DNA from: Nanobdellota archaeon
GTDB taxonomy: Archaea > Nanobdellota > Nanobdellia > Parvarchaeales > Parvarchaeaceae
Length of the DNA: 64,000 bases
Assembly (NCBI GenBank): GCA_021811735.1
Contig: JAJZNK010000025.1
Location: forward strand, 4,718 to 68,717
Direction of reading: 5' to 3'
Part shown: piece after piece, positions 1 to 64,000 of the stretch
Numbering within the stretch: position 1 is the stretch's first letter
Layout: every line of letters starts with the position of its first letter
Position numbers and translations under genes: made by a program
Notes under the pieces: model-generated
The model's database searches: none
The model's input: only the letters and a program-made list of their open reading frames with translations
Told to the model about the DNA's origin: nothing

Positions 1-116
1 GGATTTATATCTAACACCCCCATCATCAAAGCATCATCATATACTTTTTTTGCCGGTATTTTACCCTCTACAATCATGCAAAAGACACAGTTCTCATCTT
101 CCATATAAGATATCAT
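1..116 (-). CDS. HIT (histidine triad) family protein, N-terminal part only; gene runs off the left window edge
   Basis: Hand translation of the minus strand from ATG 116-114 gives MISYMEDENCVFCMIVEGKIPAKKVYDDALMMGVLDINP. This fits the HIT N-terminal pattern C-x-F-C-x-I..g..Pa..vy.D......D..P. Not in the ORF track because it is cut by the window edge. Confidence 0.6.
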   Translation of the reverse strand, partial: MISYMEDENCVFCMIVEGKIPAKKVYDDALMMGVLDIN

Positions 117-197
117 TATCCAAACTATTTATTCTTAAGTGATATTTCGCGATCTGCAAAATAAAGGCTTTTAAACGTGTAAGTCGTAGGCTTACTT

Positions 198-458
198 ATG
201 AAAGCAAAAACTGACATGAAGTTTGCCAACGAGGAGAAAAGGTTGGTCGATGCAGCTATAGGACTTATACTGTTCACTTTCGGTATTGTCCTTATAGTAA
301 TGGGCTTAGTGTCCATAGTCTCGACGGCGGTTCTTAGCGGATATTTCTATAAGACCGTTACTACAGCTCCTTCGCAGTACATATATCCACTATTTGAGGT
401 AATTGTGGGAATAGTAATATTCGCATTCTCAATGTGGGCATTTAAGGCAAGAGTATAA
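198..458 (+). CDS. small membrane protein, two predicted TM helices, unknown function
   Basis: 86-aa ORF with two hydrophobic stretches (GLILFTFGIVLIVMGLVSIV; LFEVIVGIVIFAFSMWAF). A T-rich tract follows the stop. Confidence 0.35.
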   Translation: MKAKTDMKFANEEKRLVDAAIGLILFTFGIVLIVMGLVSIVSTAVLSGYFYKTVTTAPSQYIYPLFEVIVGIVIFAFSMWAFKARV

Positions 459-556
459 GGATTATTTTATAATTTTTTATTTTTTACTTTTATTTTCGGT
501 GAAAAAGAAAGATTTATATACTTGTTGATAATTTAGTAATTTGTAGGTGGTTAAAC

Positions 557-1354
557 ATGGCATTATCTTTCAGTGAAGATTATATCGCTAAGATCAGGAG
601 GATGTTCGGTCTTAACCTGTATGAGGCGAAGGTATGGATTGCACTTCTTTCACAAGGGAAGTCTACATCCGGAAAACTAAGTGAAATAGCAAACATCCCG
701 AAATCAAGGGCATATGATATACTAGTTTCTCTTGAAAACGGAGGGTTCATAGTACGAGATTTGAGCAAGCCAATAAGTTATAGGGCAATTCCTCCAAAAG
801 AACTCATAGAAAAACTCGAAGAAAAGGCAAAGGAATCTATGGAGCAAAGGATAGAAAAATTAAGCAAGCTCAGAAGCAGCGCAGTTCTTACAGATTTGCA
901 GAACCTTTATGACAAAGGGATAAAATATGTGGATGAAGGGAAGGTAGCCAACTCTTATCAAGGTTTGGACAACATATATTTCAGAATAAAGAAAAGTATA
1001 GGCTCTGCTAAAAACGAAATAGTAGTGGTTACTACAGAAGAGTCCTTAGAAAAGAAAATAGATTCTCTTGGAAGGGCGCTTAAAAAGGCAAAGGCAAATA
1101 ACGTAACGGTACATGTCTATGCACCTGTTAAGGACGTAAATGACACTATAGTAAATGAGATAAAACAGTTCGGGAAACTGAATAAGACTGACTTAGATAT
1201 CGGGAGATTTATCATAGTGGACGGTAATGAAATATTCATATTTACTGAAAATGAACAGGAAACTCATCCGAGCAACGAAGTAGTCCTACACATACGTGGT
1301 AAATATCTGCCGGAAAGGATTAAAAAGTTGGTCTCGTCCCATGTAGTCAGTTAG
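557..1354 (+). CDS. TrmB-family winged-helix transcriptional regulator
   Basis: N-terminus LNLYEAKVWIALLSQGKSTSGKLSEIANIPKSRAYDILVSLENGGFI matches the TrmB HTH pattern. Length 265 aa with a C-terminal effector-like domain. Confidence 0.75.
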   Translation: MALSFSEDYIAKIRRMFGLNLYEAKVWIALLSQGKSTSGKLSEIANIPKSRAYDILVSLENGGFIVRDLSKPISYRAIPPKELIEKLEEKAKESMEQRIEKLSKLRSSAVLTDLQNLYDKGIKYVDEGKVANSYQGLDNIYFRIKKSIGSAKNEIVVVTTEESLEKKIDSLGRALKKAKANNVTVHVYAPVKDVNDTIVNEIKQFGKLNKTDLDIGRFIIVDGNEIFIFTENEQETHPSNEVVLHIRGKYLPERIKKLVSSHVVS

Positions 1355-1403
1355 ACCTTAAAACAGTTAGAATTTAATATTAAAATCTTATATTAGTTTT
1401 ATC

Positions 1404-4400
1404 ATGACCTACATAAAGCAGATAGAGTTAGAGAATTTCAAGTCCTTTGCAGGCCACATAAAGTTCGATTTTGTGAATGGTTTCAATGCCATAGCAGGGG
1501 CAAATGGATCTGGGAAAAGCAACATAATAGATGCACTTCTTTTTGTATTTGGTGGATCCTCCAAGAAAGAGATGAGAAGTGATGTTCTCACAGATCTTAT
1601 ATTTAATGGAGGAAAAAACGGCAGACAGGCAGAACATGCGAAGGTGAATGTCATACTGGACAATTCTAAAAAGGAATTCAAGGCAATCGAAGGCGAAGAA
1701 ATCTCAATAAGCAGAAAAGTCGACAAGAACGGGAAAAGCGTTTACAGGATAGATGGAAAAGCTTCTACTAGAGAAGAAGTATTGAACATTCTGGCAATGG
1801 TCAGGTTCAGGCAGGACGGATTTAATATAATCCCACAGGGCAGGATACTAGAAATAATAGGCTCCACAAATGAAGACAGGCTCAATCTCATAAACGACAT
1901 ATCTGGCATAAGCATATTTGAAGATAAAAAAAGTAAGGCAATGAACGAAATGAAAAAGGTCGAAGATAATATCTCAAAGATAGAGACTGTGCTTAATGAA
2001 AAGAAGAAACTGATGGAGCAGTTAGACAAGGAAAAGACTAGGGCCGTAGAATTTCAAGAGATGAAGGCAAAGCAGGCTGCACTGCTTTCTAATCAAACCC
2101 TGCTCAAAAGAGATACTGCGTATAAAGAGCTACAACTCATAATTGACAAACTGAAGGGCGTAGAAAAGGGAAACGAAGAATTATCATCTGCAATAAGCGA
2201 TATAAATGACCGGTCAAAGAGAGTAAACGATGAGCTTGAAAATATAAATACAAAAGCGGAATCGGAGGGGGAAAAAGAGATACTTGATGCCGAGAACAGG
2301 GCAAAAGAGCTAGACGCTGAACTGGCAAGGCTTGGTGCTGTCCTGAAGAATGACAATGAACAGCTGAAAAACATAATCTCCTCAATAGAGGAACTTTCGA
2401 AATCGCAGAAAGACATGGGCGAGCAGGTTAAGCACGAGGAAGAAGAAAAGAAGAAACTAATGGAGAAAATGGAGCACATAAACTCCAAAAAACTCGTTTT
2501 AATCGAAAGCGATTCAAAGGCTCAGAACTATCTTAAAACTAAAGAGATGCTGGAAAAAAAGGCATACGATGCAGAAAAAAAGGCATATGAATTAAGAGTA
2601 GTGCTTTCCGATTATCCAAAAGTATCCGAGATTGAAGAGCATCTTACAAAACTTCAAAAGAGCAAATCAGAAACGGATAAAAAATTAAAGGAGTTGACTC
2701 TTACATTTTCTTCACTTAAACCGGAAACAGACAGGCTTAAAATACAGTCGAAACGGGAAGGAGATTCAGTCTATCTGCTCAGGGAACAGCTGCTAAATCA
2801 GAGAAACTTACTTTCCTCACAGAATAGGGCAATAGACATTGTAAATAAACTTAGAAAGGAGATAACCGGCGTGCATGGGGCAGTGTCGGAGCTGTTTTCG
2901 TTAAAGGACTCGAAATATAATGTTCCTGTAATAAGGTCGATAGGTAGAAGAAGTGACTTTATAATAGTAGATAATGAAGATACAGCGCGAGAATGTATTG
3001 AAAAACTTAAGAATGAAAAACTTGGTTTTTATACTTTCGTACCGATGACTTCTGTAAGAAGCAATTACGCGTTTGAAACTATCAATGAAACGGGTGTTGT
3101 AGACTACATAATAAACCTTGTGAATTTCAGTGGAGAGTATTCGAACGCCATGAAGTTCATATTCGGAGACACAGTTCTAGTCGAAAACTTCGAAACGGCA
3201 AAAAGATTGATAAATAAATATAGGATGGTCATGGCCGATGGAACAGTTTTTGAGAAAACTGGTACGGTTTCTGGAGGGCATTTTGAGATACCAAATGTAC
3301 TAAATATAAACCGAAGGATATCCGAGATAAATAAGGAAATCGAAGAACGATCTAAACTGAAAGAAAAACTCGATGAAGAGATGGTAGAAAAAGAAGCGAC
3401 CCTAAATTCTACAATGGCAGAGATTAAACTCCAGCAAAAGATTTTGGAGGATAATAAATCAGATATAGAGAAGTTGATGCGAGAAAGATCCAAGTTCACA
3501 GGTACCGAATCAGAAATATCTGAAAGTATACAGGCTCTTGAAAATGAAGTTATATCCTTTAAAACCAAACTTGATGAATTGGACAAGAACAAACCAGATA
3601 TCTCAGATCACAAAAAGGAAATAGAATCTTTCGAAAAAGAAGTAAATGATCTCCAGGTAAAGATAGCGACGTCTGGTAACAGGCTTTCAACCGTTTTTAT
3701 GTCTGAGATATCAAATCTTGAAAAGAGATTTTCGCAGCTTAATAAGGAAAAGCAGCGATTTGAAAAGGACATAGAGGATGTTGAGACTGCAATTAAAGAT
3801 TCGCAGGATAGGTACGGAAAGGCTAGAAAGGAACTGTCGACTAAATCGGATAAACTTACAAGCTTGAGGAAAAGAAGGACCGAACTTATGAATAGCCTGT
3901 CATCATTGCAGAAGGAAAGAGAAGACACATATTCAAAGTCACAGAAAATAAGTCTTGAATTAAATTCGTTGAAAGTCAAGGAAGCAGAACTCAAAGTAAA
4001 ATTCGAAACGGCCGATGAGGATTACAACAAGTACAAAGTTGATGGTGTCAGAATTGGGGAAGGAGAGACCATAGAAAAAATATCCAAAGAGCTCAATTCG
4101 ATAACTGCAAAGATAAATTCATTTGGGCCGATAAACGAGCTTGCGTTGAAGACCTTTGTAGAAACTCAAAAGCAATACGATGAGTTTTCAGGTAAGCTTT
4201 TAAAACTTAATGAAGAGAAGGAAAGAATAATGTTAATCATTACAGATATAGAACAGAAGAAATTAGAATCATTCAATAAAACGCTTTCTGAAATCAATAC
4301 AATTTTTACGAAGGTATTCAATTCAATAACGGGTGGAAAGGCAGAGCTGGTCCCAGAAGATCCTCAGAATGTATTTTCTACTGGCTTAGATATTGCGGTT

Positions 4401-4724
4401 GATCTTCCGAATAAGAAAGTAAGGAATGTCCGCGGTCTTAGTGGGGGTGAACTGTCAGTCCTTGCGATATCACTCATAATGGCCCTTTCTAAATACACTG
4501 ATGCAGTCTTCTACGTTCTAGACGAGGTTGATGCTGCATTAGACTCCATAAATGCAGGAAACTTCTCTGCACTTGTAAAAGCATATTCTGCAACGTCTCA
4601 GTTCATAGTGATATCGCACAACGAGACTACGTTGATAAATGCGGATGTTATATATGGAGTAACTATGAACAACGAGGGAGTTAGTAAGGTGGTTAGCGTT
4701 AAAATGCCAGAACAGGCGAAATGA
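1404..4724 (+). CDS. smc: SMC chromosome segregation ATPase
   Basis: Walker A GANGSGKSNIIDA at the N-terminus, long coiled-coil middle, hinge-like region, and C-terminal signature LSGGELSVLAISL plus Walker B VLDEVDAALD. 1106 aa. Confidence 0.9.
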   Translation: MTYIKQIELENFKSFAGHIKFDFVNGFNAIAGANGSGKSNIIDALLFVFGGSSKKEMRSDVLTDLIFNGGKNGRQAEHAKVNVILDNSKKEFKAIEGEEISISRKVDKNGKSVYRIDGKASTREEVLNILAMVRFRQDGFNIIPQGRILEIIGSTNEDRLNLINDISGISIFEDKKSKAMNEMKKVEDNISKIETVLNEKKKLMEQLDKEKTRAVEFQEMKAKQAALLSNQTLLKRDTAYKELQLIIDKLKGVEKGNEELSSAISDINDRSKRVNDELENINTKAESEGEKEILDAENRAKELDAELARLGAVLKNDNEQLKNIISSIEELSKSQKDMGEQVKHEEEEKKKLMEKMEHINSKKLVLIESDSKAQNYLKTKEMLEKKAYDAEKKAYELRVVLSDYPKVSEIEEHLTKLQKSKSETDKKLKELTLTFSSLKPETDRLKIQSKREGDSVYLLREQLLNQRNLLSSQNRAIDIVNKLRKEITGVHGAVSELFSLKDSKYNVPVIRSIGRRSDFIIVDNEDTARECIEKLKNEKLGFYTFVPMTSVRSNYAFETINETGVVDYIINLVNFSGEYSNAMKFIFGDTVLVENFETAKRLINKYRMVMADGTVFEKTGTVSGGHFEIPNVLNINRRISEINKEIEERSKLKEKLDEEMVEKEATLNSTMAEIKLQQKILEDNKSDIEKLMRERSKFTGTESEISESIQALENEVISFKTKLDELDKNKPDISDHKKEIESFEKEVNDLQVKIATSGNRLSTVFMSEISNLEKRFSQLNKEKQRFEKDIEDVETAIKDSQDRYGKARKELSTKSDKLTSLRKRRTELMNSLSSLQKEREDTYSKSQKISLELNSLKVKEAELKVKFETADEDYNKYKVDGVRIGEGETIEKISKELNSITAKINSFGPINELALKTFVETQKQYDEFSGKLLKLNEEKERIMLIITDIEQKKLESFNKTLSEINTIFTKVFNSITGGKAELVPEDPQNVFSTGLDIAVDLPNKKVRNVRGLSGGELSVLAISLIMALSKYTDAVFYVLDEVDAALDSINAGNFSALVKAYSATSQFIVISHNETTLINADVIYGVTMNNEGVSKVVSVKMPEQAK

Positions 4725-5531
4725 TTATTTAAAATAAGCAATTATTTTTTTTACGTCTTCAAGACTCAATGTCTTAACTGGTTTGTTTTCCATAACTTTC
4801 AATTCAACTGGCAAGCTGGAGAAGAACTCTTTGCTCTGTTTTTTTGTGGAGGTTTTAACCTCAGTAAATGAATTTGACACGGCGTTTTTAAATGTCATTT
4901 CTCTTCTTTTGAAAATTCCCTGTAAAATTTCATGCGGTCTTCTTTTTATATTCACCATTGTGCTTGTAACCCTTGGTTCAGGATAAAATGCATACTTTGG
5001 AACGTCTGTAATTTTTGAAAAGTCCATAAATACTTTTTGAAATGCAGAAAAAACAGTTTTGGGATCTTCTGCTATAAGCTCATCCGCAATGGTTTTTGGT
5101 AATATCATTACTCCAGACTCAAAATCATAGTGAGATAACTTTTCTATGATTCTATCAGTTATATTGTACGGTGGATTTGAAATTACTTTTGTGAATCTTG
5201 GGTATATCATATCCAACGCATCTGCATTTATCACCTGTACGTTATTATCTATCTCATATTTGTCCACAAGGTATGAATAACATTTGATTTCTTTTTCAAT
5301 TGCGATAATTTTGCATATACGCCTCACGCGCGTCTCTATACTCCCAAAACCAGCACCTATATCCAGTACTACATCTGTTTCTTTTAGGGTTGCGTTTTCT
5401 ACTTCTTTTTCTAGTAATTCTTCATCTACAAGGAAGTTCTGTCCGCTTTCGTTTGTGCTTTTTATTTCAAAATCATTTACTAATTTTATTATTGTGTCCT
5501 TAAGAATATTCATATTACTTACTTTTTCCAC
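4725..5531 (-). CDS. ksgA: 16S rRNA adenine dimethyltransferase KsgA/Dim1
   Basis: Motifs GQNFLVD, SAM-binding VLDIGAGFGSIE and ISNPPYNI. An alternative start ATG at 5513 (MNILKD) would remove the overlap with the upstream ORF. Confidence 0.85.
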   Translation of the reverse strand: MEKVSNMNILKDTIIKLVNDFEIKSTNESGQNFLVDEELLEKEVENATLKETDVVLDIGAGFGSIETRVRRICKIIAIEKEIKCYSYLVDKYEIDNNVQVINADALDMIYPRFTKVISNPPYNITDRIIEKLSHYDFESGVMILPKTIADELIAEDPKTVFSAFQKVFMDFSKITDVPKYAFYPEPRVTSTMVNIKRRPHEILQGIFKRREMTFKNAVSNSFTEVKTSTKKQSKEFFSSLPVELKVMENKPVKTLSLEDVKKIIAYFK

Positions 5532-5793
5532 GTGGAGGTTTCAATCTGTTGACTGAATATTCTTCATTGCAGGACTGACAGTTAAAAACATAGAATTCTT
5601 TTGACTTTCCGTTGTCCTTTCTTTTCTGTGTTTGAAGGGAGGATTTGAAATCGTTTGGCTTTCCACATTTCGGGCAATTAAATACAAAATTAAAGTCGGT
5701 TTCGCCCTGTTCTCTGTATATCATCAATTTCTCAGATTTATCACCAAAACTTATAAATGATTTCTTTATAAAATTCAGCTTGTCTATGTTCAT
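5515..5793 (-). CDS. small zinc-ribbon protein, unknown function
   Basis: 92 aa with CPKCG...CQSC (two CxxC pairs). Its stop lies 1 nt before the alternative ksgA ATG. Confidence 0.45.
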   Translation of the reverse strand: MNIDKLNFIKKSFISFGDKSEKLMIYREQGETDFNFVFNCPKCGKPNDFKSSLQTQKRKDNGKSKEFYVFNCQSCNEEYSVNRLKPPRGKSK

Positions 5794-5823
5794 ACAAAAA
5801 ACTGGTTTTTCTGTCTTAAATAT

Positions 5824-6474
5824 CTATTCAACCTCTATGCGGTTAAGTTCACGGCTCTCCTTTATCCATATAGCCCAGCATAGTTCTATTCCGCTCATTG
5901 ACATATTTCGCGCGATTTCCAACCCTTTCTCTATACACTCTTGAGGATTATTTACTTCAGAAAAGTTCTTACTAATCCATCTTGCTATTATCTTATCCGG
6001 CATTATAGTGTTTACGCCACTTTGCATTCTAAGATACTGGAATGTACTTATACCGACCCCTTTGATTTTTCCAATTGGGTCGCTTTTAATATTGTAATAA
6101 TCTGCCTTTTTCGACCAGTCCTTTAATTTCTGCATATCACTCTTTTTATCGTCTTCGGACATAAACATACAGATTTTGATCATCGTATCCCATACACGAT
6201 TGTTTCCAAACACCTTTAGAAGTTCTTTCCTAGGTATTTTTTGAAGGTCTCTGCAGGTTTTGATTCTCCCATTTTTTATATATTTCTCTTGGAATTCCTT
6301 TACTTTTGGTACTACGACTGTAAAATAGTTTAATCCAGAACTATCAAGGCATGCGTCAAGTATTATGAGCACTGGATTACCATTCCACCGGTTTTCCGTT
6401 AAACATAAGTCTGCAAATTTCTCGGCTTCGGTCAAAACAGCTCTTCCGAAAAGCTTTAATGCATTATATTTCAT
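5824..6474 (-). CDS. hypothetical protein with a helix-hairpin-helix-like segment
   Basis: 216-aa ORF. IGKIKGVGISTFQYLRMQSG resembles an HhH motif. No other family recognised. Confidence 0.4.
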   Translation of the reverse strand: MKYNALKLFGRAVLTEAEKFADLCLTENRWNGNPVLIILDACLDSSGLNYFTVVVPKVKEFQEKYIKNGRIKTCRDLQKIPRKELLKVFGNNRVWDTMIKICMFMSEDDKKSDMQKLKDWSKKADYYNIKSDPIGKIKGVGISTFQYLRMQSGVNTIMPDKIIARWISKNFSEVNNPQECIEKGLEIARNMSMSGIELCWAIWIKESRELNRIEVE

Positions 6475-6574
6475 TATCTATGAATAGGGTTTGGGATATT
6501 AATCATGTTCTACGGCCCGCTATAAAAATATATTTAAAGGTAAAAAACATAAGTAGTGTATAATTTCGATAAGT

Positions 6575-7276
6575 ATGAAAGTACCAAGGTCTAGGAGAAG
6601 AGGAAAAAGCAGAGTCTTCAGGTTTGACGACTTCAAGGCTGTTGCAGAGGTAAAATTCCCTTCGGTTCAAGATTCAATGAATGCAAGAGTTGTTAAAATA
6701 ACGCATGATCCATACAGAACTGCCCCTTTGATGCAGATTAAATTTGAAGATGGTAAATCTTCTTTTCTGCCAGCTTTTACGGGAGCATATGAGGGGCTGA
6801 TTATAACCTATCTTAAAGCAGATTCTGTTAAGAATGGTTCGATTCTAAGACTCGGCGAAATTCCTACGGGAACCAATGTCTATAATATAGAGCTTAAGCC
6901 AGGAGATGGCGGTAAACTGATACGAGCAGGAGGCAACACTGCTAAGATAATGGAAAACACTGGAAAGGAGGTTGCGCTGTCCCTTTCAAGCGGAAGGATA
7001 CTCAGGTTAAAACCAGAATGCAGGGCAATAGTCGGTAGAATTGCAAATGCAGGCAGAAAGGAAAAACCTTTTTATAAGGCTGGCAATAAATATCATCTTA
7101 CAAGGGCCAGAAGTAGATACTGGCCTATGAATGCCGCAGTCGCTATGAATGCTTATGAGCATAAGTTCGGCGGGAAGAGAAGAAGCACGCAGCACAAGTC
7201 AAAGAGCTCTTCAAGAAATTCGCCTCCGGGTGCAAAAGTCGGAGCAATCGCTCCTAAGAGAACAGGTGTAAGATAG
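6575..7276 (+). CDS. rpl2: 50S ribosomal protein uL2
   Basis: Typical uL2 C-terminal half ([42 protein letters not shown]). First gene of the L2-S19-L22-S3-L29 order. Confidence 0.9.
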
Positions 7277-7662
7277 TGGAAGAATATAAATTTAGAGGAA
7301 AAAGCGTAGAAGAACTTAAGAAGATGTCAAATGAGGAGTTGGCAAAGATAGCAAATGCGGATTTTAGGAGGTCGATAAAACGAGGTTTTTCACCGGAAGA
7401 AAAGATCTTCTTAGCAAATTTAAAAAAGAAAATATCCAAATCAAAGTCTATCAAGACCCACATGAGGGAAATGTTCATATTGCCAGACTTCGTTGGACTG
7501 ACTATACATGTTCATAATGGGAAAGAGTTTGTACCTATAGAAATAAAACCTTCGATGGTGTTTCATAGACTTGGGGAGTTTGCGTTGACGACAAAACAAG
7601 TAAAGCACGGTTCTCCAGGTATGAAAGCAACACGTTCAAGCGGATTCGTTCCTATTAAGTAG
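7276..7662 (+). CDS. rps19: 30S ribosomal protein uS19
   Basis: [42 protein letters not shown] matches the uS19 core. GTG start overlaps the L2 stop by 1 nt. Confidence 0.9.
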
Positions 7663-7665
7663 ATT

Positions 7666-8331
7666 ATGGCAGAAAAAACTAAAACTAAAAGCAAGGATGT
7701 TCCTGTAGCAGAGAATACAAAAGAGAAGGCGGTTAAAACACTTACAAGAGTGCAGTCCAAAAGGGAGAGCATGCAGATATCATTGAAACATACTCATGAA
7801 ATAATGGAAGCAGTCAAGGGAAAGGATGTCACAAAGGCTGTGAATTTCCTCAAAAAAGTGCTTTTGAAAGAGGCATATATACCCTTCAGGAAATTTCCAA
7901 GTAAGGGACATAAACATGGCGTTCCTGCCGGGTTCCCTAAAAAGGCGACAAAGCAGGTAATCTCCATATTAGAGGAAATGAAAAGTAACGCTAAAAACAT
8001 GGGTTTTGATGAATCAAAGATAGTCGTAAGTGGTTACGCTTTAGGTAGAGGGGGTTACCCTAGATTTTCCAGTGGTTCTATTTATAGACATGGTAAAAGG
8101 ACAAATCTTACAGTATACTCCTTTGTAAATCAGGAAAGAAAGATAGTTCAGAAGAAAGTAGAGAAAGTGGAAGCAAAGGGAGAAAAACCAACTGATACAG
8201 CCGTTTCTGTTGAAAATGAAAAGAAAGACACAAAACATGAAAATTCAACAGTCGAGGAGACAGTTCAAGATAACAAAAAACAAGAAAACAATAAAAGCAA
8301 CGAGAACAATGAGTTAAAGGCGGAGAAATGA
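7666..8331 (+). CDS. rpl22: 50S ribosomal protein uL22 with a long K/E/N-rich C-terminal tail
   Basis: uL22 core (SLKHTHEIMEAVKGKDVTKAVNFLKKVLLKEAYIPFRKF) in conserved operon position. About 65 extra low-complexity residues at the C-terminus. Confidence 0.85.
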   Translation: MAEKTKTKSKDVPVAENTKEKAVKTLTRVQSKRESMQISLKHTHEIMEAVKGKDVTKAVNFLKKVLLKEAYIPFRKFPSKGHKHGVPAGFPKKATKQVISILEEMKSNAKNMGFDESKIVVSGYALGRGGYPRFSSGSIYRHGKRTNLTVYSFVNQERKIVQKKVEKVEAKGEKPTDTAVSVENEKKDTKHENSTVEETVQDNKKQENNKSNENNELKAEK

Positions 8332-8332
8332 T

Positions 8333-9004
8333 ATGCTACCAAAAAAAATAATTGCAAATAAGGTGAATGAGGAAACTGCAAGAGAGTATTTGTTCAAGAG
8401 ATTCAGTAAATTCGGGATAAGTGATATCAGAATTGAAAAGACCCCTCTTGGAATGAAGATAGTCATAAGGACACCTAAACCGGGTGCAATAATAACAAGA
8501 GCGAACCAAGTTTTAAAGGAGAGCTCAAAAGAGCTAGGTGAATATTTCAAACAAGAATCTCCAAGAATAGAGGTTGAAAATTCATATAATCCAAATCTGG
8601 ATCCTGCAGTTGTTGCAGATTCTATAGCATTTAAGATAGCAAAATACGGCCCAATGAAGTATAAAGTTGTGGCGCACAAAGCTATGGATAGCATTATGGA
8701 TGCTGGAGCCAAAGGCGTTGAAATAGAAGTAGGTGGCGTAATAAAAGAGAGGGCAGCACACTTTAAATTCAGGCCGATTGGCAGCGTAATGCCAAAAACC
8801 GGGCAGGTTGAATTTTTCGGGGTCAGGACTGCTAAAAAACAACTTGTCCTTAAAAGAGGGTCTATAGGAATAAAGGTAACTATAGTTGTGCCTACGGAGA
8901 CTATTGGAGGAATAAAAATAAATGATGGAAGAGAATCTGAAAGATCTGGAGATGGAGCTCCTGAAGATGAACATAAAGAAGACGCAAGGGCTTCAACCAG
9001 CTGA
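8333..9004 (+). CDS. rps3: 30S ribosomal protein uS3
   Basis: KH-domain pattern (IRIEKTPLGMKIVIRTPKPGAIITR) in conserved position after L22. Confidence 0.9.
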   Translation: MLPKKIIANKVNEETAREYLFKRFSKFGISDIRIEKTPLGMKIVIRTPKPGAIITRANQVLKESSKELGEYFKQESPRIEVENSYNPNLDPAVVADSIAFKIAKYGPMKYKVVAHKAMDSIMDAGAKGVEIEVGGVIKERAAHFKFRPIGSVMPKTGQVEFFGVRTAKKQLVLKRGSIGIKVTIVVPTETIGGIKINDGRESERSGDGAPEDEHKEDARASTS

Positions 9005-9098
9005 CGCAGGAAAGTACAGACATTTAAAGAAGAAGGTTGCGCAGCTCAGGGATGAGCTTAGACAGAAAGAGCTTTCGGCTTCTGTTAAAAAGCAATAG
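8922..9098 (+). CDS. rpl29: 50S ribosomal protein uL29 (58 aa; absent from ORF track)
   Basis: Hand translation: MMEENLKDLEMELLKMNIKKTQGLQPADAGKYRHLKKKVAQLRDELRQKELSASVKKQ. Helical uL29-like pattern in the conserved position after S3. It overlaps the S3 3' end by 83 nt in another frame. Confidence 0.7.
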   Translation: MMEENLKDLEMELLKMNIKKTQGLQPADAGKYRHLKKKVAQLRDELRQKELSASVKKQ

Positions 9099-9222
9099 AA
9101 ACAGTCTTAAGCTTCGTTTTATTGGAGATTTAATCATAATTGAGACATATATATCTTTTTCTGTCTATTCTCATTAATCTAATGCTCAAAGATATGCTCT
9201 ATAAAAAGAAAAATTGATCTGA

Positions 9223-10089
9223 TTACCCATTTATAACATCAAATAATGTTGCAAGCTGCTGTCTCTTTATCTCTATCTGGCTCTTCATTCGCTTGTACTC
9301 ATCTTCACTGATCTTACCGGCGACGAAATTCCTTTCTAAATCAGAAGATTCCTTCTCGACATCTCTTATCTTATTGTTTAATTTTATAGAACCTTGCGGG
9401 CCCATTGACAGGCTGCTAGAAACGCTGTTGGCAAGTTGTCTTTTATCCAGCTTATTTCCATATTTTCTGGAAATCTCACTGTACATCTCTGTCATATCTC
9501 CCTCTAATTTTGAATAAGAATCTTTATCTTTGAACTTACAATCCCCTGCAATAACCATCCTAACGTTTGCAGACTGTTCAGTAGGATCGTAAACGCCGAC
9601 TATTTTTGCCCATAGAAATATTGGGACTATCTTTTTTATCTCGAAGAACACAAATGCAAGTACGAAAGCCAGAACTGTGCCGTAAAGCGCAAGCGCCGAC
9701 GGTACGTAGTTAAAATGCGTAATATTTGTATATATATCCGAACGGTAGGATACCATCAATACAACGGCTAAGATCACACCAACTATCAAGCAAGTCTTCC
9801 ATTCTATCGGATACTTAGATCCTTTTTTGTTGTCTTTTGCACTTTTTATAACAGCGCGTATAGGTTTTACGTTACCGCCTCTGAAGGTTTCTTCCAGCTC
9901 ATTATCCTCAAATTTTGTGAGCTCATTAAGTAGGATTTTGTAATTCATCTCCGTCATGTATTCAGAGACTTGGTTTCTCAATGCTTGCGGGTCGTCACTT
10001 TTTATATATAAATCATAGAAAACGTGCTTCTTTTCAAGTTCAGGAGTCTCAAATTCCTTCTCATAATTCTTTATGCTGAATCCTAACAT
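9223..10089 (-). CDS. membrane protein with SHOCT-like C-terminal motif
   Basis: 288 aa with two central TM helices. The C-terminal AGKISEDEYKRMKSQIEIKRQQL resembles the SHOCT short C-terminal domain. Confidence 0.45.
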   Translation of the reverse strand: MLGFSIKNYEKEFETPELEKKHVFYDLYIKSDDPQALRNQVSEYMTEMNYKILLNELTKFEDNELEETFRGGNVKPIRAVIKSAKDNKKGSKYPIEWKTCLIVGVILAVVLMVSYRSDIYTNITHFNYVPSALALYGTVLAFVLAFVFFEIKKIVPIFLWAKIVGVYDPTEQSANVRMVIAGDCKFKDKDSYSKLEGDMTEMYSEISRKYGNKLDKRQLANSVSSSLSMGPQGSIKLNNKIRDVEKESSDLERNFVAGKISEDEYKRMKSQIEIKRQQLATLFDVING

Positions 10090-10184
10090 GAAAATATATG
10101 ATTTCGTTTAAATAAATAAGTATTATTATCAGTTTTCGGCCTGTCTTTTTAAATTATTTATTTGTGGCTTTTTATTAGTAACTA

Positions 10185-10661
10185 ATGGAAATAGCCAGCA
10201 TCGGGTTCATAATAATTTCCATGATGCTCATTATAACAGCTTTGCTGATGGTAATCACAAAAAACATGATACACTCTCTTCTTTACATGTTCATGTTTGT
10301 AATCTCCGTCACAGCCATGATTCTTTATATGAACGCGGTTTTCCTAGGAATTGCGGAACTAATAATATACAATGGGGGAATAGTGCTTCTTTTGGCTATA
10401 GGCATAAGCTCAATGCCAGAGGGAAGAATAAATAGGCTGAATTCGAAACTTGCCTATACTTTACCAGTCATTTTTTTGGGAATAACCTCATTTTTGCTTC
10501 TTAAAATGCCAAATGCGCCCGGCCAGCTTACTTTGAATTACTCGGATCTTGGAATCTACCTCTTCCAAAATTACGGTGGATTGCTTTTGGTCCTTGCTTT
10601 TACTGCTATAGCAAGCATATTCTCAACTATATATATTGTAAGTAAAGGGGAGAAGTTATGA
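10185..10661 (+). CDS. nuoJ: NADH-quinone oxidoreductase (complex I-like) subunit J
   Basis: 158-aa polytopic protein in J-K-L-M-N order. 4-nt overlap with nuoK. Confidence 0.8.
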   Translation: MEIASIGFIIISMMLIITALLMVITKNMIHSLLYMFMFVISVTAMILYMNAVFLGIAELIIYNGGIVLLLAIGISSMPEGRINRLNSKLAYTLPVIFLGITSFLLLKMPNAPGQLTLNYSDLGIYLFQNYGGLLLVLAFTAIASIFSTIYIVSKGEKL

Positions 10662-10960
10662 TACCCGAATCATATTTTCTTTTGCTTACCACATTACTTT
10701 TTTCGATAGGAATCTATGGAATAATATCAAGGAAAGAAGGAGTATCTATAATAATCTCCTCTGAAATAATAGTAAATGCTGCAATCATAAACTTCATTTC
10801 CGCCGCCAATTTTTATTCTAACCTTAATGGTGTAAGCTATGCTTTGATAACGCTGATAATGGTGGTATTTGAGACAGTGGTCTTCATCGCCCTAATTGTA
10901 GTATTTTCCAGGAAGACCGGCTCGTTGTCAATTTCAGAACTTGGGAGGTATAAGGGTTAG
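10658..10960 (+). CDS. nuoK: complex I-like subunit K
   Basis: 100 aa, 3 TM helices, pattern IYGIISRKEGVSIIISSEIIVNAAIINFI typical of NuoK/ND4L. Confidence 0.8.
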   Translation: MIPESYFLLLTTLLFSIGIYGIISRKEGVSIIISSEIIVNAAIINFISAANFYSNLNGVSYALITLIMVVFETVVFIALIVVFSRKTGSLSISELGRYKG

Positions 10961-10961
10961 T

Positions 10962-12710
10962 ATGTTGTATTTTGTAATCATCCCAATGCTTGTTTCTTCT
11001 ATCTTGATTGCGTTGTTGGGCGAAAAGAAGCGTTTAAGCTGGGCCGTCTCACTTATAGGAGCCGCAGCTTCTTTTATGGTTTCATCCATCTTGTTCTCTA
11101 CCTATTTTAATAAAGATATAATCGAGAAATATACGTGGTTTTCCGTTTCAGGACTGTCGTTTTCACTCTCTTTCTTGGGTAACAACCTTACACTTTTTAT
11201 GGCAATGCTCGTATCCTTCATATCTGTTCTTGTCTTGTTGTTCTCTAGGTTTTACATGAGAAAAGAAAAACAGTCGCGTTTTTACGCAGAAATGTCCTTT
11301 TTTATATTTTCGATGTTAGGACTTGTCATCGCGAACAGTCTTCTACTTCTCTTTATTTTCTGGGAATTTGTCGGAATAGCATCCTATCTTTTGATAGGTT
11401 TTTGGTATGACAGAGAAGAACCTGCTGTCTCAAGCAAGAAAGCTCTTATAATAACAAGGATAGGGGATCTGTCATTTCTTACAGCCGTAATAGTGCTATT
11501 CTCCTCATTTAAAACATTCTCAATTTCGGACATTATAGGTTCGCTGGCCACCGCACCGCATTCAGTCTTGGTGCTTTCAGGCGCTCTGCTCACTATAGCA
11601 GCATTTTCAAAAGCGGCGCAGTTTCCGTTCTATACATGGTTGATAGACGCAATGGAGGGTCCGACTCCAGTGAGCGCTTTGTTGCATTCAGCAACGATGG
11701 TTGCGGCAGGAGTATATCTTCTGATAAGGCTTCTTCCCATCGTGTCCATAGCAGGGATGTCAGAATTCATAGTGCTACTTGCATTTATCACGGCATTCAT
11801 ATCTGCCGTTTTAGCACTTAAAGAAAGGCATTTAAAGAAAATACTAGCATATTCTACAATAGAAAGTCTGGCTTTTATGTTCATGGCCATCGGCACTCTA
11901 AACGCAGGCGGTGCGTTGTTTTATCTTTTTACACATGCGATTTTCAAATCAATGCTTTTTTTTATAACCGGTATTTTTGCAATATTCTTTGGGACATATG
12001 ATATATACTTGCTTAAAGACAAAAGAATAAGAATGAGTTGGGTTACAGTCCCTGCAATAATAGGCTTTGCATCAATCGCCGCGATACCTCCCTTTATGAG
12101 TTTTTTTGCCCATTCTGCACTTACTTACAATTTCAATATATATGAAAATATTGCGTTTGTAATAGTTTCGTTTATTACAGCATTGTTCTCATTCAGAGCC
12201 CTTTTTGTTGTATTTGGAAAACGTGCTAGAAAGCCGCTAAAAAAAGAGTTCAATACAGTCTTTCCAGTTGTAACACTTGTCGTATTATCCACAATCGGCG
12301 GAGTATTTCTCTATTTCTTCGGAAGTATAATAACGATGGTACAGTCTTTCGACTATTTTTCATTCATTTCACTTGCGGCAGTCTTTCTTGGTGTAGTAAT
12401 CTCTTACTTCGTATTCTATAAAGGAAAAGCAGAATCTTATACAACAAAAGCGCGCGATTTCGCGGAAAAATTTGAAAATTACAGGTATGAGAAACTCATA
12501 ATCACTGCTGGAAAGGCAGTTTCTGCACTTGGATACGGTCTCGCGGAATTTGACAGTACACTTGTAAAGTCCGTTTCAACCGCCGCAGAGTCTACTTTTT
12601 TCCTTTCATCCAAGCTCCGCGAAATTGAAAATGGAGACGCGTTCAGATATTTAACGGCAATTATAATAGGAGTAGTAGCTGTGGTAATCTTAGCGGTGGT
12701 TTTTGTATGA
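10962..12710 (+). CDS. nuoL: complex I-like subunit L (antiporter-like)
   Basis: WEFVGIASYLLIGFWY and SALLHSATMVAAGVYLL motifs. ATG 10962 is preferred over the track's TTG 10941 because GGGAGG lies at 10943-10948 and the nuoK stop is at 10958-10960. Confidence 0.85.
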   Translation: MLYFVIIPMLVSSILIALLGEKKRLSWAVSLIGAAASFMVSSILFSTYFNKDIIEKYTWFSVSGLSFSLSFLGNNLTLFMAMLVSFISVLVLLFSRFYMRKEKQSRFYAEMSFFIFSMLGLVIANSLLLLFIFWEFVGIASYLLIGFWYDREEPAVSSKKALIITRIGDLSFLTAVIVLFSSFKTFSISDIIGSLATAPHSVLVLSGALLTIAAFSKAAQFPFYTWLIDAMEGPTPVSALLHSATMVAAGVYLLIRLLPIVSIAGMSEFIVLLAFITAFISAVLALKERHLKKILAYSTIESLAFMFMAIGTLNAGGALFYLFTHAIFKSMLFFITGIFAIFFGTYDIYLLKDKRIRMSWVTVPAIIGFASIAAIPPFMSFFAHSALTYNFNIYENIAFVIVSFITALFSFRALFVVFGKRARKPLKKEFNTVFPVVTLVVLSTIGGVFLYFFGSIITMVQSFDYFSFISLAAVFLGVVISYFVFYKGKAESYTTKARDFAEKFENYRYEKLIITAGKAVSALGYGLAEFDSTLVKSVSTAAESTFFLSSKLREIENGDAFRYLTAIIIGVVAVVILAVVFV

Positions 12711-14119
12711 TTAATCTTATTCTTTTGTTGATAGTTCCGTTAATTGGTATCTCCTATATACTATTCGAACAGCTTAGTGGCAGAGGTCTTTCGCCAGATA
12801 AGATATCATTCATAACCATGGGTATAACCGCAGCTGTCCTTTTATCTGGTCTAATGTATGGTTTTATTCCATTTAATCTTAATATAAATTCTGCAGTAGA
12901 TTTTTCGCTTTCTTTGAACATTAACTTCATAACTATACCGTTTCTTCTGCTCGTAGTTGTCCTGCCAATACCTATATTATATTTTGCTTCAAACGAGATT
13001 AAGGAAAATAAGCCAATGTTTTATCTATTTTATCTTCTTGTTTATAGTTCTGCTGTAGGCGTATTTATATCATCAAATTTGATTTTTTTCTTTTTATTTT
13101 GGGAAGTTGCTGTTCTTTCTCTGTTTTTTATGATGAGCCTCTGGGGAAAGACGATAAAGTCCAGAAAAGCGGGAATGAAGTTTCTAGTTTTTACACAGTT
13201 CGGGAGTCTCACATTACTAGCAGTTTTTATATTGCTGTTTGTATATACTGGCAGTTTTAATTTCTATACCATCGCTTCTAAGATGTCATCCGTACCACTT
13301 TACATCGAATATGTATCCTTTTTCCTGCTTCTTATAACTGTAATGATAAAAATGCCAGTGTTCCCGCTTCACGAATGGCTTCCCGATGCATATTATTACT
13401 CTCCAACCCCTGTAACGATGTTTTTGTCAGGTATACTTTCAAAATTCGGCGGTTTTGCGTTTATCCTCTTCGGTTTCGGGTTATTCAGGAATATCTTAAT
13501 AAATCTTAGGATTCCCCTAGTTTTGCTGGGAGTTTTGGCTGCAATCTATATTGCCTTAGTTGCTTCTGGGCAGAGAGATCTTAAAATGCTTTTTTCGTAC
13601 TCCAGTATGTTTTACATGGCCCTTGTTTTCATTGGCGTTTCTTCAGGCATGACCGTTGCAGTATCCGGCGCAGTCCTGCTCATGATAAGTCATGGTTTCG
13701 TAATTACGCTGCTTTTTGGTATCTCCTATATACTTCTTCAGAGAACAGGGACAAACGAAACAGGAAAGCTGGGAGGTTTAACGTCTAGAATGCCTTTGCT
13801 TTCCATTTTTTTCATGCTGGCGGTTTTTGCAAGTCTGGGTATACCTGGGCTTTCAAATTTTCCTGGAGAGTTGTTAATCTTTATAGGAACCTACTCAGTT
13901 GCTGGCATATCTCTTATAGCTATATTCGGCATAATGATTTCGACCAATTATTATCTTAGAGCACTAAAGGAGGCAATGTTCGGTCATCTGCAAAATAAGT
14001 TGTCTGGGATAAAGGACCTGAATAGGACAGAGGTGCTTGTTTTTTTATTTATTTCATTTTTTATACTTTTGATAGGGGTGTTCCCGTCATTGCTTACAGG
14101 AGTTCTTGGAGGTTTGTGA
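12707..14119 (+). CDS. nuoM: complex I-like subunit M (antiporter-like)
   Basis: FFLFWEVAVLSLFFMM and PLHEWLPDAYY motifs. 4-nt overlap with nuoL. Confidence 0.85.
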   Translation: MINLILLLIVPLIGISYILFEQLSGRGLSPDKISFITMGITAAVLLSGLMYGFIPFNLNINSAVDFSLSLNINFITIPFLLLVVVLPIPILYFASNEIKENKPMFYLFYLLVYSSAVGVFISSNLIFFFLFWEVAVLSLFFMMSLWGKTIKSRKAGMKFLVFTQFGSLTLLAVFILLFVYTGSFNFYTIASKMSSVPLYIEYVSFFLLLITVMIKMPVFPLHEWLPDAYYYSPTPVTMFLSGILSKFGGFAFILFGFGLFRNILINLRIPLVLLGVLAAIYIALVASGQRDLKMLFSYSSMFYMALVFIGVSSGMTVAVSGAVLLMISHGFVITLLFGISYILLQRTGTNETGKLGGLTSRMPLLSIFFMLAVFASLGIPGLSNFPGELLIFIGTYSVAGISLIAIFGIMISTNYYLRALKEAMFGHLQNKLSGIKDLNRTEVLVFLFISFFILLIGVFPSLLTGVLGGL

Positions 14120-14120
14120 T

Positions 14121-15473
14121 GTGGAATACCTAAATCCACAATACATTCTTTTCTCTGGCATTCTACTAGTTATACTACTGGATTTTTTAAGGCACAGCCT
14201 TGGTAAAAGCGGGAAGGGTTTCATACATTATCTAACTGCTATAATCTTAGTCACTTCTTTCGTATTCAATGCGTTCTATGGAACTATGAATATACACATG
14301 TTCTCTGAAACAGAGTATTCACAGTTTATAACTAGTTTCATGTTATTCATCTCTCTTTTCGTTTATCTGTTTATTCTGGCGGATAGAGAGGAGCACAGTT
14401 CCGTTCTAGATATATCATATCTTTCTGCAGTGCTTGGAGCTACGCTTGTCGTTATTTCAAGCAATTTTATATCGCTTTTTCTGTCTATAGAACTGCTTTC
14501 AATCTCCTCTTACGCACTTGTGTATATGCATAAGTCTAGTGGTGCACTCGAGGGTGCGGTAAAGTATCTTTCGACAGGCATAGTTTCAATGGTTATACTT
14601 ATCTTTGGAATCTCAATAATTTATGCGGGTGCTGGTACGCTTTCATTTTCTTCTCTCCATAATGTGTCATATTTGCCGTTTATAGCGGGTATTTCTATAA
14701 TCGTCGCAGGATTGGGATTCAAATCGACCCTAGTTCCGTTTCATATGTGGGCCCCAGACACTTATGAAGCATCTAAAAGCTCTATAACTGCCTTTATATC
14801 CTCTGTTTCAAAGGCAGCAGGACTTATTGCAATGATAAGGATATTCTTTTTCGCGCTTCCAGTTTCATCAAGTTTTGTAACTGCCTTGTTTCTTTCAATA
14901 GCTATTCTTACTATATTCCTAAGTGCATTTCTTGCGTCGGTACAGGATAGAATCAAAAGGCTTCTTGCATATTCAAGTATATCTCAGGCGGGATTTGCAT
15001 TCATAAGTCTTGCAGTCTTGACCTCAAAAGGAGCACAGGCAGCGATTTTCTATGTCTTTGCCTTTGCCATTGCGGACGCCATAGTATTTCTTGCATATGA
15101 TATGTTTGAAAGTAAAAAAATTATATACAGAAAAGACAGCGGAAAGATGTATTCTGTTTCAAAAATAGGTGCAGTGTCCTTCTTTATAGCGATGCTATCC
15201 CTCGCCGGTTTTCCACCCACGATAGGTTTCTTTGGTAAGCTTTTGATATTCTATGCCCTTTTCAGCAGCGGATATGCTTACATAGTTCTGCTACTTTTCT
15301 TCTCACTCCTTGTTTCCACGTTCTATTATTTCAGTGTGCTTGCGGATATGAATCCCCTTGTGGCTTTAAGGGAAATCAAGACAAAACATAAAGTAAAAAT
15401 GGACCAGAGGCTTAAGGAGATAATACTGGTTGTGCTCACACTTTCTTTATTTGTAGGGATAATATTCGCATAG
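14121..15473 (+). CDS. nuoN: complex I-like subunit N (antiporter-like)
   Basis: PFHMWAPDTYEAS motif with about 14 TM helices. GTG 14121 follows GGAGG (14108-14112) and the nuoM stop (14117-14119); the track uses TTG 14106. Confidence 0.8.
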   Translation: MEYLNPQYILFSGILLVILLDFLRHSLGKSGKGFIHYLTAIILVTSFVFNAFYGTMNIHMFSETEYSQFITSFMLFISLFVYLFILADREEHSSVLDISYLSAVLGATLVVISSNFISLFLSIELLSISSYALVYMHKSSGALEGAVKYLSTGIVSMVILIFGISIIYAGAGTLSFSSLHNVSYLPFIAGISIIVAGLGFKSTLVPFHMWAPDTYEASKSSITAFISSVSKAAGLIAMIRIFFFALPVSSSFVTALFLSIAILTIFLSAFLASVQDRIKRLLAYSSISQAGFAFISLAVLTSKGAQAAIFYVFAFAIADAIVFLAYDMFESKKIIYRKDSGKMYSVSKIGAVSFFIAMLSLAGFPPTIGFFGKLLIFYALFSSGYAYIVLLLFFSLLVSTFYYFSVLADMNPLVALREIKTKHKVKMDQRLKEIILVVLTLSLFVGIIFA

Positions 15474-16268
15474 GTGTACTCCATACACAAAAAGTTTGAA
15501 TCTGTGGATAGCTTTATGTGGTTTAGTTTACAGTTTACAAAACAATATAATGAATGCCATATTACTTATCCTATGGACATTGACGATTTTCCATTTAACT
15601 TCAAAAAGGGGTCTAGAGCAGTCTTTACTGGAGATTTTGCTGTTGCAGGCGATGTTCATCTTGGGTTTGAGGAAGAGATAAATCTGAATGGTTATAACAT
15701 CTGGGAAAAAACCGACGAAATAACAAAGAAACTTCTTTCTCTCAGAGCAAAAAAATTAATTCTCTTAGGAGATATACGGAAAAGATACACTTATATAATG
15801 CCGAAAGAAGGTGGAGTTTTGATAAAATTCTTTTCAGTGCTTGCAAATGCATTTGAAGAGGTTATCATAACCAAGGGCAATCATGATGGAGGTCTTGAAA
15901 AGATAACATCACGCTTTAATAATGTGACCCTAGAAAGCGAATTTGTATACAACGGAATAGGGTTCATGCATGGCCACGCATTGCCGTCAAAGAAACTGGC
16001 AGAGTCCGTGGACACAGTATGTATTAGTCATCTTCATCCTTTTGTAGTAATGAGGGATTCCAACGGAATCTCTTATAGGAAAGACTGCTTTTTCTTTCTA
16101 GATATAAAGCTCCCTGTTAAAACTTACCACAATTCTAGGTTAAGAAGTGGTATAGTCATACCAAAATTCAACCAGTATATAGGTGGGTCGGCTGAATTCG
16201 AATCGAGAGCTCTTATGAGATATTCAAAGGTAAGGGCAAAAATGACTACAGATCTCGAAATCCTATGA
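15474..16268 (+). CDS. metallophosphoesterase (archaeal SbcD/Mre11-related ICC-like phosphoesterase)
   Basis: Motif series GDVHLG ... LGDIRK ... GNHDG ... GFMHGH ... ISHLHP. Starts directly after the nuoN stop. Confidence 0.7.
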   Translation: MYSIHKKFESVDSFMWFSLQFTKQYNECHITYPMDIDDFPFNFKKGSRAVFTGDFAVAGDVHLGFEEEINLNGYNIWEKTDEITKKLLSLRAKKLILLGDIRKRYTYIMPKEGGVLIKFFSVLANAFEEVIITKGNHDGGLEKITSRFNNVTLESEFVYNGIGFMHGHALPSKKLAESVDTVCISHLHPFVVMRDSNGISYRKDCFFFLDIKLPVKTYHNSRLRSGIVIPKFNQYIGGSAEFESRALMRYSKVRAKMTTDLEIL

Positions 16269-16307
16269 TAGGAACGGTTATAAATTTGAACCATCATAAT
16301 AACTAAT

Positions 16308-17240
16308 ATGAGTCCAGGCGAATTTTGGGTTTTTATAGTTGGAATCGTCACCCTAGTGCTGCTCTTTGTATTAAGCTTGTTTATGCCTAGTTTCTTTTAC
16401 GTATTTTTGGTGATATTTCTACTGCTTCTGGCGTCTATATTCTTCATAACCTTTGTAAAGCAGTACAGTCAGTTTGAAAGGGGCATAATTTTCAGGCTTG
16501 GGAAATTCAATAGAATAGCAGGGCCTGGATGGGCCATAGTGATACCTTTTTTCGAAGAAGAATACAAGAAAGTAGATGTTCGTGTGAAGATGATGGATGT
16601 GAGCTCACAGGATATATTTACGGCAGATGACCTTAAACTTTCTCTCGACGGCACAATCTACTATCAGATAGTCGATCCAGAAAAGGCGACATTACAAATA
16701 GATAATTATGGGCAGGGTCTTTCAAATCTTGTGCAATCTGCTGTTAGAAACTCCATAGCATCGTTCACAATGCGTCAGGTATTTGGCAGTTTAGACCGCT
16801 TAAATGACATACTGGCGGACGCTATAAGACACATGACTTGGAAATGGGGCATAGACGTTCCATCCGTCCAGATAAGAAGCGTTTCTCCTTCAAATGAGGT
16901 TATACAGGCCATGCAGCAGCCGGAAATAGCTGCAAACCTACTTCAGGCCCAGAGATTCAAAGCAGAAGCCCAAAAGATAGTTATAGAAGCTATAGGAGAA
17001 GGAGGAAAGTCATTGGATGATAAATCAACAATGTACCTCTACCTTCAGGCATTGAAACAGATGGGAGAATCCAGCTCTTCAAAGATAGTACTTCCTATGC
17101 AATTTATGCAGAATGCAGGAGGCATGCTAGGAGGTATGGCAGGGCTTTCCACGGCCGCGATGGCATCGCTTGGCGGGCAGGAAAACGTGCAGAACGTGAT
17201 AGACAAGATAAAGGAAAAGATTTCGCAGTCAAATTCCTAA
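16308..17240 (+). CDS. SPFH/band-7 (stomatin/prohibitin-like) membrane protein
   Basis: N-terminal TM region followed by ERGIIFRLGKFNRIAGPGWAIVIPFFEE..VDVRV, typical of stomatin-family proteins. Confidence 0.85.
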   Translation: MSPGEFWVFIVGIVTLVLLFVLSLFMPSFFYVFLVIFLLLLASIFFITFVKQYSQFERGIIFRLGKFNRIAGPGWAIVIPFFEEEYKKVDVRVKMMDVSSQDIFTADDLKLSLDGTIYYQIVDPEKATLQIDNYGQGLSNLVQSAVRNSIASFTMRQVFGSLDRLNDILADAIRHMTWKWGIDVPSVQIRSVSPSNEVIQAMQQPEIAANLLQAQRFKAEAQKIVIEAIGEGGKSLDDKSTMYLYLQALKQMGESSSSKIVLPMQFMQNAGGMLGGMAGLSTAAMASLGGQENVQNVIDKIKEKISQSNS

Positions 17241-17956
17241 ATAGACACATTCAATATCTCGTATAATTCTTTCATGTCATCTATTATATAGTCAGCTTCG
17301 AATTTCGTCTTTTTACGTTTTTCTTCGTTATACATATCAAACAAAACAGTAAGCATCCCAGATTCTTTTGCGTTATCTATGTCTGTTTCTGGAGTATCTC
17401 CTACAAATATTATCTCATCTGGCTTAAGATCCATAAGCGATGCGGTTTTTATGAATGCATCTGGCGTTTTCTTGCTCTCATCTATGTCCACCTTGGCCAC
17501 TACAGTTACGTCAAAATTTTTGATGAAATCAATCCTTTCCAAAGTCTTTGTTTTGCTTCCAGGATAGTAACCCTCTCCAGTAAGTAAGCCTATCTTCAGT
17601 CCTTCTGCTTTAAGCATGCCTATTACCTCTCTAACACCTTCTGTAAATTCTATTCTGTTGAAGATGTGCTCCTCAAATATATCTGAATATTTCCTGATAT
17701 GGTCCTCAGTAAAGGGCATTTTGGAAACCGTCCGAAACAATTCATAGAAAAGGCCTTTCATCCGCTCTTTAAATTCGACCTCGTTGAATTTTTCATTGGT
17801 TTTTTTGTCGAGCTCCTTGAAAAGTTCTTCATTCATCTCCTTGAAATCTTTTTTCATCTCGTTAAGTACGGCTTTGTTTGCTTTTTCTATAGTCCTAGAG
17901 GCGTTTATCAACGTGTCGTCCAAATCGAATATGACTCCCTTTATCTCTTTTTTCAT
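17237..17956 (-). CDS. HAD-superfamily hydrolase
   Basis: Motif I VIFDLDDTL and motif IV-like VGDTPETDI. ATG 17956 (MKKEIKG) is preferred because the track's TTG 17968 would sit on the tRNA discriminator base. Confidence 0.75.
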   Translation of the reverse strand: MKKEIKGVIFDLDDTLINASRTIEKANKAVLNEMKKDFKEMNEELFKELDKKTNEKFNEVEFKERMKGLFYELFRTVSKMPFTEDHIRKYSDIFEEHIFNRIEFTEGVREVIGMLKAEGLKIGLLTGEGYYPGSKTKTLERIDFIKNFDVTVVAKVDIDESKKTPDAFIKTASLMDLKPDEIIFVGDTPETDIDNAKESGMLTVLFDMYNEEKRKKTKFEADYIIDDMKELYEILNVSI

Positions 17957-17967
17957 AAAAGTATACA

Positions 17968-18039
17968 AGCCTCCGACGGGTGCTGGCCCCGCGACCTTCT
18001 GCTTACAAGGCAGACGCTCTACCGCTGAGCTACGGAGGC
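17968..18039 (-). tRNA. tRNA-Thr (anticodon UGU) with non-canonical T-loop
   Basis: Hand fold: GCCUCCG UA GCUC-AGCGGUA-GAGC G UCUGC-CUUGUAA-GCAGA AGGUC GCGGG-GCCAGCA-CCCGU CGGAGGC U. All stems pair. No encoded CCA. Confidence 0.8.
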
Positions 18040-18221
18040 TTTTAAATTACTCAAACATTCTATTACATTCGAGTAAACTTATATATTTTATGTTTAGTTT
18101 TTATTTATAATGGGACAATATAGAGTGATTTCCGATTTCATATCATATTTTTGTTTAAAAGAAGAAACGATTCCTAACGCGGTAGAAGAAATAATGAGGT
18201 ATAACAAGTATTCTTGAATCA

Positions 18222-18971
18222 ATGGAATCTAAGTTTCTAGATGTGCATGCCCATTTGAGTGATAATATCTTCGATACCAGGTTATTGGATTTAGTCCATC
18301 AGCTCAAAGATAGCTACTTGGTTCTGAATTCGGGGGAAAATTTGGAGCAGAATGCAAAGATCCTTAACTGTGCAAAAACCTACGATTTCATACTTCCATG
18401 TATTGGTTTACATCCAAATGAGATTGCAAGAATGCAGCACGAAGAAGCGGAATCCGAATTTAGGTATATATCTGAGAATATAAGAAAGTCCTTCGCCGTT
18501 TCAGAAATAGGCTTGGATTACAAAGGGAAAGACATCTATCAAATGGAACAGGAAAGAGAATTTTTACATAAAATCATGGATGTCGCCGAAAAAAACAACA
18601 AGGTCTGTATACTTCACAGTAGGAAGGCATTAGAGGACATATTTGATGCGTTGTCTAGTTTTAACATAAAGGCAGTAATACACAATTTTGAAGGTAATCT
18701 AAGGCAGCTTGGTATAGCACAGGACAAGGGGATAGGTATAAGTATCTCAACCGGATTTATGAGATTTAAGCGGGAAAATATAGTAAAAAACGTTGACATC
18801 AATTGTTTATTCACCGAAACGGATTCACCAGTTTTAAGTCCGGACGATGATGTGAATACCCCTTTAAATCTTCCCAAACTATTAAATTACATAGCAGGTA
18901 TTAAGGGAATCGACATGGAAGAACTAAAATCAGCAGTTTATTCGAATTTTAAGAGAGTATTCTATGATTGA
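18222..18971 (+). CDS. TatD-family metal-dependent hydrolase/DNase
   Basis: FLDVHAHLSD at the N-terminus, plus SEIGLDY and TDSP motifs of the TatD family. Confidence 0.8.
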   Translation: MESKFLDVHAHLSDNIFDTRLLDLVHQLKDSYLVLNSGENLEQNAKILNCAKTYDFILPCIGLHPNEIARMQHEEAESEFRYISENIRKSFAVSEIGLDYKGKDIYQMEQEREFLHKIMDVAEKNNKVCILHSRKALEDIFDALSSFNIKAVIHNFEGNLRQLGIAQDKGIGISISTGFMRFKRENIVKNVDINCLFTETDSPVLSPDDDVNTPLNLPKLLNYIAGIKGIDMEELKSAVYSNFKRVFYD

Positions 18972-19878
18972 AGGAGTATTCTTGGGCACTTCCTCGGCAT
19001 TTCCGACCGAGAGAAGAAATCATCCGGCTGTTTATCTTGCAGTTGACGGAGATAGAATACTTTTTGATTGTGGCGAGGGAACTCAGCGTCAGATAAGAAA
19101 AGCACATTTGAGTCCTTCTGTAGACTATATATTCATAACACATTGGCACGGGGATCATTCACTCGGCCTCGGCGGCATGATACAAAGCTTGAACATGATG
19201 AAAAGCAATAAGTCTCTTCAGGTATTTGGTCCTGGAGGCACAAAGGAGAGTGTAGACAGTATAGCAAAATCTTATAAGTTTTACAACAACGTGAATATCA
19301 AAAAAACCCCAGTAAATGCAGTTAGGGAAAAGGTAGTGTTCAATGGGGATAAATACATAATATCAGCAATAAATGTTAAACATTCGGTCAAGTGTCTCGC
19401 TTATAAGTTGAAAGAGAAGGACAGTAGAAATATTCTCATAGACAAGCTTTTAAAACTGGGAATAAAACCAGGAGAGTTCCTCAGTGGACTTAAAGAGGGC
19501 AAGGATGTAAGTTATAAAGGCAAAAAACTGAAATACAAAGAATTGACATATGTGAAAAAAGGGAAATCCGTTGCGTATGTAACCGATTTAAAATATGACA
19601 AATCCCTCCTTCCGTTTGTAAAAGGGGTGGACATATTAATAATAGAAAGCACATTTGGTGGCGATTTTGATAGGTCATCCGAGTTCTTTCATCTAAATAT
19701 AAAGGAAGCCATGCAGGTCGCAAAGAATTCGGGAGCAAAGAATGTTTATTTCGTACACACTAGTCAAAGGTACGAAAATACAGATTCGATGAAAAAAGAT
19801 GCTGAAAAGTTGTTCTCCAATTTAAAATGCAGCTTCAATTATTCATTTCCAGAAGATCTTGATAAATTTTCAGTGTAG
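18964..19878 (+). CDS. rnz: ribonuclease Z (tRNA 3' endonuclease, metallo-beta-lactamase fold)
   Basis: FLGTSSAFPT..RNHPAVYL..ILFDCGEGTQRQ and ITHWHGDHSLGLGGMIQS (HxHxDH). 8-nt overlap with tatD. Confidence 0.85.
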   Translation: MIEGVFLGTSSAFPTERRNHPAVYLAVDGDRILFDCGEGTQRQIRKAHLSPSVDYIFITHWHGDHSLGLGGMIQSLNMMKSNKSLQVFGPGGTKESVDSIAKSYKFYNNVNIKKTPVNAVREKVVFNGDKYIISAINVKHSVKCLAYKLKEKDSRNILIDKLLKLGIKPGEFLSGLKEGKDVSYKGKKLKYKELTYVKKGKSVAYVTDLKYDKSLLPFVKGVDILIIESTFGGDFDRSSEFFHLNIKEAMQVAKNSGAKNVYFVHTSQRYENTDSMKKDAEKLFSNLKCSFNYSFPEDLDKFSV

Positions 19879-19929
19879 TCACCATAACATGGAAACATAT
19901 TTAAATGCTTCATTCGTTAATAAGAAAAT

Positions 19930-20958
19930 ATGAATTCATTAACAGTTAGTGTCATAGGCCCATATAGATCAGGAAAGTCTACACTTGTAAATAAGCTCCA
20001 GCAGAAAAAAGGAGCTGAAGAGGATGTTTCATTCTTTTTTTTTAAGTATGGCGGGAAGAATGTTACGCTTATAGACACTCCTGGGGATATGGATAATCCA
20101 GCAGTCCTGGCCTCTGTTCTTACGATTTCGGATGCTATAATATTCTGTGTCTCGCCTGAAAATGGTGTTAACTTACAGGTTGGTGAACAGATAATAATGG
20201 CTAACGCGGCGGGAATAAAACAAGGTATGATATGTATAACTAAGGCAGATATATCTACAGCTGATGAGTTAGCCAAACTTAAAAATAATCTTTCGGCCAT
20301 AATCAAGAATACAAATTTAGAAAATTTTGATATAATGGTTGTTGATATAAACAATGATCAGAGTATGGCAGATATAAGGGCAAAAGTTTCCACGTTTCCA
20401 TATGATAGTGGGAAGATTAGTAACTCGTTTAAAATTTTGATTGATCATGCATTTGAATCAAAAGGGATGTCAGTAGCAGTAGGAGTAATGCCGACAGGCA
20501 AAATAGGTATACATTCAGAAGGCATGATAGTCCCGGATCCTTTTACGAAAGAGATTTCCATAAATTCGATACAGATTAACCAGGAAGATGTGAGTTCAGC
20601 TGAGGCGGGCGACAGAGTGGGCGTTGCAATAAAGGGAGTATGGCCTTGGGATCTTCCAAGAGGTGTCGAAATAAGGAAAAAGGGCACTTATAAAGATATA
20701 AAGGAAGGAGAACTGTCTGTTGACGTGATCCCACTCTACAAACAGGAATTAAAGGATGATATAAAATTAAATCTCATATGCAACTGGCAGAACGTTGTAC
20801 TTACACTAAGTAGTTTAAAGCGCGATGGTAACAAGGTTACAGCACATTTCAATGCCGATAAGAATTTCTGTTTCGATCAAAATGACAAGATGCTTCTGAT
20901 AAATAAGGATCTACCGATAAGGTTCCTCCGCGTCATAGGTAAACCAGTGATAATCTAA
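19930..20958 (+). CDS. EF-Tu/SelB-like translational-type GTPase paralog with atypical P-loop
   Basis: G1 GPYRSGKST, G3 DTPG, G4 TKAD, then a domain-II-like beta barrel (AEAGDRVGVAIKGV). Only 342 aa. Confidence 0.6.
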   Translation: MNSLTVSVIGPYRSGKSTLVNKLQQKKGAEEDVSFFFFKYGGKNVTLIDTPGDMDNPAVLASVLTISDAIIFCVSPENGVNLQVGEQIIMANAAGIKQGMICITKADISTADELAKLKNNLSAIIKNTNLENFDIMVVDINNDQSMADIRAKVSTFPYDSGKISNSFKILIDHAFESKGMSVAVGVMPTGKIGIHSEGMIVPDPFTKEISINSIQINQEDVSSAEAGDRVGVAIKGVWPWDLPRGVEIRKKGTYKDIKEGELSVDVIPLYKQELKDDIKLNLICNWQNVVLTLSSLKRDGNKVTAHFNADKNFCFDQNDKMLLINKDLPIRFLRVIGKPVII

Positions 20959-21024
20959 TTTCAAGGTTTATTTATAATCAATTGGACATATTATCCCGTT
21001 GTGGCTTAAGGAGGCGCAATCCGA

Positions 21025-21675
21025 TTACCCCAAAAGAATATTTTCTGTTATTGCCGACGGCATACCTTTTATTTTTTCCATTTCAAAATCGGTTTCTTTC
21101 AGAAGCAGCTCAAGGAATAGTTTTTCTGCATCTTCTTTCTTTATTTTTCCCTCTGTTAGATCTTGGCTTATTTCTCTGTAACGTACCGAATCTATCATCT
21201 GGAAATTTTCATATTTCTTTATGTAAGCCCGAGCTTCGTAAGCGTAGTCTTTTTCCGGATCAATCTTTATCATCGATCTCCATAGGTTAACTTCCCTCTC
21301 AGCTGTTTCCTTGCTGTCAGACGCATGTACGAGGTTTATACCCTTTGTAGTTCCATATCTCCCTCTTATGGAAGAAATATCTGCCTTCTCGCACATTGTC
21401 TTTCCTAGCAAATTCCTGACTTTTTCCGTTATATTTTCTCCACTGGCAATTATTATAGCAAGTTCGGTATAGCTCATAAAATTAATTAAATTATCATAAA
21501 AGAATTTTCCTTTATGTTCTCCATAGTGTTTGTCGGCTAGGAAACTTTTATCCGGTTTGTTTATACCGAAAAATTTTATCTCTGCTCCCAACCCCAATAT
21601 GCTTTTTAGTGCTCTTGCGCCGGAATATCTTCTAACCATTCCATCGGGTTTTATCAAAATAAGCATTTCTTCCAT
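21025..21675 (-). CDS. ndk: nucleoside diphosphate kinase with C-terminal extension
   Basis: LILIKPDG, RGRYG and NLVHASD motifs. 216 aa, versus roughly 150 aa for typical Ndk as I recall. Confidence 0.8.
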   Translation of the reverse strand: MEEMLILIKPDGMVRRYSGARALKSILGLGAEIKFFGINKPDKSFLADKHYGEHKGKFFYDNLINFMSYTELAIIIASGENITEKVRNLLGKTMCEKADISSIRGRYGTTKGINLVHASDSKETAEREVNLWRSMIKIDPEKDYAYEARAYIKKYENFQMIDSVRYREISQDLTEGKIKKEDAEKLFLELLLKETDFEMEKIKGMPSAITENILLG

Positions 21676-21856
21676 ATGATACTATTTCTAAGCAGAAACT
21701 GAAATATAAGTCTATCTTTTTTGTTTTCTAATAAGCAATTTCCACGCCCCGTTTTTATAATTTATGATGAGTCACCTTGTTGAACGTGAAATAATTTCAA
21801 ATAGGTAAATTTATTAGTCTAAAACAATTATTAAAATACAAATAGAGGGCAAATAT

Positions 21857-23569
21857 ATGAAATCACCAATATGCGCATTTTTAGGACATGTCGACGCAGG
21901 TAAAACCAGTATAATGGATGCTATAAGGTACACGATGTCTGCGTATAAGGAAAGTGGCGGGCTCACTCAGAATATAGGAATCACTGAAATTCCGACTAAC
22001 CGGATAAACGAGATAGCAGAGGACTTACTTAAGAAATTTAGCATAGATATAAAGGTTCCAAGTATAATTTTTATCGACTCACCAGGTCACGAAGCTTTCG
22101 TCACACTGAGGGAGAGAGGAGCTTCGATAGCAGATATAGTCATTCTTACCGTTGACGTAACCGAAGGAATACAAAACCAAACGATAGAATCGATAGAGAT
22201 ACTCAAGTCATACAAGACTCCCTTCATCGTCGCATTGACGAAGATAGACAATATAAGGGGTTTTTATAAGGTTTCAAAATCCTCGTTTTTGGACTTTATT
22301 TCAAAGCAAGGGAGTGATTATTCGCAAATGCTTGATGAAAAAACATACAAGCTCATAACCGATTTGTCATTGTATAATTTCCAGGCAGAAAGATACGATA
22401 GGATAAAAGATTTCACAAAAGAAGTTGCAATAGTTCCACTGTCTGCTGTAAATGGAATAGGGATAAAAGACCTTATAGTCATGCTTATTGGGCTGAGTCA
22501 AAAATACTTGGAACTTAGCAAGCAAGAGGGAAGCAGTGCCGCTATCCTAGAGGAGAAGAACGTCAAAGGGCTGGGAAAGGTGTATGATGCAATAGTTTAT
22601 TCTGGTAAGTTGAAAACAGGAGATGCCGTTATAGTAAACACTGCCGAAGGGCCTTTGGAAAACAAAATTAAAGGGATAATGCGTCTCGCACCACTTGAGG
22701 AAAGCAGGGAGAACTTCGGAAAGTACGAGAGCCTGCAGGAGGTAGAGGCGACAACTCCAATAAGACTGACATTACAGGAGCCTAATGCAATGATAGGTAC
22801 ATCAATAAACGTTTTTTCATCTGAGGAAGAAAAACAGAATTTATTGAACAGAATGAAAGAAGACACGAGTTACAATAACGATAAGAGTAAGGGATTAGTA
22901 ATCTGTGCAGATTCTTTAGGTAGTATCGACGCGATAAGAAACATAGCGCAGTCTTCGAATATTCTTATCGGTAAAACCAAGGTGGGAGAACCGTCTAAAA
23001 ACGATATCACAACTGCAAGTGTCAACGGTGGTGTGATCCTATGTTTCAATGTTCCTGTTTCAAAACAGACAGAAACCATAGCAGACGATTATTCTGTCAA
23101 GATTATAAGCTCCAAGTCGATTTATACTCTTTTTGATCTTTACGGCCAGTTCCAGCGCGAGTTTAAGAGCATGGATCTGGAAAAGAGAAAGGAAAGACTG
23201 AGACTCCCTTCAAAATTCATATTCTTAAAAGGAAACATATTCAGGAGGTCCGGGCCCTGCGTTTTTGGCATCGAAGTAATAGCCGGAGAGATACGACCGA
23301 ATTATCCTGTTATAAATTCCAAAGGAGAAAGGGTGGGCAGGATAATAGACATACAATCTGACAAGTCAAAACTTTCAAGCGCTGTAAAAGGGGATAAAAT
23401 TGCAATAAGCATCGACAACGCCGTTTACGGAAGAAATCTGTTTGAGGGGGACGTTCTTTACACCGATATCGAACTACCGGACATAATAAAGTTCGATGAT
23501 CTTTCAGCAGACTTGTCAGAAGATTATACTGAGGCTATTTCAGAGACTAGAAAAATAAAAAGACTTTAG
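21857..23569 (+). CDS. infB: translation initiation factor aIF5B (IF-2 family GTPase)
   Basis: PICAFLGHVDAGKTSIMDAIR, DSPGHEAF and TKID motifs. 570 aa. Confidence 0.9.
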   Translation: MKSPICAFLGHVDAGKTSIMDAIRYTMSAYKESGGLTQNIGITEIPTNRINEIAEDLLKKFSIDIKVPSIIFIDSPGHEAFVTLRERGASIADIVILTVDVTEGIQNQTIESIEILKSYKTPFIVALTKIDNIRGFYKVSKSSFLDFISKQGSDYSQMLDEKTYKLITDLSLYNFQAERYDRIKDFTKEVAIVPLSAVNGIGIKDLIVMLIGLSQKYLELSKQEGSSAAILEEKNVKGLGKVYDAIVYSGKLKTGDAVIVNTAEGPLENKIKGIMRLAPLEESRENFGKYESLQEVEATTPIRLTLQEPNAMIGTSINVFSSEEEKQNLLNRMKEDTSYNNDKSKGLVICADSLGSIDAIRNIAQSSNILIGKTKVGEPSKNDITTASVNGGVILCFNVPVSKQTETIADDYSVKIISSKSIYTLFDLYGQFQREFKSMDLEKRKERLRLPSKFIFLKGNIFRRSGPCVFGIEVIAGEIRPNYPVINSKGERVGRIIDIQSDKSKLSSAVKGDKIAISIDNAVYGRNLFEGDVLYTDIELPDIIKFDDLSADLSEDYTEAISETRKIKRL

Positions 23570-24387
23570 GGCCAGTTTTTTATGGCCGTTTCGTAAAGAT
23601 CCATACTGTCGCATGGCAGCCATTTTCCAGAGTATATAAATCCGTTTATTACTTTTTTCTCTGCAACTTGCTCAAAAATTCTAGAAATATTTGATTCTCC
23701 TTGTGGAAGTAAACTAAGAAAAGAAGGGTTTATAACGTATATACCTGCATTTACAAGATGAGATACCTGCTCTGTTTTCGGTTTTTCTATGAATTTTACA
23801 ATCTTGTTTCCCTCCATTTCGACAACCCCAAACTGGGAGATATCGTCTCGTGGCACGAGAGCTAAGGTTACAAGTGGCTTTTCTTTCTTATGAAACTCAT
23901 ATATTTTATTAAGATCAAAGTCAAACAGGTTGTCACCATTTAACACTAAAAAATCGTCATGAAACAAATTTTGGTTCTTTTTTATTGCTCCTCCAGTTCC
24001 CAGAGGACTTGTTTCTTCAGAGTATCTTATCCTTACTCCGAATTTACTGCCATCTCCAAAGTATTCATGTATTTTGCTTCCAAGGTATCCAACAGATATG
24101 ATTATATCCAGAAAATCTGCTTTTTTCAGCTGTTCAATTATATGTTCAAGAATCGGCCTACCGTTCACAGGCATCATGGGTTTGGGCATCTCATAAGTAA
24201 GCGGTCTTAGTCTGGTTCCAGATCCTCCTGCGAGTATAAATGCAATCTTACTTTTGACAGGTTCAAAGTGTTCCTTTATTATTCTTTCTATTGCTATCGA
24301 TCTATTTGGAATATTTATCCCATCTACAGTTTTGTCTATTTTCTCAAGGGTTTTTCTGTTTATGGTTATTGTTACCCTATCTTTCAT
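23566..24387 (-). CDS. sugar-1-phosphate nucleotidyltransferase with N-terminal ribbon-helix-helix-like domain (paralog 1)
   Basis: N-terminal MKDRVTITINRKTLEKIDKTVDGINIPNRSIAIERIIKEHF (beta strand plus two helices), then AFILAGGSGTRLRPLTYEMPKPMMPV (NTP-transferase G-loop). Its stop codon overlaps the infB stop. Confidence 0.75.
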   Translation of the reverse strand: MKDRVTITINRKTLEKIDKTVDGINIPNRSIAIERIIKEHFEPVKSKIAFILAGGSGTRLRPLTYEMPKPMMPVNGRPILEHIIEQLKKADFLDIIISVGYLGSKIHEYFGDGSKFGVRIRYSEETSPLGTGGAIKKNQNLFHDDFLVLNGDNLFDFDLNKIYEFHKKEKPLVTLALVPRDDISQFGVVEMEGNKIVKFIEKPKTEQVSHLVNAGIYVINPSFLSLLPQGESNISRIFEQVAEKKVINGFIYSGKWLPCDSMDLYETAIKNWP

Positions 24388-24585
24388 ACAAATTCATACA
24401 TAGTATTACTTATAAATCTTATCTCCTCTATTAATCAAGATTTTCATTACTACTTTGTCGACATTGTGCGCGGGGTCACAATAAGTATCGATGATACCCA
24501 TATCGATAAAAAAGTTTAATAGGCTACCATCAACTTCCTTTTGATTATTCTAAGATGTTACTGGAAGCAATGGGATAACAATGTT

Positions 24586-25404
24586 TTAAGGCCAGTTTTT
24601 TATGGCTTTCTCATATAAGTTCATGTTGTCGCATGGCAGCCATTTCCCAGAGTATATGAATCCATCTATGACTTTCTCGTCCACGACCTGCTCAAATATT
24701 TTTGATATATTTGATTCTCCCTGTGGCAAGAAACTCAGAAACGCTGGATTTAAGACGTACACTCCAGCATTTACCAAATGTGAGACTTGTTTAGTCTTTG
24801 GCTTTTCTATGAATCTTACTATTTTGTTTCCTTCCATCTCTACGACGCCGAACTGCGATACATCATCTTGTGAGACCAGAGCAATGGTGGCAAGTGGTTT
24901 GTTCTTTCTGTGGAATTCATATATCTTATTCAAGTTAAAGTCGAAAAGGTTGTCTCCGTTCACGACTATGAAATCGTCATGAAACAAATTTTGGCTCTTT
25001 TTTATCGCACCACCAGTATCCAACAGGCTAGTATCAGAGTATCTTATCCTTACTCCGAATTTACTGCCATCTCCAAAGTATTCATGTATTTTGCTTCCAA
25101 GGTATCCAACAGATATGATTATATCCAGAAAATCTGCTTTTTTCAGCTGTTCAATTATATGTTCAAGAATCGGCCTACCGTTCACAGGCATCATGGGTTT
25201 GGGTATCTCATAGGTAAATGGCCTTAGTCTGGTTCCAGATCCTCCTGCGAGTATAAATGCAATCTTACTTTTGACAGGTTCAAAGTGTTCCTTTACTATC
25301 TCCTCTATTGCTATGGATCGGTTAGGTACATTTACTCCATCAATAATCTTGTCTATTTTTTCTAGGGTTTTTTTGTTGATAGTTATGGTAATTTTATCTT
25401 TCAT
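24586..25404 (-). CDS. sugar-1-phosphate nucleotidyltransferase with N-terminal ribbon-helix-helix-like domain (paralog 2)
   Basis: Same architecture as 23566-24387. 272 aa. LAGGSGTRLRPFTYEIPKPMMPV. Confidence 0.75.
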   Translation of the reverse strand: MKDKITITINKKTLEKIDKIIDGVNVPNRSIAIEEIVKEHFEPVKSKIAFILAGGSGTRLRPFTYEIPKPMMPVNGRPILEHIIEQLKKADFLDIIISVGYLGSKIHEYFGDGSKFGVRIRYSDTSLLDTGGAIKKSQNLFHDDFIVVNGDNLFDFNLNKIYEFHRKNKPLATIALVSQDDVSQFGVVEMEGNKIVRFIEKPKTKQVSHLVNAGVYVLNPAFLSFLPQGESNISKIFEQVVDEKVIDGFIYSGKWLPCDNMNLYEKAIKNWP

Positions 25405-25444
25405 ATGAATTCATGTGAAGTATTACTTTATAAAATTATATTGC

Positions 25445-26584
25445 TCATTTTTCCAGTGCCTTTGACACGGCCGCATCGAAATTTTTAATAAATCTGTTTT
25501 CATCATATCTTTCTGAATTGATAGCTCCTTTTGCAAGTCTAAGATATAGTTTCTTGTCAGATACTCTTTTCAAGGCATCTGCAATGTGAGTTTCATCGGC
25601 GTTTACTAACAAGCCATTTTTCTCGTTTATTATAAATTCTTTGGGCCCACCTTCATTTACTGCTATTACTGGTTTTCCATAGGCAAGGGATTCTAAAGGA
25701 GTTAACCCTGTATCTTCGTTTATAGCGAGAAATAACGTTACATAACAGCTATTGTAAAGTCTATTCAATTCGTTCTCTGTAAGGTTGTCCTTCACTATAA
25801 TATTTTTGTTTTCCATGCTTTTTATCTGCTGGAAATATTTTTGGTCCTCTACAAATCCTGCTATCACTAGTTTGAAACCATCTTTAGCTAGTTCAGAGCG
25901 TTCAAATGCCTTGATAGCAAGATCCTGTCGTTTGTATTTTATGAATCTACTTGGATAGAATATTATTTTTTCAGGAGTTCGTTTTACGTTCTTAATCTTA
26001 TAATTTGCATACGGACCCAAATTGAATATTCTCTTTTTTTGTATCAACTGGTAGTTTACAAGTCGTTTTTTTACTTCCTCACTGAGAACAAATGCGTAAT
26101 CTATTCTCTTCCATGCCAGTTTTTCAAGCCTCTTGTATAGTGGTATCGTCATTGGCAACAAAATACGGTTTCTCTTATTTTCGTCTCTATAATAACCATA
26201 CATTGTATGCGCAACTCTCAAAGGAGTATGACATAACGCTATCGTTTTTTTATGTTGATTTCTGAATGTTATAAACTCCGATACACCTGCAGTGGATATC
26301 ATAAATATATCATATTTGTTAATAGATTTTATCTTTGTTAATATCAGTCTTGTAAAAAGTCCAATTCCTCGCCCTATAAATCCCTTCGGCTCGGATTTGT
26401 TTAGTTGTATTACTCTGTAATTTTTAAATTCTGCAAAGGTTTTATCTCTGTCATAGAATAATGTGTAAATATCAAACTGATATTTTTTATTCTCCAGTAA
26501 CTTTAGGATAATCCTTTCGATACCCCCTTTACTTTTTATCCATGGTACAAAAAGTGCTATTCTTATTTCTCTACTGTCTTCCAT
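25445..26584 (-). CDS. GT-B glycosyltransferase (GT4-like)
   Basis: C-terminal EDTGLTPLESLAYGKPVIAVNEGGPKEFI matches the GT4/GT1 E-x7-E region. 379 aa. Confidence 0.8.
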   Translation of the reverse strand: MEDSREIRIALFVPWIKSKGGIERIILKLLENKKYQFDIYTLFYDRDKTFAEFKNYRVIQLNKSEPKGFIGRGIGLFTRLILTKIKSINKYDIFMISTAGVSEFITFRNQHKKTIALCHTPLRVAHTMYGYYRDENKRNRILLPMTIPLYKRLEKLAWKRIDYAFVLSEEVKKRLVNYQLIQKKRIFNLGPYANYKIKNVKRTPEKIIFYPSRFIKYKRQDLAIKAFERSELAKDGFKLVIAGFVEDQKYFQQIKSMENKNIIVKDNLTENELNRLYNSCYVTLFLAINEDTGLTPLESLAYGKPVIAVNEGGPKEFIINEKNGLLVNADETHIADALKRVSDKKLYLRLAKGAINSERYDENRFIKNFDAAVSKALEK

Positions 26585-26621
26585 TTAATATTTAATACTT
26601 TGAGGACCAATATTAACATTT

Positions 26622-27317
26622 ATGTCAATAAAAAAGGCACAATATTCAACCGAATATGTGATAGTCGTTGGCATCGGCATTGCAATAATAGCGTCCTTCT
26701 TAGTATATGCAATGCTTTTCTACGGTTCGTTTGCCTCAAGCTCCTCTGCCAATCAAATGATAACTATTGCAAATTCCCTTGCAAAAGAAGCCAACTATGT
26801 CGCTTTTCAAGGAGAGGGCTCAGTTCAGACTTTTCCTATAACTATACCTTTATTAGACCCACGACATTCGTTTTTCTGCGGTAATATAATAAAGCTACAG
26901 ACCTCCGCACAACTTGGAATTGCACAATCTGCAGAAAATATATCGGGTATGTTGCCTTTATCAAGTGGTTCATACACAGCATTTGTAAAGGCAACAAGCA
27001 ATCAGGTAATAGTAGGTTTAAGATTCGCAATTTCCTTGATAGAACAGTCATATAGTATTTCTTCTAATACTCTTTACTATTCACTTTCATTTTTTAATTA
27101 TTCCGATAAACCTGTGATAACTACCCAGTCCTTCAATATTAGCCTTTTTTCGACTAGTGGTGAGTATATAACTAGCGCAACTAGTTCTACGCCAGCCTCG
27201 TCTCCGAGCCAGATATCAGGAAGCCTGACATTGCCATCTTCTCCCACGGCAGAATATGTTGTAGAGATTTATCCATCAAATTCTGGTGATTATTCCTCAA
27301 CATGCATAAATACATGA
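26622..27317 (+). CDS. type IV pilin-like protein (class III signal peptide)
   Basis: MSIKKAQ-YSTEYVIVVGIGIAIIASFLVYAML: basic leader, A-Q, then a hydrophobic helix. The mature part is S/T-rich with 2 Cys. Confidence 0.6.
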   Translation: MSIKKAQYSTEYVIVVGIGIAIIASFLVYAMLFYGSFASSSSANQMITIANSLAKEANYVAFQGEGSVQTFPITIPLLDPRHSFFCGNIIKLQTSAQLGIAQSAENISGMLPLSSGSYTAFVKATSNQVIVGLRFAISLIEQSYSISSNTLYYSLSFFNYSDKPVITTQSFNISLFSTSGEYITSATSSTPASSPSQISGSLTLPSSPTAEYVVEIYPSNSGDYSSTCINT

Positions 27318-27399
27318 AGATTTCAAAGAATACGCAGAATTAATATCGTAGCATAAAGTTACTATAATATTTATAAACATCGTCTCCTTTATTTTATTC

Positions 27400-28623
27400 A
27401 TGCGAGCCAATCAGCATGATAAAGATAATTCCACAGCATTCTTGATGACTAAAACAGGCCAGTCAGCCTTAGAGTATATGATGACGTATGGTTGGGCAAT
27501 ACTGATTATAGTCATCGTAGCAGTAATCCTCTACAGTATGGGCATATTCAGTCCATCATCAAGCGTATCTTTCACAAGCTCAGGCTTCTCCCCTTTCACA
27601 GTCTCATCAGCAGTATGCAGCCAGGCAGGATTGAATCTGGAGATAACAGCAGGAGGTTTACCAAATAATGCCGTTTCGGCTACAATCACAAAAATATATT
27701 TTCAGTCAAACACTGGAACTACCGCCAAATTAAAAGAATATACTCCTTTATCTGCAGTGACAGTATCCGCCGGCAATTCCGCAGAAATAATTATTCCAAC
27801 CGTTGCATGTAATTCTGCAGGAACTACTTTTTCTTTATCGTCAAAACTCCAATACAGCTATTCAACGGCAGCGGGTAATGTTGTAATTAATGCAACAGGA
27901 GTAATATCTGGAAAATCTTCCACACCATTGGTGGGGAATTTTACAAATTCCAGCTATGTAACTTTACAAAACTCTACTTCATTGTATAATATATGGCACG
28001 GTGGTAATCATTATACTCTTTCCCTCTGGGTAAACCTAAAAAAAGTATACTCTTCATGCACTACCTTCTCTACGCCAAATTCAAATACTTGCAATTCATT
28101 TATACAAGAACAACAGGGTTGCACGTCAGGGTTAATACACTCTCCTCTGAATACAACGGGATACAATGTGCAAGTTGCAGAGTGGAATGGCACAAGTGGT
28201 TGTTCAGCAGGAGCATCGCAGTTTAGTTCTCCTGCTTTGTATGTGCCTTATAATAGATGGAAATTGATAACTGGTGTTCTAAACGAGGTAAGCGCCAATG
28301 ATTATACATTAACAGTTTGCGTAGATGCTCAGTGCGTCAGTAGCGCCACTTTCTCTGCTAATTCCTTTCCTAATATATACACAGATGCGTTTACTTTTAT
28401 TGTGGGAACCTATCAATTAAGTGGTAAAGCCGCTGACGTTCAGATATATAACGCATCGCTGTCACAATCCCAGATACAGATGTTATATAATCAGGGAATC
28501 GATAGTCAGCCGATTTTGACAAATAATCTAGTGGCTTGGCTTCCCCTAAATGGAAATGGTTACGATTATAGTGGAAATGGAAATACTGGTGGCTTAAATT
28601 CTATAGTGTTTACTCAATCTTAG
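27400..28623 (+). CDS. type IV pilin-like protein with C-terminal LamG/concanavalin-like lectin domain
   Basis: ..MTKTGQ-SALEYMMTYGWAILIIVIVAVILYSMGIF. The C-terminal pattern LSLWVNLKK ... GKAADVQIYNASLSQSQIQMLYNQGI is typical of LamG-type jelly rolls. Start is either ATG 27400 (about 25-30 nt after tatttata, so leaderless-like) or ATG 27445. Confidence 0.65.
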   Translation: MRANQHDKDNSTAFLMTKTGQSALEYMMTYGWAILIIVIVAVILYSMGIFSPSSSVSFTSSGFSPFTVSSAVCSQAGLNLEITAGGLPNNAVSATITKIYFQSNTGTTAKLKEYTPLSAVTVSAGNSAEIIIPTVACNSAGTTFSLSSKLQYSYSTAAGNVVINATGVISGKSSTPLVGNFTNSSYVTLQNSTSLYNIWHGGNHYTLSLWVNLKKVYSSCTTFSTPNSNTCNSFIQEQQGCTSGLIHSPLNTTGYNVQVAEWNGTSGCSAGASQFSSPALYVPYNRWKLITGVLNEVSANDYTLTVCVDAQCVSSATFSANSFPNIYTDAFTFIVGTYQLSGKAADVQIYNASLSQSQIQMLYNQGIDSQPILTNNLVAWLPLNGNGYDYSGNGNTGGLNSIVFTQS

Positions 28624-28783
28624 GCTGAAAGATCACATCACTTTTTTGTGTGTAATTTGTATCTTTGATTACATAATTTTAGAGCATAACTGAATAGACT
28701 TGGACATCTCTACCCATAAATGCTAGAATGATACCAATTAATTAAGGGCATGTATTTAGAATGCTTTAATTGTCTAAGCTTGT

Positions 28784-29422
28784 ATGCATTATATGCAGTA
28801 TTATCTGATTGGTGGCGGAGATATAAAAGCTGGAAAATTAAAAGCCATAGACAAAGATGCCATTTCTAAATCTAAGAACAAAAAAGTTCTTATTATTGAT
28901 CTTACTTCAAATGATTTAGATAAAATAAAAAAATACCATGAATTTTTGGACCAATATTTTATGAGTGTCTGTGCAGAAGAGGTACAGTTTATTTCTAAGC
29001 TAAAATCCACTGAGGATGTTAGACAGGCGCTTAACCTTGCTGGTGTTGTGTATTTGCCTGGCGGGAATACGAAGCTACTTCTGGAAAATATTAAAGAAAG
29101 AAACGTTGCACCAATCCTGAAAAAACTTGATACTACAATCGTTGGCAATTCCGCCGGGGCTTTAGTTTTGTGTAAAGAGGTAATTTTAACTAAAGACAAA
29201 GAAATAGAAGAAACACAGGTCTTTCCAGGTTTGGGCATGATTGACTTTTCAGTGGATGTGCATTATGATAACTCCCATGATAAAGAATTATTTGAGTTAT
29301 CAAAGAGCAGGGAGATATACGCAATTCCAGAGAATTGTGCGATTGTTTTTGATGATAAACTTAGTCATATTGGCCCAGTATATAAATTTTCTGAAGGTAA
29401 AAAAGAAAAAATAATTAATTAG
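28784..29422 (+). CDS. peptidase S51 (dipeptidase E / cyanophycinase-like)
   Basis: YLIGGG ... VYLPGGNTKLLL ... IVGNSAGALVL (nucleophile Ser context). Confidence 0.7.
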   Translation: MHYMQYYLIGGGDIKAGKLKAIDKDAISKSKNKKVLIIDLTSNDLDKIKKYHEFLDQYFMSVCAEEVQFISKLKSTEDVRQALNLAGVVYLPGGNTKLLLENIKERNVAPILKKLDTTIVGNSAGALVLCKEVILTKDKEIEETQVFPGLGMIDFSVDVHYDNSHDKELFELSKSREIYAIPENCAIVFDDKLSHIGPVYKFSEGKKEKIIN

Positions 29423-29656
29423 TTATTGAAAAAGTGTACGTTTTTAGACGGTCTCTAGTAAGAGTGTACGTAATTATCCCTTCTAACTTACATAGACGAT
29501 GGTTAGAATTTTACAGGATAACTGTGTATAAGAGCAAGAGAAAGTAGATCTTTGCTTTGCAACTAAGATTTCTGAAATCTAAAACGGTTTTGTGCAACAA
29601 GTCCGAATCTATGCAAAAAGTCCTACTTATTGCACAACGCCTTCAAAACAGAAAGC

Positions 29657-29664
29657 TTTATATA
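29657..29664 (+). promoter_or_regulatory. putative TATA box (with upstream purine-rich BRE-like aaag) for tfb
   Basis: gaaagcTTTATATAgg begins 36 nt upstream of ATG 29693. This spacing implies a very short leader. Confidence 0.4.
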
Positions 29665-29692
29665 GGAGTTATCACCATACTATATAAATCTT

Positions 29693-30616
29693 ATGAAAGT
29701 AGTAACAAGTAAGTATAATACAAAATGCCCTTCATGCGGCAGTGATTCTGTTATATATGATAAATCTACTGGTGAATTAGTTTGCCAGAGCTGTGGATAT
29801 GTTATAGAAGGAGACACCATAGACTACGGAAGGGAATGGCGTTCATTTGAGGATGAAAGAGACGAAGGCAAAGGGAGAATGGGGTCGCCATTAAGTTATG
29901 CTAAGTATGATAAGGGAACGAGCACTGTTATTGGAAAAGCAAGTGAGTCAATAAAACTGTCTAATTCGAATAGAAGGACATTTTACAAATTAAGAAAGTG
30001 GCAGCCAAGAATTTCGACAGCATACGAAAGAAATCTTAAGTTTGCACTTACAGAACTAAGGCGCGCAAGCAACCGTTTGCACGTTTCAAACATCATACAA
30101 GAAGAAGCTGCAAAAATGTATAGGGAAGCAATCACAAGAAGACTCGTGAGGGGCAGGTCAATGGAAAGTGTCATTGCAGGAGCACTTTATGCGGCAGCAA
30201 GAAAACATAATCGACCCATAACTCTCGATGAGATATCGGATACTTTTGAAGTCGAAAGAAAGGAAGTTGGAAAGGCATATAGATTGCTATGCAGAGAATT
30301 AGGGATCAAGATATTACCTACTTCACCAAGCGATTACATCTACAAGTTCGCTTCCGAACTCGGCGTTTCGAACAAGACCGTTTCGGATGCAGTTAAGCTG
30401 CTTAAAGAAGCGGAAGAGAAGGGTCTAACAAGTGGTAAGGGTCCTATGGGGATAGCAGCAGCCGTGCTTTACGTTGCAACTTTGATAAACAAAGAAAAGA
30501 AAACACAGAGAGACGCAGCAAAAGCAGCTGGAATAACAGAAGTCACGATAAGAAACAGGTATAAAGAACTTTATAAAGTTCTTAATCTTAAGGAAAGATT
30601 CAAGATAGAAGACTAA
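29693..30616 (+). CDS. tfb: transcription initiation factor TFB (TFIIB homolog)
   Basis: N-terminal Zn ribbon CPSCGSDSVIYDKSTGELVCQSCGYVIE, B-linker, and two cyclin-like repeats. 307 aa. Confidence 0.9.
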   Translation: MKVVTSKYNTKCPSCGSDSVIYDKSTGELVCQSCGYVIEGDTIDYGREWRSFEDERDEGKGRMGSPLSYAKYDKGTSTVIGKASESIKLSNSNRRTFYKLRKWQPRISTAYERNLKFALTELRRASNRLHVSNIIQEEAAKMYREAITRRLVRGRSMESVIAGALYAAARKHNRPITLDEISDTFEVERKEVGKAYRLLCRELGIKILPTSPSDYIYKFASELGVSNKTVSDAVKLLKEAEEKGLTSGKGPMGIAAAVLYVATLINKEKKTQRDAAKAAGITEVTIRNRYKELYKVLNLKERFKIED

Positions 30617-30659
30617 TCAACTAATAAAGATTATTATTTCCGGACTGCGGGTTTTCTTT

Positions 30660-31721
30660 ATGGATTTTTTTAAGGAGGGAACTATCAAGTTCTACGCGGA
30701 AAATAAACAGCTTAAAAGCTCAGGTGTGTTTTATAACCCTATTAGAAAATTTGATAGGAGCCTGAACGTTCTGTTTCTGTCATCATTGAACAGGTCCAAT
30801 CTTAATGGGTTAGAACTTTTTTCTGGCAGTGGAGTGAGGGGAATACGGATTTGTGCTGAGACAAAAAAATTTTCCTCTTTCGATTTCAACGATATAAAGT
30901 CGGTGGCTATAATCAGTAAGAACTTAAGGATTAACAAAGATCATTTGAATGGCATGGAACTGTGCGTGCACAATGAAAATTCAAAATTCTATGTATCTAA
31001 AAAGAAGTACGATTACGTCGATGTAGATCCTTTCGGCTCACCAGTGCCATACACGGAGCCAGCTTTGGGGTTTTTGAGTAGAAAAAGTATTTTGGCTGTA
31101 AGCGCGACCGATACAGCAGCCCTATTAGGAAGTGCACAAAGGGCCTGCCTTAGAAAATACGGTTCACTCTCGCTTAAAACATCTTACAGCAACGAACTTG
31201 GCATAAGGATTTTGATAAAGAGAATAGCAGAATTGTCTGAGGATAAGGGTCTTCATGCTAAACCCCTTCTATTTGATTTTGACGGTAACTTTATAAGAGT
31301 CTATTTTTCTTTCTCGGCTTCGTCTCAGGGAAGGATTGGTTATGCATACCAATGCAGCAAGTGCCCTTCACGCACACTTAAAAGAATTGAAAAATGCGTC
31401 TATTGTGGATCTAAAATGACACAAATTGGCCCGCTTTGGTTAGATGGGATTTTCAGCAAAACTACTGTAAAAAATATGTTGTCTTTTCTCGAGAATAATG
31501 CAACTAATTTAGCGGAAGATAGAACTAGTCTTCATGATTATCTTTTCACACTCTTAGCAGAAAAAAACATATTCTCATATTATACTACTAGTGAACTTTC
31601 CTCATTTTTCAAGAAGCCAGAGGAGAAAATATCAAAATTCAGCGACAGGACTATACTCTCTTCAAAGGGATTCAGAACAAAACTTAGTTTTGGAGAACTT
31701 GCAGAAAGTCTCTGGTCCTAA
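30660..31721 (+). CDS. trm1: tRNA (guanine26-N2)-dimethyltransferase Trm1
   Basis: FYNPIRKFDRSLNV, LELFSGSGVRGIR, VDVDPFGSPVPY and a C-terminal CxxC..CxxC cluster. Confidence 0.85.
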   Translation: MDFFKEGTIKFYAENKQLKSSGVFYNPIRKFDRSLNVLFLSSLNRSNLNGLELFSGSGVRGIRICAETKKFSSFDFNDIKSVAIISKNLRINKDHLNGMELCVHNENSKFYVSKKKYDYVDVDPFGSPVPYTEPALGFLSRKSILAVSATDTAALLGSAQRACLRKYGSLSLKTSYSNELGIRILIKRIAELSEDKGLHAKPLLFDFDGNFIRVYFSFSASSQGRIGYAYQCSKCPSRTLKRIEKCVYCGSKMTQIGPLWLDGIFSKTTVKNMLSFLENNATNLAEDRTSLHDYLFTLLAEKNIFSYYTTSELSSFFKKPEEKISKFSDRTILSSKGFRTKLSFGELAESLWS

Positions 31722-31969
31722 ACGAGTTTTACTTCTCTGTTCATTGCCTGACCTGGTAAGCCTCTTCTGAACCTTATTACGACCTTTCCTTTGTTGCCGT
31801 GTGGCTTGACTATCACGCCTTTTATTGACGATTTTGAAAACGCAATTTCAACCTTTTTACCGATGTATTTTCCTGCAGATTCTCTACTGTCGATTTTTTC
31901 TATTGATGCTATTGCCTGGTTAACCGTCTGCGTTTTTCTTCCTCTTCTGTATGATAATATTTTTGTCAT
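31718..31969 (-). CDS. rpl35ae: 50S ribosomal protein eL33 (L35Ae)
   Basis: 83 aa. GKKVEIAFSKSSIKGVIVKPHGNKGKVVIRFRRGLPGQAMN fits the L35Ae pattern. Confidence 0.8.
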   Translation of the reverse strand: MTKILSYRRGRKTQTVNQAIASIEKIDSRESAGKYIGKKVEIAFSKSSIKGVIVKPHGNKGKVVIRFRRGLPGQAMNREVKLV

Positions 31970-31970
31970 A

Positions 31971-33056
31971 TTACTCCTCCTTTTTCATATATTTATCCTT
32001 TACTTCTTTATCTGCCTGTTTTAATAAATCTTTATCAATTACTGGCCTGGCTTCTCCTTTCTTTTCTCTTAACTTGTCAATTATGTCCATTATCTTTTTA
32101 ACCAGCTCCTTTGAATCCTTCAGTTTTTTATCGAAGTCAGCGCCTGTTATCTGCTTGGTTTCTCCATGGTCTATCTTTTTGAACCATTTCACTATTTCAT
32201 CAACTTTTTCAACGTCATCATGCGATAGTACCTTCTCCTTTTGCACTGCAATCTCTTCCAAGTCCTTAGCGACTTGTTTTGGCACCGGAGGCAGATATCC
32301 ATATTCCATGAGAAGGGCCTGTCCAGCGGCTACAACTGCATTATAAAGATCCAGGCTTAGTTTAGTGCTCAATACATTTTCTGCAAGCATCAAAAGCCCT
32401 TCGGCATTCTCTATGTTGTTGTTTATAGATTCCATGGTTGGTATTATGTTCCCTGTCTTGTAAAGCATTTGAATAGGGACAAAGAAACCAGTATCATATA
32501 CAGCAACGCCATCTCTTAGAAGCGTTAATATTACTGGGTTAGGTTTTATTATAGATCCCCAAAATTCAGATAGTGGGTAAGCTTGTGCATGTATCTTGTC
32601 TGAGAAGTCTCTTGCTATCTCAGCCATCTTAGCAAAAAGCCTGTCACGCAGTTGATCAAGTGTGAATTTTTGTATATCAGTGTCATCTACTATGAACGCA
32701 ATGTCAATATCAGATGTACTAGTCATCCCTGTTTTTGTCTTCGAGCTTCCAAATATTACTATGGATTTTATGTATCTTCTAAAGAGGCTTAACACTCTTA
32801 AGAAATAGGCCCTTATCGAATTAGCATCTTTTGAAGGAAGCACCTTATTGAGTATATCAAAGGAAAGGCCTGCAAGCTGTCCAGGGGGTTCGACAGATTC
32901 CGCAGTTTCGCCCTCTCCGACTTCCAGTCCTATGAAAGAACCCATATAGTCAACTCGTTCATTGAGTTCGTCTATTTTTGAGGACAGAGCGTCAATTGTC
33001 GAAAACAGTTTGTTCAGCGTCGCTTCTATTGGATTTACATTTTCAGTCTGATGCAT
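31971..33056 (-). CDS. nucleotidyltransferase (Pol-beta/MNT-type) fused to a HEPN-like helical domain
   Basis: IVIFGSSKTKTGMTSTSDIDIAFIV matches GS-x(n)-D-x-D, followed by an all-helical region. ATG 33056 is preceded by GGAGGT (33061-33066); the track's TTG 33077 is rejected. Its stop is 1 nt from the rpl35ae start. Confidence 0.6.
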   Translation of the reverse strand: MHQTENVNPIEATLNKLFSTIDALSSKIDELNERVDYMGSFIGLEVGEGETAESVEPPGQLAGLSFDILNKVLPSKDANSIRAYFLRVLSLFRRYIKSIVIFGSSKTKTGMTSTSDIDIAFIVDDTDIQKFTLDQLRDRLFAKMAEIARDFSDKIHAQAYPLSEFWGSIIKPNPVILTLLRDGVAVYDTGFFVPIQMLYKTGNIIPTMESINNNIENAEGLLMLAENVLSTKLSLDLYNAVVAAGQALLMEYGYLPPVPKQVAKDLEEIAVQKEKVLSHDDVEKVDEIVKWFKKIDHGETKQITGADFDKKLKDSKELVKKIMDIIDKLREKKGEARPVIDKDLLKQADKEVKDKYMKKEE

Positions 33057-33154
33057 AATAACCTCCGTTATGTTCAATTTATGAAGGTTATTATTTATAA
33101 GCCTTTGCAGACTGTAACGGCATATTTCACACTATTGCAGGTATGTCACCAACA

Positions 33155-33164
33155 ATATTTAAAT
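33155..33164 (+). promoter_or_regulatory. putative TATA box for the orphan 577-aa gene / micro-ORF operon
   Basis: atatttaaat begins 31 nt upstream of ATG 33186. Confidence 0.35.
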
Positions 33165-33185
33165 CAGAAGAATCTAATAAGAATT

Positions 33186-34919
33186 ATGAACATATCTAGG
33201 ATTAAGGAACTGGCAAACAGTTTCGATTCGCCGAAGATGTCTGCAGACGAGATAAATGATTATATATACGAACTCGAGGCTAGGGGGTCAAGTGCCGAGT
33301 CGCATTATTCTGGAGACCTTGATTTTAGGTATAAAAACTCTGAAGAATTAATAGATCCAGGTTTTATAGGAAATCCCTCAGGGTATCACCTCACGAAGGA
33401 CATCACGAAAAGATACCATTTCCAGACCGAGTACTTCTCCGTTACGCAGATACTCAGCATGCTAGGGTACAAAAACCTAAGGATTGCCGAGTCAGTCGAT
33501 CCGTCTTCGCTTTCCGGCCTGATGAATATGGTCTTCGAGAAGAAGAAAAATCTGGAAGACAGGATCATGCAGCTTCTTGGGAGCATAAATACAGTACTCA
33601 AATCCATAATAGCAATAACATACGAGCTTAAGGAGCTAGATAGAAATCTATATTTTTACGATGAGCTAAAGGACCGTGACAAGGAAAAGGCCGAAGCCGC
33701 GGAGCTGGCGTTAAAAAGAGTATTCCTTGATAACGTAGACGCAAGGAAGGGAGGAGCAAGTCTTTCTGCCCTTTCAAGATCTCCAACACAGGGTCAGGGT
33801 GGGCCAGGGTTTATAGACATAATGTCAGTATTCTACCAAGTAAAGAGTCTAAAGGAAGTGTCTCAGCTGGACAGAAACGAGCAGTATAAAAGCATACTTA
33901 AGAATAGGTATGTGGAGTATGAAAAATGGAAAGAAATAAACGGCAAAGATCTTAGAAGCAGGAAGGGCATGCTTTTGCAGTATCTGAAAAGTCAGATGGG
34001 TTCCTTTGATCTTTACGTTGACTGGTGCTCCACCTATCTTTCACTGCTTTCCAAAATGGGTTTAAATACGGCTAAAAGTGCGTCGGAATACATGAAAGGA
34101 AGCTCCAAGCCAGACATATTCGAGAATGAGTTGTTTTCAGTTTCAGTAGTCAGTTCCAAGCCAGTGTACGCAAAGGAATACGACGTTGAGTACACGCGAC
34201 TTTTCAAAAATAAAGGGCCTGAAATTCCAATATCAGTGGAACCTAAAAGCATAGTAGGTGATTTGCTTACAAGAGGTTATAAAGAGCATAGAAGGTCCTA
34301 CATATACAATAGGCTTAAAAAATATGGCCCGCTGGCATTTTCAGTAATCAAATTCACGATGGATTTCAAGGAAAAGCCAAGCAAGGAAGCGGCACAGCCG
34401 CCATACGAGGGAACTTTTTCTTTGCATATCTACCCATACAGCTTTACACCTGAAGAATTTTACCTCTATAAACGGGCTAACACAGCCAAGATACAGAAAA
34501 CTGTTTTTGCTGCCGTTAATCAATCGGTTTTCAATTCGCTTAGCATAATAAAAGAGGATCTTGACAAATACATTCTAGAGGCTGAAAAGGAAGAAGCCGC
34601 AAAGAAAAAGCCAAATAAACCTCAAAAAGAGTTTGCAATCTTTGACATCTATCGTGCGTTTAAGGATGACTTTACGGGCGTTTCTAAATCATTTTCCACT
34701 TTTTCCCAAGGCACTTCACAAAACAAGAGCGTATTCAGCGAAAAAGATGCGGAGTTGTACGAGATGCTTCTGAATTCCAAATTGTTTATGCGTCCAAGGA
34801 TTAAGACTATATTAGAGACAGGACTGTTTATATCAAATGAGGATGTCATGCATATATACGATGAGCTTAAGAACAGGACTGGACAGCTAAACTGGAAACC
34901 GCCATTTTCCGTTAACTAA
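33186..34919 (+). CDS. orphan 577-aa soluble protein, no recognisable family
   Basis: Long uninterrupted ORF with no TM segment. Coiled-coil-like stretch KNLEDRIMQLLGSINTVLKSIIAITYELKELDRNLYFYDELKDRDKEKAEAAELALKR. The first 45 codons of the track's ORF (from 33051) lie in the divergent promoter region. Confidence 0.6.
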   Translation: MNISRIKELANSFDSPKMSADEINDYIYELEARGSSAESHYSGDLDFRYKNSEELIDPGFIGNPSGYHLTKDITKRYHFQTEYFSVTQILSMLGYKNLRIAESVDPSSLSGLMNMVFEKKKNLEDRIMQLLGSINTVLKSIIAITYELKELDRNLYFYDELKDRDKEKAEAAELALKRVFLDNVDARKGGASLSALSRSPTQGQGGPGFIDIMSVFYQVKSLKEVSQLDRNEQYKSILKNRYVEYEKWKEINGKDLRSRKGMLLQYLKSQMGSFDLYVDWCSTYLSLLSKMGLNTAKSASEYMKGSSKPDIFENELFSVSVVSSKPVYAKEYDVEYTRLFKNKGPEIPISVEPKSIVGDLLTRGYKEHRRSYIYNRLKKYGPLAFSVIKFTMDFKEKPSKEAAQPPYEGTFSLHIYPYSFTPEEFYLYKRANTAKIQKTVFAAVNQSVFNSLSIIKEDLDKYILEAEKEEAAKKKPNKPQKEFAIFDIYRAFKDDFTGVSKSFSTFSQGTSQNKSVFSEKDAELYEMLLNSKLFMRPRIKTILETGLFISNEDVMHIYDELKNRTGQLNWKPPFSVN

Positions 34920-34921
34920 AT

Positions 34922-35095
34922 ATGAACAACAAAGGACAGATGCCAATCACCGAGATAATAGCTATAATATTGGCAATACTTGTGCTTTTCGCAGGGATAG
35001 TAATTGCCATAATATTCACAGGAGCAAGCGCAACAATCGGAAAGGACATAACCAACGTTTTTTCGTTCAACTGGCTTTATGGAAAGGGGATATGA
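34922..35095 (+). CDS. micro-ORF A, 57 aa, pilin-like N-terminus plus single TM
   Basis: Hand translation: MNNKGQMPITEIIAIILAILVLFAGIVIAIIFTGASATIGKDITNVFSFNWLYGKGI. Starts 2 nt after the 577-aa ORF stop. Absent from the track (<60 aa). Confidence 0.5.
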   Translation: MNNKGQMPITEIIAIILAILVLFAGIVIAIIFTGASATIGKDITNVFSFNWLYGKGI

Positions 35096-35265
35096 CGAAA
35101 AAGGGGGTCGTAAGTGGCATGTTTTTGTACATAATCTTGATAATAGTAGGAGTGCTGCTCGTAATTATTTTCCTTCAGCTATTTACCCCCTATAAATTTA
35201 CCGGTCTTTTCAAAGATTTCGTGTCAAGATCGACCAGCATTAATGTCAGTGGTGGGTATACTTAA
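35092..35265 (+). CDS. micro-ORF B, 57 aa, basic N-terminus plus single TM
   Basis: MTKKGVVSGMFLYIILIIVGVLLVIIFLQLFTPYKFTGLFKDFVSRSTSINVSGGYT. ATGA overlap with micro-ORF A. Confidence 0.5.
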   Translation: MTKKGVVSGMFLYIILIIVGVLLVIIFLQLFTPYKFTGLFKDFVSRSTSINVSGGYT

Positions 35266-35266
35266 T

Positions 35267-35407
35267 ATGAATAATAAGGGAGTAGAGAGCTATATCCTTC
35301 TTATAATAATAACCCTTATAGTGTTGATACTTCTAATAATCTTTTATCTTTATTTATTTTCGCCTACAATGTTACATAGGCTAATACCCACAGTCCCAAA
35401 CATATAA
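35267..35407 (+). CDS. micro-ORF C, 46 aa, basic N-terminus plus single TM
   Basis: MNNKGVESYILLIIITLIVLILLIIFYLYLFSPTMLHRLIPTVPNI. Starts 1 nt after the stop of B. Confidence 0.5.
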   Translation: MNNKGVESYILLIIITLIVLILLIIFYLYLFSPTMLHRLIPTVPNI

Positions 35408-35408
35408 C

Positions 35409-35570
35409 ATGGAAGCGATATGGTTTTACGTAATAGCTGTAATCCTTGGTATAACCCTTATAATAGTATATATGCTCTTTGCGGGACCTTCTGTAATCTC
35501 TAAAGATATTTCAGGCTTTTTTGCGGGGATAGGGTCGTCGATAATGTCCGGATTTAAAAACGCCTATTAA
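35409..35570 (+). CDS. micro-ORF D, 53 aa, single TM
   Basis: MEAIWFYVIAVILGITLIIVYMLFAGPSVISKDISGFFAGIGSSIMSGFKNAY. Starts 1 nt after the stop of C. Its stop overlaps the next ATG (TAATG). Confidence 0.45.
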   Translation: MEAIWFYVIAVILGITLIIVYMLFAGPSVISKDISGFFAGIGSSIMSGFKNAY

Positions 35571-36175
35571 TGTTTTTATACTTCAATAGGCTAATAGGAA
35601 TTATGATCACTTATAGCGAGTTTCTAAGAATAAGAAGACAGGAGCAAGAGGACAGCAGGACACTCGCCAAGTTAACTGACGATATCCTGGAAGAAATGAA
35701 GGAGTATATCGCCATAAACAAGAATTCGCTCGATGAGGCCAGAAAAATCGTCGATGAAAAAAGAATCGATGAAATATCCACACAAATAAAGAACGCAGTT
35801 TCCACGCTTGAACAGATAATGAATCTAAGGATGCTTAAGATAGCTTCGATGGCCATACTCGATGTTGACACGGAGCAGGCTAAGATGAATATGCTCTCAA
35901 AGGAGATAATCCTTTTTGATAATCTATTAAAACTTTCCAAAGAACATAAATCTGCAATAATAAACGAGTTAAAGTCGGTAGAGCCTAAAAAGCTGCAGAA
36001 AGTGGAAGAAGACAGTAATGGCGAGAAAATAGTGATTAAAGTCATTTCGGACATACCTAAATTTGTATGGAGAAATGACAAATCTTATGGGCCTTTCACG
36101 TTTCCAAACGTGATAGAGATAGACAAGGACGTTGCGGAGATACTCATCAAGAGCGGAAAGGCAGAGAGCGCATAA
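35570..36175 (+). CDS. GINS subunit (Gins51/Gins15-like) replication factor
   Basis: Helical A-domain beginning ITYSEFLRIRRQEQEDSRTLAKL. The C-terminal B-domain pattern IVIKVISDIPKFVWRNDKSYGPFTFPNVIEIDKDVAEILIKSGKAE resembles archaeal Gins51. Alternative start ATG 35603. Confidence 0.55.
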   Translation: MFLYFNRLIGIMITYSEFLRIRRQEQEDSRTLAKLTDDILEEMKEYIAINKNSLDEARKIVDEKRIDEISTQIKNAVSTLEQIMNLRMLKIASMAILDVDTEQAKMNMLSKEIILFDNLLKLSKEHKSAIINELKSVEPKKLQKVEEDSNGEKIVIKVISDIPKFVWRNDKSYGPFTFPNVIEIDKDVAEILIKSGKAESA

Positions 36176-37702
36176 ATGACATTCTTCAGGGAAAAGATAG
36201 AGGAAAGAGAGTATCAAGAAAAAATATTCGATGCTTGCAAGGCTGGTAACACCTTAGTGGTTCTTCCAACAGGATTGGGTAAAACAATAATAAGTGCGAT
36301 GCTTGTAGATCACAGGCTTCAAAAATACCCTAACTCCAGGGCGCTTTTTCTGGCGCCGACTAAACCCCTACTAAATCAGCACATGAGGACATTCTCCGAA
36401 CTTATGAACTTAAAACTCGGCATAGCGAGCGGATCCGTTTCTGGCAAGGAAAGGGAGAAATTATATTCTGAATCTCAGCTAGTATTTGCAACACCTCAGA
36501 CAATCGGAAATGACATGGAAAAAGGCAGGATAGACTTTTCTAATTTTAGCTTGCTAATAGTAGACGAAGCGCATCATACCGTAGGCAACTATTCTTATGT
36601 GAAGATCGCAAAGGAATACCTGCAGGCAAGTGTTCATCCACTTATACTCGGGTTGACGGCCTCCCCTGCCTCCGAGCGTGAAAAGATTAGGACAATATGC
36701 AGCAATCTTCAGATAACAAATGTGGAGATAAGATCGGAGGAAGACAGTGACGTCATACCATATATAAAGAGGAAGGAAGTAGAAGAAGTAAAAGTCGATC
36801 TTTCAAGCGATCTGATAGATCTGGCGAACCGAGTCAAAATAATGATAAAGGATTCTATAATCGAACTGCAGAGTGCCGGGTTACTTAAGAACACAATGCA
36901 GAGCAAGATTAACCGTGTTACCATACTACTCCTTCAGAAAAGTTTACAGAGACAGATGTTCAGTGGCAAGAGGTCATTCTATCTTATACGCGGTATAATA
37001 CTGACATCGAAACTGCTAAAACTTTATCATGCATATAATCTGGTAGCTACTCAGAGTCTATCAGCTTTCTTTAATTTTCTGCTAAAGATAGAATCCGGAA
37101 AGGCAAAAACAGATAAGGAACTCGCATCCGATCCCAAGTTCATCTATTTAAGAGAGCGTGCCGAAGAGCTGCTAAATAACGGCGTAGAGCATCCTAAGCT
37201 TGAGAAACTTGTCTATCTTCTTGGTAGTTATTTTTCAGAGGATAAGAAGGCAATAATATTCGCGCAGTACCGGGATACGGTCGATGCAATTTACAGCCGC
37301 ATACGTGTTTTAAATGGAGTCAGACCCGTAAAATTCATAGGCCAAGGTAAGGGGGGGTTGTCGCAGAAGGAACAAATAAGTATAATAAAAGATTTTGAGG
37401 AGGGGGTGTACAACGTTCTTGTCTCTACAAGCGTAAGTGAGGAGGGGATGTCGATAAAAGGAGTAGACATCGCGGTCTTCTATGAGACTATTCCAAGCGC
37501 AATAAGAAACATACAGAGAAGAGGAAGAGTGGGCAGGTTTGCAGCAGGAAGGATATTCATACTCATAACCAGCGGCACGAACGACGAGGGGTATTATTGG
37601 CTTTCGAAGAGGAGAGAAAAGAGCATGAAAAGAATAATAAAGAACATAAAGGAAAATCCGGAAACGATAAGGCAGGATGGAACTTTAAAACCTTTTGCTT
37701 AA
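36176..37702 (+). CDS. hef: Hef/FANCM-family superfamily-2 helicase (helicase domains only, no ERCC4 nuclease domain)
   Basis: REYQEKIF, LPTGLGKT, IVDEAHH, LGLTASP and QRRGRVGR motifs. ATG directly follows the GINS stop. Confidence 0.8.
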   Translation: MTFFREKIEEREYQEKIFDACKAGNTLVVLPTGLGKTIISAMLVDHRLQKYPNSRALFLAPTKPLLNQHMRTFSELMNLKLGIASGSVSGKEREKLYSESQLVFATPQTIGNDMEKGRIDFSNFSLLIVDEAHHTVGNYSYVKIAKEYLQASVHPLILGLTASPASEREKIRTICSNLQITNVEIRSEEDSDVIPYIKRKEVEEVKVDLSSDLIDLANRVKIMIKDSIIELQSAGLLKNTMQSKINRVTILLLQKSLQRQMFSGKRSFYLIRGIILTSKLLKLYHAYNLVATQSLSAFFNFLLKIESGKAKTDKELASDPKFIYLRERAEELLNNGVEHPKLEKLVYLLGSYFSEDKKAIIFAQYRDTVDAIYSRIRVLNGVRPVKFIGQGKGGLSQKEQISIIKDFEEGVYNVLVSTSVSEEGMSIKGVDIAVFYETIPSAIRNIQRRGRVGRFAAGRIFILITSGTNDEGYYWLSKRREKSMKRIIKNIKENPETIRQDGTLKPFA

Positions 37703-38172
37703 GTAGAAAATATCTCAGATTCGCACGTTCCTCCAGCAGTATAGACTATTCCATCTATTGAAACTTTGCTTCCGGAAGTGTTGCCCAAGACTATCGTGTT
37801 TATAGTCGTGTCTAAAATTTTAACAGTTTTCGAGAATGAGTTCACGCCCACAGAATAGTTCCCCACTGGCTCCACCTCAGATGGGTCAGCGCCGTTTACA
37901 TTATTCATATATACTTTGTACAGAAGTCCGGGTGTTCCCTCATATACAGATACCTTAAACGTATTAGGATTCGCGGTTGTGCTGATGTTGGTCACATTTA
38001 CGGTGCATGGAGAGGGTGTGCCGTTTCCCGACGATATAACTCCAGATGGTAGTAATGAAAAGTGAAAAACGGAACTTGCTATTGCTAATCCTAGTATGAG
38101 AAACGATATAAAAAGTATTATCTTTATAAAATACTCTACCTCACTCGCACCCTTTATTTTGTTACTGCGCAT
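37699..38172 (-). CDS. type IV pilin-like protein (last gene of five-gene operon)
   Basis: MRSNKIKGA-SEVEYFIKIILFISFLILGLAIA class III-like signal. Beta-rich S/T/N/G mature part, 2 Cys. Confidence 0.6.
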   Translation of the reverse strand: MRSNKIKGASEVEYFIKIILFISFLILGLAIASSVFHFSLLPSGVISSGNGTPSPCTVNVTNISTTANPNTFKVSVYEGTPGLLYKVYMNNVNGADPSEVEPVGNYSVGVNSFSKTVKILDTTINTIVLGNTSGSKVSIDGIVYTAGGTCESEIFST

Positions 38173-39626
38173 ATGTACACCAGGTTTCTCCCTAGAAAGT
38201 TCGGTTTCGTCAATCCAATCTCCTGTGGCAACGAACTAAAGAAATAGTAAAGAGATTGACCGCACTGTTCCAAGCCAGTGGTATAAAGGGATGTATAAAG
38301 TAGCTTTCCAGTGTAAGTATATGCATTTGGTGCTATTTTATTTTTACAAAACGTATTGTTCACACAGTTGGCGTATGCAAATCCGGTAAGAGCCGCTCCC
38401 ACTATAAGTCCGGGGTTGGAGGGTGAAAGCATTTTTGCAGTTACCCCAGATATTACTGCTCTGCTGCATTCATATTGTATCCCTGACGTCGGGTAATTGT
38501 TAAGGAATGTCGCTGGCTGGCATTCGCTTGGAAGAGAGATAGTGTTAGGGGCAAATCGCGTCCCAACAAGAGAATTCAGGTAGACTATGTACAGCTGCGC
38601 ATTGTTTATCAATTTGCTACTGTTAGGATTTACAAAACTGCTCTGGCTCGAGTTACTAAGATTCTTGTAGCTGAAAATGAGGTTGTCACCAGGCTTAAGG
38701 TAAGATGCGTACGATTGATTTATTACAGACGTGCTTTTCACAGGTTCGGTCAGTGTGCACGATGGTGGAGCTTCGTAAGATTTCGTAATACTGTCATATC
38801 CAACCGTGCAGTTATTTCCGCTACAGAAATTCGTGTAAAGATCTGTACATACTGCAGTGTTCCCAGTGGAATTCGAGCACGTATTCAATACTGGGTTGAA
38901 TGAGCAGCCTTGCGAGGATTCGCACAAGTAGTTTGTAAGATTTGCCTCAGCGGTAGGCTGTCCGTTTCCGTAAAGCGGGATATATCTTTTACTATAGTCT
39001 GTGCTGAAAGAATAGCCCTGTGAACTGCTGCATTTGAAATAATTAGATGATTGGGCTTCACATAAGTTTGGACTGCTTAAATCGCAGGTAAACCCATTCG
39101 GGTTACTGTTGGAAAGCGGATTTGAACATGATTGGGCAGCAGTGTGATTGAGACAGCTTATCTGTAAAGTGTAAGCATTCGTTTCCAGATATTGGGTCAG
39201 ATTGTTTATGGTAAGTTTTTGGTTGGTGTTTATGTCAACGACACCGCATGTTGCAGGTCCATTTTGCAACACGGTAAGCCCTTGATTAGCCCCATATTGG
39301 TTCCAGCATGAAGTAAGCTGTGTCGCAGTGCCAGAAAATACCTGAGAAGCGGTGGATCCCGGCCCATACGCGCTGGTGGAAGTAGTGCATCCGAATAAAG
39401 GAGGTGCTATACCGATACTGTTCAATGTACTGCTTAGGCAGAAAAACTGCGAAACACATAATCCATTATAATAAAAATTTGTAAACTCTGAGCTAACATA
39501 GCATAATCCACTGTTCGAGAGATTTACACCAACTAGAAGGAGGTAACCAGCGACAGCTACTATTACTATTATGAATATGACTCCTAAGATTATAAATATG
39601 AAGCCTTCTCCGGGCGTTTCTGCCAT
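38154..39626 (-). CDS. large Cys-rich secreted/pilin-like protein, unknown family
   Basis: MAETPGEG-FIFIILGVIFIIVIVAVAGYLLL N-terminal helix. 490 aa, about 24 Cys and at least 10 N-x-S/T sequons by hand count. Confidence 0.55.
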   Translation of the reverse strand: MAETPGEGFIFIILGVIFIIVIVAVAGYLLLVGVNLSNSGLCYVSSEFTNFYYNGLCVSQFFCLSSTLNSIGIAPPLFGCTTSTSAYGPGSTASQVFSGTATQLTSCWNQYGANQGLTVLQNGPATCGVVDINTNQKLTINNLTQYLETNAYTLQISCLNHTAAQSCSNPLSNSNPNGFTCDLSSPNLCEAQSSNYFKCSSSQGYSFSTDYSKRYIPLYGNGQPTAEANLTNYLCESSQGCSFNPVLNTCSNSTGNTAVCTDLYTNFCSGNNCTVGYDSITKSYEAPPSCTLTEPVKSTSVINQSYASYLKPGDNLIFSYKNLSNSSQSSFVNPNSSKLINNAQLYIVYLNSLVGTRFAPNTISLPSECQPATFLNNYPTSGIQYECSRAVISGVTAKMLSPSNPGLIVGAALTGFAYANCVNNTFCKNKIAPNAYTYTGKLLYTSLYTTGLEQCGQSLYYFFSSLPQEIGLTKPNFLGRNLVYICAVTK

Positions 39627-39668
39627 AGTTAATTACTGCGTTTATAAAATAAATACAGTGCTTAATGC

Positions 39669-40559
39669 CTACGCTTGAGGTATACAGATAAAAACCCTGC
39701 TTTGGCTGTAAACCATGTAATTACTTAGTGTCCCACAGAGTGGCACGAAATAATTACAACCTGAGCTTTCAGTTAGTATGTTTTGGGAAGGGTTTCCGTT
39801 GCTTAAGGAGCTTACGGTCTCCGTCGTCTGGTTTGCTGTCTGGTTTGAATAGTCGCAGACAGCAGGATTATTTATCAGTGGCTGATCGTAAGTAGAAGTA
39901 TATCTGCACTGGTTTTGGAAACTTATCTGACAGTTTGCTATCCCTCCACTTGGATATCCGAAATAGGTTACAACGTAGCTGCCGTTCAATAACTTGTCAG
40001 AGGGAGATATATATTGTGCGTTACCGTTGCTCCCGTTCGTTATAAACACTATTTGCAATGGATAACTCCCTGCGTAATTATTGTCAGTGTAGTTTATAAT
40101 CGAAAGATAGTTAATGTTTTTGTTCGGATTTATTATCGAGCCCTTATAACAGTTGAACATCTGGTTTAAGTTTTTAGCAGATATCACCTGCGAGCCTGTC
40201 ACGGCGTTTCCTCCAGAGAACAGGCTAAAGCACGACGAAGCCTGAGTGTAAAACTGGCTGGCGAAGCTGTAGGCGGATTTTTCATTGATATTCGCAGACT
40301 GCAGACAGTTCCTCTGTACTTGTGCAGACTGGGTTGGGCTGATTAAAACGTTCGAAAAACCTAAAAAGTACGTAGCCGATGTGAACGGCGAAAGAAAAGT
40401 GTTTACTATTTTATACTGCGTGAATGACGTAAAGCAACTTAGTCCGAAACTCAGCGTCCCAAATGATGTTATAACCGAAAATGAAACCACAGATAGCACT
40501 ATTCCGGCTATTACGACAAGGATGACAAAGACAATGGTTAAAAGTATTCCCTCTTCCAT
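39669..40559 (-). CDS. Cys-rich secreted/pilin-like protein, unknown family
   Basis: MEEG-ILLTIVFVILVVIAGIVLSVV N-terminal helix. 296 aa, 10 Cys, N/S/T-rich. Confidence 0.5.
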   Translation of the reverse strand: MEEGILLTIVFVILVVIAGIVLSVVSFSVITSFGTLSFGLSCFTSFTQYKIVNTFLSPFTSATYFLGFSNVLISPTQSAQVQRNCLQSANINEKSAYSFASQFYTQASSCFSLFSGGNAVTGSQVISAKNLNQMFNCYKGSIINPNKNINYLSIINYTDNNYAGSYPLQIVFITNGSNGNAQYISPSDKLLNGSYVVTYFGYPSGGIANCQISFQNQCRYTSTYDQPLINNPAVCDYSNQTANQTTETVSSLSNGNPSQNILTESSGCNYFVPLCGTLSNYMVYSQSRVFICIPQA

Positions 40560-40717
40560 TATGACCCTCCTAAAAGATTACCGAAATAGGAAAAGGGAGA
40601 ACTGCTGTGCGCAGAGGTATAGAAAAGCATGACTACTATGGATATCGCAACGAGTGCGGTTATTATCACGAGTACTATCCATATCAGTCTCCATTCAACG
40701 CTTGCTTTTCTGTTCAT
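40559..40717 (-). CDS. 52-aa pilin-like micro-ORF (absent from track)
   Basis: Hand translation: MNRKASVEWRLIWIVLVIITALVAISIVVMLFYTSAHSSSPFSYFGNLLGGS. Starts 1 nt after the upstream stop; its TAA overlaps the next ATG. Confidence 0.45.
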   Translation of the reverse strand: MNRKASVEWRLIWIVLVIITALVAISIVVMLFYTSAHSSSPFSYFGNLLGGS

Positions 40718-40718
40718 A

Positions 40719-41228
40719 TCACTGACCAACGCACGGAGGACAGTAAGGTCCGTCTCCTGCTACGCATGAAGGTATATTTATTGCGCAGTTTTGTATGTCA
40801 GTAGCATTGTTTGCGATAATTGTGCTGTCAGCACAGCTTTCCAATGCGGCTGTATTTGTAGGGGATATCGTGCTACACGCATTTGTGATGTTAGAACTAG
40901 GACTTGCTATACAGTTTTGAACAGCTATCTGGCTTCCTTTCCCATTTATGTAGTTATAATAATAACACCAGTGTCTTATACAAGTCTGCTGGGCAGTAGC
41001 TGCATTGAAACAGGCGTTCGTACCATAGCATCTGAAGAGAGGAGTGCCCTCCAGTCTGTTCGCATAGCCGTATTCCGCGCTCGTAAATTGGTTCTGGAGA
41101 AGGTTTGTAGCCGAATCGCAGCCTACTGGAAAGATGGATGAGTAATTACCATAAAACAAGAAAAACATTGTTAGTGACACAACTATCCCAAGTAGTATCT
41201 CGAAGAAAAGGAACTGCTCTGCATCCAT
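40719..41228 (-). CDS. Cys-rich secreted/pilin-like protein (first gene of operon)
   Basis: MDAEQ-FLFFEILLGIVVSLTMFFLF (F1/E5-like spacing if cleaved after Q). 169 aa, 12 Cys including C-terminal CVAGDGPYCPPC. Confidence 0.5.
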   Translation of the reverse strand: MDAEQFLFFEILLGIVVSLTMFFLFYGNYSSIFPVGCDSATNLLQNQFTSAEYGYANRLEGTPLFRCYGTNACFNAATAQQTCIRHWCYYYNYINGKGSQIAVQNCIASPSSNITNACSTISPTNTAALESCADSTIIANNATDIQNCAINIPSCVAGDGPYCPPCVGQ

Positions 41229-41274
41229 CTAATCCTTAGTATACATTAGTTTAAATTGTTTTTTTAGTTGCTGT

Positions 41275-41682
41275 TTATATCTTGATTTTGTCCACTAGAA
41301 TCACTTCAAACCACTTGTTCTTTCCGTCCTCAATAAGAAAGTAGGATCCTACAACTTCCATGTTCTTGAAGACTTTTAGAGCACGGTTACGGGCTATACC
41401 TTCTTTGCTCACCGCTAGCTTGTAGTATATTCCGCTTTTACTCGGCCGTCTTGCATGGTTTGCCCTCGGCCTTCTGAAATCTCCCTTCCCAACTCTTACC
41501 CTGACGGTTATGTAACCTTGCTTTGCCTTGTACCCGACAGACTTTGCCCTCGTTATTTTGGTAGGCTTTTCTATCCTTTGCACTATCGGTTGATTTCTCA
41601 CATCTTGCAGTATTTCTCTCTTTCTTTCTTCATTCTTATACAAGGCGATCTCATTTGCATGTATATACTTAAATGATCCCAT
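41275..41682 (-). CDS. rpl15e: 50S ribosomal protein eL15, C-terminally short
   Basis: SVGYKAKQGYITVRVRVGKGDFRRPR and SYFLIEDGKNKWFEVILVD match the eL15 core. 135 aa; ends right after the EVILVD block. Confidence 0.8.
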   Translation of the reverse strand: MGSFKYIHANEIALYKNEERKREILQDVRNQPIVQRIEKPTKITRAKSVGYKAKQGYITVRVRVGKGDFRRPRANHARRPSKSGIYYKLAVSKEGIARNRALKVFKNMEVVGSYFLIEDGKNKWFEVILVDKIKI

Positions 41683-41724
41683 AAATGATATCTTAAAATC
41701 TATGAGTATAAATATCTAACTCTA

Positions 41725-42159
41725 TCAGTTTATGATATTTCCTCTCGATGCTATAACTGGGGAAAAGGAAAGGTTCGTAGGAGTATAATAAATGTATCCG
41801 CTTCCAGAGAAGGAATTTCCGAAAGAAACTGATGTTAGATTGCATTGGGTCGTTTCCAGCGCCGGAAGATAGGTTTTCGAGCACACAAAATTCGTGTAGT
41901 TCACACCATTCACTATGAGAGATATTGCTTTGATTTTGATGTTCTCATTTAGTAAATTCTGAAATGATATGTAATATAGAGATTTCGACTGAAAGTATCC
42001 TTGTTTGATTCCAAATCCGGAAAATCCAGAGTAGCTTGGAGTAGAAGTGATTCCAGTAATGCCTGGGAAAAGAGTGAATATTATATAGAAGATAGAGCCC
42101 ACTACTGCGAGGGCTATGCTGTACTCTAATACCATCTCGAGAGATTCCTGTCCTTTCAT
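41725..42159 (-). CDS. type IV pilin-like protein
   Basis: From ATG 42159: MKGQ-ESLEMVLEYSIALAVVGSIFYIIFTLF. The track's longer ORF (to 42231) would run into the tRNA gene. Confidence 0.6.
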   Translation of the reverse strand: MKGQESLEMVLEYSIALAVVGSIFYIIFTLFPGITGITSTPSYSGFSGFGIKQGYFQSKSLYYISFQNLLNENIKIKAISLIVNGVNYTNFVCSKTYLPALETTQCNLTSVSFGNSFSGSGYIYYTPTNLSFSPVIASRGNIIN

Positions 42160-42206
42160 AATCTTTAATAAATCCCGAGAAATATAAGTATAACTTTGGG
42201 TAATCA

Positions 42207-42278
42207 AGCCTTGGGTGGGTTTCGAACCCACAACCTCCTGCTTACGAAGCAGATGCTCTGCCGTTGAGCTACCAAGGC
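42207..42278 (-). tRNA. tRNA-Thr (anticodon CGU)
   Basis: Hand fold: GCCUUGG UA GCUC-AACGGCA-GAGC A UCUGC-UUCGUAA-GCAGG AGGUU GUGGG-UUCGAAA-CCCAC CCAAGGC U. Canonical cloverleaf. Confidence 0.9.
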
Positions 42279-42279
42279 C

Positions 42280-42450
42280 TCATTTGAATCCTACTTGCCG
42301 GTTTATTTCCGTTTTGTACCTGTTTTCGCTCACTATATACTTTCTTACTTCTAATGTAAAGCCACAGGAAAAACATTTTACTGTTTTTAATGAGGATGTC
42401 TTGCGGTATTTTCCGCATTTTGGGCATCTTATAATGCGATATACTGTCAT
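42280..42450 (-). CDS. 56-aa zinc-ribbon protein (absent from track)
   Basis: Hand translation: MTVYRIIRCPKCGKYRKTSSLKTVKCFSCGFTLEVRKYIVSENRYKTEINRQVGFK. ATGA overlap with the minD stop. Its stop is 1 nt from the tRNA 5' end. Confidence 0.55.
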   Translation of the reverse strand: MTVYRIIRCPKCGKYRKTSSLKTVKCFSCGFTLEVRKYIVSENRYKTEINRQVGFK

Positions 42451-43166
42451 AACTTAATAATATTTTTTGCAATGCTTGTTATATCTCTGGAAGCCTCGCT
42501 CTTCGGTAACGAGATCACTGCAGGTATCCCCTGCCGTAATGCGTTGTAGACACCATTGTCTTCCCTTATCTTCCAGATATTGCCTATTTTTGTAAGTTGT
42601 TCCGCTTCCTTTACCGTTATCTGTTCTTTTATTCTACTGTTGGTTTTGTTTATTATCATCCCAATTATTTTTATGCCAGAATCATCAAGCTCCTCTTTTA
42701 TTTTCTTGGCTTCTATAATTGAGGTTATATCTGGGTTACAGACAATTAGGCTGTTTGCATTCTTTATCGCTTTTATGAAGGCTATATCATATGAAGGCTT
42801 AGAATCGATTACTATGAAATCATACATATCTTTGATCTGCTCAAGATAAACGTTCATGTTTATCAGTTTGTTTGCAGCCCTGTCAGCAGCCACGTTAGTT
42901 ACTCTAGAAGGGATAAGGTGAAAATTTTCATCGTCGCCCTTGTATATAACATCCTCTAGTTTTACTCGTTCATTTAAGAGATCCTCTAAAGAGTACTTGA
43001 AGCCTACAAATCCATAGTATATTGCGACATGTGGAGTTTCCAAGTTGGCATCTATTAGGAGAGTTTTCTTTCCAAGTATGGAAATCGCAGTGGCTAGATT
43101 AACCGCAGTAGTTGTCTTGCCTACGCCCCCCTTTGGGCTCATAACAACGATAACCTTTGTGGACAT
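42447..43166 (-). CDS. minD: MinD/ParA-family P-loop ATPase
   Basis: Deviant Walker A SPKGGVGKTTTAVNLA. 239 aa. Confidence 0.85.
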   Translation of the reverse strand: MSTKVIVVMSPKGGVGKTTTAVNLATAISILGKKTLLIDANLETPHVAIYYGFVGFKYSLEDLLNERVKLEDVIYKGDDENFHLIPSRVTNVAADRAANKLINMNVYLEQIKDMYDFIVIDSKPSYDIAFIKAIKNANSLIVCNPDITSIIEAKKIKEELDDSGIKIIGMIINKTNSRIKEQITVKEAEQLTKIGNIWKIREDNGVYNALRQGIPAVISLPKSEASRDITSIAKNIIKL

Positions 43167-43198
43167 ACTATATAATAAAAAGCCGTTTATTAATATTT

Positions 43199-43723
43199 AT
43201 GGATAATTTTAAAACGTGCGCGGTTTGCGGCAAAAAAGCAGCTTTTCATTCAGCGTATTTAAAACAGGAGTTCTGTAAGAAGCACTTTGAGAGAATGCTG
43301 ATGAGACGAATCAGGAGCAACATGGTTTCTAACGGTATGCGAGGCCATGTATTCCATCTTTTAAATGAAAATCCGTGTGGTTTCGATCTTCTTGACTTTT
43401 TATTCGTAGAGAAGAGTGGCAGTAAAAAGATTGATTTAAGTTCACACACTCTTGAGGACTTTGCCATTGCTGTAATGAAGTACTTTCTCTTCCACGAAGA
43501 GTCTAAGATAAGGATAAGAGGAAAAGACAGATTCAGTCCGCTGTTTAATGTTTCGGAGGATGAGATATTCTCATTTTTTTCGCTTAAGAACAAGTCAGTT
43601 GCCAAAAACCGAAGGAGGGGCAAGGATCAGTCCGTGATTGATTTTCTGTCAGAAATCGAGAAAAGGCGGCCAGGAGGTATGATCTCCCTTGTAAAAGCCG
43701 GCATAGAACTAGAAATCATTTAA
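43199..43723 (+). CDS. zinc-finger protein resembling the N-terminus of TtuA/Ncs6 tRNA thiolases but lacking a PP-loop
   Basis: From ATG 43199: MDNFKTCAVCGKKAAFHSAYLKQEFCKKHF.., a CxxC...CxxH finger. No SGGxDS motif or Fe-S cysteines downstream. Confidence 0.4.
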   Translation: MDNFKTCAVCGKKAAFHSAYLKQEFCKKHFERMLMRRIRSNMVSNGMRGHVFHLLNENPCGFDLLDFLFVEKSGSKKIDLSSHTLEDFAIAVMKYFLFHEESKIRIRGKDRFSPLFNVSEDEIFSFFSLKNKSVAKNRRRGKDQSVIDFLSEIEKRRPGGMISLVKAGIELEII

Positions 43724-43973
43724 GTCTATAATAATTTTTTCTAGCAGTGTGTCCCCAACTAAAATTTCCTAGCTCATTTTTGCTTTCCACACCTACTTTT
43801 CCATGTTTAAGTGCAGTATAAAGATAGTGGTAAACCAATCTGCTAGAGACATTTTTCCCATTTTTCTTCAGCTCCTTGTAGACTTCGTAACCGGTTTTTT
43901 CACCGTCTGACAATGCGTTTATTACCGCTTCCATTAACTCATTGTCAATCTTTCTTGCCATATTCATGTGCAC
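43716..43973 (-). CDS. small winged-helix (PadR-like) DNA-binding protein
   Basis: 85 aa. LSDGEKTGYEVYKELKKNG..VSSRLVYHYLYTALKHGKV fits a wHTH pattern. Confidence 0.5.
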   Translation of the reverse strand: MHMNMARKIDNELMEAVINALSDGEKTGYEVYKELKKNGKNVSSRLVYHYLYTALKHGKVGVESKNELGNFSWGHTARKNYYRLK

Positions 43974-44470
43974 TGTGGTTCAGAATTATTTGTAGAAACA
44001 CAGATATAATTCAATATTTCACTGTAAGCCGTCTGGTTGTTTTGGAATCCCCCTATTTTATAGTATTCTCCGTTAAATATTATCATTGGAACCATATTTT
44101 TCCCTATAGAATTATACAGTGATATTGCAGAATAAGGTATGTCTGAGGACACATTGTTATTATATCCGGATATATTGAAATCCCATGCACAGAAGTATCC
44201 GCTGTAAAACGTGTTGTTACCCCATAATCCGAAAAGAGACGTAACCTCTTTAAATGAACTAAGTGTTGATGTGCATGTCTTGCAGTTGTTCGCGTAGTAT
44301 ATCACGAAAGCAGGTTTGCTTGGGGAACATAATCCCGACATGTTCAGGTCTATGCTGTGGAATGCATATGTCTGCTCTAGCATGTAATTCTGGTAATAAA
44401 AGAACATTCCTGCTGCTATCACAGCTACCGCGATAACAAAGTACGCGTAATGCTTACGTTTAGTTAGCAT
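43964..44470 (-). CDS. membrane-anchored thioredoxin-fold protein with CxxC (putative extracytoplasmic thiol-disulfide oxidoreductase)
   Basis: N-terminal TM (YAYFVIAVAVIAAGMFFYY), then FVIYYANNCKTCTS (beta1-CxxC-alpha1) and NMVPMIIFNGEYYKIGG (cis-Pro loop pattern). 6 Cys. Confidence 0.55.
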   Translation of the reverse strand: MLTKRKHYAYFVIAVAVIAAGMFFYYQNYMLEQTYAFHSIDLNMSGLCSPSKPAFVIYYANNCKTCTSTLSSFKEVTSLFGLWGNNTFYSGYFCAWDFNISGYNNNVSSDIPYSAISLYNSIGKNMVPMIIFNGEYYKIGGFQNNQTAYSEILNYICVSTNNSEPQCT

Positions 44471-45371
44471 AAAACGACATGTTGAGCTTTTTCATTTCAG
44501 TCGAATTACAGCTATTCGAACTCGTCAATATGCAGATATTCGTGTAATTCCCAAGGCTCTTGTAAATACTTGTATAAGTTTGGGACTCAAAGAAGGAAGG
44601 GTCGGTAACTACGTTAAATATCTTAGAGTAGCTGCATGGTGTGGCGTTTATCAACCCGTATACTGGGAATTGGAATGGTCCGTAAACTGCAGTTTCATTT
44701 CCATAGTTCAGAATCTTACCGCTGCCAGTAAACACGATGTTAGCGGTCATCTGTTTCATCCTCAGAATTGCGCTTATCATGCTACTTTCGTTTTTGCTGG
44801 AATTAAAGAGTTGTATATCGTATTTAAGAGGATTCACAATGGTGTTGTTTTCGAGTCCCGACGACACAATCTCCCCATAATAATTTTTTATTCCAGAGTA
44901 AGTTGAATTAAAAATCGCTTCTAGTTCAGTAAAGTTCATGGTTCTACTGATGAGATTTGACAGCTGTGAATATGCCACGGTACAATTCGTTTTATTCTCG
45001 ACGCTGCACATTGACGTAGTCGCAATATCAGTTACTATCTGGCTATACTGGTTTTCAAGTGTGCCGGAAAGCAAAGCCGATGACGGGAATACTGGAGAAA
45101 ATTCGTAGTTGCAGCCGAAGACTATAGTATTATTAGGCAATCCACCGTAAAAATAGTACAAGTCCTTATCTGATAGACTACTGAGATTTATTTTATAATT
45201 GGACAGAAAACCACTGAGTTTTGCAGAATTTGTGCCGTTTGTCTGCACAGAGAAAGTGACTGGGTTAAATGGATAAACATAGAGTATAGCCGCGAAAGTG
45301 GCAAGCATTATAACTATCAATATTAGGGTTCTCAGTAATTTCTGATTATTTTCCATCATCAAGTTCTTCAC
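44460..45371 (-). CDS. N-terminally anchored extracellular protein, sequon-rich, unknown family
   Basis: LLRTLILIVIMLATFAAILYVY anchor. More than 12 N-x-S/T sequons and 6 Cys. Overlaps both neighbours. Confidence 0.45.
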   Translation of the reverse strand: MKNLMMENNQKLLRTLILIVIMLATFAAILYVYPFNPVTFSVQTNGTNSAKLSGFLSNYKINLSSLSDKDLYYFYGGLPNNTIVFGCNYEFSPVFPSSALLSGTLENQYSQIVTDIATTSMCSVENKTNCTVAYSQLSNLISRTMNFTELEAIFNSTYSGIKNYYGEIVSSGLENNTIVNPLKYDIQLFNSSKNESSMISAILRMKQMTANIVFTGSGKILNYGNETAVYGPFQFPVYGLINATPCSYSKIFNVVTDPSFFESQTYTSIYKSLGNYTNICILTSSNSCNSTEMKKLNMSFYAN

Positions 45372-46143
45372 TTAGTTTCTTCGCAGTTTCCTCTGGTGAG
45401 TAGTTGATTCTGTTTATACCTAGTGCATCCACTGGATCGATTTCGCCAACCATGAGGTTTATCTCGAAATGCTCTGCACCGGACTGCATGATGTTTATTG
45501 TTATCCCTTGTCTCAGTTTTTTCATTGTCTTCATTAGGAAGTTGGCTATTTCGAACGCTATTACCTCATCGAGCTGATCAATTGCAGTGTGCTTTACAGG
45601 GGTTATCTTAAGCATTTCATTCCTTTTCGGAGCGAATGGAACGTAACCTATTACCCCGCTTGTCTTGAATACCACTCTGTTTCCAGCGTTTTTCATATTT
45701 TCGCACACAAAGCATTTTTCAGGAATATGCCGCGGTACTGGTAGAACCAAAACATCCCAATAATCATGTGCGTCAACGTATCTGCTTATTGATATATTGT
45801 TCCCTATATCATATTTTTTGATGTCTTTGATTCTGTCGCTTATTACAAGCAGGAGTTTTTCGATATCGTCAGCATTATAACTTCTAAAATTGGGAGAATG
45901 TTTTTCGTTTTCTACGATTATCTCTTCATACCCATGTGCATTCGATTTTTTGAGGAATTGCCCAGCTAATTCATATTTTGATGGTTGCACTCTATCCTTT
46001 AATTCATAAATCTTTAAGTAGCCATTTTTAAATTCTATTGATTTTAGTTCGTTTTTGTTGTAAATGCATTCTTTACAGCCACTTTTCTCTGTACTCACTA
46101 ACGAAAATCCCAAGTCGACGGGATCCAGCCGATATTCTTCCAT
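45346..46143 (-). CDS. GalT-like (galactose-1-phosphate uridylyltransferase / HIT-superfamily) protein, active-site motif apparently degenerate
   Basis: CFVCENMKNAGNRVVFKTSGVIGYVPFAPKRNEMLKITPVKH resembles a GalT half-domain. The expected H-x-H-x-Q position reads EHFEINL. Confidence 0.45.
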   Translation of the reverse strand: MEEYRLDPVDLGFSLVSTEKSGCKECIYNKNELKSIEFKNGYLKIYELKDRVQPSKYELAGQFLKKSNAHGYEEIIVENEKHSPNFRSYNADDIEKLLLVISDRIKDIKKYDIGNNISISRYVDAHDYWDVLVLPVPRHIPEKCFVCENMKNAGNRVVFKTSGVIGYVPFAPKRNEMLKITPVKHTAIDQLDEVIAFEIANFLMKTMKKLRQGITINIMQSGAEHFEINLMVGEIDPVDALGINRINYSPEETAKKLSEELDDGK

Positions 46144-47721
46144 TTAGCCTTCTAGCCTCGATATTATTCTTGCGAATGCAGGTCTTGTGACTAGCAGTCC
46201 TATCAGTGACGCAAGTATGGTCGTCAGGGCGAACCCAGCAAACAAGCTAGCAGTCGAGAACAGCAGCGGGAACATTATCGCCGCGAATGAGAAGAAAGAA
46301 ACGAATATTATGAAGAATGCTCTGCTTATTCTTTTCTTTGTTACAGCATACTCTTCCTGAGAAGAACCTCTACGCATCTCGTCTGTTATTATTATCTGGT
46401 CGTCAACGGAGATACCTATGCTCGCTATGATTCCTGCCATACTCGGGATGTCAAGCGTCCAGTGTATCGCGGCGGCCACGCCTATTACTATGAATATTTC
46501 GGTTATACTTGTAAGTAGTATCAAGGATGACACTTTGTAGTCTTTGTACCTCAAAAATATAACGATGCTTACCAGTACGAATGCTACAAGCAGAAGCAAG
46601 TAAATCTGGTTTATGAACTGGCTTCCTGCCGTTGGTGAAACGGAATTTATTGACACCACTTTCAATGGCACTGGCAGACTACCAGACTGCATTATAGCCT
46701 GGAGTGTCTTCATATTCGATGTGGCCTGCTGCTGGTCAACACCAGATCCTTCGATGGTTATGGCTCCGTTAAAATTGGTAAGTATATTAGTAGAGATAAG
46801 TAGCGGCTGACCTTGTTGCACTCCATTAAGATACAAGTGTATTCTCTTGTTAAAGTATCCCGGGTTGGAAGTCGACGGTACGAGAGCCTTTACTCCTGTT
46901 TCAAAGTTCTTCGCAGCTCCGCTTGCCATCTGTATACCGAACTGGAAAGAGTAACCGTTTGCCACAGTAGGTGTTTGGTATGCTCCGAAAGGACAGCCTG
47001 CCGAAAGGCATACATCAAGTATACTTTCGCTCGAGTTGCTGCTATTGAATACTGTAAAGTTCCCTATAGTAGCATAGAATTTACCCTGATTCTGTATCAA
47101 AGATAAAGCCTGGCTTTCTCCAACGTTTGGCATGCTTATCATTATAAATGATTTGCCTGATAGTGTCTGGATGGTACTGACAGTAGTTCCGCTTATCCCA
47201 TAGACATCCAGTCTTTTTGAAAGAGTGATTTCCAGCGTGTTGACGAGCGTGGAATTATAATTGGTTGCATTCGGAACGATTTCTATCTGTGTCCCCCCTA
47301 TTATGTCTAACCCATAGTTTAGGCGCGTAGAAGGCACGTTTTGAGTCTGGATTGTGGATGAGTTGAACACAGCACCTGGTTCCACGAAGATGTTTGTAGT
47401 GCTCGTCCCATATATGTAGGGAAATATCTCGTTTCTATATGTTAGATGCAGACTGCTGTTAACCACCGCGCTTTTGTTAAGCTGTGAGTAAAATTGCTGT
47501 ATGTTATGCACAGGTACGCCGTTTACCGCCGTTATTATTGATCCTGTTTGCAGGCTTATCAACCCTCTAGAACTTAAATTTCCAATATAGGAGTTTATTG
47601 GCATGTAAACTACTTGCGCTCCGTTAACATTCGTTATGTTCGGCTGTATAGCTAGGAAGGCCACGGCCACAAGCACAATCATTAGGATCACTCTCCAATC
47701 ATACAGTATTGACTTTGTCAT
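46144..47721 (-). CDS. secD: protein-export membrane protein SecD
   Basis: N-terminal TM, large periplasmic-type domain, and a C-terminal 6-TM block with ASIGISVDDQIIITDE. Follows secF with a 1-nt gap. Confidence 0.8.
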   Translation of the reverse strand: MTKSILYDWRVILMIVLVAVAFLAIQPNITNVNGAQVVYMPINSYIGNLSSRGLISLQTGSIITAVNGVPVHNIQQFYSQLNKSAVVNSSLHLTYRNEIFPYIYGTSTTNIFVEPGAVFNSSTIQTQNVPSTRLNYGLDIIGGTQIEIVPNATNYNSTLVNTLEITLSKRLDVYGISGTTVSTIQTLSGKSFIMISMPNVGESQALSLIQNQGKFYATIGNFTVFNSSNSSESILDVCLSAGCPFGAYQTPTVANGYSFQFGIQMASGAAKNFETGVKALVPSTSNPGYFNKRIHLYLNGVQQGQPLLISTNILTNFNGAITIEGSGVDQQQATSNMKTLQAIMQSGSLPVPLKVVSINSVSPTAGSQFINQIYLLLLVAFVLVSIVIFLRYKDYKVSSLILLTSITEIFIVIGVAAAIHWTLDIPSMAGIIASIGISVDDQIIITDEMRRGSSQEEYAVTKKRISRAFFIIFVSFFSFAAIMFPLLFSTASLFAGFALTTILASLIGLLVTRPAFARIISRLEG

Positions 47722-47722
47722 A

Positions 47723-48655
47723 TCACACTTTCTCCGTTTCCTTATACCCTAATCCATACAACTGCGTCGAGCCGTTCAGTATCCATACGGTGAAATCGTC
47801 GAATATTACCCCTATTATAAGGATTATAGCTATCTCATGAAGCGTCGAATTCGTAGTACCAATAAACAATATTATAAATGTTACCAACGCAGCGGCGTCC
47901 ATAGTTAGAGAAGTTTTTATAGTCCTGACAAGACGGTAGCGCATGCTAGCTTCCTCCCTTTTAAGTATGTTCGTTGCGAGTATTATGTTTCGGTCAGCAG
48001 AATAACCCATTATCATAAGTATGCCTGCTATTGAGGCAGTGGAGAACGTGAACCCCATTATATCAAGCACCCCAACTATGTTTATTATGTCGCTGATAAT
48101 GCTGACAACGTTTGAAAACGCCTGCCAGGCGCTTCGGAAGTAGAAAAGTGACACGGCGGCGACAAGCACGAACGCTATTCCTAGTAGGATAAGGGAGCTG
48201 TATATCGAGTTCTGGGCAAGTGTTGCGCTCACGAAGTTTATGCTTGAATCCTTTGCGTTTATTGGTATCTTTAATATATTTGAAAGGTCGGTCTTCAATA
48301 CAGTAGTATTTACATTCTTTCCAACGGTTATCGAGTAGCCCGTTACAGCGTTACTGAATGGCGCCCTAACCACGTTAACACTGACAGCCTGGCTCAACTG
48401 GGTCCCTAGGGAACTTGCTATCAGTGTTGGCGATACGCTCTGATTTGTGCTTATGATTATATTTGTTCCACCTGCAAGTGATATTCCCTCATTCACCACT
48501 TCTCCATGAACGTGGTAGTAATAACCTATAAACGAGGCGAAAAATATTACGAATATTATGGGTATAAAGACCATTTTCCTGTAATTTTTAAGGTAGTAAT
48601 CAACCAGTCTGTCTACCTCTTTACTTATTTTGCTTCTTACACCCATAAAGAACAT
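47723..48655 (-). CDS. secF: protein-export membrane protein SecF
   Basis: 310 aa. GILMIMGYSADRNIILATNILKRE resembles the SecF GYS-x-D motif region. Confidence 0.8.
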   Translation of the reverse strand: MFFMGVRSKISKEVDRLVDYYLKNYRKMVFIPIIFVIFFASFIGYYYHVHGEVVNEGISLAGGTNIIISTNQSVSPTLIASSLGTQLSQAVSVNVVRAPFSNAVTGYSITVGKNVNTTVLKTDLSNILKIPINAKDSSINFVSATLAQNSIYSSLILLGIAFVLVAAVSLFYFRSAWQAFSNVVSIISDIINIVGVLDIMGFTFSTASIAGILMIMGYSADRNIILATNILKREEASMRYRLVRTIKTSLTMDAAALVTFIILFIGTTNSTLHEIAIILIIGVIFDDFTVWILNGSTQLYGLGYKETEKV

Positions 48656-48708
48656 TTAATACGTGTTTTTATTAATTCTTAATGTATCCGTTCTTTTAAA
48701 GGTTTTAT

Positions 48709-49446
48709 TTACTTTTTAAAGTAATATCTCTCGTACAGTTGTTTTACTTTTTGCTGGTCTTTCAGATTATAGTATAAATCCAGCATAGTTTTTCTAATCG
48801 GTTTTTTCCACAAGTTCTTTTGCATAGTGTAGTTGTATTTCATCAAGAACTGTTTTTCCTCGTTTTCTGAGCAATAATCCCATACGCTGTCTTTTAGCAT
48901 GTATATCTTATACAGCGAAACTTTGTTATCTTTGTAACTGTGGTTCATGTCCCATATCACGCTTTTGCTTATTTGTTTTGCAACTTCATATCGTTCTTTT
49001 TCCGTAAGATGCACAGCGTTAAGCGAGAGCGAAAAGCGTATTTCATCTGCGTTTTGGAATATTCTATTAAGCTTCATAGTGTCATACGCCCTCTCTACAG
49101 TAGCTATCTTTTTTACTATGTTTTTCTTTCTATGGTGCAATAATTCATCAGCGGCCACAGTCTCTATTTCAACGATTTCGCACACTCTCTTCCCATCATC
49201 ATTGTAGAGGAGTAACAGGTCCGCGTTCCATCTCTCTGCTTGGAAGTTTCCACTATCATCCTTCTTTATTGTGCCATTTTTATTTTTCCTGTAGGCGTAC
49301 AGTGGAAATTCACCGTCAGCATAATCCAAAGGTCTTCTCTTCTCTATATACGAAAATGTTGACACCTGCATCAGCTTGTGTAGGATAGAAGGATTGTTGT
49401 CTACCACGTCATCTATAAGCATCTCTTCAAGTGTTTTTCCGCTCAC
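48709..49446 (-). CDS. hypothetical protein (possible nuclease-like fold, unassigned)
   Basis: 245-aa ORF with GTG start. DLLLLYNDDGKRVCEIVEIET is vaguely PD-(D/E)xK-like, but the motif is incomplete. Confidence 0.35.
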   Translation of the reverse strand: MSGKTLEEMLIDDVVDNNPSILHKLMQVSTFSYIEKRRPLDYADGEFPLYAYRKNKNGTIKKDDSGNFQAERWNADLLLLYNDDGKRVCEIVEIETVAADELLHHRKKNIVKKIATVERAYDTMKLNRIFQNADEIRFSLSLNAVHLTEKERYEVAKQISKSVIWDMNHSYKDNKVSLYKIYMLKDSVWDYCSENEEKQFLMKYNYTMQKNLWKKPIRKTMLDLYYNLKDQQKVKQLYERYYFKK

Positions 49447-49497
49447 ACTTTAGTAAGAGAATAGATAGTATAAATATTATTTGCTTTTAATTTAGAT

Positions 49498-50148
49498 ATG
49501 AAAGGGCAGTTCTCTTTTGAGTTCGTAGTCGACTTGGCCTTTGTTCTTGTCTTGATAGCGTTCATAGCCGTCTTTTTCACGCATATCTCAACGGGAAACC
49601 CCACGGTTTCGAGAATGAATGGGATATGCTATGAAATAGCAAGTTCAATCAATTCACTCGCCTCTTCCAACAGTTTTACAGTGGAATACCTACCGCTGCT
49701 GAACTTTACAAGCTTTGAAAATTATACTATAAACATATCAAACGGGATAATAATAGTATATGACGGGTCATTGAACAGTGGAAGCCTAGTTGCAGGGCAG
49801 AATATTGTTTCCTGCGGATCAAATACAATGCTTACTGAGAATGAGTCTTTCGGCCTGTCAAACCTTGCATTATATGTAAACTCATCGAATATCGCTCTGG
49901 CCTACGAATACGCAAACTACTCACAGAATCTTCCAATGTACCTAGATGTGGGAGGATTCGCTGGCAAAGTCAATCTTTCGCTAGAATACGCAAATGGGAC
50001 TTACTCCACTTTGGCCATGCAAAATTCACCATTTACTTACTTTGCAAATACACAGTCTATTCCTTTGCCAGCTGGAACGTATAATTACGTTGTAACAAGT
50101 GTTTTTAATCCAGATATACATGTAGAACTGCCATTTTCAGTAGGTTAG
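49498..50148 (+). CDS. type IV pilin-like protein
   Basis: MKGQ-FSFEFVVDLAFVLVLIAFIAVFF class III-like signal. N/S-rich, 2 Cys. Confidence 0.6.
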   Translation: MKGQFSFEFVVDLAFVLVLIAFIAVFFTHISTGNPTVSRMNGICYEIASSINSLASSNSFTVEYLPLLNFTSFENYTINISNGIIIVYDGSLNSGSLVAGQNIVSCGSNTMLTENESFGLSNLALYVNSSNIALAYEYANYSQNLPMYLDVGGFAGKVNLSLEYANGTYSTLAMQNSPFTYFANTQSIPLPAGTYNYVVTSVFNPDIHVELPFSVG

Positions 50149-50192
50149 ATACTATTTTTATAGGGTGGAACAATGCAAATTTTTATATTAGC

Positions 50193-50200
50193 TTTAAATA
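50193..50200 (+). promoter_or_regulatory. putative TATA box for pilin gene 50222
   Basis: tttaaata begins 29 nt upstream of ATG 50222, a leaderless-type spacing. Confidence 0.35.
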
Positions 50201-50221
50201 TAAGTAAATTTTACTATTACT

Positions 50222-50686
50222 ATGATGAAAGGACAGTCAGCATTAGAGTACATGATGACCTATGGTTGGGCAATCCTGATTATAGTCATCGTAGCTGTAA
50301 TCCTGTACTCCATGGGCATTTTTAACCCAGGAGCAAGCATAACCACAGCAAGTAGCGGGTTCAGTCCGTTCGCAGTAAGCGCGGCGGTTTGTAACACGAG
50401 CGGGTTATATGTGGCTTTTACAACGGGAGGTTTGCCGAATGGAGCTAGCAGTGCCAGTGCACTTAGCCTTACAGTCTCTGCTGGGACGGGTATAGGTAGC
50501 GGTAGCGGTGGTCCATATGCGGGCCCAGTTTCTCCTGGAACCACTTTTACTATAAAAGCTACCTCAACTTGCGCAACGTCTGGTGTTAGGTTCTCTACAT
50601 CCGGTACTTTAAGTTACAGTGTAACTACTGCCGTGGGAACTACAACAAATAATGCTACAGGTACAATAGCAGGAACAAGCAGCTAA
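50222..50686 (+). CDS. type IV pilin-like protein (candidate major pilin)
   Basis: MMKGQ-SALEYMMTYGWAILIIVIVAVILYSMGIF. The N-terminal module is nearly identical to that of 27400-28623. Small G/S/T/A-rich mature domain, 2 Cys. Confidence 0.7.
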   Translation: MMKGQSALEYMMTYGWAILIIVIVAVILYSMGIFNPGASITTASSGFSPFAVSAAVCNTSGLYVAFTTGGLPNGASSASALSLTVSAGTGIGSGSGGPYAGPVSPGTTFTIKATSTCATSGVRFSTSGTLSYSVTTAVGTTTNNATGTIAGTSS

Positions 50687-50693
50687 AAATACA

Positions 50694-50719
50694 TTTTTCA
50701 TTTTTAATTTTTTATTTTG
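50694..50719. terminator. oligo-T rich tract between convergent genes (possible archaeal terminator)
   Basis: acatttttcatttttaattttttattttg follows the pilin stop (50684-50686). Confidence 0.3.
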
Positions 50720-50747
50720 TTAGAAATGTGATAAATGCTACTTCATG

Positions 50748-51437
50748 TCATTTCTTTTCTATGTGTCCCAAAAAGGTAACCTTTAAGCTAGAATCAAGCA
50801 CATTCATGTAGTGTTCTCCCAATTCCTTTATCTTGTTTTTAACCTCATCTCCAAGCCTGAAACAACTTATTTCACGTAGTTTTTCGTACTCTTTGTGTGG
50901 ATGCCTGCCATTTATTATAGTCTCAAGTGACACGTGGCGTTCCATTGTTTGTATACTTTCTTCCAAACTGCATTTGTTCACAAAGGCATCAATCGCCGTG
51001 CACCCTGCCAAACTTTCAACAGGGTTTTCCGATTTCTCAAGTGCATACCTCGTGGCCTCCGATTCAGGAAAATGGTGCATAGGATTCAGATTCTCCGGAA
51101 CCATAGCCAGGACCCTCTCCATATAACTGTTTACTCTCTCGTTTTTATAGTCAATATCATGAAAATGTCCGAGTTCATGCATTATTAAGTACTTGCTGCC
51201 TTCCTTAAGTTCTGATAACCTAGGGTCGTTGGCTATAAAATAAAATGCTTCTTTATATTTTTCTGCCAGATAAATGTTTCCTTTCGAAAGAGTATAGGCG
51301 GATACACACGCCGTAAAATAGTAAGGAAACACGTTCTCTATGAAGTTAAACGGCTCGGTTATCCCGAGTCTCTCAGATAGGAACTCAGCATATCTCCCGT
51401 TATTCCTTATCATCTTCTTCATTTTATTGACAACCAT
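50748..51437 (-). CDS. putative zinc metallopeptidase (HExxH)
   Basis: YLIMHELGHFHD motif. 229 aa, no signal sequence seen. Confidence 0.5.
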   Translation of the reverse strand: MVVNKMKKMIRNNGRYAEFLSERLGITEPFNFIENVFPYYFTACVSAYTLSKGNIYLAEKYKEAFYFIANDPRLSELKEGSKYLIMHELGHFHDIDYKNERVNSYMERVLAMVPENLNPMHHFPESEATRYALEKSENPVESLAGCTAIDAFVNKCSLEESIQTMERHVSLETIINGRHPHKEYEKLREISCFRLGDEVKNKIKELGEHYMNVLDSSLKVTFLGHIEKK

Positions 51438-51604
51438 AGCCTCACTATGAGGTAATGGAGTATAAAAACTTTTAATGTTTTGAGGTAAATTTTATAGCAG
51501 CAGTTTAATGGGTATACTAAGGCTTTTCATGGTCAACCATACAACAATCATATCGCGACAAACAATGAAAAGATTTAATAACATTGACACATCATTAGTC
51601 ATTA

Positions 51605-52333
51605 ATGCTAAATAAGAGCAGAGTCGATTTCGAGGGAGTGATATTCGATTTTGATAATACCTTAGTGGACACAGCTTCGGCGATACGCGAGGCTTATAAA
51701 CATGTTTTTTCTGCTATATCTGAGGACTTTAACGCTGACATAAACAAGTTGATCCAAGAGTCAGAAAACTTCCAGAAGGAAAAGATGGAAGAACTTGCGC
51801 TTTCAAAGGTTTCATACAGTCATGCCGACTGGATTGCACCCATCACTGCGAGGCTTTCCATAGAATTGGGGGACAAAGAGGAAAAATACAAGCAACTTTT
51901 TTATTCTTACGTCACTGATAATCCAATATTCTCGCAGGATACCTTAACATTGGTAAAAGAACTTAAAATAAGTGGCAAGAAACTCGCACTCCTGACTGAA
52001 AGAGATAATATATCAGGCATGAAGATGAAAAGAATAAGGAAGACACCCTTCGGTGACTATTTTGATATTATTGTTATAGCTGGTGAGACTACTTCTTTAA
52101 GGAAAACTGACGGTAATCCAGCCCTGTTTTTTGAAACTGCAAGAAACCTAGGTATAAGCGTCGAGAGTATACTGATGGTAGGCGATAGACCTGATCTAGA
52201 CATACAGGGTTCAAAAGAAGCGGGGATGAAGGCAATACTATTCACAGGTTACATAAATCAAGGAGAGTTCAGCAGCCACAAAGCGGATTTCGTTGCTAAC
52301 AGTGTCAGCGATCTCAAGGATATAATGCTTTGA
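51605..52333 (+). CDS. HAD-superfamily hydrolase (second paralog)
   Basis: GVIFDFDNTLVDT (motif I) and MVGDRPDLDIQG (motif IV). Confidence 0.75.
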   Translation: MLNKSRVDFEGVIFDFDNTLVDTASAIREAYKHVFSAISEDFNADINKLIQESENFQKEKMEELALSKVSYSHADWIAPITARLSIELGDKEEKYKQLFYSYVTDNPIFSQDTLTLVKELKISGKKLALLTERDNISGMKMKRIRKTPFGDYFDIIVIAGETTSLRKTDGNPALFFETARNLGISVESILMVGDRPDLDIQGSKEAGMKAILFTGYINQGEFSSHKADFVANSVSDLKDIML

Positions 52334-52390
52334 TAACCTTGGTTAAGTCTTCCATGAACCTGGCGATATTTCGGTTGCACAACCAAAAAT

Positions 52391-54271
52391 CTATATCCTT
52401 TCCAAAGGAATCAAACCAAGAAGGTCCATCCCATTTTTTAAAACTTCTTTCACGGCCTTAACAAGACTTATCCTAAAGTCTCTTTTTCTTTCATCTGCGT
52501 TGAGTACTGACAAGCTTTCATAAAAAGAATTGAACTCGAAGCATAATGAGGAGATATAAGTTGACAGTGTGGTGAGGTAAAGGTTGTTTACAGAGTCAAA
52601 CACGGCGGTCGGGAACTTGGTAAGCATCCTTATGATCCTTTTTTCTTTTGCCTCAAGATCCGTCGCATTTATGTTGTTTTCGCGCAACTGTGCCTTGTTA
52701 AGTATGCTGGATGCTCTAGCATAAGTGTATATTATGTAGATGGCATTTCTCGCCTCAAGTTTCAATGCGTCGTCCACATCAAACACAGTTATTCTACTTG
52801 GGTCAGTTTTTACTAGCTCGTATCTAAACGTGGATACTGCTATGCTTTCAGCCACTTTTTTGCATTCTTCATCGTTCATATCTGGGTTTTTATTTTTTGT
52901 CTCTTCATAGACTTTTGTGTATAGCATATCAAGGAACGTGTCCACGTTTACAACGATGCCTTTTCTGCCACTCATATTGAACGTTCTTTCGTCTTCTTCC
53001 ATCTGCACGTTCATTCTTTTTGCAGTGTTCTGCGATAAAGAGACTATTTCATAGGCGTAGTGGATGTAGTTTACCTGCTTATCTCCCGCCATCTTATCAA
53101 CGGCTTGCTTTACGACTTCCTGTTCATCAGACTGCCTTTTATCCACAAGTGTTATCGACGTTTTTATATCATTGAATTTAGGGTGAGCAATATCTATGTT
53201 TTCATCAGTACTTTCCCACAATGTCTGCCCGTTTGCCTGCGTTTGTAGTTTTTTGTACCTGAAATCTGCATTTAGAAGTCCATGTTTCCACATTGCATAT
53301 GCTATATCCTTTCCAGCGTATACTACGGTACCATCCGATCTCACCAATATCTTCTCATATATCCTTTTTCTCGCATCCTCCATTGGAAAGACCCAGCATC
53401 CGGCTTTATCTCCTTCCTCGGAATATCTTATGAGATTTCTGTCCTTTAGCTGTTTGAATGCAGTTTCCCAGAACTTATACGACAGTATGTGAGATTCATG
53501 ATTGAATAGATCATAATATATCTTTAACCTATCAAATGTCTCCATTTGAGAACTGAGGACCTTCGAAACCAATTGCATTGCGAATTTCGCAATCTCGTTG
53601 TTACCCTCCTCTATACTTTTTAGTACTAATCTTCTCTTTTCCAGAAGGGAAGGGTCGTTTTCATACGCTTTTGTAGTGTTTACATATACTTCGTTTCCCA
53701 GATAGATGTCCAGTTTCACGCCATCTTTCTGTTCAGGCATATTTAGGAATTTTATGCCGACGATATCGTCTGCGACTTGTGCACCGGTGTCATCAACGTA
53801 ATTTGCGACTATCGTCTTATAGTTTACGAATCTTAGAAGTCTTCCAAGGGAATCGCCTATGCAGGCGTTCTTTGCATGACCTATATGTAAGGCCTTGTTA
53901 GGGTTTACGGAAGTATGCTCAAGGAATATCTTTTCTTCGTTTCCAACGTTTATCTTGCCGTATGAGTCGTTGATTGACGAAAGTACTGTTGCTGAAATTT
54001 TGTCATAATCATATGAGATATTAAGATATGGTCCGTAAACATCCATCTTTTTTATGAACCACGTTCCGCCAAGCTTCTCTTTTATGTATTCTGATGTCTC
54101 CTTCGGGTCTTTCCACAATTTTTTCGACAGGATAAACGATTCTATTGCTATATCTCCAAGGTCTTCTCTCGGAGTGTCCTTTACGGATTTTTTTACATCA
54201 TCAGAAGACAATCCAAGCCTTTTTCCGAATTCGTCCAGCATCGACAGCTCGCCGAAATCAAGTTTATCCAT
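52391..54271 (-). CDS. argS: arginyl-tRNA synthetase
   Basis: EHTSVNPNKALHIGHAKNACIGDSL (HIGH region) and a class I ArgRS-like layout with a C-terminal anticodon-binding helical domain. 626 aa. Confidence 0.9.
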   Translation of the reverse strand: MDKLDFGELSMLDEFGKRLGLSSDDVKKSVKDTPREDLGDIAIESFILSKKLWKDPKETSEYIKEKLGGTWFIKKMDVYGPYLNISYDYDKISATVLSSINDSYGKINVGNEEKIFLEHTSVNPNKALHIGHAKNACIGDSLGRLLRFVNYKTIVANYVDDTGAQVADDIVGIKFLNMPEQKDGVKLDIYLGNEVYVNTTKAYENDPSLLEKRRLVLKSIEEGNNEIAKFAMQLVSKVLSSQMETFDRLKIYYDLFNHESHILSYKFWETAFKQLKDRNLIRYSEEGDKAGCWVFPMEDARKRIYEKILVRSDGTVVYAGKDIAYAMWKHGLLNADFRYKKLQTQANGQTLWESTDENIDIAHPKFNDIKTSITLVDKRQSDEQEVVKQAVDKMAGDKQVNYIHYAYEIVSLSQNTAKRMNVQMEEDERTFNMSGRKGIVVNVDTFLDMLYTKVYEETKNKNPDMNDEECKKVAESIAVSTFRYELVKTDPSRITVFDVDDALKLEARNAIYIIYTYARASSILNKAQLRENNINATDLEAKEKRIIRMLTKFPTAVFDSVNNLYLTTLSTYISSLCFEFNSFYESLSVLNADERKRDFRISLVKAVKEVLKNGMDLLGLIPLERI

Positions 54272-54326
54272 ATCCTTCTTATGAACGTAGTAAATTTATA
54301 CTATAGCTATATGTTTCGCAGACTTT

Positions 54327-55178
54327 TCAACCTACTGCTATAATCACACCGCTTATTATTACTGTCAACAAGCCAATAACCTGGGTGGAAGAAAATCTCT
54401 CTTTTAGCAGGACAAAAGCGAGCAGTATTATTATCACTAGAGAAAATGCATTGAAAATGCTTCCAACTGCTAGAAAACCAAAAATCACTAGCATGGCAAA
54501 TGTAATGTTTCCCGCACCAGCTATTATCCCACCAACCAGTAACTCCCAGTTAAGACTACGGTCTTTTTGTGCAGGTACTAGACGTCTAGATTTCCGATCC
54601 AACAGGAAGAACGGCAAGACTATTATACTGCCCACTCCTCGGCCAACAAATAGTATGGGGATAAGGCCACCGTAGTTGCTTATTGCATAGCCAACAACTA
54701 ACCAGTATACGGCCCAGGAGATGTTGCCGGCTACGGCTGGGAGATACGCTTTATCAAAGCCAGAGTGTCGTGTGGTGGTTACAAGAAACACTCCAATAGT
54801 ACCGGTTACAAATCCAGCGGTCTCTATCAAGTTTATATTTTCCTTAAGAAGCAAAACCCCACCCACGGCGATGACCAATGCCTGTAATATGTTTATGCTG
54901 TAAGTATTAGAAGCCTGTCTTTTCTGGAGCGAGACATAAAACAATATATATCCTAATGCGATAGGAATTCCAGAAATGGCACCCAATATCACCGTGTAAA
55001 AATTAAATTGGTTCAGGAAAAAGAACGCTGCTAAGAGCGCAGGTAATTCACCGCCTATTAAAACAATAAAAGCAGATTTTATATTTCCAAATCTCGATGT
55101 TGGATTCTTGATCATAAATCCAGATATCCCGAAAAGCAACATAGTAGCTAATCCGAACAATATTCCGTACTCTATCAT
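54327..55178 (-). CDS. EamA/DMT-family transporter
   Basis: 283 aa, about 10 TM helices in two similar halves. Confidence 0.75.
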   Translation of the reverse strand: MIEYGILFGLATMLLFGISGFMIKNPTSRFGNIKSAFIVLIGGELPALLAAFFFLNQFNFYTVILGAISGIPIALGYILFYVSLQKRQASNTYSINILQALVIAVGGVLLLKENINLIETAGFVTGTIGVFLVTTTRHSGFDKAYLPAVAGNISWAVYWLVVGYAISNYGGLIPILFVGRGVGSIIVLPFFLLDRKSRRLVPAQKDRSLNWELLVGGIIAGAGNITFAMLVIFGFLAVGSIFNAFSLVIIILLAFVLLKERFSSTQVIGLLTVIISGVIIAVG

Positions 55179-55516
55179 AAAAGCTTCCAGTCAGCATGCC
55201 GCTGGCTTCTTATAAATTTTATAACTTTATAATGTAAATATACTTTGCATTTTGTAAGTCTCTCTTTTATTAACTCGGGCAATGGTGAAGGGAATACTTT
55301 TCATAGTTTAAATTCACAAGATAGACACTTTTGACTTCGTTCTTCAGTCTACAGCATCAACAAAATTTACATTTAAATGTCTTTATTATAAAAAGTAAAT
55401 GTCTCCATAGGGAAAACAGGTACAAGAAATCAACGTAGGTAAAGACAAATATGCAAGTCTTTCTATGGGAGCTTTCATAATTTAGCTATCCCATAAATTG
55501 GTCTGTATGGGCATCC

Positions 55517-56236
55517 TTACTCTAAAGGCAGTATGCTGAGTACCCTCTCAGCATTTTTATACAGAATATTTTCCATAGCCTCACTAGTTATTCTTGCCCG
55601 TTTGATTTTCATGAGTTCTATCTCTTGGTCCGAATACGGAAAATCCGATCCAAAAAGTATTTTTTCAGAGCCTATCTGCCTTACACGCACCTCTATTATC
55701 ATAGGGGACGATACTATTGACGTTTCTACGAACGCGTTTTCATATTTACCTATCTTACTGAAAAAAATCTCGGAATCATTGGCGAAGTGTCCAAATACGA
55801 ACTTTATGTTTGGATACGAACCAGCCAGCTCAAGTAGTTTATCCGGATCTGTATTTGGATTGTTCTCCTTTCTGGTGTGTATTATCACTGGTTTTCCTAT
55901 CTTGTTTATAGCACATAGAAAAGGTTCGGCAACAGCACCAAGTGGATTGAAGTTCTCTGCGCGCGGGTGCATTTTAAATCCAGAGAATTTCGTAGATATC
56001 TTTGCGAATTCTTCCTGCGACATATTATTTGGGTCCAGCCTCAAGAAGGGAAAGAACTTTCCGTCTTTGCGTCCTAAATTTTCGTTGTTCATTGCGGCCA
56101 AGTCTCTATATGATTGCTGCTTCATGGGAAAGATGACTGCCTTTTCAACGTCGTTTAATCTCATCATTCTGCTTATGTCTTCAATTGAGAATTTTTCTAC
56201 ATTGTTCCTAGTATGAAGATGAAAGTCGATTATCAT
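55517..56236 (-). CDS. metal-dependent amidohydrolase (TIM-barrel, amidohydrolase_2-like)
   Basis: MIIDFHLHT at the N-terminus. IIHTR, FGHF and LFGSDFPY motifs. Confidence 0.7.
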   Translation of the reverse strand: MIIDFHLHTRNNVEKFSIEDISRMMRLNDVEKAVIFPMKQQSYRDLAAMNNENLGRKDGKFFPFLRLDPNNMSQEEFAKISTKFSGFKMHPRAENFNPLGAVAEPFLCAINKIGKPVIIHTRKENNPNTDPDKLLELAGSYPNIKFVFGHFANDSEIFFSKIGKYENAFVETSIVSSPMIIEVRVRQIGSEKILFGSDFPYSDQEIELMKIKRARITSEAMENILYKNAERVLSILPLE

Positions 56237-56271
56237 ATTTTATCACCTCGGGACCAAAATGGTCCTATATG

Positions 56272-56922
56272 TCACCAAAGACACCCTCCATTATATTTTG
56301 TATGAACAGGTAATGACAGGCTGAATTTCACAAGAAAGGCATCTCCTTTATTGTAGTCCAAGGCAGAATAGACTTTGTCTAGACGTTTGTCTCCAGATTT
56401 TGGCACAGCGTTTGTCAATAACCTCCCATATACAGCCGGTTTATATTCGCGGTTGATGTTGTATCCTTGGATTTTCTCTTCCGTCATCATATTCTCCAGC
56501 ACGTTTCTTATAGTCTTCTCAACTACAGGATTTTGAGTTCTGGTTTCGAAATTTTTTCCTGATGAAATCACAGTCTCAATCCTAAGCCTCGTAAATTTTG
56601 TATATAGCCCATTCCTTCTCTCAGTCGGGTCCACCACCGCTGCCGAAAGATAGAATGAACCGTCGTTTTCTTCAACAAGACCTGCGAAACCGACTGGTTT
56701 ATTGCCATTGTATGCAACAAATAACGTACTGGCATCCAGAGCACGTTCCTTGACTTCATCACGGGTCATTCCACTACCAAAGGATCTTACACCAAGATTG
56801 CACAGGTTGTAAAGAAGTTTGTCACCCATTTCTTCGTATCCATTATACGATAAGATTTTATAAAGGGTTTTACTGTTTGTTTTTCTGCCACCGACATGAT
56901 ACTGTATTGCCTTTATTGGCAC
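56272..56922 (-). CDS. GNAT-like acyltransferase-fold protein
   Basis: PVGFAGLVEENDGSFYLSAAVVDPTERRNGLYTKFTRLRIE resembles the GNAT beta4-alpha3 region. GTG start; see the finding on an out-of-frame SD plus ATG at 56962. Confidence 0.45.
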   Translation of the reverse strand: MPIKAIQYHVGGRKTNSKTLYKILSYNGYEEMGDKLLYNLCNLGVRSFGSGMTRDEVKERALDASTLFVAYNGNKPVGFAGLVEENDGSFYLSAAVVDPTERRNGLYTKFTRLRIETVISSGKNFETRTQNPVVEKTIRNVLENMMTEEKIQGYNINREYKPAVYGRLLTNAVPKSGDKRLDKVYSALDYNKGDAFLVKFSLSLPVHTKYNGGCLW

Positions 56923-57090
56923 TGCGTGAGTTGCCGTATATTTTACTTCCTTCGTTTTTCATATTTTTACCTCCCTATTCTTTGTTAAAAAACCATATAC
57001 CGAAGTATACAGATAAAACGTGCGTTCTGAGGTGCAGGTAGGTGACCCTAGGTTATGGAGTAAAATTATAGAAGAATCGTGATAGCTGTC

Positions 57091-57639
57091 CCTAAATCCT
57101 AGCCTTGCAAAATCCTTGCCAGAGACATATTACTCTATCCATTTTAGATATATGGAGATAACTAGTATTAAAACTTTTTTCCTGTTCATAGGCGTGTGCA
57201 TAATTCCTTATTCTAGGGATACCTAGAATACTAAAGGAGATATGAAAATAGCGTCCATTTGCGCTGAAGTCAAGGTAGAAAGAAGTAGAGGCTGCCCTGA
57301 CAACACCGAGGTACGGCATGGTAAAGGACAACCGCCTACAAAAACATGAGGCAGTGATATATAATATAGTTAACTGGAAGAGAAATGAAAGCTCTGCTCT
57401 CGTTAAAACGAATAAATTCAAGTTCGGAAGACCCTTTGATTACTCAGATGAGCTTATCCTTAGGATAAGCTTCTTGCGATTCGCCTTCTGTGACAAGCTG
57501 ATACAAACGGAAGCCTTGATGAGGAGTCTGTATGGAAGCTCTCCAGACCATACGACGATAAGCATCCTGTTCATTCAGATTTAGCTTCCTCCGAAAACAG
57601 AAGCCCCGGTGCCCCGGCAAGGATTAACTGATTTTAGGA
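57091..57639 (+). mobile_element. decayed IS remnant carrying an IS4/IS5-type transposase N-terminal fragment
   Basis: ORF 57318-57584 contains ..FGRPFDYSDELILRISFLRFAFCDKLIQTEALMRSL....PDHTTIS, like the GRP..YSD...R.TE....PD.TT transposase N-termini. Imperfect terminal inverted repeats: CCTAAATCC...AATCCTTGCC (57091-57120) versus GGCAAGGATT...GATTTTAGG (57617-57639). Confidence 0.5.
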
Positions 57640-57689
57640 TCCTTGCCAGTCTAATCCGGATTCCTAAAATCCATACGGCGTTCGGGTCT

Positions 57690-58742
57690 TCATAGCATAT
57701 CTCTGACCCTGGCGTCCGTCAGTATCTTCAGGTATTTCTCCTTCGCAGTTAGAATCTCTCTCTTCGAGACCTTTTCCTTGTTCGTGTGCGCCACTGAGTA
57801 GTTTCCAGGACCGAGCACGACCGCTTTCGCCTTCTTCCCCCAGAAATACATCTCAGTGAAGTAAGGCATCACAGCAGTCCTGACCCCAAGTATCTCCGGC
57901 AGGCATCCGGCATCGGATACGGACGGCTGGAAATCAAGATCCTTTACTATGCCGCCGCCCAACACTGCCGACACGGTTTTAAAGATTGCAGAGTTGTCCG
58001 ATACCGTTCTTATGTCTATTACCGCTTTGGCTTCGTCCGCAACAACGTTTGGCGCTGTCCCGCCGCTTATGGTTCCTATGTTCATGGTCTGCCCCCAGTC
58101 TTCATCCTTGCCGGTCGGTTTCAGGGACAGGAGCTTGTTGAGGGAGCGTGTTAGCAGCTCGATGGCTGATACGCCCCTGCTTGGCATCGACGCTGGCGCA
58201 GATTTTCCCTTCTTCGTTATCGACAGTTGCAGAAGACCTTTCTGTCTCGTAACAAGGTTTAGCGACGACGGCTCGCCGAGTACCACTAGTTTCGGATTCA
58301 ACGTGCTGACAGCATTCATGACGCCGTCGAACGAATCCTCTTCACCAACGTCAAACACCAGTCCGAAATTGCTGGCTCCGTACGTTACAGCGTCTTCGGC
58401 GGCCAGGATCATCGCTGCGATAGCCCCCTTGGCGTCGCACGAGCCTCTCCCGTAGATGAATTCTTTGTTCTCACATATCTTCAGCGTTCCCGGGACAGTA
58501 TCCATGTGTGCGGTCAGAATTATTTCCGGTTCTCCCCTGAGCGCGATTACGTTGTAACGGTCACCTACCTTCTGCAGTCTAACATCGAAATTCTTCCGTA
58601 GCCTCGGTGCTATCAACTCCGCTACGCCGTTCTCCCTGCCGGATGGAGAAGATACTTCCACGAGCTTCTTTGTCAGCGCTGTAATCTCCCTTGTCTTGAG
58701 GGGGGCGGTTTTACCCACCCCCATATCTGTTTCCATGGTCAT
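57690..58742 (-). CDS. M20-family metallopeptidase / deacylase (ArgE/DapE/LysK-like)
   Basis: ILTAHMDTVPG, GRGSCDAKGAIAAMILA and VFDVGEEDS motifs. 350 aa. Visibly GC-richer than its surroundings. Confidence 0.8.
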   Translation of the reverse strand: MTMETDMGVGKTAPLKTREITALTKKLVEVSSPSGRENGVAELIAPRLRKNFDVRLQKVGDRYNVIALRGEPEIILTAHMDTVPGTLKICENKEFIYGRGSCDAKGAIAAMILAAEDAVTYGASNFGLVFDVGEEDSFDGVMNAVSTLNPKLVVLGEPSSLNLVTRQKGLLQLSITKKGKSAPASMPSRGVSAIELLTRSLNKLLSLKPTGKDEDWGQTMNIGTISGGTAPNVVADEAKAVIDIRTVSDNSAIFKTVSAVLGGGIVKDLDFQPSVSDAGCLPEILGVRTAVMPYFTEMYFWGKKAKAVVLGPGNYSVAHTNKEKVSKREILTAKEKYLKILTDARVRDML

Positions 58743-59395
58743 CGGCTGTACCTGACAAGCTGTTTTGCCATGTAGATCCTGGACGGAAATTCAGGATCCG
58801 TCAATTCTTTCCCGTTTTCTTCCATCCTGCGGAACCCTAGCTTTTCGTATACGGCTATCGCAGGCTTGTTCTTCTCATCGGTTCGCAACACCGCGTATCC
58901 CATTCCAGCGGTCCTGGCTTCCGACAGGAGCACTGACTCCAGAATTGTCGCTATACCGCTGTTCCTAGAAGAGGGGGCCGTTGCGACTTCATCAACGTAC
59001 ATCACGCGATCTCCCTCTGAGAATATATCGCTCTCTTCAAGAAAGTCGAACTTATCCCGGTCCATCCTGTAGCCCCACGTGAATCCTGCGAGCTTGCCGT
59101 TTGCCTCCGCCACGAGTACCCTTTTCCAGTCCCTAGAAAAGGCGTACGCTATGTCCTCTGAAACGTCTTTGCGGCTCCAGTAATCCTCCGTTTCGAGCCG
59201 GCTGTTGCATTTTTTGCAGTTCACTCCCGCAGATTCCGACTCTGCTGTACCGTAGTTAACGCCGCAGAGCTTGCATTTTTTGTACTCATTCCACGGCCAT
59301 TCCGCGAATGCTCCTTTATACGTCAGGTAGACATCCTCAAAATCCCTGTTTTCGTAGCTTCTTACCCTTATATCAATTTTATTTTCTGATATGAA
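58739..59395 (-). CDS. GNAT N-acetyltransferase with inserted zinc ribbon; no canonical start codon for the full-length frame
   Basis: The frame is open from 59395: FISENKIDIRVRSYENRDFEDVYLTYKGAFAEWPWNEYKKCKLCGVNYGTAESESAGVNCKKCNSRLE... The GNAT core follows (VDEVATAPSSRNSGIATIL; AVYEKLGFR). The first ATG/GTG/TTG in frame is GTG 59224, the track's start. Confidence 0.6.
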   Translation of the reverse strand, partial: FISENKIDIRVRSYENRDFEDVYLTYKGAFAEWPWNEYKKCKLCGVNYGTAESESAGVNCKKCNSRLETEDYWSRKDVSEDIAYAFSRDWKRVLVAEANGKLAGFTWGYRMDRDKFDFLEESDIFSEGDRVMYVDEVATAPSSRNSGIATILESVLLSEARTAGMGYAVLRTDEKNKPAIAVYEKLGFRRMEENGKELTDPEFPSRIYMAKQLVRYSR

Positions 59396-59774
59396 CTAAA
59401 TCGCTCTTGTTTCCCAGCATCCGCTCCAGGCCTCTTTGCCCGTTATACTTTTTCCCTGCTTTAATTTCCTTTTCCATTTTGTACCTCCTGTCTTTTGTAT
59501 TCCGGGAACCCGGAAAGAACGGGACTGGAAGGAATATACTCTTCAGAATAGCTGCGAGTACAGCGTGAAAATACTTTGAGAAAACCGAATAACGACTTGC
59601 TATCTCTACTTACGCTTATGAACCAAAGCGGCTGTCATCGGGCCGCTTACCTCGGATATCATCGTTTTCATGTATAGCTAAGATTTCTTTGACTATTTAA
59701 GCTTTCTAAAAACGTACAATCAGTTGATGTGAGAATCAATAGATAGGCAGACCTGCCAAAGATTCTATAATATT

Positions 59775-60230
59775 ATGGATGAGATCGAGCTTACAAAGAG
59801 ACTGATTGGCATAAACTTCGAAAATCCCCCCTGCGATGAAGAAAAAGCAGCAAAATTCATTGCAAGTGTACTTTCTAGGATTGGCATAAAAAGCGAAATC
59901 GTAGAAATCGATAAAAAAAGATTCAACGTAATAGCTGAGATAGGGAAAGGCGATGGATTAATCCTCAGCAGTCATATGGATACCGTGCCGATCGGAAACG
60001 CCGATTCTTGGAAACACGGCCCTTTATCCGGAGAGGTTAGCAACGGTAAAATATACGGCAGAGGTGCAGTCGACACAAAGGGAGGTCTGGCAGTCCAATT
60101 AACGTTATTATCGACTTTTATGATTAGGTCTTCTACGTCTTTTCTCTCAGCTTTATCAAAGCATACTCCGCTTAGTTTGTGTAATGTCTTAAGCCACGTT
60201 ATGTACTTTAGGATCCTTCCTATAGAATAA
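59775..60230 (+). pseudogene. truncated M20-family peptidase (N-terminal about 112-117 codons only) fused to unrelated sequence
   Basis: LILSSHMDTVPIGNADSWKHGPLSGEVSNGKIYGRGAVDTKGGLAVQL matches the M20 N-terminal third. Homology ends near 60110-60125 and the frame stops at 60230. Confidence 0.6.
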
Positions 60231-60285
60231 TTGTTAAGCTGTAGTTTTATTCCTCCGTTTGTAGTTTTATTCAGGAAAATAGGCT

Positions 60286-60546
60286 CTATACCAGCTCTAA
60301 CATCGACTGTATCAAGACCACGATATTATGGCAAAGCACCTTTAGAAGCACCTCGTTTACCTGCGCCGTCTTGTCCTTGCTTCTCACGAGGTCGGTAAAT
60401 TTGGCCTTTATCATAAAGTTCGTTGTCTCGATATTCGACCTTAGGTGGTAATGCTCCAAAAACTCCTCTCTCTGATAGACAAAGTAATTGAACATCTTGC
60501 GCCAAACCCACGATAGGCTCAGGAAACACTTTAATCTTGGAAGCTC
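60286..60546 (-). mobile_element. C-terminal fragment of a DDE (IS4/IS5-type) transposase
   Basis: ..FNYFVYQREEFLEHYHLRSNIETTNFMIKAKFTDLVRSKDKTAQVNEVLLKVLCHNIVVL matches the Y..R..iE..f..iK...g.......NE...K...hN C-terminal pattern. An in-frame stop lies immediately upstream, and a frameshifted fragment lies at 60326-60586. Confidence 0.6.
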
Positions 60547-60632
60547 TTAAATCTATCGTGGAGGAACTGAAGGACTTAAAAAGCACTAGGAAGAACGCGA
60601 TGGACGTGTCGCTTGGGAATTGGATGTGAAAT

Positions 60633-60980
60633 GTGGAAAAACAGTATAAGAAAATTAAAGCACAAGTGATAGGAAAAGAAAAGCAGATTTGTATCTTTTG
60701 TAAAAGGGAAACCTCAATGCAAATTTTATATGTGAAGAATGTTCAGAAACTTGCTGCGATAGGTGCACCGTTAGGTATTCCTGGAATCATCGCTTCCTCT
60801 CTTATTATAAATTCTCTTTCCACCTTAAAGGGTCATGTATTCCTTCAGTGCGATGAATGTAAGCGTCCATTATTTGTGGATCGGTCTACAGAAAATCAAT
60901 TGAAAACTACTTATAATTGGAGTAATTGGTGGGGATTCAAAGGCATAAAAGAAGAAGAACTGACTTTGCAGCTGGGTTAA
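60633..60980 (+). CDS. hypothetical CxxC...CxxC protein with a central hydrophobic segment
   Basis: 115 aa, GTG start. CIFCKRE ... LAAIGAPLGIPGIIASSLII ... CDECKRP. Confidence 0.35.
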   Translation: MEKQYKKIKAQVIGKEKQICIFCKRETSMQILYVKNVQKLAAIGAPLGIPGIIASSLIINSLSTLKGHVFLQCDECKRPLFVDRSTENQLKTTYNWSNWWGFKGIKEEELTLQLG

Positions 60981-60985
60981 TTTTT

Positions 60986-61396
60986 ATGATGGATTACAGT
61001 TTGAAACCGACATTTAAAGAGAAAGTCAAAAAACGCTTGGGAATGAAGGTCCGCACTCATTATAAGAAGATTCCGCTACTTTCTGAAGCCGAAATTCGGG
61101 AGAAATACAAGGAGAATGACTGGGGTTTTCTAGTGGCTTATGTGAAACAACATAGAAAGGAATTAGATATATCGAATAAGAAAAATCTAGTGGAGAAGAA
61201 ATTAGGAAAGAATGGTTGTTATATAACTTATAAAAACTTACCCCCCAAATCTGAAAATGATTATAAAAATTGTCCATATCATAAGGTAAAATTAATTAAT
61301 ATTAGTAGAGGTGCAGGATGGACGGGTTCTCAATTTTTTCCGCAACATTCTCGGATTTGTCCTATCTGTGGTTTTAGATTTCTTCAGTGGGGTTAA
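60986..61396 (+). CDS. hypothetical basic protein with C-terminal zinc-finger-like motif
   Basis: From ATG 60986: MMDYSLKPTFKEK... The C-terminus reads CPYHKV...HSRICPICGFRF. Confidence 0.35.
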   Translation: MMDYSLKPTFKEKVKKRLGMKVRTHYKKIPLLSEAEIREKYKENDWGFLVAYVKQHRKELDISNKKNLVEKKLGKNGCYITYKNLPPKSENDYKNCPYHKVKLINISRGAGWTGSQFFPQHSRICPICGFRFLQWG

Positions 61397-61856
61397 TTGC
61401 TAGCACTAGTAGTGTGGGTTGCTTTTGATCTTGTCGGATTGGGAGGATATTTTTTGAAATAGACAACCCAGATACTGAAGAGGGGATGGAGATTGCGTAT
61501 ATCATAATTGATGCATTTGCTATAATATTTTGGGTATTAGTCATAGCATTACCTTTCACCTCACTTATCATTGGATAGAAAGTTTAGTAAAATTCTCCGC
61601 ATTCGTTGAGCACATTTCTTCTCTTTTTTAGTATAGACTATCCTTTTCTTCTTTTTTCTCCTCGGAGTAATAGATGATAACCAGAATGCTCCTAAGTTAG
61701 CGATAATTCCTGTGATTAATATTGTAAGCGTCATGATTTGCGTTTTTGATAGCAGAATAAATGAAAACCAAATATAACTAAAACCTAAAAATAAAAAGGC
61801 AAGAAATAAAGAAAAGTGTTTTTTGTAAGACCTCTTTTTTCTCCCTTTTCTCGAAT

Positions 61857-61944
61857 TGCCCCGACCGGGATTTGAACCCGGGTTTCTGCCTGTCTTCCAA
61901 AAAGGTCGAAAGGGCAATGTCCTTGGCCGCTAGACTATCGGGGC
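61857..61944 (-). tRNA. tRNA-Glu (anticodon UUC) with 15-nt intron at canonical 37/38 position
   Basis: Hand fold: GCCCCGA UA GUCU-AGCGGCCAA-GGAC A UUGCC-CUUUCG[ACCUUUUUGGAAGAC]A-GGCAG AAAC CCGGG-UUCAAAU-CCCGG UCGGGGC A. Intron is at 61892-61906. Confidence 0.85.
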
Positions 61945-62000
61945 ATATTTTACCTAAAAGCCATTCAAACATTTAAACATGAGGAAATTTAAATATATGT

Positions 62001-63221
62001 ATGCCTAACGTAACGTTTTATTTCGAGGTCCATCAGCCTTACAGGCTAAAGAGAGTGTATTCTTTCATAGAGGACAAGGAATTCATAGATGTGGATAAAA
62101 ATCGCGAAATATTCAACAAGGTCGCTGATAAATGCTACATACCCATGACAAAGCTCCTTATAAGCCTAGCCAAAAAACATCCAGAATTCAAGGTAAATTT
62201 CTCTTTAACAGGAGTCTTCATGGAACAGGCTGAGATGTTTAGGCCAGAAGTGATAACACTATTTCAGGAACTGTTTGACACTGGTAGTATGGAGTTGCTG
62301 TCCGAGACTTATTACCATTCTTTATCATACTTGCTGGATAAGGGAGAATTCGTGGAACAGGTAAAAATGCACAAGTCTTTGATGTATCATTATTTCAAGT
62401 TCCATCCAAAGATTTTCAGAAATACGGAAGCATTATATTCAAATGATATAGCCAATACTGTTGCAAAAATGGGGTATAATGGGATAATTGCAGAAGGGTG
62501 GGATAGAATCCTTGGATGGAGATCACCGAATTACGTTTACATGAATCCAGAAAATAGCATTAAGGTTTTGCTTAGAAATTATAAATTAAGCGACGATGTG
62601 GCATTCAGGTTCTCTACGCCCACATGGAATGAATTCCCGCTTACCGCAGACAAGTATTCTAACTGGATATCGAACAATGAAGGGACGACAGTGAACCTTT
62701 TCATGGATTATGAGACCTTCGGAGAGCATCAGTGGAAAGAGACGGGCATATTTGATTTCATGACAGATCTTCCCGGCAAATTAATATCAAAAGGAGTAGG
62801 CTTCAACAAGGTTTCCGAGGCGATAAAGCCGAAAGCTGTAGGGGCAGTGGATGTTCCATATTATCTTTCATGGGCAGACATGGATAGAGACCTATCAGCG
62901 TGGCTCGGGAATAAAATGCAGGATGCAGCGTTCAAGAAACTGAAAGAGATACAGAGAGAAGTGATGCTGTCGAAAAACAAAGAACTTATAAAGAGGTGGA
63001 GGATATTGCAGACTTCAGATAATTTTTATTACATGTGCACGAAATGGTTTGCGGACGGAGATATACATAAATATTTCAACGCGTATTCATCACCGTACGT
63101 AGCGTACTTGAACTATATGAACATAATATCGCAACTCGATTCGACTATCAAATCTTTTTTAATGCTGCGTCGTAGGCCTGCATATAAACCGGAAGAAATT
63201 TTTCCCAGCCAAACTGACTAG
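62001..63221 (+). CDS. glycoside hydrolase family 57 (alpha-amylase / alpha-glucan-processing enzyme)
   Basis: N-terminal VTFYFEVHQPYRLK, plus WADMDRDLSAWLGN and EHQWKE-type motifs typical of GH57. 406 aa. Confidence 0.8.
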   Translation: MPNVTFYFEVHQPYRLKRVYSFIEDKEFIDVDKNREIFNKVADKCYIPMTKLLISLAKKHPEFKVNFSLTGVFMEQAEMFRPEVITLFQELFDTGSMELLSETYYHSLSYLLDKGEFVEQVKMHKSLMYHYFKFHPKIFRNTEALYSNDIANTVAKMGYNGIIAEGWDRILGWRSPNYVYMNPENSIKVLLRNYKLSDDVAFRFSTPTWNEFPLTADKYSNWISNNEGTTVNLFMDYETFGEHQWKETGIFDFMTDLPGKLISKGVGFNKVSEAIKPKAVGAVDVPYYLSWADMDRDLSAWLGNKMQDAAFKKLKEIQREVMLSKNKELIKRWRILQTSDNFYYMCTKWFADGDIHKYFNAYSSPYVAYLNYMNIISQLDSTIKSFLMLRRRPAYKPEEIFPSQTD

Positions 63222-64000
63222 CCAATTCATTAGCAGATAACTTGAGTTTTAGGAGGTCATCTTCGTTCATAAGAGCTATCTTCATCATGTCTTTAGCCGT
63301 CTGCGCAACACTTTCTTCCCTCCTTTTTCCCAGCATTCTCTCGACGAAAACACCTTTGTATGCGTTTTTGTAGTCATTCAGTAGGTACTGTCCAAAACCG
63401 CTGAAATCCGATGTAAAGGAGATGGACATGTAAGCCGCGGCTTCCAGAGGAGTGTAACCGAACGGTTCGTATTTTGAAAGAAAGAAACCAGCTGTCGAGA
63501 GCGCAAGCATCTCATAATACGTTAAGTTGAGAAGCTCATCTCCCACTGCAAGATATTTAGGATAGAATATTACTTTAACGTGGTTCGTTGAGGCGTTTTC
63601 TAACCCATTCTCGTGCAGTTTGTTGAGTATAGCGTCGTTGCCTTCAGGGTATGAAAGCATGAACGGTGTAAGAGGGGGATTTGTCGGCTTTGGTCTTCTA
63701 AGCTGTTTGAGCAGTTTTTTGGAATCGTTTATCATCTTATTGTATGCCTTATCAGTCGAGCCCTCTCTTACATCTATGGAAGAGGAAACAACAGTTTCGA
63801 AATTCTTAAGGTCCTCATCCATGGCTGATTTTATACTCATATAAGTAAGATAGTTTGCAACGACTTCGTTTCGCACACCGATGGTACCTGATGGAACTGC
63901 TATTAAGGCCACCACATAGTTGTCATCAGTGAGCATCTTGTCAAGTTTCCCTAATGCGTCTATGAATACGTCGTAACCTTTGTCATAGAATTCGTATCTA
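63148..64000 (-). CDS. glycogen(starch) synthase, eukaryote-like GT3 type, C-terminal part; gene continues past the right window edge
   Basis: LSKYEPFGYTPLEAAAYMSISFTSDFSGFG resembles the GT3 motif (P)SYYEPWGYTP.E. The frame stays open upstream of the track's Met (..RYEFYDKGYDVFIDALGKLDK-MLTDD). Confidence 0.7.
   Translation of the reverse strand, partial: RYEFYDKGYDVFIDALGKLDKMLTDDNYVVALIAVPSGTIGVRNEVVANYLTYMSIKSAMDEDLKNFETVVSSSIDVREGSTDKAYNKMINDSKKLLKQLRRPKPTNPPLTPFMLSYPEGNDAILNKLHENGLENASTNHVKVIFYPKYLAVGDELLNLTYYEMLALSTAGFFLSKYEPFGYTPLEAAAYMSISFTSDFSGFGQYLLNDYKNAYKGVFVERMLGKRREESVAQTAKDMMKIALMNEDDLLKLKLSANELASQFGWEKFLPVYMQAYDAALKKI

Follow-up and report, generated by a model that had tools for sequence, protein, structure and literature searches.

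Two adjacent genes on the minus strand of the window, the 64,000-nucleotide stretch of DNA analysed here, probably form a tandem pair of bifunctional paralogues. Each fuses a ribbon-helix-helix (RHH) domain to a sugar-1-phosphate nucleotidyltransferase (NTase), an internal block has been converted between them, and the RHH domain is predicted to repress the genes' own promoters. The source is an ultrasmall acid-mine archaeon with a genome of 878 kb. Gene A (positions 23566-24387) encodes 273 aa and matches Pfam NTP_transferase with E=2.7e-47; its paralogue, gene B (24586-25404), encodes 272 aa (E=1.8e-42). Directly upstream of B on the same strand lies a GT4 glycosyltransferase gene (25445-26584; Pfam Glycos_transf_1, E=7e-29), which is syntenic across the genus. 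An earlier sequence-only reading had described the two co-oriented reading frames with these lengths, the GT4 neighbour and a repeat unit of about 1,020 bp, and all of these were recovered; the offset between A and B is 1017 nt 5' of a 3-nt indel and 1020 nt 3' of it. The similar leaders that it also proposed hold for the ~30-40 nt that adjoin each ATG (27 nt compared, 81% identical), but not for the other ~165 nt of the 198-nt spacer between the genes. This unique, non-coding part (24417-24585) showed no similarity to the flanks (including the 3' ends of aIF5B and GT4), the rest of the genome, Rfam or phage records. By eye, two nearby genes read as pilins have class-III-signal-like N-termini, and one of them has a LamG domain.

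The A/B duplication is lineage-specific. Related genomes carry a single copy in the same GT4-NTase-aIF5B context. Of the 21 same-genus genomes with a match, 20 have one copy only; in the exception, G016, two contig ends each match in part and share a 372-nt overlap with 2 mismatches, which could be a strain break in one gene or a very young duplicate. An apparent third copy with a stop, on C2, was rejected as a pseudogene; it is an ordinary RmlA adjoining RmlB. Compared with A, copy B has the substitution G130D, a deletion of one amino acid, and K4 in place of R4.

Judged from its sequence, the enzyme domain is a short-form NDP-hexose pyrophosphorylase, closest to the group formed by ManC, GalU, MurU and the N-domain of archaeal GlmU. 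Both proteins carry the G-loop LAGGSGTRLRP and the PKPM and EKPK motifs. The AF2 model of A (pLDDT 93) has a Rossmann-like NTase fold, and a Foldseek search with the whole model returned nucleotidyltransferases only, including 8x7s (E=3e-25, TM 0.79) and MurU (E=1e-24). Matches to the NCBIfam equivalogs (GlmU, ManC, RmlA, GalU, MurU etc.) were all far below their cut-offs, the best being Arch_glmU with 168 vs 292 bits, and therefore no substrate-specific assignment was made. In the (P)LGT(A/G)G motif, the invariant Gly is kept in A and in 118 of 118 other homologues but is replaced by Asp in B. With the short-form NTases MurU (4y7u), tlr0611 (8x7s), GMPPB/VTC1 (7d72/7x8j), RmlA and HddC, the domain shares PF00483 and the LAGGSGTRLRP, PKP and EKP motifs (TM 0.71-0.79). 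The RHH extension, however, is absent from all solved or curated families.

The N-terminal 40 residues, which the sequence-only reading had called RHH-like, are a NikR-type RHH as judged by sequence profiles. The domain covers aa 1-41 in both proteins. In A (24265-24387, minus strand) it was recognised by the family profile, Pfam RHH_1 and AF2, and in B (25282-25404, minus strand) by the same family profile (77 bits) and by RHH_1 in the full-length protein (E=0.002). The family N-terminal profile matched E. coli NikR (1q5v/2hzv) with E=1.3e-10, Pyrococcus horikoshii NikR with E=4e-5 and CopG with E=9e-4. Against Pfam RHH_1 (PF01402), the isolated N-terminal 47 aa of A score 21.7 bits, above the 20.5-bit cut-off that is reached by 16 of the 21 family N-termini; within full-length A and B the score is 17.4-18.4 bits, below this cut-off. 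NCBIfam matches at the N-terminus are to the CdrS and NikR models. AF2 of A predicts a strand-helix-helix arrangement, with an extended strand at residues 1-10 and helices at 11-18/20 and 29-41 (pLDDT 88-96). A Foldseek search with the 47-aa monomer model alone gave nothing at E<=0.001; its best match was 4qpq (E=3.3, TM 0.64), the TraM N-terminal domain, which we take to be RHH-like. Codons 1-36 are under purifying selection, with dN 0.036 and dS 1.3 in comparison with G010. A search that did find NikR_C (PF08753) in control genomes gave no match in A, in B or elsewhere in this genome; because only the RHH is NikR-like and NikR_C is absent, the protein is not a NikR. A profile search found no other NikR-like RHH encoded in the genome.

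Both genes carry operator-like sites in their promoters. The promoter and predicted operator of A (24393-24416, minus strand) comprise the TATA box TTTATAA (24410-24416), site 1 GTAATAC (24403-24409) and site 2 GTATGAA (24393-24399). The two site starts are separated by 10 nt, and the pair stops 5 nt short of the ATG. This promoter is the sole exact match to RTAATACNNNRTAWKAM genome-wide. The corresponding region of B (25410-25435, minus strand) has the TATA box TTTTATAAA (25427-25435), site 1 GTAATAC (25420-25426) and a degenerate site 2, ACATGAA (25410-25416). Site 2 of either gene is outside the strict GTAWKAY pattern. Among the promoters of 78 homologue loci, GTATGA/GTAWTAC half-sites lie in the interval from the TATA box to the ATG, usually as pairs exactly 10 bp apart. 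GTATGA or its complement TCATAC is present in 39 of the 78 upstream regions, compared with 4 expected. At least one GTAWKAY site occurs in 54 of 78 targets vs 42 of 248 control upstream regions (p=2e-17) and at least two occur in 25 vs 7 (p=9e-12), p-values that are optimistic because many of the loci are phylogenetically related and the half-site pattern was set after the data had been seen. The spacing of successive sites is exactly 10 nt in 18 of 30 cases, mostly with sites at -22 and -12, just past the TATA box.

In the NikR-DNA structure, Arg3, Thr5 and Thr7 reportedly contact bases. Homologues that share the β-strand RVTITL with E. coli NikR have AGTATGA-N5-TCATACT, and those with Ser for Thr in the strand pair with GTAWTAC in place of GTATGA. 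None of the four homologues without an RHH that could be evaluated has a strict pair of sites spaced by 10-11 nt. The strict motif is absent from most CPR members and some Altiarchaeota, and the motif is also absent from members with E-rich β-strands (L113, L126, L080, L081, L092). When the whole 878-kb genome was scanned with RTAATACNNNRTAWKAM at one mismatch, the 33 matches equalled the expectation of 32.6, so a regulon beyond the two own promoters is unsupported. Two loose sites, 11-12 nt from each other, do occur in a few other promoters (C19, C46 and C52).

Because matching half-site pairs sit in its own promoters, we predict that the enzyme is probably an autorepressing "trigger enzyme" that turns off the gene encoding it. 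RHH dimers of the oligomeric enzyme would bind two GTAWKAY-type half-sites one helical turn (10 bp) apart. The pairing of half-sites at 10 bp in family promoters gives indirect support to a putative intertwined dimer that would contact DNA with its two-stranded sheet. Since the half-sites fall between TATA box and start codon in the leaderless gene, binding would block recruitment of RNA polymerase. The ligand state of the NTase domain (NTP, sugar-1-P or NDP-sugar) probably modulates DNA binding, and the level of enzyme may in this way be matched to the activated-sugar demand of the adjacent GT4/pilin glycosylation locus. With K4, G130D and a degenerate second half-site, copy B is probably on the way to sub- or neo-functionalisation; in its nucleotide-binding core, conversion would maintain identity with A. 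That an RHH fusion could couple this enzyme to transcription had been suggested from the sequence; as a prediction of that kind it is strengthened by the NikR-type RHH and by the conserved operator-like half-site pairs in family promoters.

Comparison of the two copies showed that a 262-nt block has been homogenised recently by non-allelic gene conversion and not by constraint. Nucleotides 24017-24186 of A (minus strand, codons 68-124) are identical to 25034-25203 of B (minus strand) at all 170 positions. The block continues in A at 24187-24278, the partner of 25204-25295 in B, with a 19-nt patch holding 5 mismatches (24187-24205) and 73 further identical nt (24206-24278 = 25223-25295). At the other end of the tract, a divergent segment (23989-24018, minus strand) contains the 3-nt indel and encodes EETSPLGTGG in A, compared with -DTSLLDTGG in B (25009-25035). 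Each of these details agrees exactly with the sequence-only reading. The block spans codons 37-124 and encodes the linker, the G-loop and the nucleotide-binding half, codon 37 being the junction of RHH and enzyme. Outside the block, A and B differ at 24-25% of nucleotides, and the RHH heads, promoters and sugar-binding halves of the two copies have, as their sequences show, remained distinct. No synonymous difference was found in the 35.7 synonymous sites of the tract, whereas pS in the flanks is about 0.75-0.81 (saturated). In a Sawyer-type permutation test with 356 polymorphic sites, the concordant run extended over 64 of them, vs a maximum of 28 in 100,000 permutations (p<1e-5). In the block tree A and B are sisters (support 98/95), and in the 3'-part tree they are unresolved on long terminal branches (0.43 and 0.35). 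Both 3' halves are under purifying selection. The synonymous-site contrast, the permutation and the discordant trees bear out the earlier suggestion of conversion between otherwise diverged paralogues. That conversion is ongoing has one hint in its favour, a contig from another sample with A-type bases in B past the end of the tract. Distances to orthologues do not separate donor from acceptor.

Single-copy orthologues of sister species differ inside the tract at 16-21% of nucleotides (pS 0.70-0.81), and therefore the tract is not under constraint at the nucleotide level. This makes it highly implausible that the identity arose with no conversion at all, by a very recent duplication or by nucleotide-level selection on the tract while the ends diverged fast. 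The tract does code for the most conserved part of the enzyme, the G-loop region, but acceleration at the protein level cannot yield synonymous saturation in the flanks, and no Rfam match overlaps the tract. An assembly artefact, either a collapse or a chimera of strain variants, might be suspected as well: the genome is a short-read MAG, a 170-nt repeat is longer than the usual k-mer sizes, and two MEGAHIT contigs end at or inside a copy of the tract. However, breaks there are the expected effect of a real repeat, and a collapse loses copies and does not make two distinct sequences identical. The same tandem sequence is present in five assemblies or contig sets (G000, GCA_021832485.1, two ENA MEGAHIT assemblies and a Logan contig), with each of the unique junctions GT4-B, B-spacer-A and A-aIF5B seen in several assemblies. 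One k=141 contig spans GT4-B-spacer-A(5') and the Logan contig spans the whole of B at 100% identity. We consider such an artefact very improbable. It is easier to imagine, although still somewhat unlikely, that B is not an old in-place duplicate but was acquired from an unsampled relative, inserted in tandem and then converted. Related species are single-copy, no relative is closer to B than A-type proteins are, the flanks of B are equally far from A and from other species, and 165 nt of the spacer have no recognisable origin. On the other hand, no mobile-element or integrase signature lies beside B, A and B have ~30-40 nt of promoter in common, no B-type donor was found among 5.8 billion proteins, and an old duplicate surviving in one lineage only would give the same picture.

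The regulatory part of our proposal has a competitor of its own, in which the RHH head is only an antitoxin-like module for dimerisation or partner binding and the promoter motif either belongs to the core promoter or is the binding site of a different factor. The members with E-rich β-strands and most CPR members, which are without the motif, are in line with this reading, as is the lack of a significant Foldseek match for the isolated N-terminus. We nevertheless judge it unlikely. The motif is ~10-fold specific to family promoters in comparison with neighbouring and genome-wide promoters, and 10-bp phasing is typical of operators of RHH tetramers. The hexamer is the NikR half-site where the β-strand is that of NikR, Ser-for-Thr strands track GTAWTAC rather than GTATGA, and there is no second NikR-like RHH in the genome.

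The autorepression that we favour can be compared with several known systems. PutA has an N-terminal RHH fused to proline dehydrogenase/P5C dehydrogenase, and in NadR a DNA-binding domain is coupled to a nucleotidyltransferase. PutA, BirA and NadR are trigger enzymes with their own DNA-binding domain that repress the pathway or operon they belong to, depending on the state of substrate or product. By analogy, A and B, as enzymes with their own DNA-binding domain, would be expected to repress themselves likewise. The enzyme domains are unrelated, however, homology appears limited to the RHH fold, and A and B differ from these systems in lineage (DPANN/CPR) and in pathway (NDP-sugar supply). Arc/MetJ/CopG-type RHH proteins occupy the promoter with two dimers, bound to subsites that are tandem or inverted and lie about one helical turn from each other (Schreiter & Drennan 2007). 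The predicted subsites of the A/B family are also about one helical turn apart and overlap the promoter; but those proteins are stand-alone small repressors, while in A and B tetramerisation would fall to the enzyme domain, and the promoter is of the archaeal TATA type. NikR (1q5v/2hzv, 2bj1) is the closest solved RHH relative, with the pattern R-x-T-I-T-L...NRS-x-AI common to both. The E. coli NikR operator is GTATGA-N16-TCATAC (PMC7055735, PMC4486848), and the GTATGA half-site is likewise found in both (PMC7055735). Each has an N-terminal RHH on a C-terminal ligand-binding oligomerisation domain, as predicted for A and B. In contrast to NikR, this domain in A and B is an NTP_transferase enzyme and not a nickel-binding NikR_C domain, and the half-sites begin 10 bp from each other, in adjacent major grooves, where those of NikR are parted by N16.

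The RHH-NTase fusion is no peculiarity of this locus: it defines a conserved family, with ~200 clusters at 50% identity, that occurs across DPANN archaea and CPR bacteria. A full-text literature search turned up no publication on a fusion of an RHH with a sugar nucleotidyltransferase. Some members have a destroyed G-loop (e.g. P0211, P0242, P0252, P0267, P0269). At a little less than even confidence, we propose that the RHH-NTases are an undescribed family of one-component trigger enzymes, widespread in these two radiations of ultrasmall cells, that sense the NDP-sugar or precursor state through the catalytic domain and autorepress by recognising, in the manner of NikR, 10-bp-phased GTATGA-type half-sites across the transcription start. 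The members that have lost an intact G-loop would now be pure transcription factors, and conversion at this locus would keep the sensor core of two diverging copies identical. Gene conversion as such is ordinary, textbook biology; what is new here is the family-wide promoter half-sites, and the predicted family of autoregulatory enzymes is the interesting part. The locus is also an example of domain-selective homogenisation, in which the core was homogenised and the DNA-binding head, the operator and the sugar-binding half are distinct.

In the tiny genomes of DPANN archaea and CPR bacteria, very few transcription factors can be recognised. Surface glycosylation is central to their attachment to hosts, and to our knowledge almost nothing is known about its control. 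The correspondence between NikR-like strands and half-sites is a rare case of RHH specificity that is predictable from sequence, and the family offers a natural series from enzyme-regulators to regulator-only proteins. A protein of 273 aa, a predicted operator of ~20 bp and a few candidate ligands would make a cheap test of metabolite-coupled gene control in DPANN/CPR.

Genes A and B lie in an 878-kb, 52-contig MAG (G000, contig C3) of an acid-mine Parvarchaeales ("ARMAN"-type) DPANN archaeon, whose relatives are Candidatus Parvarchaeota, ARMAN-4 included. The minus-strand order is a GT4 glycosyltransferase (25445-26584), gene B (24586-25404, 272 aa), a 198-nt spacer and gene A (23566-24387, 273 aa), which overlaps the stop of the convergent aIF5B gene by 4 nt. 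Both proteins matched Pfam NTP_transferase from residue 49 on (E=2.7e-47 and 1.8e-42 for A and B, respectively), and neither reached an NCBIfam equivalog cut-off. The AF2 model of A (pLDDT 93) superposed on short sugar-1-phosphate nucleotidyltransferases: 8x7s (TM 0.79), MurU, GMPPB/VTC1 and RmlA. On contig C2 (L003:1297-2999) the same genome carries an ordinary, RHH-less RmlA-like nucleotidyltransferase gene (246 aa) overlapping that of an RmlB-like dTDP-glucose 4,6-dehydratase (321 aa), and it has at least four more RHH-less paralogues.

The N-terminal ~40 aa had been proposed from sequence to be ribbon-helix-helix (RHH)-like, and the profile match, the Pfam result and the predicted secondary structure support this. 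Full-length A and B scored 17-18 bits with Pfam RHH_1, under the 20.5 cut-off. Taken alone, the N-terminus cleared it with 21.7 bits; among the N-termini of the family, 16 of 21 matched. A profile built from 21 family N-termini matched E. coli NikR (1q5v/2hzv) with E=1.3e-10, aligning through the segment RlTITLrkdlLkevDkliDGekirNRShAIE; P. horikoshii NikR and CopG followed with 4e-5 and 9e-4, respectively. AF2 predicted an extended strand (residues 1-10) and two helices (11-20 and 29-41) with pLDDT of about 90, and Foldseek gave no significant match for the isolated 47-aa monomer model. Because codons 1-36 are under purifying selection, we conclude that the extension is translated. A and B carry the only NikR-like RHH domains encoded by the genome. 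Unlike E. coli NikR, which they resemble in the RHH domain, they lack NikR_C, which is absent from the whole genome.

The identity between the two genes is as originally described: nucleotides 24017-24186 equal 25034-25203 (170/170), followed by 5 mismatches in 19 nt and 73 identical nt (24206-24278). The 3-nt indel is there as well, and so are the diverged ends. Similarity of the leaders is confined to the 30-40 nt or so that precede each ATG, and the remainder of the spacer is unique. The whole block (gene nt 110-371, codons 37-124) begins where the RHH domain ends and stops shortly before the GT(A/G)G motif.

Such identity, or the tandem arrangement itself, might be suspected to be an assembly artefact, so independent assemblies and contigs were compared. 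Collapse cannot turn distinct sequences identical. The tandem pair is also present on a 79.6-kb contig of GCA_021832485.1, which shows a single mismatch over 8.8 kb. One ENA MEGAHIT contig spans GT4, B, the spacer and the 5' 264 nt of A, a second ENA contig spans the 3' part of B, the spacer, A and aIF5B, and a Logan contig contains the whole of B at 100% identity; all three unique junctions therefore recur. The contigs break at or inside a copy of the tract, which is what a genuine repeat exceeding k would produce. L009, a MEGAHIT contig of a different sample (ERZ27237063), begins inside copy B. Its first 15 nt (window 25008-24994) carry two A-type bases, at 25006 and 24995, past the end of the tract seen here, and the sequence is B-type from there on. 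These bases hint that the tract endpoint differs among populations, and suggest a longer conversion tract in the ERZ27237063 population, which would overwrite the region of the G130D substitution of B too.

Gene conversion between otherwise diverged paralogues, as first suggested, is supported by synonymous counts, permutation and discordant trees. In a codon alignment of A, B and single-copy orthologues from eight sister species, A and B differ outside the block by 24-25% of nucleotides, no less than separates either from any sister species (15-28%). Within the 170-nt tract A equals B, yet each is 16-21% from every orthologue. By the Nei-Gojobori method, A and B show 0 synonymous changes at 35.7 sites in the tract and 3 at 57 in the block, against saturated pS of 0.75-0.81 in the flanks. 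Since pS to the orthologues is 0.70-0.81 within the tract, it is under no unusual nucleotide constraint. In a Sawyer-type permutation test A and B stayed concordant over a run of 64 polymorphic sites, whereas the longest run in 100,000 shuffles was 28; the runner-up sequence pair had a run of 18. In the ML tree of the block A and B are sisters with near-zero branches (support 98/95), whereas that of the 3' part leaves them unresolved in a polytomy, on terminal branches 0.43 and 0.35 long. Across the 3' half dS is saturated and non-synonymous divergence about 0.10, indicating that both copies are under purifying selection. Gene conversion between tandem paralogues is ordinary. By these comparisons, it touched the nucleotide-binding core only, and the RHH heads, predicted operators and sugar-binding halves stay distinct.

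Among same-genus genomes, 20 of 24 have a match, which is single in 19; the loci inspected in detail have the GT4-nucleotidyltransferase-aIF5B context throughout. The remaining genome, sister species G016, has part-genes at two contig ends (L046 at the start of C28, L047 at the end of C19) that overlap by 372 nt with 2 mismatches, which represents either a strain-variant break within a single gene or a second copy of very recent origin. A collection of 5.8 billion protein sequences held nothing nearer to the diverged parts of B than A-type proteins; thus B is either an old duplicate retained in this lineage alone or an import from an unsampled relative. The RHH heads are 78% identical, with R4 in A and K4 in B. 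B carries a one-residue deletion and, right past the tract end, G130D at a glycine invariant in 118/118 homologues. B is probably changing function, be it in specificity, activity or regulatory role.

The fusion is not unique to this locus, and searches of the literature within reach turned up no account of it. The N-terminal domain is conserved in 111 of the 120 best homologues, from archaea (Parv-, Nano-, Woese-, Aenigm- and Altiarchaeota and one Asgard MAG) and CPR bacteria (Kerfeld-, Gottesman-, Falkow-, Buchanan- and Saccharibacteria among others). A profile of RHH plus G-loop matched 257 clusters at E<=1e-10 among 1.84 billion 50%-identity representatives, and most among the matches listed span both parts. 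Some members have a degenerate G-loop, e.g. LAGGTKSKVMLS and LLGGVDISLKP. P0211, P0242, P0252, P0267, P0269, P0247 and P0240 keep the NikR-like RHH and nucleotidyltransferase fold with neither GxGxRL nor the PK lysine; such proteins probably descend from the enzyme as sensor-only regulators that have lost catalysis. A phosphoglucomutase/phosphomannomutase gene lies directly downstream in Woese-, Nano- and Altiarchaeota (L102:1793-3121, L087:2322-3656, L068:2334-3686), and L060 has a Polysacc_synt flippase and a GlmU-like NTase-LbH as neighbours, which indicates that the fusion heads NDP-sugar supply or sugar-activation operons. Two same-genus genomes have an RHH-less enzyme (L037 in G009 and L040 in G017, starting MVKDLHVKAFILAGG and MANDLHVQAF). 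Upstream of L037 stands ATATTAC...ATCATAT with 12-nt spacing, which may be what is left of an operator.

When the 80 nt preceding the start codons of 78 homologue loci are aligned, a TATA box stands near -30, and GTATGA/TCATAC or GTAWTAC words recur after it. Among hexamers, GTATGA (39/78 loci vs 4 expected) is exceeded in enrichment by the TATA word alone. At least one GTAWKAY occurs in 54/78 targets vs 42/248 control upstream regions from the same loci (Fisher p=2e-17), and at least two in 25/78 vs 7/248 (p=9e-12), p-values that are optimistic as the pattern was chosen after viewing the data and many loci are related. Two or more occur in 1% of shuffles and in 11/986 upstream regions of this genome. 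The half-sites are thus promoter-specific and phased by 10 bp: successive copies are exactly 10 nt apart in 18/30 cases, usually at -22 and -12, between TATA box and ATG. In one Woesearchaeota-like group the pair precedes the TATA box by about 10 nt. The arrangement is inverted in L052-L056 (AGTATGA-N5-TCATACT) and direct elsewhere (GTATTAC-N3-GTATTAC; ATCATAC-N3-ATCATAT). No strict pair at 10-11 nt was found in the four evaluable RHH-less homologues.

The E. coli NikR operator is GTATGA-N16-TCATAC (PMC7055735, PMC4486848), so that its half-sites stand N16 apart, in contrast to the frequent 10-nt spacing here. Homologues with the β-strand RVTITL, that of E. coli NikR, bear the NikR hexamer. 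Ser for the first Thr (R-x-S-x-T) pairs with GTAWTAC, not GTATGA, in about four lineages (L051, L063, L067, L087, L089, L095, L108 and L109), and members with a Glu-rich strand have no motif. With so few lineages, this covariation is only suggestive as a specificity signal.

In this genome, the predicted promoter and operator of A (24393-24416, minus strand) read TTTATAA-GTAATAC-tat-GTATGAA-tttgt-ATG, and those of B (25410-25435, minus strand) TTTTATAAA-GTAATAC-ttc-ACATGAA-ttcat-ATG; the second site of each falls outside strict GTAWKAY. The 17-mer of A is the sole exact match to the clade consensus genome-wide, and one-mismatch matches are at chance (33 vs 32.6 expected), which argues for autoregulation rather than a wider regulon. 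Two loose GTAWKAY sites 11-12 nt apart also occur at C19:8062-8187 and upstream of C46:16272-17039 and C52:31009-31440, e.g. AAATATTACCTTAAGTATTAT after a TATA-like box; the number of such promoters is at chance level. The 37 nt (26585-26621) between the divergent starts of GT4 and a 231-aa pilin-like gene contain GTATTAA-type words and no convincing phased pair.

We propose that an oligomeric enzyme would place two of its RHH dimers on the half-site pair, along a single face of the DNA. There they would cover the point where a leaderless transcript starts and so obstruct RNA polymerase. DNA binding may be tuned by the ligand state of the enzyme domain, by analogy with NikR, PutA, BirA and NadR. 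The suggestion that the fusion could couple sugar-nucleotide supply to transcription holds at the level of sequence, with a NikR-type RHH and phased half-sites in the promoters of the family. Given the family-wide operator evidence, the RHH-nucleotidyltransferases are a well-defined, testable variation on the RHH "trigger enzyme" theme.

Follow-up and report, generated by a model that had tools for sequence, protein, structure and literature searches.

Does the crowding of pilin-like N-termini and even cysteine counts in a 24-kb interval (positions 26,622 to 50,686 of the window, the 64,000-nucleotide stretch of DNA analysed here) reflect a genuine property of the encoded proteins, and what would it mean for the organism? 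The genome belongs to Parvarchaeum (ARMAN-4/5-like, DPANN), an acid-mine archaeon with 0.88 Mb and ~1,029 genes, in which single-anchor exported proteins make up 9.2% of the genome; in the interval, 16 of 32 genes encode single-anchor exported or small transmembrane (TM) proteins. The best explanation, to which we assign a probability of roughly 0.7, is that the window is part of a conserved core region rich in surface proteins that resemble type IV pilins, and that these proteins, some of them members of a family with a common stem, would be exported by Sec, cleaved by an A24 peptidase and stabilised by disulfides, N-glycans and low charge.

Class III signals in the interval

The features of the interval are listed below, with slashes at the putative cleavage sites; genes are named in the text by their first coordinate, and L090 is a distant syntenic contig.

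26622..27317, plus strand: class III signal protein, 231 aa, MSIKKA/QYSTEY, 2 Cys (translation, strict motif; nothing matched in Pfam/NCBIfam)
27400..28623, plus strand: modular pilin of the QSALEYMMTYGW family, 8 Cys (family census, Laminin_G_3 E=1.8e-9, AlphaFold, Foldseek, paired Cys pattern)
34922..35095, plus strand: candidate tiny pilin, 57-aa micro-protein, MNNKG/QMPITEII (strict motif; L090 ortholog retains KRG/EMPITEII)
35092..35265, plus strand: candidate tiny pilin, 57-aa micro-protein, MTKKG/VVSG (strict motif; L090 ortholog MDRKG/AIEG)
35267..35407, plus strand: candidate tiny pilin, 46-aa micro-protein, MNNKG/VESY (strict motif; L090 ortholog MHKKG/VSDF)
35409..35570, plus strand: single-TM micro-protein, 53 aa, MEAIWFYV, no leader here (L090 ortholog with leader MIKNKKG/VTEA)
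37699..38172, minus strand: class III protein, 157 aa, KG/ASEVEY, 2 Cys, last gene of a Cys-rich operon (strict motif; L090 ortholog retains KRG/SSAIE, 4 Cys)
38154..39626, minus strand: anchored exported protein, 490 aa, 24 conserved Cys, atypical N-terminus MAETPGEG/FIF (20-homolog alignment; no match in Pfam/NCBIfam)
39669..40559, minus strand: anchored exported protein, 296 aa, 10 Cys, MEEG/ILL (translation; L090 ortholog likewise 10 Cys)
40559..40717, minus strand: candidate tiny pilin, 52-aa micro-protein, MNRKA/SVEW (strict motif; uncalled L090 ORF MDKRG/LIEWRIVW)
40719..41228, minus strand: anchored exported protein, 169 aa, 12 Cys, no class III motif (translation; L090 ortholog 12 Cys)
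41725..42159, minus strand: class III protein, 144 aa, MKG/QESLEMVLEY, 2 Cys (strict motif; L090 ortholog MAKG/QSTLELLLGY, 2 Cys)
43964..44470, minus strand: membrane-anchored CxxC protein, 168 aa, 6 invariant Cys, in the SecDF operon (alignments)
44460..45371, minus strand: anchored exported protein, ~300 aa, 6 Cys, 15 sequons (translation; nothing matched in the family search)
46144..48655, minus strand: SecD (46144-47721) and SecF (47723-48655), head of a minus-strand gene string shared with 43964 and 44460 (SecD_SecF_C E=1.7e-15 and 2.1e-18; gene order also conserved in L090)
49498..50148, plus strand: class III protein, 216 aa, MKG/QFSFEF, 2 Cys (translation, strict motif)
50222..50686, plus strand: minimal QSALEYMMTYGW family member, 154 aa, helix and pilin domain only, 2 invariant Cys (family census, alignment)

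Class III signals were called by a strict rule: K/R at -2 or -3, G/A/S at -1, a hydrophobic stretch immediately downstream of the cleavage point, and one TM segment in all. Genome-wide, 45 proteins pass this rule compared with 7 when the same proteins are reversed, and Gln occupies position +1 in 28 real and 0 reversed proteins; thus, class III N-termini occur beyond chance. Ten of the 45 lie in the interval, where 1.2 are expected (binomial p=3e-7): 26622, 27400, 34922, 35092, 35267, 37699, 40559, 41725, 49498, and 50222. The sequence-only reading had counted at least 13 ORFs with pilin-like N-termini here; these ten stand, whereas 38154, 39669, and 40719 lack a canonical cleavage motif. The first two match only the looser [DE]G form, a FlaFind pattern, and 40719 (MDAEQFLFF) has an N-terminal anchor without a recognisable cleavage motif. 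Translation reproduced all the N-terminal strings of that reading (KA/QYSTEY, TG/QSALEY, KG/QSALEY, KG/QESLEMVLEY, KG/QFSFEF, and KG/ASEVEY), and [KR]G motifs are kept in L090. The gene 35409..35570, which was missing from its list, belongs with 34922, 35092, and 35267 in one four-gene set.

An AT-rich, hydrophobic-rich genome might yield pilin-like N-termini and even Cys counts as artefacts of composition or ORF calling. A loose motif is indeed found genome-wide in 68 real and 36 reversed proteins, and Pfam/NCBIfam class III or pilin models match none of these window proteins. Against such an origin stand the strict-motif and Gln+1 counts, the conservation of motifs, Cys numbers, and gene order down to 43% identity, and the parity statistics given below.

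The cleavage sites resemble those of the EppA-processed Epd pilins of Methanococcus maripaludis, which have the form KG/Q or RA/Q, so that Gln is at +1, and in many cases a Glu at +5; that species also has a very small major pilin, roughly 70 aa (PMC4858521), similar to the 46-57 aa micro-proteins described here. Unlike M. maripaludis, this genome encodes one Peptidase_A24 prepilin peptidase (275 aa, contig C47, GGGD motif visible), a second, larger EppA-type enzyme was not found in it, and the class III profile families are unmatched. The preference for Gln at +1 (28 vs 0), which the sequence-only reading called characteristic of EppA-processed euryarchaeal pilins, is confirmed, whereas a single A24 peptidase gives no support for a separate EppA.

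The modular pilin family

Two window genes, 27400 and 50222, belong to the QSALEYMMTYGW family, of which the genome encodes 19 paralogs or more, with 28 matches to the profile. In 19 copies the first 30 mature residues, forming the helix, are identical save for a single amino-acid change, and this helix is near-identical across species also. The DNA encoding the 30-aa core varies in these copies at 29 nucleotide sites, and 24 of these are third codon positions. Since the helix is identical yet the variable sites are mostly third codon positions, its constancy is attributed to purifying selection, not gene conversion.

The same data bear on recombination-driven variation, in which silent or alternative cassettes would swap heads via the conserved 5' segment in the manner of Neisseria pilE/pilS. 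We regard this as very improbable, in spite of the many copies with a common 5' region and diverse 3' parts, the copies that are truncated or broken by assembly-masked positions (C40:18135, C52:46686), the location of several copies at contig ends, and the few pairs that are 91-96% identical in the pilin domain and differ downstream. Conversion between copies, if frequent, would make the DNA uniform, whereas copies of the shared 90-nucleotide segment differ at 2-20 sites (mean 10.6), almost all synonymous; moreover, most copies possess their own leader and start codon, and thus are not promoterless cassettes.

The product of 27400 begins with a 20-aa leader, followed by the invariant helix of 30 aa, a pilin domain of beta-sandwich type that holds the C53-C117 pair, and finally a lectin-like module, Laminin_G_3. 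Its AlphaFold model has a pLDDT of 78.8, and >90 over the greater part of the pilin domain. The model is similar to archaeal pilins and to PilC, a modular pilin from Streptococcus sanguinis: Foldseek matched it to pentraxin/LamG folds, to PilC itself (7oa7, E=9e-5), and to a Pyrobaculum pilin (8fk7, E=8e-3). The S. sanguinis modular pilins (PilC, with its lectin module, and PilB) likewise fuse a pilin module to a C-terminal lectin module of the concanavalin A-like/LamG type; however, PilC is a single-copy minor pilin of a bacterium, whereas the family described here has an archaeal beta-sandwich pilin domain and massive paralogy. The C-terminal modules, found downstream of the pilin domain in most copies, vary within the family (Laminin_G_3, DUF2341), and in most members the head is large, at 350-480 aa. 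A size typical of pilins is seen only in 50222 and a few other copies; in the alignment of 50222, C57 and C117 are invariant and equal to C53/C117 in another alignment of the family, and this protein is the strongest candidate for a pilin that builds filaments. The family is confined to Parvarchaeum/Parvarchaeota metagenome-assembled genomes; those within the genus hold 2-28 copies each, and members of the other families in the class 0-4.

Cysteine parity, disulfides, and glycosylation

The Cys counts made by hand in the sequence-only reading were all exact (2, 8, 2/24/10/12 for the operon, 2, 6, 6, 2, and 2). Every one of the 11 exported proteins in the interval has an even count, compared with 3, 5, 7, 1, 2, 1, 1, 4, and 2 Cys in the products of its cytoplasmic genes. 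Genome-wide, a strong even bias is found in exported proteins only: 61 are even and 3 odd, against 231 and 314 cytoplasmic ones, 42% of which are even (Fisher p=9e-18). The bias holds after paralogs are collapsed (43 even, 1 odd) and on ectodomains only (62 of 64 even, 2 odd), and the even fraction of the exported set is 0.95 against a binomial expectation of 0.47. The artefact explanation is refuted by the reversed-sequence, conservation, and parity controls.

Several observations indicate, at the level of sequence, that the exported ectodomains are disulfide-bonded, as had been proposed for this repertoire: (i) the parity is extreme, (ii) of the 24 Cys of 38154, 23 are invariant and 1 almost so across 20 homologs with 43-78% identity, (iii) pilin paralogs gain and lose Cys pairwise, with co-occurring pairs 221-248, 287-292, and 200-211/230, and (iv) the genome encodes a VKOR homolog, with a loop Cys pair and a CIGC motif, and an anchored redoxin (C49:1288-1842, motif WCSSC). 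Of 19 genomes in the genus, 18 encode VKOR; a search for a DsbA/Thioredoxin_4 protein found none. Another possible partner is the lineage-specific CxxC protein 43964 (VIYYANNCKTC ... VPMIIFNGEYYKIGG), a candidate thioredoxin/glutaredoxin-like oxidoreductase whose remote homologs retain the CxxC and the Pro-strand motif; its PDB profile matches to thioredoxin and DsbA are sub-threshold (E 0.28-0.57) and its AlphaFold model is poor (pLDDT 46.6). The VKOR homolog, with the redoxin and/or 43964, may thus catalyse disulfide formation.

This arrangement parallels the VKOR/DsbB-DsbA systems (Dutton et al. 2008; Daniels et al. 2010, PMC2823432) in the even-Cys bias of the exported proteome, in a VKOR homolog with a loop Cys pair and CxxC, and in a candidate exported thioredoxin-fold partner, and departs from them in that the organism is an archaeal acidophile, DsbA was not found, and relatives without VKOR share the bias. 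Because two relatives without detectable VKOR display a bias equal to that seen here, VKOR is not required for the pattern and the trait is class-wide; the even-Cys signature is real, but special neither to the window nor to the genome.

Probable N-glycosylation had also been suggested, and two findings favour N-glycans on the exported ectodomains: a divergent AglB-like ORF of 1,065 aa carries WWDYG, and ectodomain sequons exceed the shuffled expectation by 31% (z=8.8), an excess that cytoplasmic proteins lack. The ectodomains are also charge-poor, with 2.9% K, 2.8% E, 1.2% R, and 2.4% D compared with 10.2, 7.3, 4.5, and 6.0% in cytoplasmic proteins.

Export, assembly, and possible role

In the proposed pathway, precursors would be exported via Sec, SecDF lying in the interval, and the single A24 peptidase would cleave after [K/R]-x0-1-[G/A/S], mostly ahead of Gln. 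The exposed hydrophobic N-terminal helix could then pack into a filament, or at minimum form a membrane-anchored stalk, and filaments might be assembled by either of two complete PilB/TadC systems (contigs C52 and C16); the genome has two T2SSE ATPases and three TadC-like genes, and no pilus assembly genes lie inside the window. At very low pH, the exported ectodomains would be stabilised by disulfides, N-glycans, and a scarcity of charged residues.

Class III signals are not restricted to filament proteins; the sugar-binding proteins of Sulfolobus, for instance, carry them too. Such signals could accordingly be cleavable membrane anchors only, with the helix kept for peptidase recognition and membrane or stalk insertion, and the proteins could form a surface coat or bindosome-like layer, not pili. 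The large heads are bulky for a homopolymeric filament, the window has no adjacent assembly genes, and FlaFind also flags substrate-binding proteins in Sulfolobus (PMC4371748). We nevertheless consider this reading unlikely: identity over 30 residues in at least 19 paralogs, nearly kept between species, exceeds the needs of anchoring, the fold is like that of the assembled archaeal pilin 8fk7, complete assembly systems are encoded, and the pattern matches Haloferax volcanii PilA1-PilA6, whose common H-domain is needed for pilus assembly (PMC4371748). Those pilins (Esquivel et al. 2013; reviews PMC4371748, PMC4858521) are likewise class III paralogs with near-identical H-domains and differing exposed parts, encoded apart from the PilB/PilC genes and processed by one prepilin peptidase. 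There, however, 6 copies occur in about 4 Mb; the present family adds Gln+1 and Glu+5, as in EppA substrates, an invariant Cys pair, and mostly a large lectin-like module. Under the preferred reading, the large modular members also would assemble into filaments.

The common stem would present many alternative sugar-binding heads, i.e. a repertoire of adhesins with which the organism could attach to host cells or to a biofilm matrix. Jelly-roll LamG-like surface proteins are also expanded in the acid-mine symbiont Mia14, a micrarchaeon, and other DPANN (Golyshina et al. 2017, PMC5498576), where a role in host contact was proposed and some adjoin type IV pilus loci. Mia14 belongs to Micrarchaeota, unlike Parvarchaeum, and the paper mentions pilins 0 times, thus describing neither a pilin-stem fusion nor an invariant common N-terminus.

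With ~45 class III candidates among ~1,029 genes (4.4%), the repertoire is, as had been supposed, large and disproportionate for a compact genome; the far larger genomes of M. maripaludis, S. acidocaldarius, and H. volcanii yield 16, 20, and 47 FlaFind positives, respectively (PMC4371748). The overall interpretation as a surface repertoire was borne out, each part of it gaining support, with three corrections: the parity extends beyond this window and genome, a single A24 peptidase is encoded, and the genes for pilus assembly lie elsewhere in the genome. Rather than a new kind of system, the pilins and paired cysteines of this archaeon represent a real, informative case of already known principles.

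Class III signals and the pilin family

The sequence-only reading had listed 13 pilin-like ORFs in the 24-kb interval 26622-50686 of the window, and had considered this density of class III signals unusual; its quoted N-terminal strings and its hand-counted cysteines were all reproduced by translation. For a census over the whole genome, we used a strict rule with the following elements: (i) K or R at position -2 or -3, (ii) G, A or S at -1, (iii) cleavage within the first 24 residues, (iv) a hydrophobic window of 15 residues immediately following the site, and (v) a single transmembrane (TM) segment. A looser motif census (68 real versus 36 reversed proteins) was discarded as too noisy. The strict rule yields 45 positives genome-wide versus 7 among reversed-protein controls, and Gln occupies position +1 in 28 of the 45 real positives versus none in the reversed control. 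Ten strict positives lie in the 24 kb, where 1.2 are expected (p=3e-7), and the density is thus indeed unusual. As for the individual ORFs, 10 of the 13 pass the strict rule, whereas the three Cys-rich operon proteins do not: 38154 (24 Cys) and 39669 (10 Cys) fit solely the [DE]G form, with E seen, and 40719 (12 Cys) has an anchor without the motif. The numbers of FlaFind positives reported for other archaea are 16 in M. maripaludis, 20 in S. acidocaldarius and 47 in H. volcanii (PMC4371748). Curated class III and pilin N-terminal profiles of Pfam and NCBIfam gave no match even at E up to 10, the best match of the class III N-termini in these collections being DUF7287 (E=0.076).

The mature N-terminus QSALEYMMTYGWAILIIVIVAVILYSMGIF is common to the ORFs 27400 and 50222 and to 17 further copies in the genome, and a profile covering the N-terminal 150 residues has 28 genomic matches. 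In the 30-residue helix, all residues are identical in 18 of the 19 copies, with one amino-acid change across the whole set. The DNA encoding this helix has 29 variable nucleotide sites, 24 of them at third codon positions, and the copies differ pairwise at 2 to 20 of 90 nt. Since the nucleotide divergence among copies is almost all synonymous, it is purifying selection at the protein level that maintains the identity of the helix; on the same grounds, recent gene conversion was rejected as its cause. The leader varies by copy and is either of a 20-aa type, MR[AV]NQHDKDNSTAFLMTK[ST]G, or of 17-18-aa and 3-4-aa types. Behind the helix lies a domain of some 120 aa in which two cysteines are invariant. 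Nothing follows this domain in 50222 (154 aa), whereas other copies continue into a variable module, which is Laminin_G_3 in 27400 and further copies (E=1.8e-9 and 6.9e-14), DUF2341 in members of 470-500 aa (E=4.9e-7) and of unassigned type in the rest. The C-terminal parts of the copies are 26-96% identical.

Mature 27400 was modeled with AlphaFold from 49 family sequences; the model has a mean pLDDT of 78.8, exceeding 90 for most of residues 41-150 (the pilin domain), and consists of a helix at residues 2-26 followed by all-beta domains. Foldseek searches of the PDB with this model returned (i) ConA-like, pentraxin and LamG folds, (ii) PilC, the modular minor pilin of Streptococcus sanguinis (7oa7, E=9e-5), (iii) a type IV pilus subunit of Pyrobaculum calidifontis (8fk7, E=8e-3, probability 1.0), and (iv) Sulfolobus FlaF (4p94, probability 0.97). 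As modeled, 27400 would have the helix-then-beta-sandwich architecture of solved archaeal pilins.

The family resembles two known systems. The six PilA pilins of H. volcanii share an almost identical H-domain that is required for pilus assembly (PMC4371748; PMC4858521), and the combination seen in PilA1-6, a near-identical H-domain with divergent exposed parts, is found here as well. In modular pilins, a module of a known binding family is carried on a pilin module, as it is in the Laminin_G_3 and DUF2341 copies. LamG-like proteins, a number of them linked to pilus loci, have been described as expanded in the micrarchaeon Mia14 and in DPANN archaea generally (PMC5498576).

The genes for pilus assembly and processing are all located outside the window.

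Pilus assembly and processing genes
C47:1544-2371: 275-aa protein with only a Peptidase_A24 domain, the single match in the genome; adjoins further pilin-like genes
C52:25256 and C16:19459: two T2SSE ATPases
C52:26721, C52:27554 and C16:17315: three T2SSF/TadC-like genes

The genome holds the A24 peptidase, the PilB-type ATPase and the PilC/TadC protein required for type IV pilins. Gln at +1 has been described as a mark of EppA substrates (review, PMC4371748; PMC4858521), and the family core QSALE also places Glu at +5, as in these substrates; however, a dedicated second, larger EppA-type peptidase beside FlaK/PibD was not found, the genome (88.8% complete) having one A24 match.

Genome setting and conserved neighborhood

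The window corresponds to C3:4718-68717. The assembly comprises 877,581 bp in 52 contigs with a GC content of about 0.38, in which a purpose-written hexamer-based caller predicted 1,029 genes at a coding density of 91%. The pilin family occupies at least 1.9% (about 2%) of this 0.88-Mb genome. The same family is found in Candidatus Parvarchaeum acidiphilum ARMAN-4, in Ca. P. acidophilus ARMAN-5 and in many acid-mine "Parvarchaeota/Nanoarchaeota" genomes assembled from metagenomes; thus, the organism is an ARMAN-4/5-type DPANN archaeon. Copy numbers of the family range from 2 to 28 across 19 genomes of the genus, versus 0 to 4 across a further 12 families of the class. Contigs end inside or beside family copies at C16:35563, C20:2, C26:4835, C46:17184, C15:35457 and C36:3. 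The family has probably contributed to the fragmentation of the assembly, and more copies may exist than were counted.

Outside the window, a three-gene run at C18:5747-18940 starts with a 194-aa pilin-like gene. Next comes a 1,135-aa protein with 18 Cys and the class III signal MDKKG|QANM, and then an anchored protein of 3,066 aa that has 60 Cys and 95 sequons. We regard these as candidate giant adhesins.

In the 24-kb interval, exported proteins with a single anchor or small TM proteins account for 16 of the 32 genes. Gene order is preserved throughout on a distant contig whose homolog of 38154 is only 43% identical.

Conserved gene order
Part 1: SecD, 267-aa protein, 321-aa protein, CxxC protein, MinD, pilin-like gene, L15e
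Part 2 (after L15e): operon of 12-Cys, 10-Cys, 24-Cys and pilin-like genes, Hef-like helicase, GINS
Part 3 (after GINS): four micro-ORFs, 586-aa protein, Trm1, TFB

The distant contig also retains the [KR]G motifs and the counts of 12, 10 and 24 Cys in the operon proteins. By this comparison, the pilin-like and Cys-rich genes of the interval are conserved members of a core chromosomal region and do not form an island.

At 33186-35570 of the window, we observed a gene for a 577-aa soluble protein without a Pfam domain, whose family spans DPANN archaea (Pacearchaeota, Nanoarchaeota, Parvarchaeota and Acidifodinimicrobium). In Parvarchaeota, the gene is followed by four single-TM micro-ORFs of 46-58 aa. 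No micro-ORFs follow the homologs in the two other DPANN neighborhoods checked, and no functional link was gained from them; on both contigs the next gene encodes a highly charged soluble protein.

Paired cysteines and candidate disulfide catalysts

Even cysteine counts, noted earlier for the predicted surface proteins of the interval, are the rule genome-wide. Of the single-anchor exported proteins that contain Cys, 61 have an even and 3 an odd number, versus 231 and 314 among cytoplasmic proteins (Fisher p=9e-18); under a binomial model, even counts would be expected at a frequency of 0.47. The bias persists after collapsing paralogs (43 even, 1 odd) and for ectodomain cysteines alone (62 even, 2 odd). 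A signature of this kind is an accepted sign that disulfides form outside the cytoplasm (PMC2823432). At the level of single proteins, all 24 cysteines of 38154 are invariant or nearly so in 20 homologs. In 15 full-length LamG pilins, every Cys total is even and the cysteines co-vary in pairs: 53-117 is always present, followed by 221-248, 287-292 and 200-211/230.

The genome encodes a 152-aa VKOR homolog (PF07884, E=1.6e-24) with a loop Cys pair C39/C48 and a CIGC motif; it is predicted to have the four TM segments, loop Cys pair and active-site CxxC of a VKOR. VKOR was detected in 18 of 19 genus genomes versus none of the 12 other families. As a control, we applied the same pipeline to two genomes of the class that are VKOR-negative, namely G028 in full (one contig of 490,885 bp) and 652 kb of the 678-kb G027. 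Even and odd counts in exported ectodomains were 35 and 1 in the former, and 37 and 5 in the latter. Because these relatives show the same bias, parity appears not to depend on a detectable VKOR, and its link to this enzyme is not exclusive. Paired exoproteome cysteines are a class-wide habit and not peculiar to the window.

Thioredoxin_4/DsbA was not found in the genome. An anchored AhpC-TSA/Redoxin protein with the motif WCSSC is encoded at C49:1288-1842 (AhpC-TSA, 7e-9). Inside the interval, the membrane-anchored protein 43964 belongs to a SecDF gene string that is conserved in a distant Parvarchaeota contig:

Window 43964-48655, minus strand: SecF-SecD, 265-aa soluble protein, 300-aa exported 6-Cys protein, 168-aa anchored CxxC protein, 85-aa protein

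Such conservation suggests that export and the CxxC protein 43964 are functionally linked. The protein has six invariant cysteines and the motifs VIYYANNCKTC and VPMIIFNGEYYKIGG. A search of 1.84 billion representative proteins added just four relatives, remote homologs that retain exactly the CxxC and Pro-strand motif. Such retention would fit a putative thioredoxin/glutaredoxin-like fold; the AlphaFold model (15 close homologs) is poor, with a pLDDT of 46.6, and profile searches of the PDB and Pfam gave only spurious or sub-threshold matches, those to thioredoxin and DsbA in the PDB being sub-threshold. VKOR and this lineage-specific CxxC protein of the SecDF operon are candidate catalysts of the exoproteome disulfides. 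Small as the genome is, it has genes at 10185-15473 of the window whose translations were recognized by eye as membrane subunits of complex I type (NuoJ, K, L, M and N-like); they bear on the existence of a quinone pool to reoxidize VKOR.

Probable N-glycosylation and a possible host-recognition system

A six-frame search of the genome with the Pfam STT3 profile was negative, and it gave weak matches in three genus genomes. Using the weakly matching ORFs of these relatives as tblastn queries, we found a divergent AglB-like ORF of 1,065 aa at C3:125732-128929, on the contig of the window and outside it, with WWDYG at residue 732 and a long, charged, coiled-coil-like N-terminal extension. Thus, the absence of AglB is ruled out, and the negative profile search was a failure of sensitivity. 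The same search misses AglB in 16 of 19 genus genomes, and AglB would probably be scored as absent from the genus in standard annotation. STT3 is readily detected in 3 of 19 genus genomes versus 10 of 12 other families, opposite to VKOR; part of this pattern reflects sequence divergence rather than loss.

Ectodomains contain 688 sequons versus 525 expected, 31% above the shuffled expectation (z=8.8). Their density is 2.9 per 100 aa, versus 0.63 in cytoplasmic proteins, which have no excess (z=-1.7). The WWDYG enzyme, together with the sequon enrichment of exported proteins, points to AglB-dependent N-glycosylation. In addition, K, E, R and D are scarce in the ectodomains, whereas S, T and N are abundant, a composition expected of proteins exposed to strong acid.

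Overall, the initial observation is confirmed, and its interpretation as a large, disulfide-stabilized and probably N-glycosylated surface repertoire is supported. The whole is a lineage-specific, very large variant of three known themes: class III pilins that have an H-domain in common, pilins of modular build, and the oxidative folding of exported proteins. That the pilins assemble into filaments, that they act as adhesins, and which protein catalyzes disulfide formation are all inferences. In the literature searched, we found no paper describing the pilin-lectin family of Parvarchaeum, the invariant stem of this family or cysteine parity in DPANN archaea; a paper on Parvarchaeales genomics mentions pilin genes briefly, and cysteines and disulfides are absent from it (PMC10134863).

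We tentatively propose, with a probability of roughly 0.3, that one invariant pilin stem displaying a library of more than 20 alternative lectin-like heads is the host- or matrix-recognition system of Parvarchaeum. Its build-up would have taken place within the genus alongside the acquisition of VKOR, allowing adhesins that are stapled by disulfides, glycosylated and poor in charge to work at a pH near 1. By combining paralogs in one filament, or by switching between them, the cell would adjust its choice of Thermoplasmatales host or glycan.

For annotation, the results mean that standard profile searches find neither the pilins nor AglB. A whole class of ultrasmall archaea is shown to build its exoproteome from paired cysteines, which bears on the correct expression of such proteins for structural and binding studies. 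Attachment to a host is the way of life of DPANN archaea. For Parvarchaeum, the fixed-stem pilin family with its many lectin-like heads provides a concrete, testable candidate for recognizing and holding the host.

Follow-up and report, generated by a model that had tools for sequence, protein, structure and literature searches.

A gene for a large protein is followed, in the 64,000-nucleotide window (the whole stretch of DNA analysed here, from a Parvarchaeum-like DPANN archaeon of the ARMAN type), by four tightly packed micro-ORFs, and the question that this locus raises is whether the large protein and the small ones belong together. The initial annotation had taken them for a translationally coupled set of membrane peptides tied to a large soluble orphan. 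Our analysis favors another reading, to which we give a probability of roughly 0.55, in which two unrelated things have become neighbors in this lineage alone. The four micro-ORFs (A–D), together with a fifth one (c20), would encode minimal pilin-like subunits of a surface cluster specific to Parvarchaeales, and the large protein (c0) would belong to a separate DPANN-wide family. The features of the region are as follows, with the arrow marking a predicted cleavage site.

31971–33056, minus strand: c1, a nucleotidyltransferase-like protein of the minimal nucleotidyltransferase (MNT) type; weak NTP_transf_2 and Polbeta matches; 361 aa in the public call
33155–33164, plus strand: atatttaaat element, read directly from the sequence, beginning 31 nt upstream of ATG 33186
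33186–34919, plus strand: c0, large soluble protein of 577 aa; family of unknown function across DPANN/Nanoarchaeota, with members of ~500 aa
34922–35095, plus strand: micro-ORF A, 57 aa; leader MNNKG, then QMPITE and the hydrophobic domain; conserved SF(S/N)WL(Y/F)G tail
35092–35265, plus strand: micro-ORF B, 57 aa; leader MTKKG, hydrophobic domain, LFTPYKF motif and an N-x-S sequon in the tail
35267–35407, plus strand: micro-ORF C, 46 aa; leader MNNKG, hydrophobic domain, LFSP motif
35409–35570, plus strand: micro-ORF D, 53 aa; starts MEA↓IWFY; in relatives a ...NKKG-VTEA↓ leader occupies the corresponding position
35603–36175, plus strand: Gins51-like protein (Gins51_C, 30.2 bits); the mechanical ORF begins at 35570
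36176–37702, plus strand: Hef-type helicase, 508 aa; DEAD, ResIII and Helicase_C domains
37699–38172, minus strand: c16, pilin-like protein of 157 aa; MRSNKIKG↓ASEVEY, then a hydrophobic domain
38154–39626, minus strand: c12, 490 aa; N-terminal hydrophobic domain, 24 Cys, 11 N-glycosylation sequons
39669–40559, minus strand: c8, 296 aa; N-terminal hydrophobic domain (MEEG↓ILLTIVF), 10 Cys, 5 sequons
40559–40717, minus strand: c20, the fifth micro-ORF, 52 aa; MNRKA↓SVEWRLIWIV...; first gene of the c20-c8-c12-c16 run

The micro-ORFs as genes and as paralogues

The coordinates of the large ORF and of A–D were confirmed as first described, as were the 2-nt gap between c0 and A, the ATGA overlap of A and B and the 1-nt gaps at B–C and at C–D. 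Such close spacing is usual in this compact genome. A TAATG overlap of D into the GINS gene had also been described, but it probably arose only because the ORF was extended too far: GINS starts with MITYSEF in every relative, which corresponds here to ATG 35603, 33 nt after D, and this ATG is the probable true start. The absence of the micro-ORFs from the ORF track reflected a mere length cut-off. All four are present in the public gene calls of an identical contig (GCA_021832485.1), with lengths of 57, 57, 46 and 53 aa, and ARMAN-5 has an annotated copy of A (BJBARM5_0302). Genes of fewer than 60 aa are real in these genomes, and one of them, c20, is still missed by the public calls of that same contig. 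Each of A–D has one strongly hydrophobic segment (19-residue Kyte-Doolittle maxima of 2.7–3.6); a single hydrophobic helix behind the leader had been noticed at the outset in three of the four.

Conservation of the micro-ORFs in related genomes was found across Parvarchaeales. Of 27 related Parvarchaeales loci that were examined, 21 have A–D in the same order behind the large gene, and order, length and sequence are kept even where the identity of the large protein beside them falls to 44%. When A, C and D were compared with close relatives, pN was 0.06–0.17 and pS was 0.41–0.84; these values cover the three families only, the same-length codon comparisons of family B being out of register and discarded. 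Judged by this conservation, A–D are genuine genes, far beyond chance ORFs.

The relationships among the small proteins were examined using hhalign. B, C and D scored 46–48 over 40–47 columns, and A scored 34–36 against D and against c20, with 31.6 as the top score of the reversed-sequence control. Since reversed sequences reached an hhalign 'probability' of 91%, only score margins were used and not the probabilities. By these margins, A–D and c20 are paralogues. Neither Pfam nor NCBIfam gave a match to any of the four micro-ORFs at E-values up to 1, a profile search with family A found Parvarchaeales only, and Rfam and ARAGORN detected no RNA gene between 33 and 41 kb.

Predicted prepilin-type signals and comparison with known small pilins

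The N-termini of the micro-ORFs had been called pilin-like, and this description held up: by class III signal criteria taken from reviews, A–D appear to follow the archaeal prepilin rules. Their leaders are 3–12 residues long, mostly 3–6, and end with a charged residue and then Gly or Ala; PibD is reported to cut leaders as short as 3–4 residues. An uncharged stretch of 16–29 residues begins 0–7 residues after the leader, and the hydrophobic domain of ~21–29 residues is followed by a tail of 15–25 residues. The processing site lies before and not after the hydrophobic domain, as expected of pilin-type signals, and the predicted mature proteins have a strongly hydrophobic N-terminal helix of ~20 or more residues. 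Of 91 unique sequences, 84 carry a [KRDE][GAS] site ahead of the hydrophobic domain (A, 21/21; B, 20/24; C, 23/24; D, 20/22). The exceptions are four B, one C and two D sequences; among the 24 B sequences, 4 have no charged residue at −2, and the two D sequences (MEEVW...) lack the G/A/S site. The position of the cleavage site is ambiguous and could be either [KR][GA] or an E[GAS] directly ahead of the hydrophobic domain.

In family A the site reads K/R-G/A↓Q(E)-M. The Glu of A had been placed at +5 after a cut behind KGQ, which is correct for that cut only, since the canonical cut after Gly puts it at +6. The DUF361/EppA-type motif (+1 Gln, +5 Glu, QxSxExxxL) is absent from A–D: A has +1 Q (or E) with Glu at +6 (QMPITE), and B, C and D are without +1 Q. 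Two canonical pilin N-termini are present in the same window (KA↓QYSTEY at 26622 and KG↓QSALEY at 50222), so that the genome would be expected to encode a prepilin peptidase. The pilin and class III models of Pfam and NCBIfam did not match A–D, and the same libraries also missed the two proteins with canonical N-termini. No prepilin peptidase, PilB/FlaI ATPase or PilC/TadC (Peptidase_A24, T2SSE, T2SSF) was detected among the 49 window ORFs scanned, and no pilus machinery genes adjoin the micro-ORF cluster at any locus examined. According to one paper, every Parvarchaeales genome has pilin genes, and some also have other structural genes.

The predicted mature proteins have 41–52 residues, which leaves no room for a globular head; to our knowledge, this is shorter than any characterised archaeal pilin. 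It is possible, if rather unlikely, that A–D and c20 are instead unprocessed single-pass membrane proteins (N-in, C-out) which, without prepilin-type cleavage or a filament, serve as accessory or anchoring components of a membrane-embedded complex, formed with c8, c12 and c16 or with something else. A short charged leader with one TM helix is a generic layout, typical also of an ordinary N-in single-pass membrane protein, and this counts against a pilin identity. The lack of pilus machinery in the window and beside the cluster, the silence of the pilin HMMs, the B and D sequences without a proper −2/−1 site and tails that could not accommodate a pilin head domain would all fit such proteins. 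On the other hand, a Gly or Ala right after the charged residue is kept in five paralogous families (~90 unique sequences), which the positive-inside rule alone would not demand. In addition, D of one clade begins with MEA↓ or MES↓ exactly where its relatives have ...VTEA↓.

The layout had been thought to resemble no described system. This was overstated, since EpdE, the small pilin-like BasABC proteins and also clusters of divergent pilins from DPANN archaea have been published. The mature major pilin of Methanococcus maripaludis, EpdE (MMP1685), is only 6.4 kDa, and small archaeal pilins of ~70 aa occur as multiple paralogues. Like A–D, the Epd pilins (EpdE and EpdA–D, substrates of EppA) are very small, have several paralogues per genome and are encoded apart from the assembly genes. 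Their sites (KGQI, KGQV and RAQI, cut as KG↓Q and RA↓Q) are of the same type as that of family A, and in both cases the mature protein has an acidic residue shortly after its start. In contrast to the Epd pilins, A–D are shorter still at their predicted mature length, family A has its Glu at +6 rather than at +5, and QxSxExxxL is unmatched. There is no detectable sequence homology between the two groups and no EppA/PibD gene in the window.

In the bindosome assembly system of Sulfolobus solfataricus, BasABC build no visible pilus; their presumed task is to aid the surface display of larger proteins with class III signals. The same logic is proposed here for A–D and c20 with c8, c12 and c16. 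However, the bas genes adjoin genes for their own ATPase and membrane platform (basEF), none of which stands beside the micro-ORF cluster, and the cargo of BasABC consists of sugar-binding proteins, whereas here it would be Cys-rich.

Bacterial Flp (Tad) pilins are helix-only proteins of ~50 residues with a G↓xxxxEY motif. The micro-ORF products share the helix-only build and the size, and c16 carries a similar site (KG↓ASEVEY). Unlike Flp pilins, A–D are without the motif, and they gave no match to the Pfam Flp family at E-values up to 1; Flp pilins moreover belong to another domain of life, and no Tad machinery is present in the window.

The large protein and its neighbors

The start of c0 at ATG 33186 is backed by full-length homologues of 571–588 aa, and the atatttaaat element upstream of it is a possible candidate TATA box. 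Far from being an orphan, c0 had 141 homologues in an indexed search, including ones from Pace-, Woese- and Nanoarchaeota, and its family extends over 481 GTDB species genomes of Nanoarchaeota and over 840 representative clusters at 50% identity. Two other early observations, that it has neither a TM helix nor a recognisable motif, were borne out. No TM segment is predicted (top 19-residue Kyte-Doolittle mean of 1.45), scans of the c0 sequence against Pfam and NCBIfam gave no match, no recurrent Pfam family appeared among 50 diverse family members scanned, and the family profile had 0 matches to PDB sequences at E-values up to 10. The AlphaFold2 model (pLDDT 78.9) consists of long helical hairpins and an antiparallel beta-sheet. 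In Foldseek, the full model found no match, with a best PDB E-value of 0.04 and TM-scores of at most 0.2 against PDB and the viral library BFVD. A START/Bet v1-like lipid-binding domain was considered on the basis of weak first Foldseek matches and was rejected: residues 296–478 modelled alone (pLDDT 73.9) gave no START match and nothing below E = 0.2. In our reading, c0 is a cytoplasmic member of this DPANN-wide family.

The neighbors of c0 were compared across the phylum. The c1 gene lies upstream of c0, is transcribed divergently from it and is found near it at 22 of 28 Parvarchaeales loci and at 20 of 54 other loci. A second neighbor, c2, has ~630 aa and a TIM-barrel domain of the AP_endonuc_2 type, and it lies near c0 at 28 of the 54 non-Parvarchaeales loci. 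The conserved partners of c0 are c1 phylum-wide and c2 outside Parvarchaeales, not the micro-ORFs. The published one-line description of a DPANN dark-matter cluster, cls.004340 (NEQ484), fits c0, the comparison being by description only: c0 is likewise largely helical and DPANN-restricted, with housekeeping surroundings and a nucleotidyltransferase-like neighbor (c1). An identity of c0 with dark-matter clusters is a lead and not a result; a literature search for NEQ484 and NEQ050 found only a 2019 table. The c0 family merits its own study, being very widespread among DPANN archaea, well predicted by AlphaFold2 and devoid of a domain or fold match, and c0 is better studied alongside its nucleotidyltransferase-like and TIM-barrel neighbors than alongside the peptides.

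It is quite improbable that c0 and A–D form the single module first suggested, with the peptides as translationally coupled membrane partners of the soluble protein. The gap between c0 and A is only 2 nt, so that a separate promoter would fit only inside coding sequence; co-transcription, and therefore some co-regulation, is likely. The adjacency is also kept at 21 Parvarchaeum-clade loci, and c0 is near parts of the cluster or Hef in locus L029 and in Acidifodinimicrobium. Yet c0 occurs in 481 species, and at none of the 51 Woese-/Pacearchaeal loci sampled outside Parvarchaeales is c0 followed by a small ORF with an N-terminal TM segment. The co-occurrence of the 577-aa gene with 3–4 small TM ORFs fails there, and the two are uncoupled in three Parvarchaeales cases as well. 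In Rehaiarchaeum, c20-c8-c12-c16-A-B-C-D-GINS-Hef form one co-directional run with no c0 nearby. In L029, c12-c16-A-B-C-D-GINS-Hef are intact but inverted relative to c0, and in Acidifodinimicrobium c0 is present without the micro-ORFs. Moreover, the partners of c0 that are conserved across the phylum are c1 and c2. A single module is thus largely refuted by the genome comparison. Of the set of minimal pilin-like or single-pass membrane peptides originally proposed, the real, tightly packed, paralogous single-helix proteins stand, and their link to the large protein does not. Judged from synteny, the position of c0 ahead of A is a derived rearrangement, an adjacency in this lineage only, with no functional link and at most co-transcription.

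That the micro-ORFs are spurious or are small hydrophobic toxins of toxin-antitoxin loci, as their shortness, hydrophobicity and lack of a database domain might suggest, is very improbable: strong purifying selection, order and length fixed across an order-level clade, and stable housekeeping synteny instead of a patchy mobile distribution refute spurious ORFs and argue against toxins, and no Rfam family matches the region.

The proposed surface cluster and its possible role

The placement of the micro-ORFs directly upstream of GINS and Hef, considered odd at first, is genuine and conserved in Parvarchaeales, where Hef is always behind A–D and GINS. Like family A, c12 was found in Parvarchaeales only. 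If A–D and c20 are indeed pilin-like subunits of the surface cluster, they would insert into the membrane, where a PibD-type prepilin peptidase would cut off the leader. The helix-only subunits would then pack via their hydrophobic domains and may serve as minor or core pilin-like parts of a pilus or of a short pseudopilus-like stalk, which would carry or anchor the Cys- and sequon-rich c8, c12 and c16 on the cell surface.

ARMAN/Parvarchaeota are host-dependent and have been seen joined to Thermoplasmatales by pili-like fibres; we know of no molecules that have been assigned to this contact. As a long shot, the five ~50-residue proteins might be the smallest archaeal pilins yet, forming a minimal filament or stalk that presents c8, c12 and c16 to Thermoplasmatales hosts in acidophilic ARMAN-type cells, and their place upstream of GINS and Hef might reflect co-regulation with replication. 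Five micro-pilin-like and three Cys-rich surface proteins, conserved and order-specific, make a concrete candidate for the contact apparatus, and the proteins of this cluster can be targeted by proteomics or imaging.

Micro-ORFs A to D and a fifth paralogue

The initial annotation described a 577-aa orphan protein, c0, followed by four micro-ORFs missing from the ORF track, and proposed that the five genes form one module. All of these ORFs and their junctions are present in the window, and the observation was largely correct, except for the orphan label of c0 and its functional coupling with the micro-ORFs.

33186-34919 (+), c0, large protein, 577 aa
34922-35095 (+), micro-ORF A
35092-35265 (+), micro-ORF B
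35267-35407 (+), micro-ORF C
35409-35570 (+), micro-ORF D
40559-40717 (-), micro-ORF c20, 52 aa, MNRKA/SVEWRLIWIV..., paralogous to A-D (here and below, a slash marks the putative class III processing site)

The absence of A-D from the ORF track is explained solely by a 60-aa cut-off, because all four are listed by three independent public gene-calling sources (57, 57, 46 and 53 aa) and an orthologue of A is annotated in ARMAN-5. The four follow c0 in 21 of 27 Parvarchaeales loci in constant order and with nearly constant lengths (A 54-58, B 53-59, C 46-51 and D 53-62 aa), and this conservation extends to loci where c0 identity is as low as 44%. When A, C and D were compared with correctly aligned relatives, pS was 0.41-0.84 (largely saturated) and pN was 0.06-0.17; the equal-length codon comparisons for family B were out of register and were excluded. 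We conclude that A-D are real genes.

Profile comparisons with hhalign gave scores of 46-48 over 40-47 columns among the B, C and D families and 34-36 for the A-D and A-c20 pairs, while the top score in a control with 20 reversed sequences was 31.6 over 25 columns. These alignments indicate that the micro-ORFs, c20 included, are paralogues. c20 is conserved in four compared loci (L085, L029, L013 and L016) and is unannotated, its position being a 159-nt gap in the public gene calls on an identical contig.

The TAATG overlap noted between D and the Gins51-like gene (GINS) is probably an artefact of ORF extension, because GINS begins with MITYSEF in all relatives, a start that corresponds to ATG 35603 in the window. 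The mechanical GINS-like ORF is thus probably 11 codons too long (35570-35603, +). The called coordinates in Rehaiarchaeum (D 7469-7642, GINS 7639-8178) do give a 4-nt overlap between the two genes.

The c0 family and its neighbours

Far from being an orphan, c0 had 141 homologues in an indexed search, relatives in 481 genomes when each GTDB species was represented by a single genome, and 840 clusters at 50% identity in an exhaustive profile search (318 with E < 1e-30). Relatives in Parvarchaeota are full-length with 43-74% identity; those in Pacearchaeota, Woesearchaeota and other Nanoarchaeota are 450-560 aa with 22-35% identity. The start at ATG 33186 is backed by full-length homologues of 571-588 aa and, as noted initially, no TM helix is predicted. 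No Pfam domain was found in c0 or its family members, and the family profile matched no PDB sequence. A reasonably confident AlphaFold2 model built from 100 family members (pLDDT 78.9, pTM 0.69) predicts an antiparallel sheet with long helical hairpins, for which Foldseek returned no credible match in PDB or BFVD. A tentative START-like reading was dropped when a separate model of residues 296-478 had no Foldseek match.

Neighbouring ORFs were clustered from 84 loci and the window. The nucleotidyltransferase-like gene c1 was found close to c0 both inside and outside Parvarchaeales: divergent and upstream in 22 of 28 loci of the order, the arrangement of the window (31971-33056, -), and downstream in 20 of 54 other loci. 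The c1-c0 linkage recurs across DPANN (L001, L003 and about 40 further loci), and both proteins fit published descriptions of DPANN protein clusters, a likeness by description only. In Parvarchaeales, c1 has an additional N-terminal coiled-coil segment of ~80 residues, which may be the counterpart of a separate small coiled-coil gene divergently upstream of c0 in Woese- and Pacearchaeota. The gene c2, whose ~630-aa product has an AP_endonuc_2-type TIM-barrel Pfam match, follows c0 in 28 of 54 non-Parvarchaeales loci (L001 8406-10322, L003 7936-9834 and 26 further loci); no copy is near c0 in Parvarchaeales loci.

Gene order and genomic setting

Beyond the Hef-type helicase gene (Hef), c20-c8-c12-c16 occupy the opposite strand of the window (37699-40717, -). 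The three larger genes (37699-40559, -) are co-directional, and each product has an N-terminal hydrophobic domain and no Pfam match.

c8, 296 aa, 10 Cys, 5 sequons
c12, 490 aa, 24 Cys, 11 sequons
c16, 157 aa, N-terminus KIKG/ASEVEY

Rehaiarchaeum fermentans has a co-directional, tightly packed run of c20(48)-c8(307)-c12(496)-c16(137)-A-B-C-D-GINS-Hef, with c0 absent within 7 kb. In locus L029, c12-c16-A-B-C-D-GINS-Hef is unbroken, but inverted relative to c0, which is placed after c20-c8. In Acidifodinimicrobium, an inverted Hef follows c0 and no micro-ORFs are within reach. Taken with the window, these arrangements indicate that what stays together is the pilin-like cluster with GINS-Hef, and that the c0-A junction is derived. 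Among 51 loci outside Parvarchaeales with sufficient downstream sequence, c0 is never followed by a small ORF whose product has a TM segment at its N-terminus. The proposed coupling is not supported, and c0 belongs to a DPANN family that is widespread, uncharacterised and unrelated to the micro-ORFs. Gaps or overlaps of 1-4 nt are frequent across the whole window and do not set the c0/A-D locus apart.

A-D, GINS and Hef are adjoining and co-directional in every Parvarchaeales genome with A-D (window 34922-37702, +; L085 7001-9677). The surface micro-proteins and these replication/repair genes apparently form one operon. Homologues of families A and c12 were detected in Parvarchaeales only.

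The window has 38.9% G+C and archaeal housekeeping genes (TFB, Trm1, L35Ae, Gins51-like protein, Hef-type helicase, SecD/F, SMC and aIF2). Its proteins are identical to those on contigs of Parvarchaeota MAG GCA_021832485.1 and 70-84% identical to those of other 'Candidatus Parvarchaeum'/ARMAN genomes. Tandem paralogous sugar-nucleotidyltransferases (23566-24387, -; 24586-25404, -) each show a weak N-terminal ribbon-helix-helix match. ARAGORN reported a single tRNA, tRNA-Thr (42206-42279), and neither of two Rfam tRNAs at 17968-18039 (-; 58.6 bits) and 61857-61944 (-; 54.8 bits); the latter, at 88 nt, may contain an intron.

Putative class III signals and the probable nature of the micro-ORFs

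By published criteria, an archaeal class III signal has a short charged leader and a processing site ahead of the hydrophobic domain; position -1 is G/A/S, position -2 is charged and, in some cases only, position +5 is acidic. Ahead of the hydrophobic domain, a [KRDE][GAS] site is present in 21/21 unique sequences of A, 20/24 of B, 23/24 of C and 20/22 of D. Family A has the pattern K/R-G/A/Q(E)-M-P-I/V-T/S-E, in which processing would precede Q(E). Epd pilins of M. maripaludis have sites of the same type (KGQI, KGQV and RAQI), although the Glu of family A is at +6. Leaders of the Rehaiarchaeum micro-ORFs are shortened to MKG, MRG or MKA, and PibD tolerates leaders of 3-4 residues. D of the window clade begins MEA/IWFY where relatives have ...NKKGVTEA/TIFY, which suggests either that the true site is E[GAS] directly before the hydrophobic domain or that the leader was shed in this clade.

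After processing, the proteins would measure 41-52 residues and consist of a helix with a short tail; the tail of B has a conserved sequon. Precedents for such minimal pilin-like proteins are the major pilin EpdE of M. maripaludis (6.4 kDa when mature), small pilins of ~70 aa known as multiple paralogues, and BasABC, which are small and pilin-like without a visible pilus. Canonical archaeal pilin N-termini also occur in two window proteins, KA/QYSTEY at 26622-27317 (+) and KG/QSALEYMMTYGWA at 50222-50686 (+), neither with a Pfam match at E up to 0.01. No gene for a prepilin peptidase, assembly ATPase or platform protein was found in the window or beside the cluster at the other loci examined. 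The micro-ORF products would be expressed, cleaved of their leaders and assembled. With moderate confidence, they are best read as pilin-like subunits of minimal size that carry class III signals and belong to a surface-protein cluster specific to Parvarchaeales.
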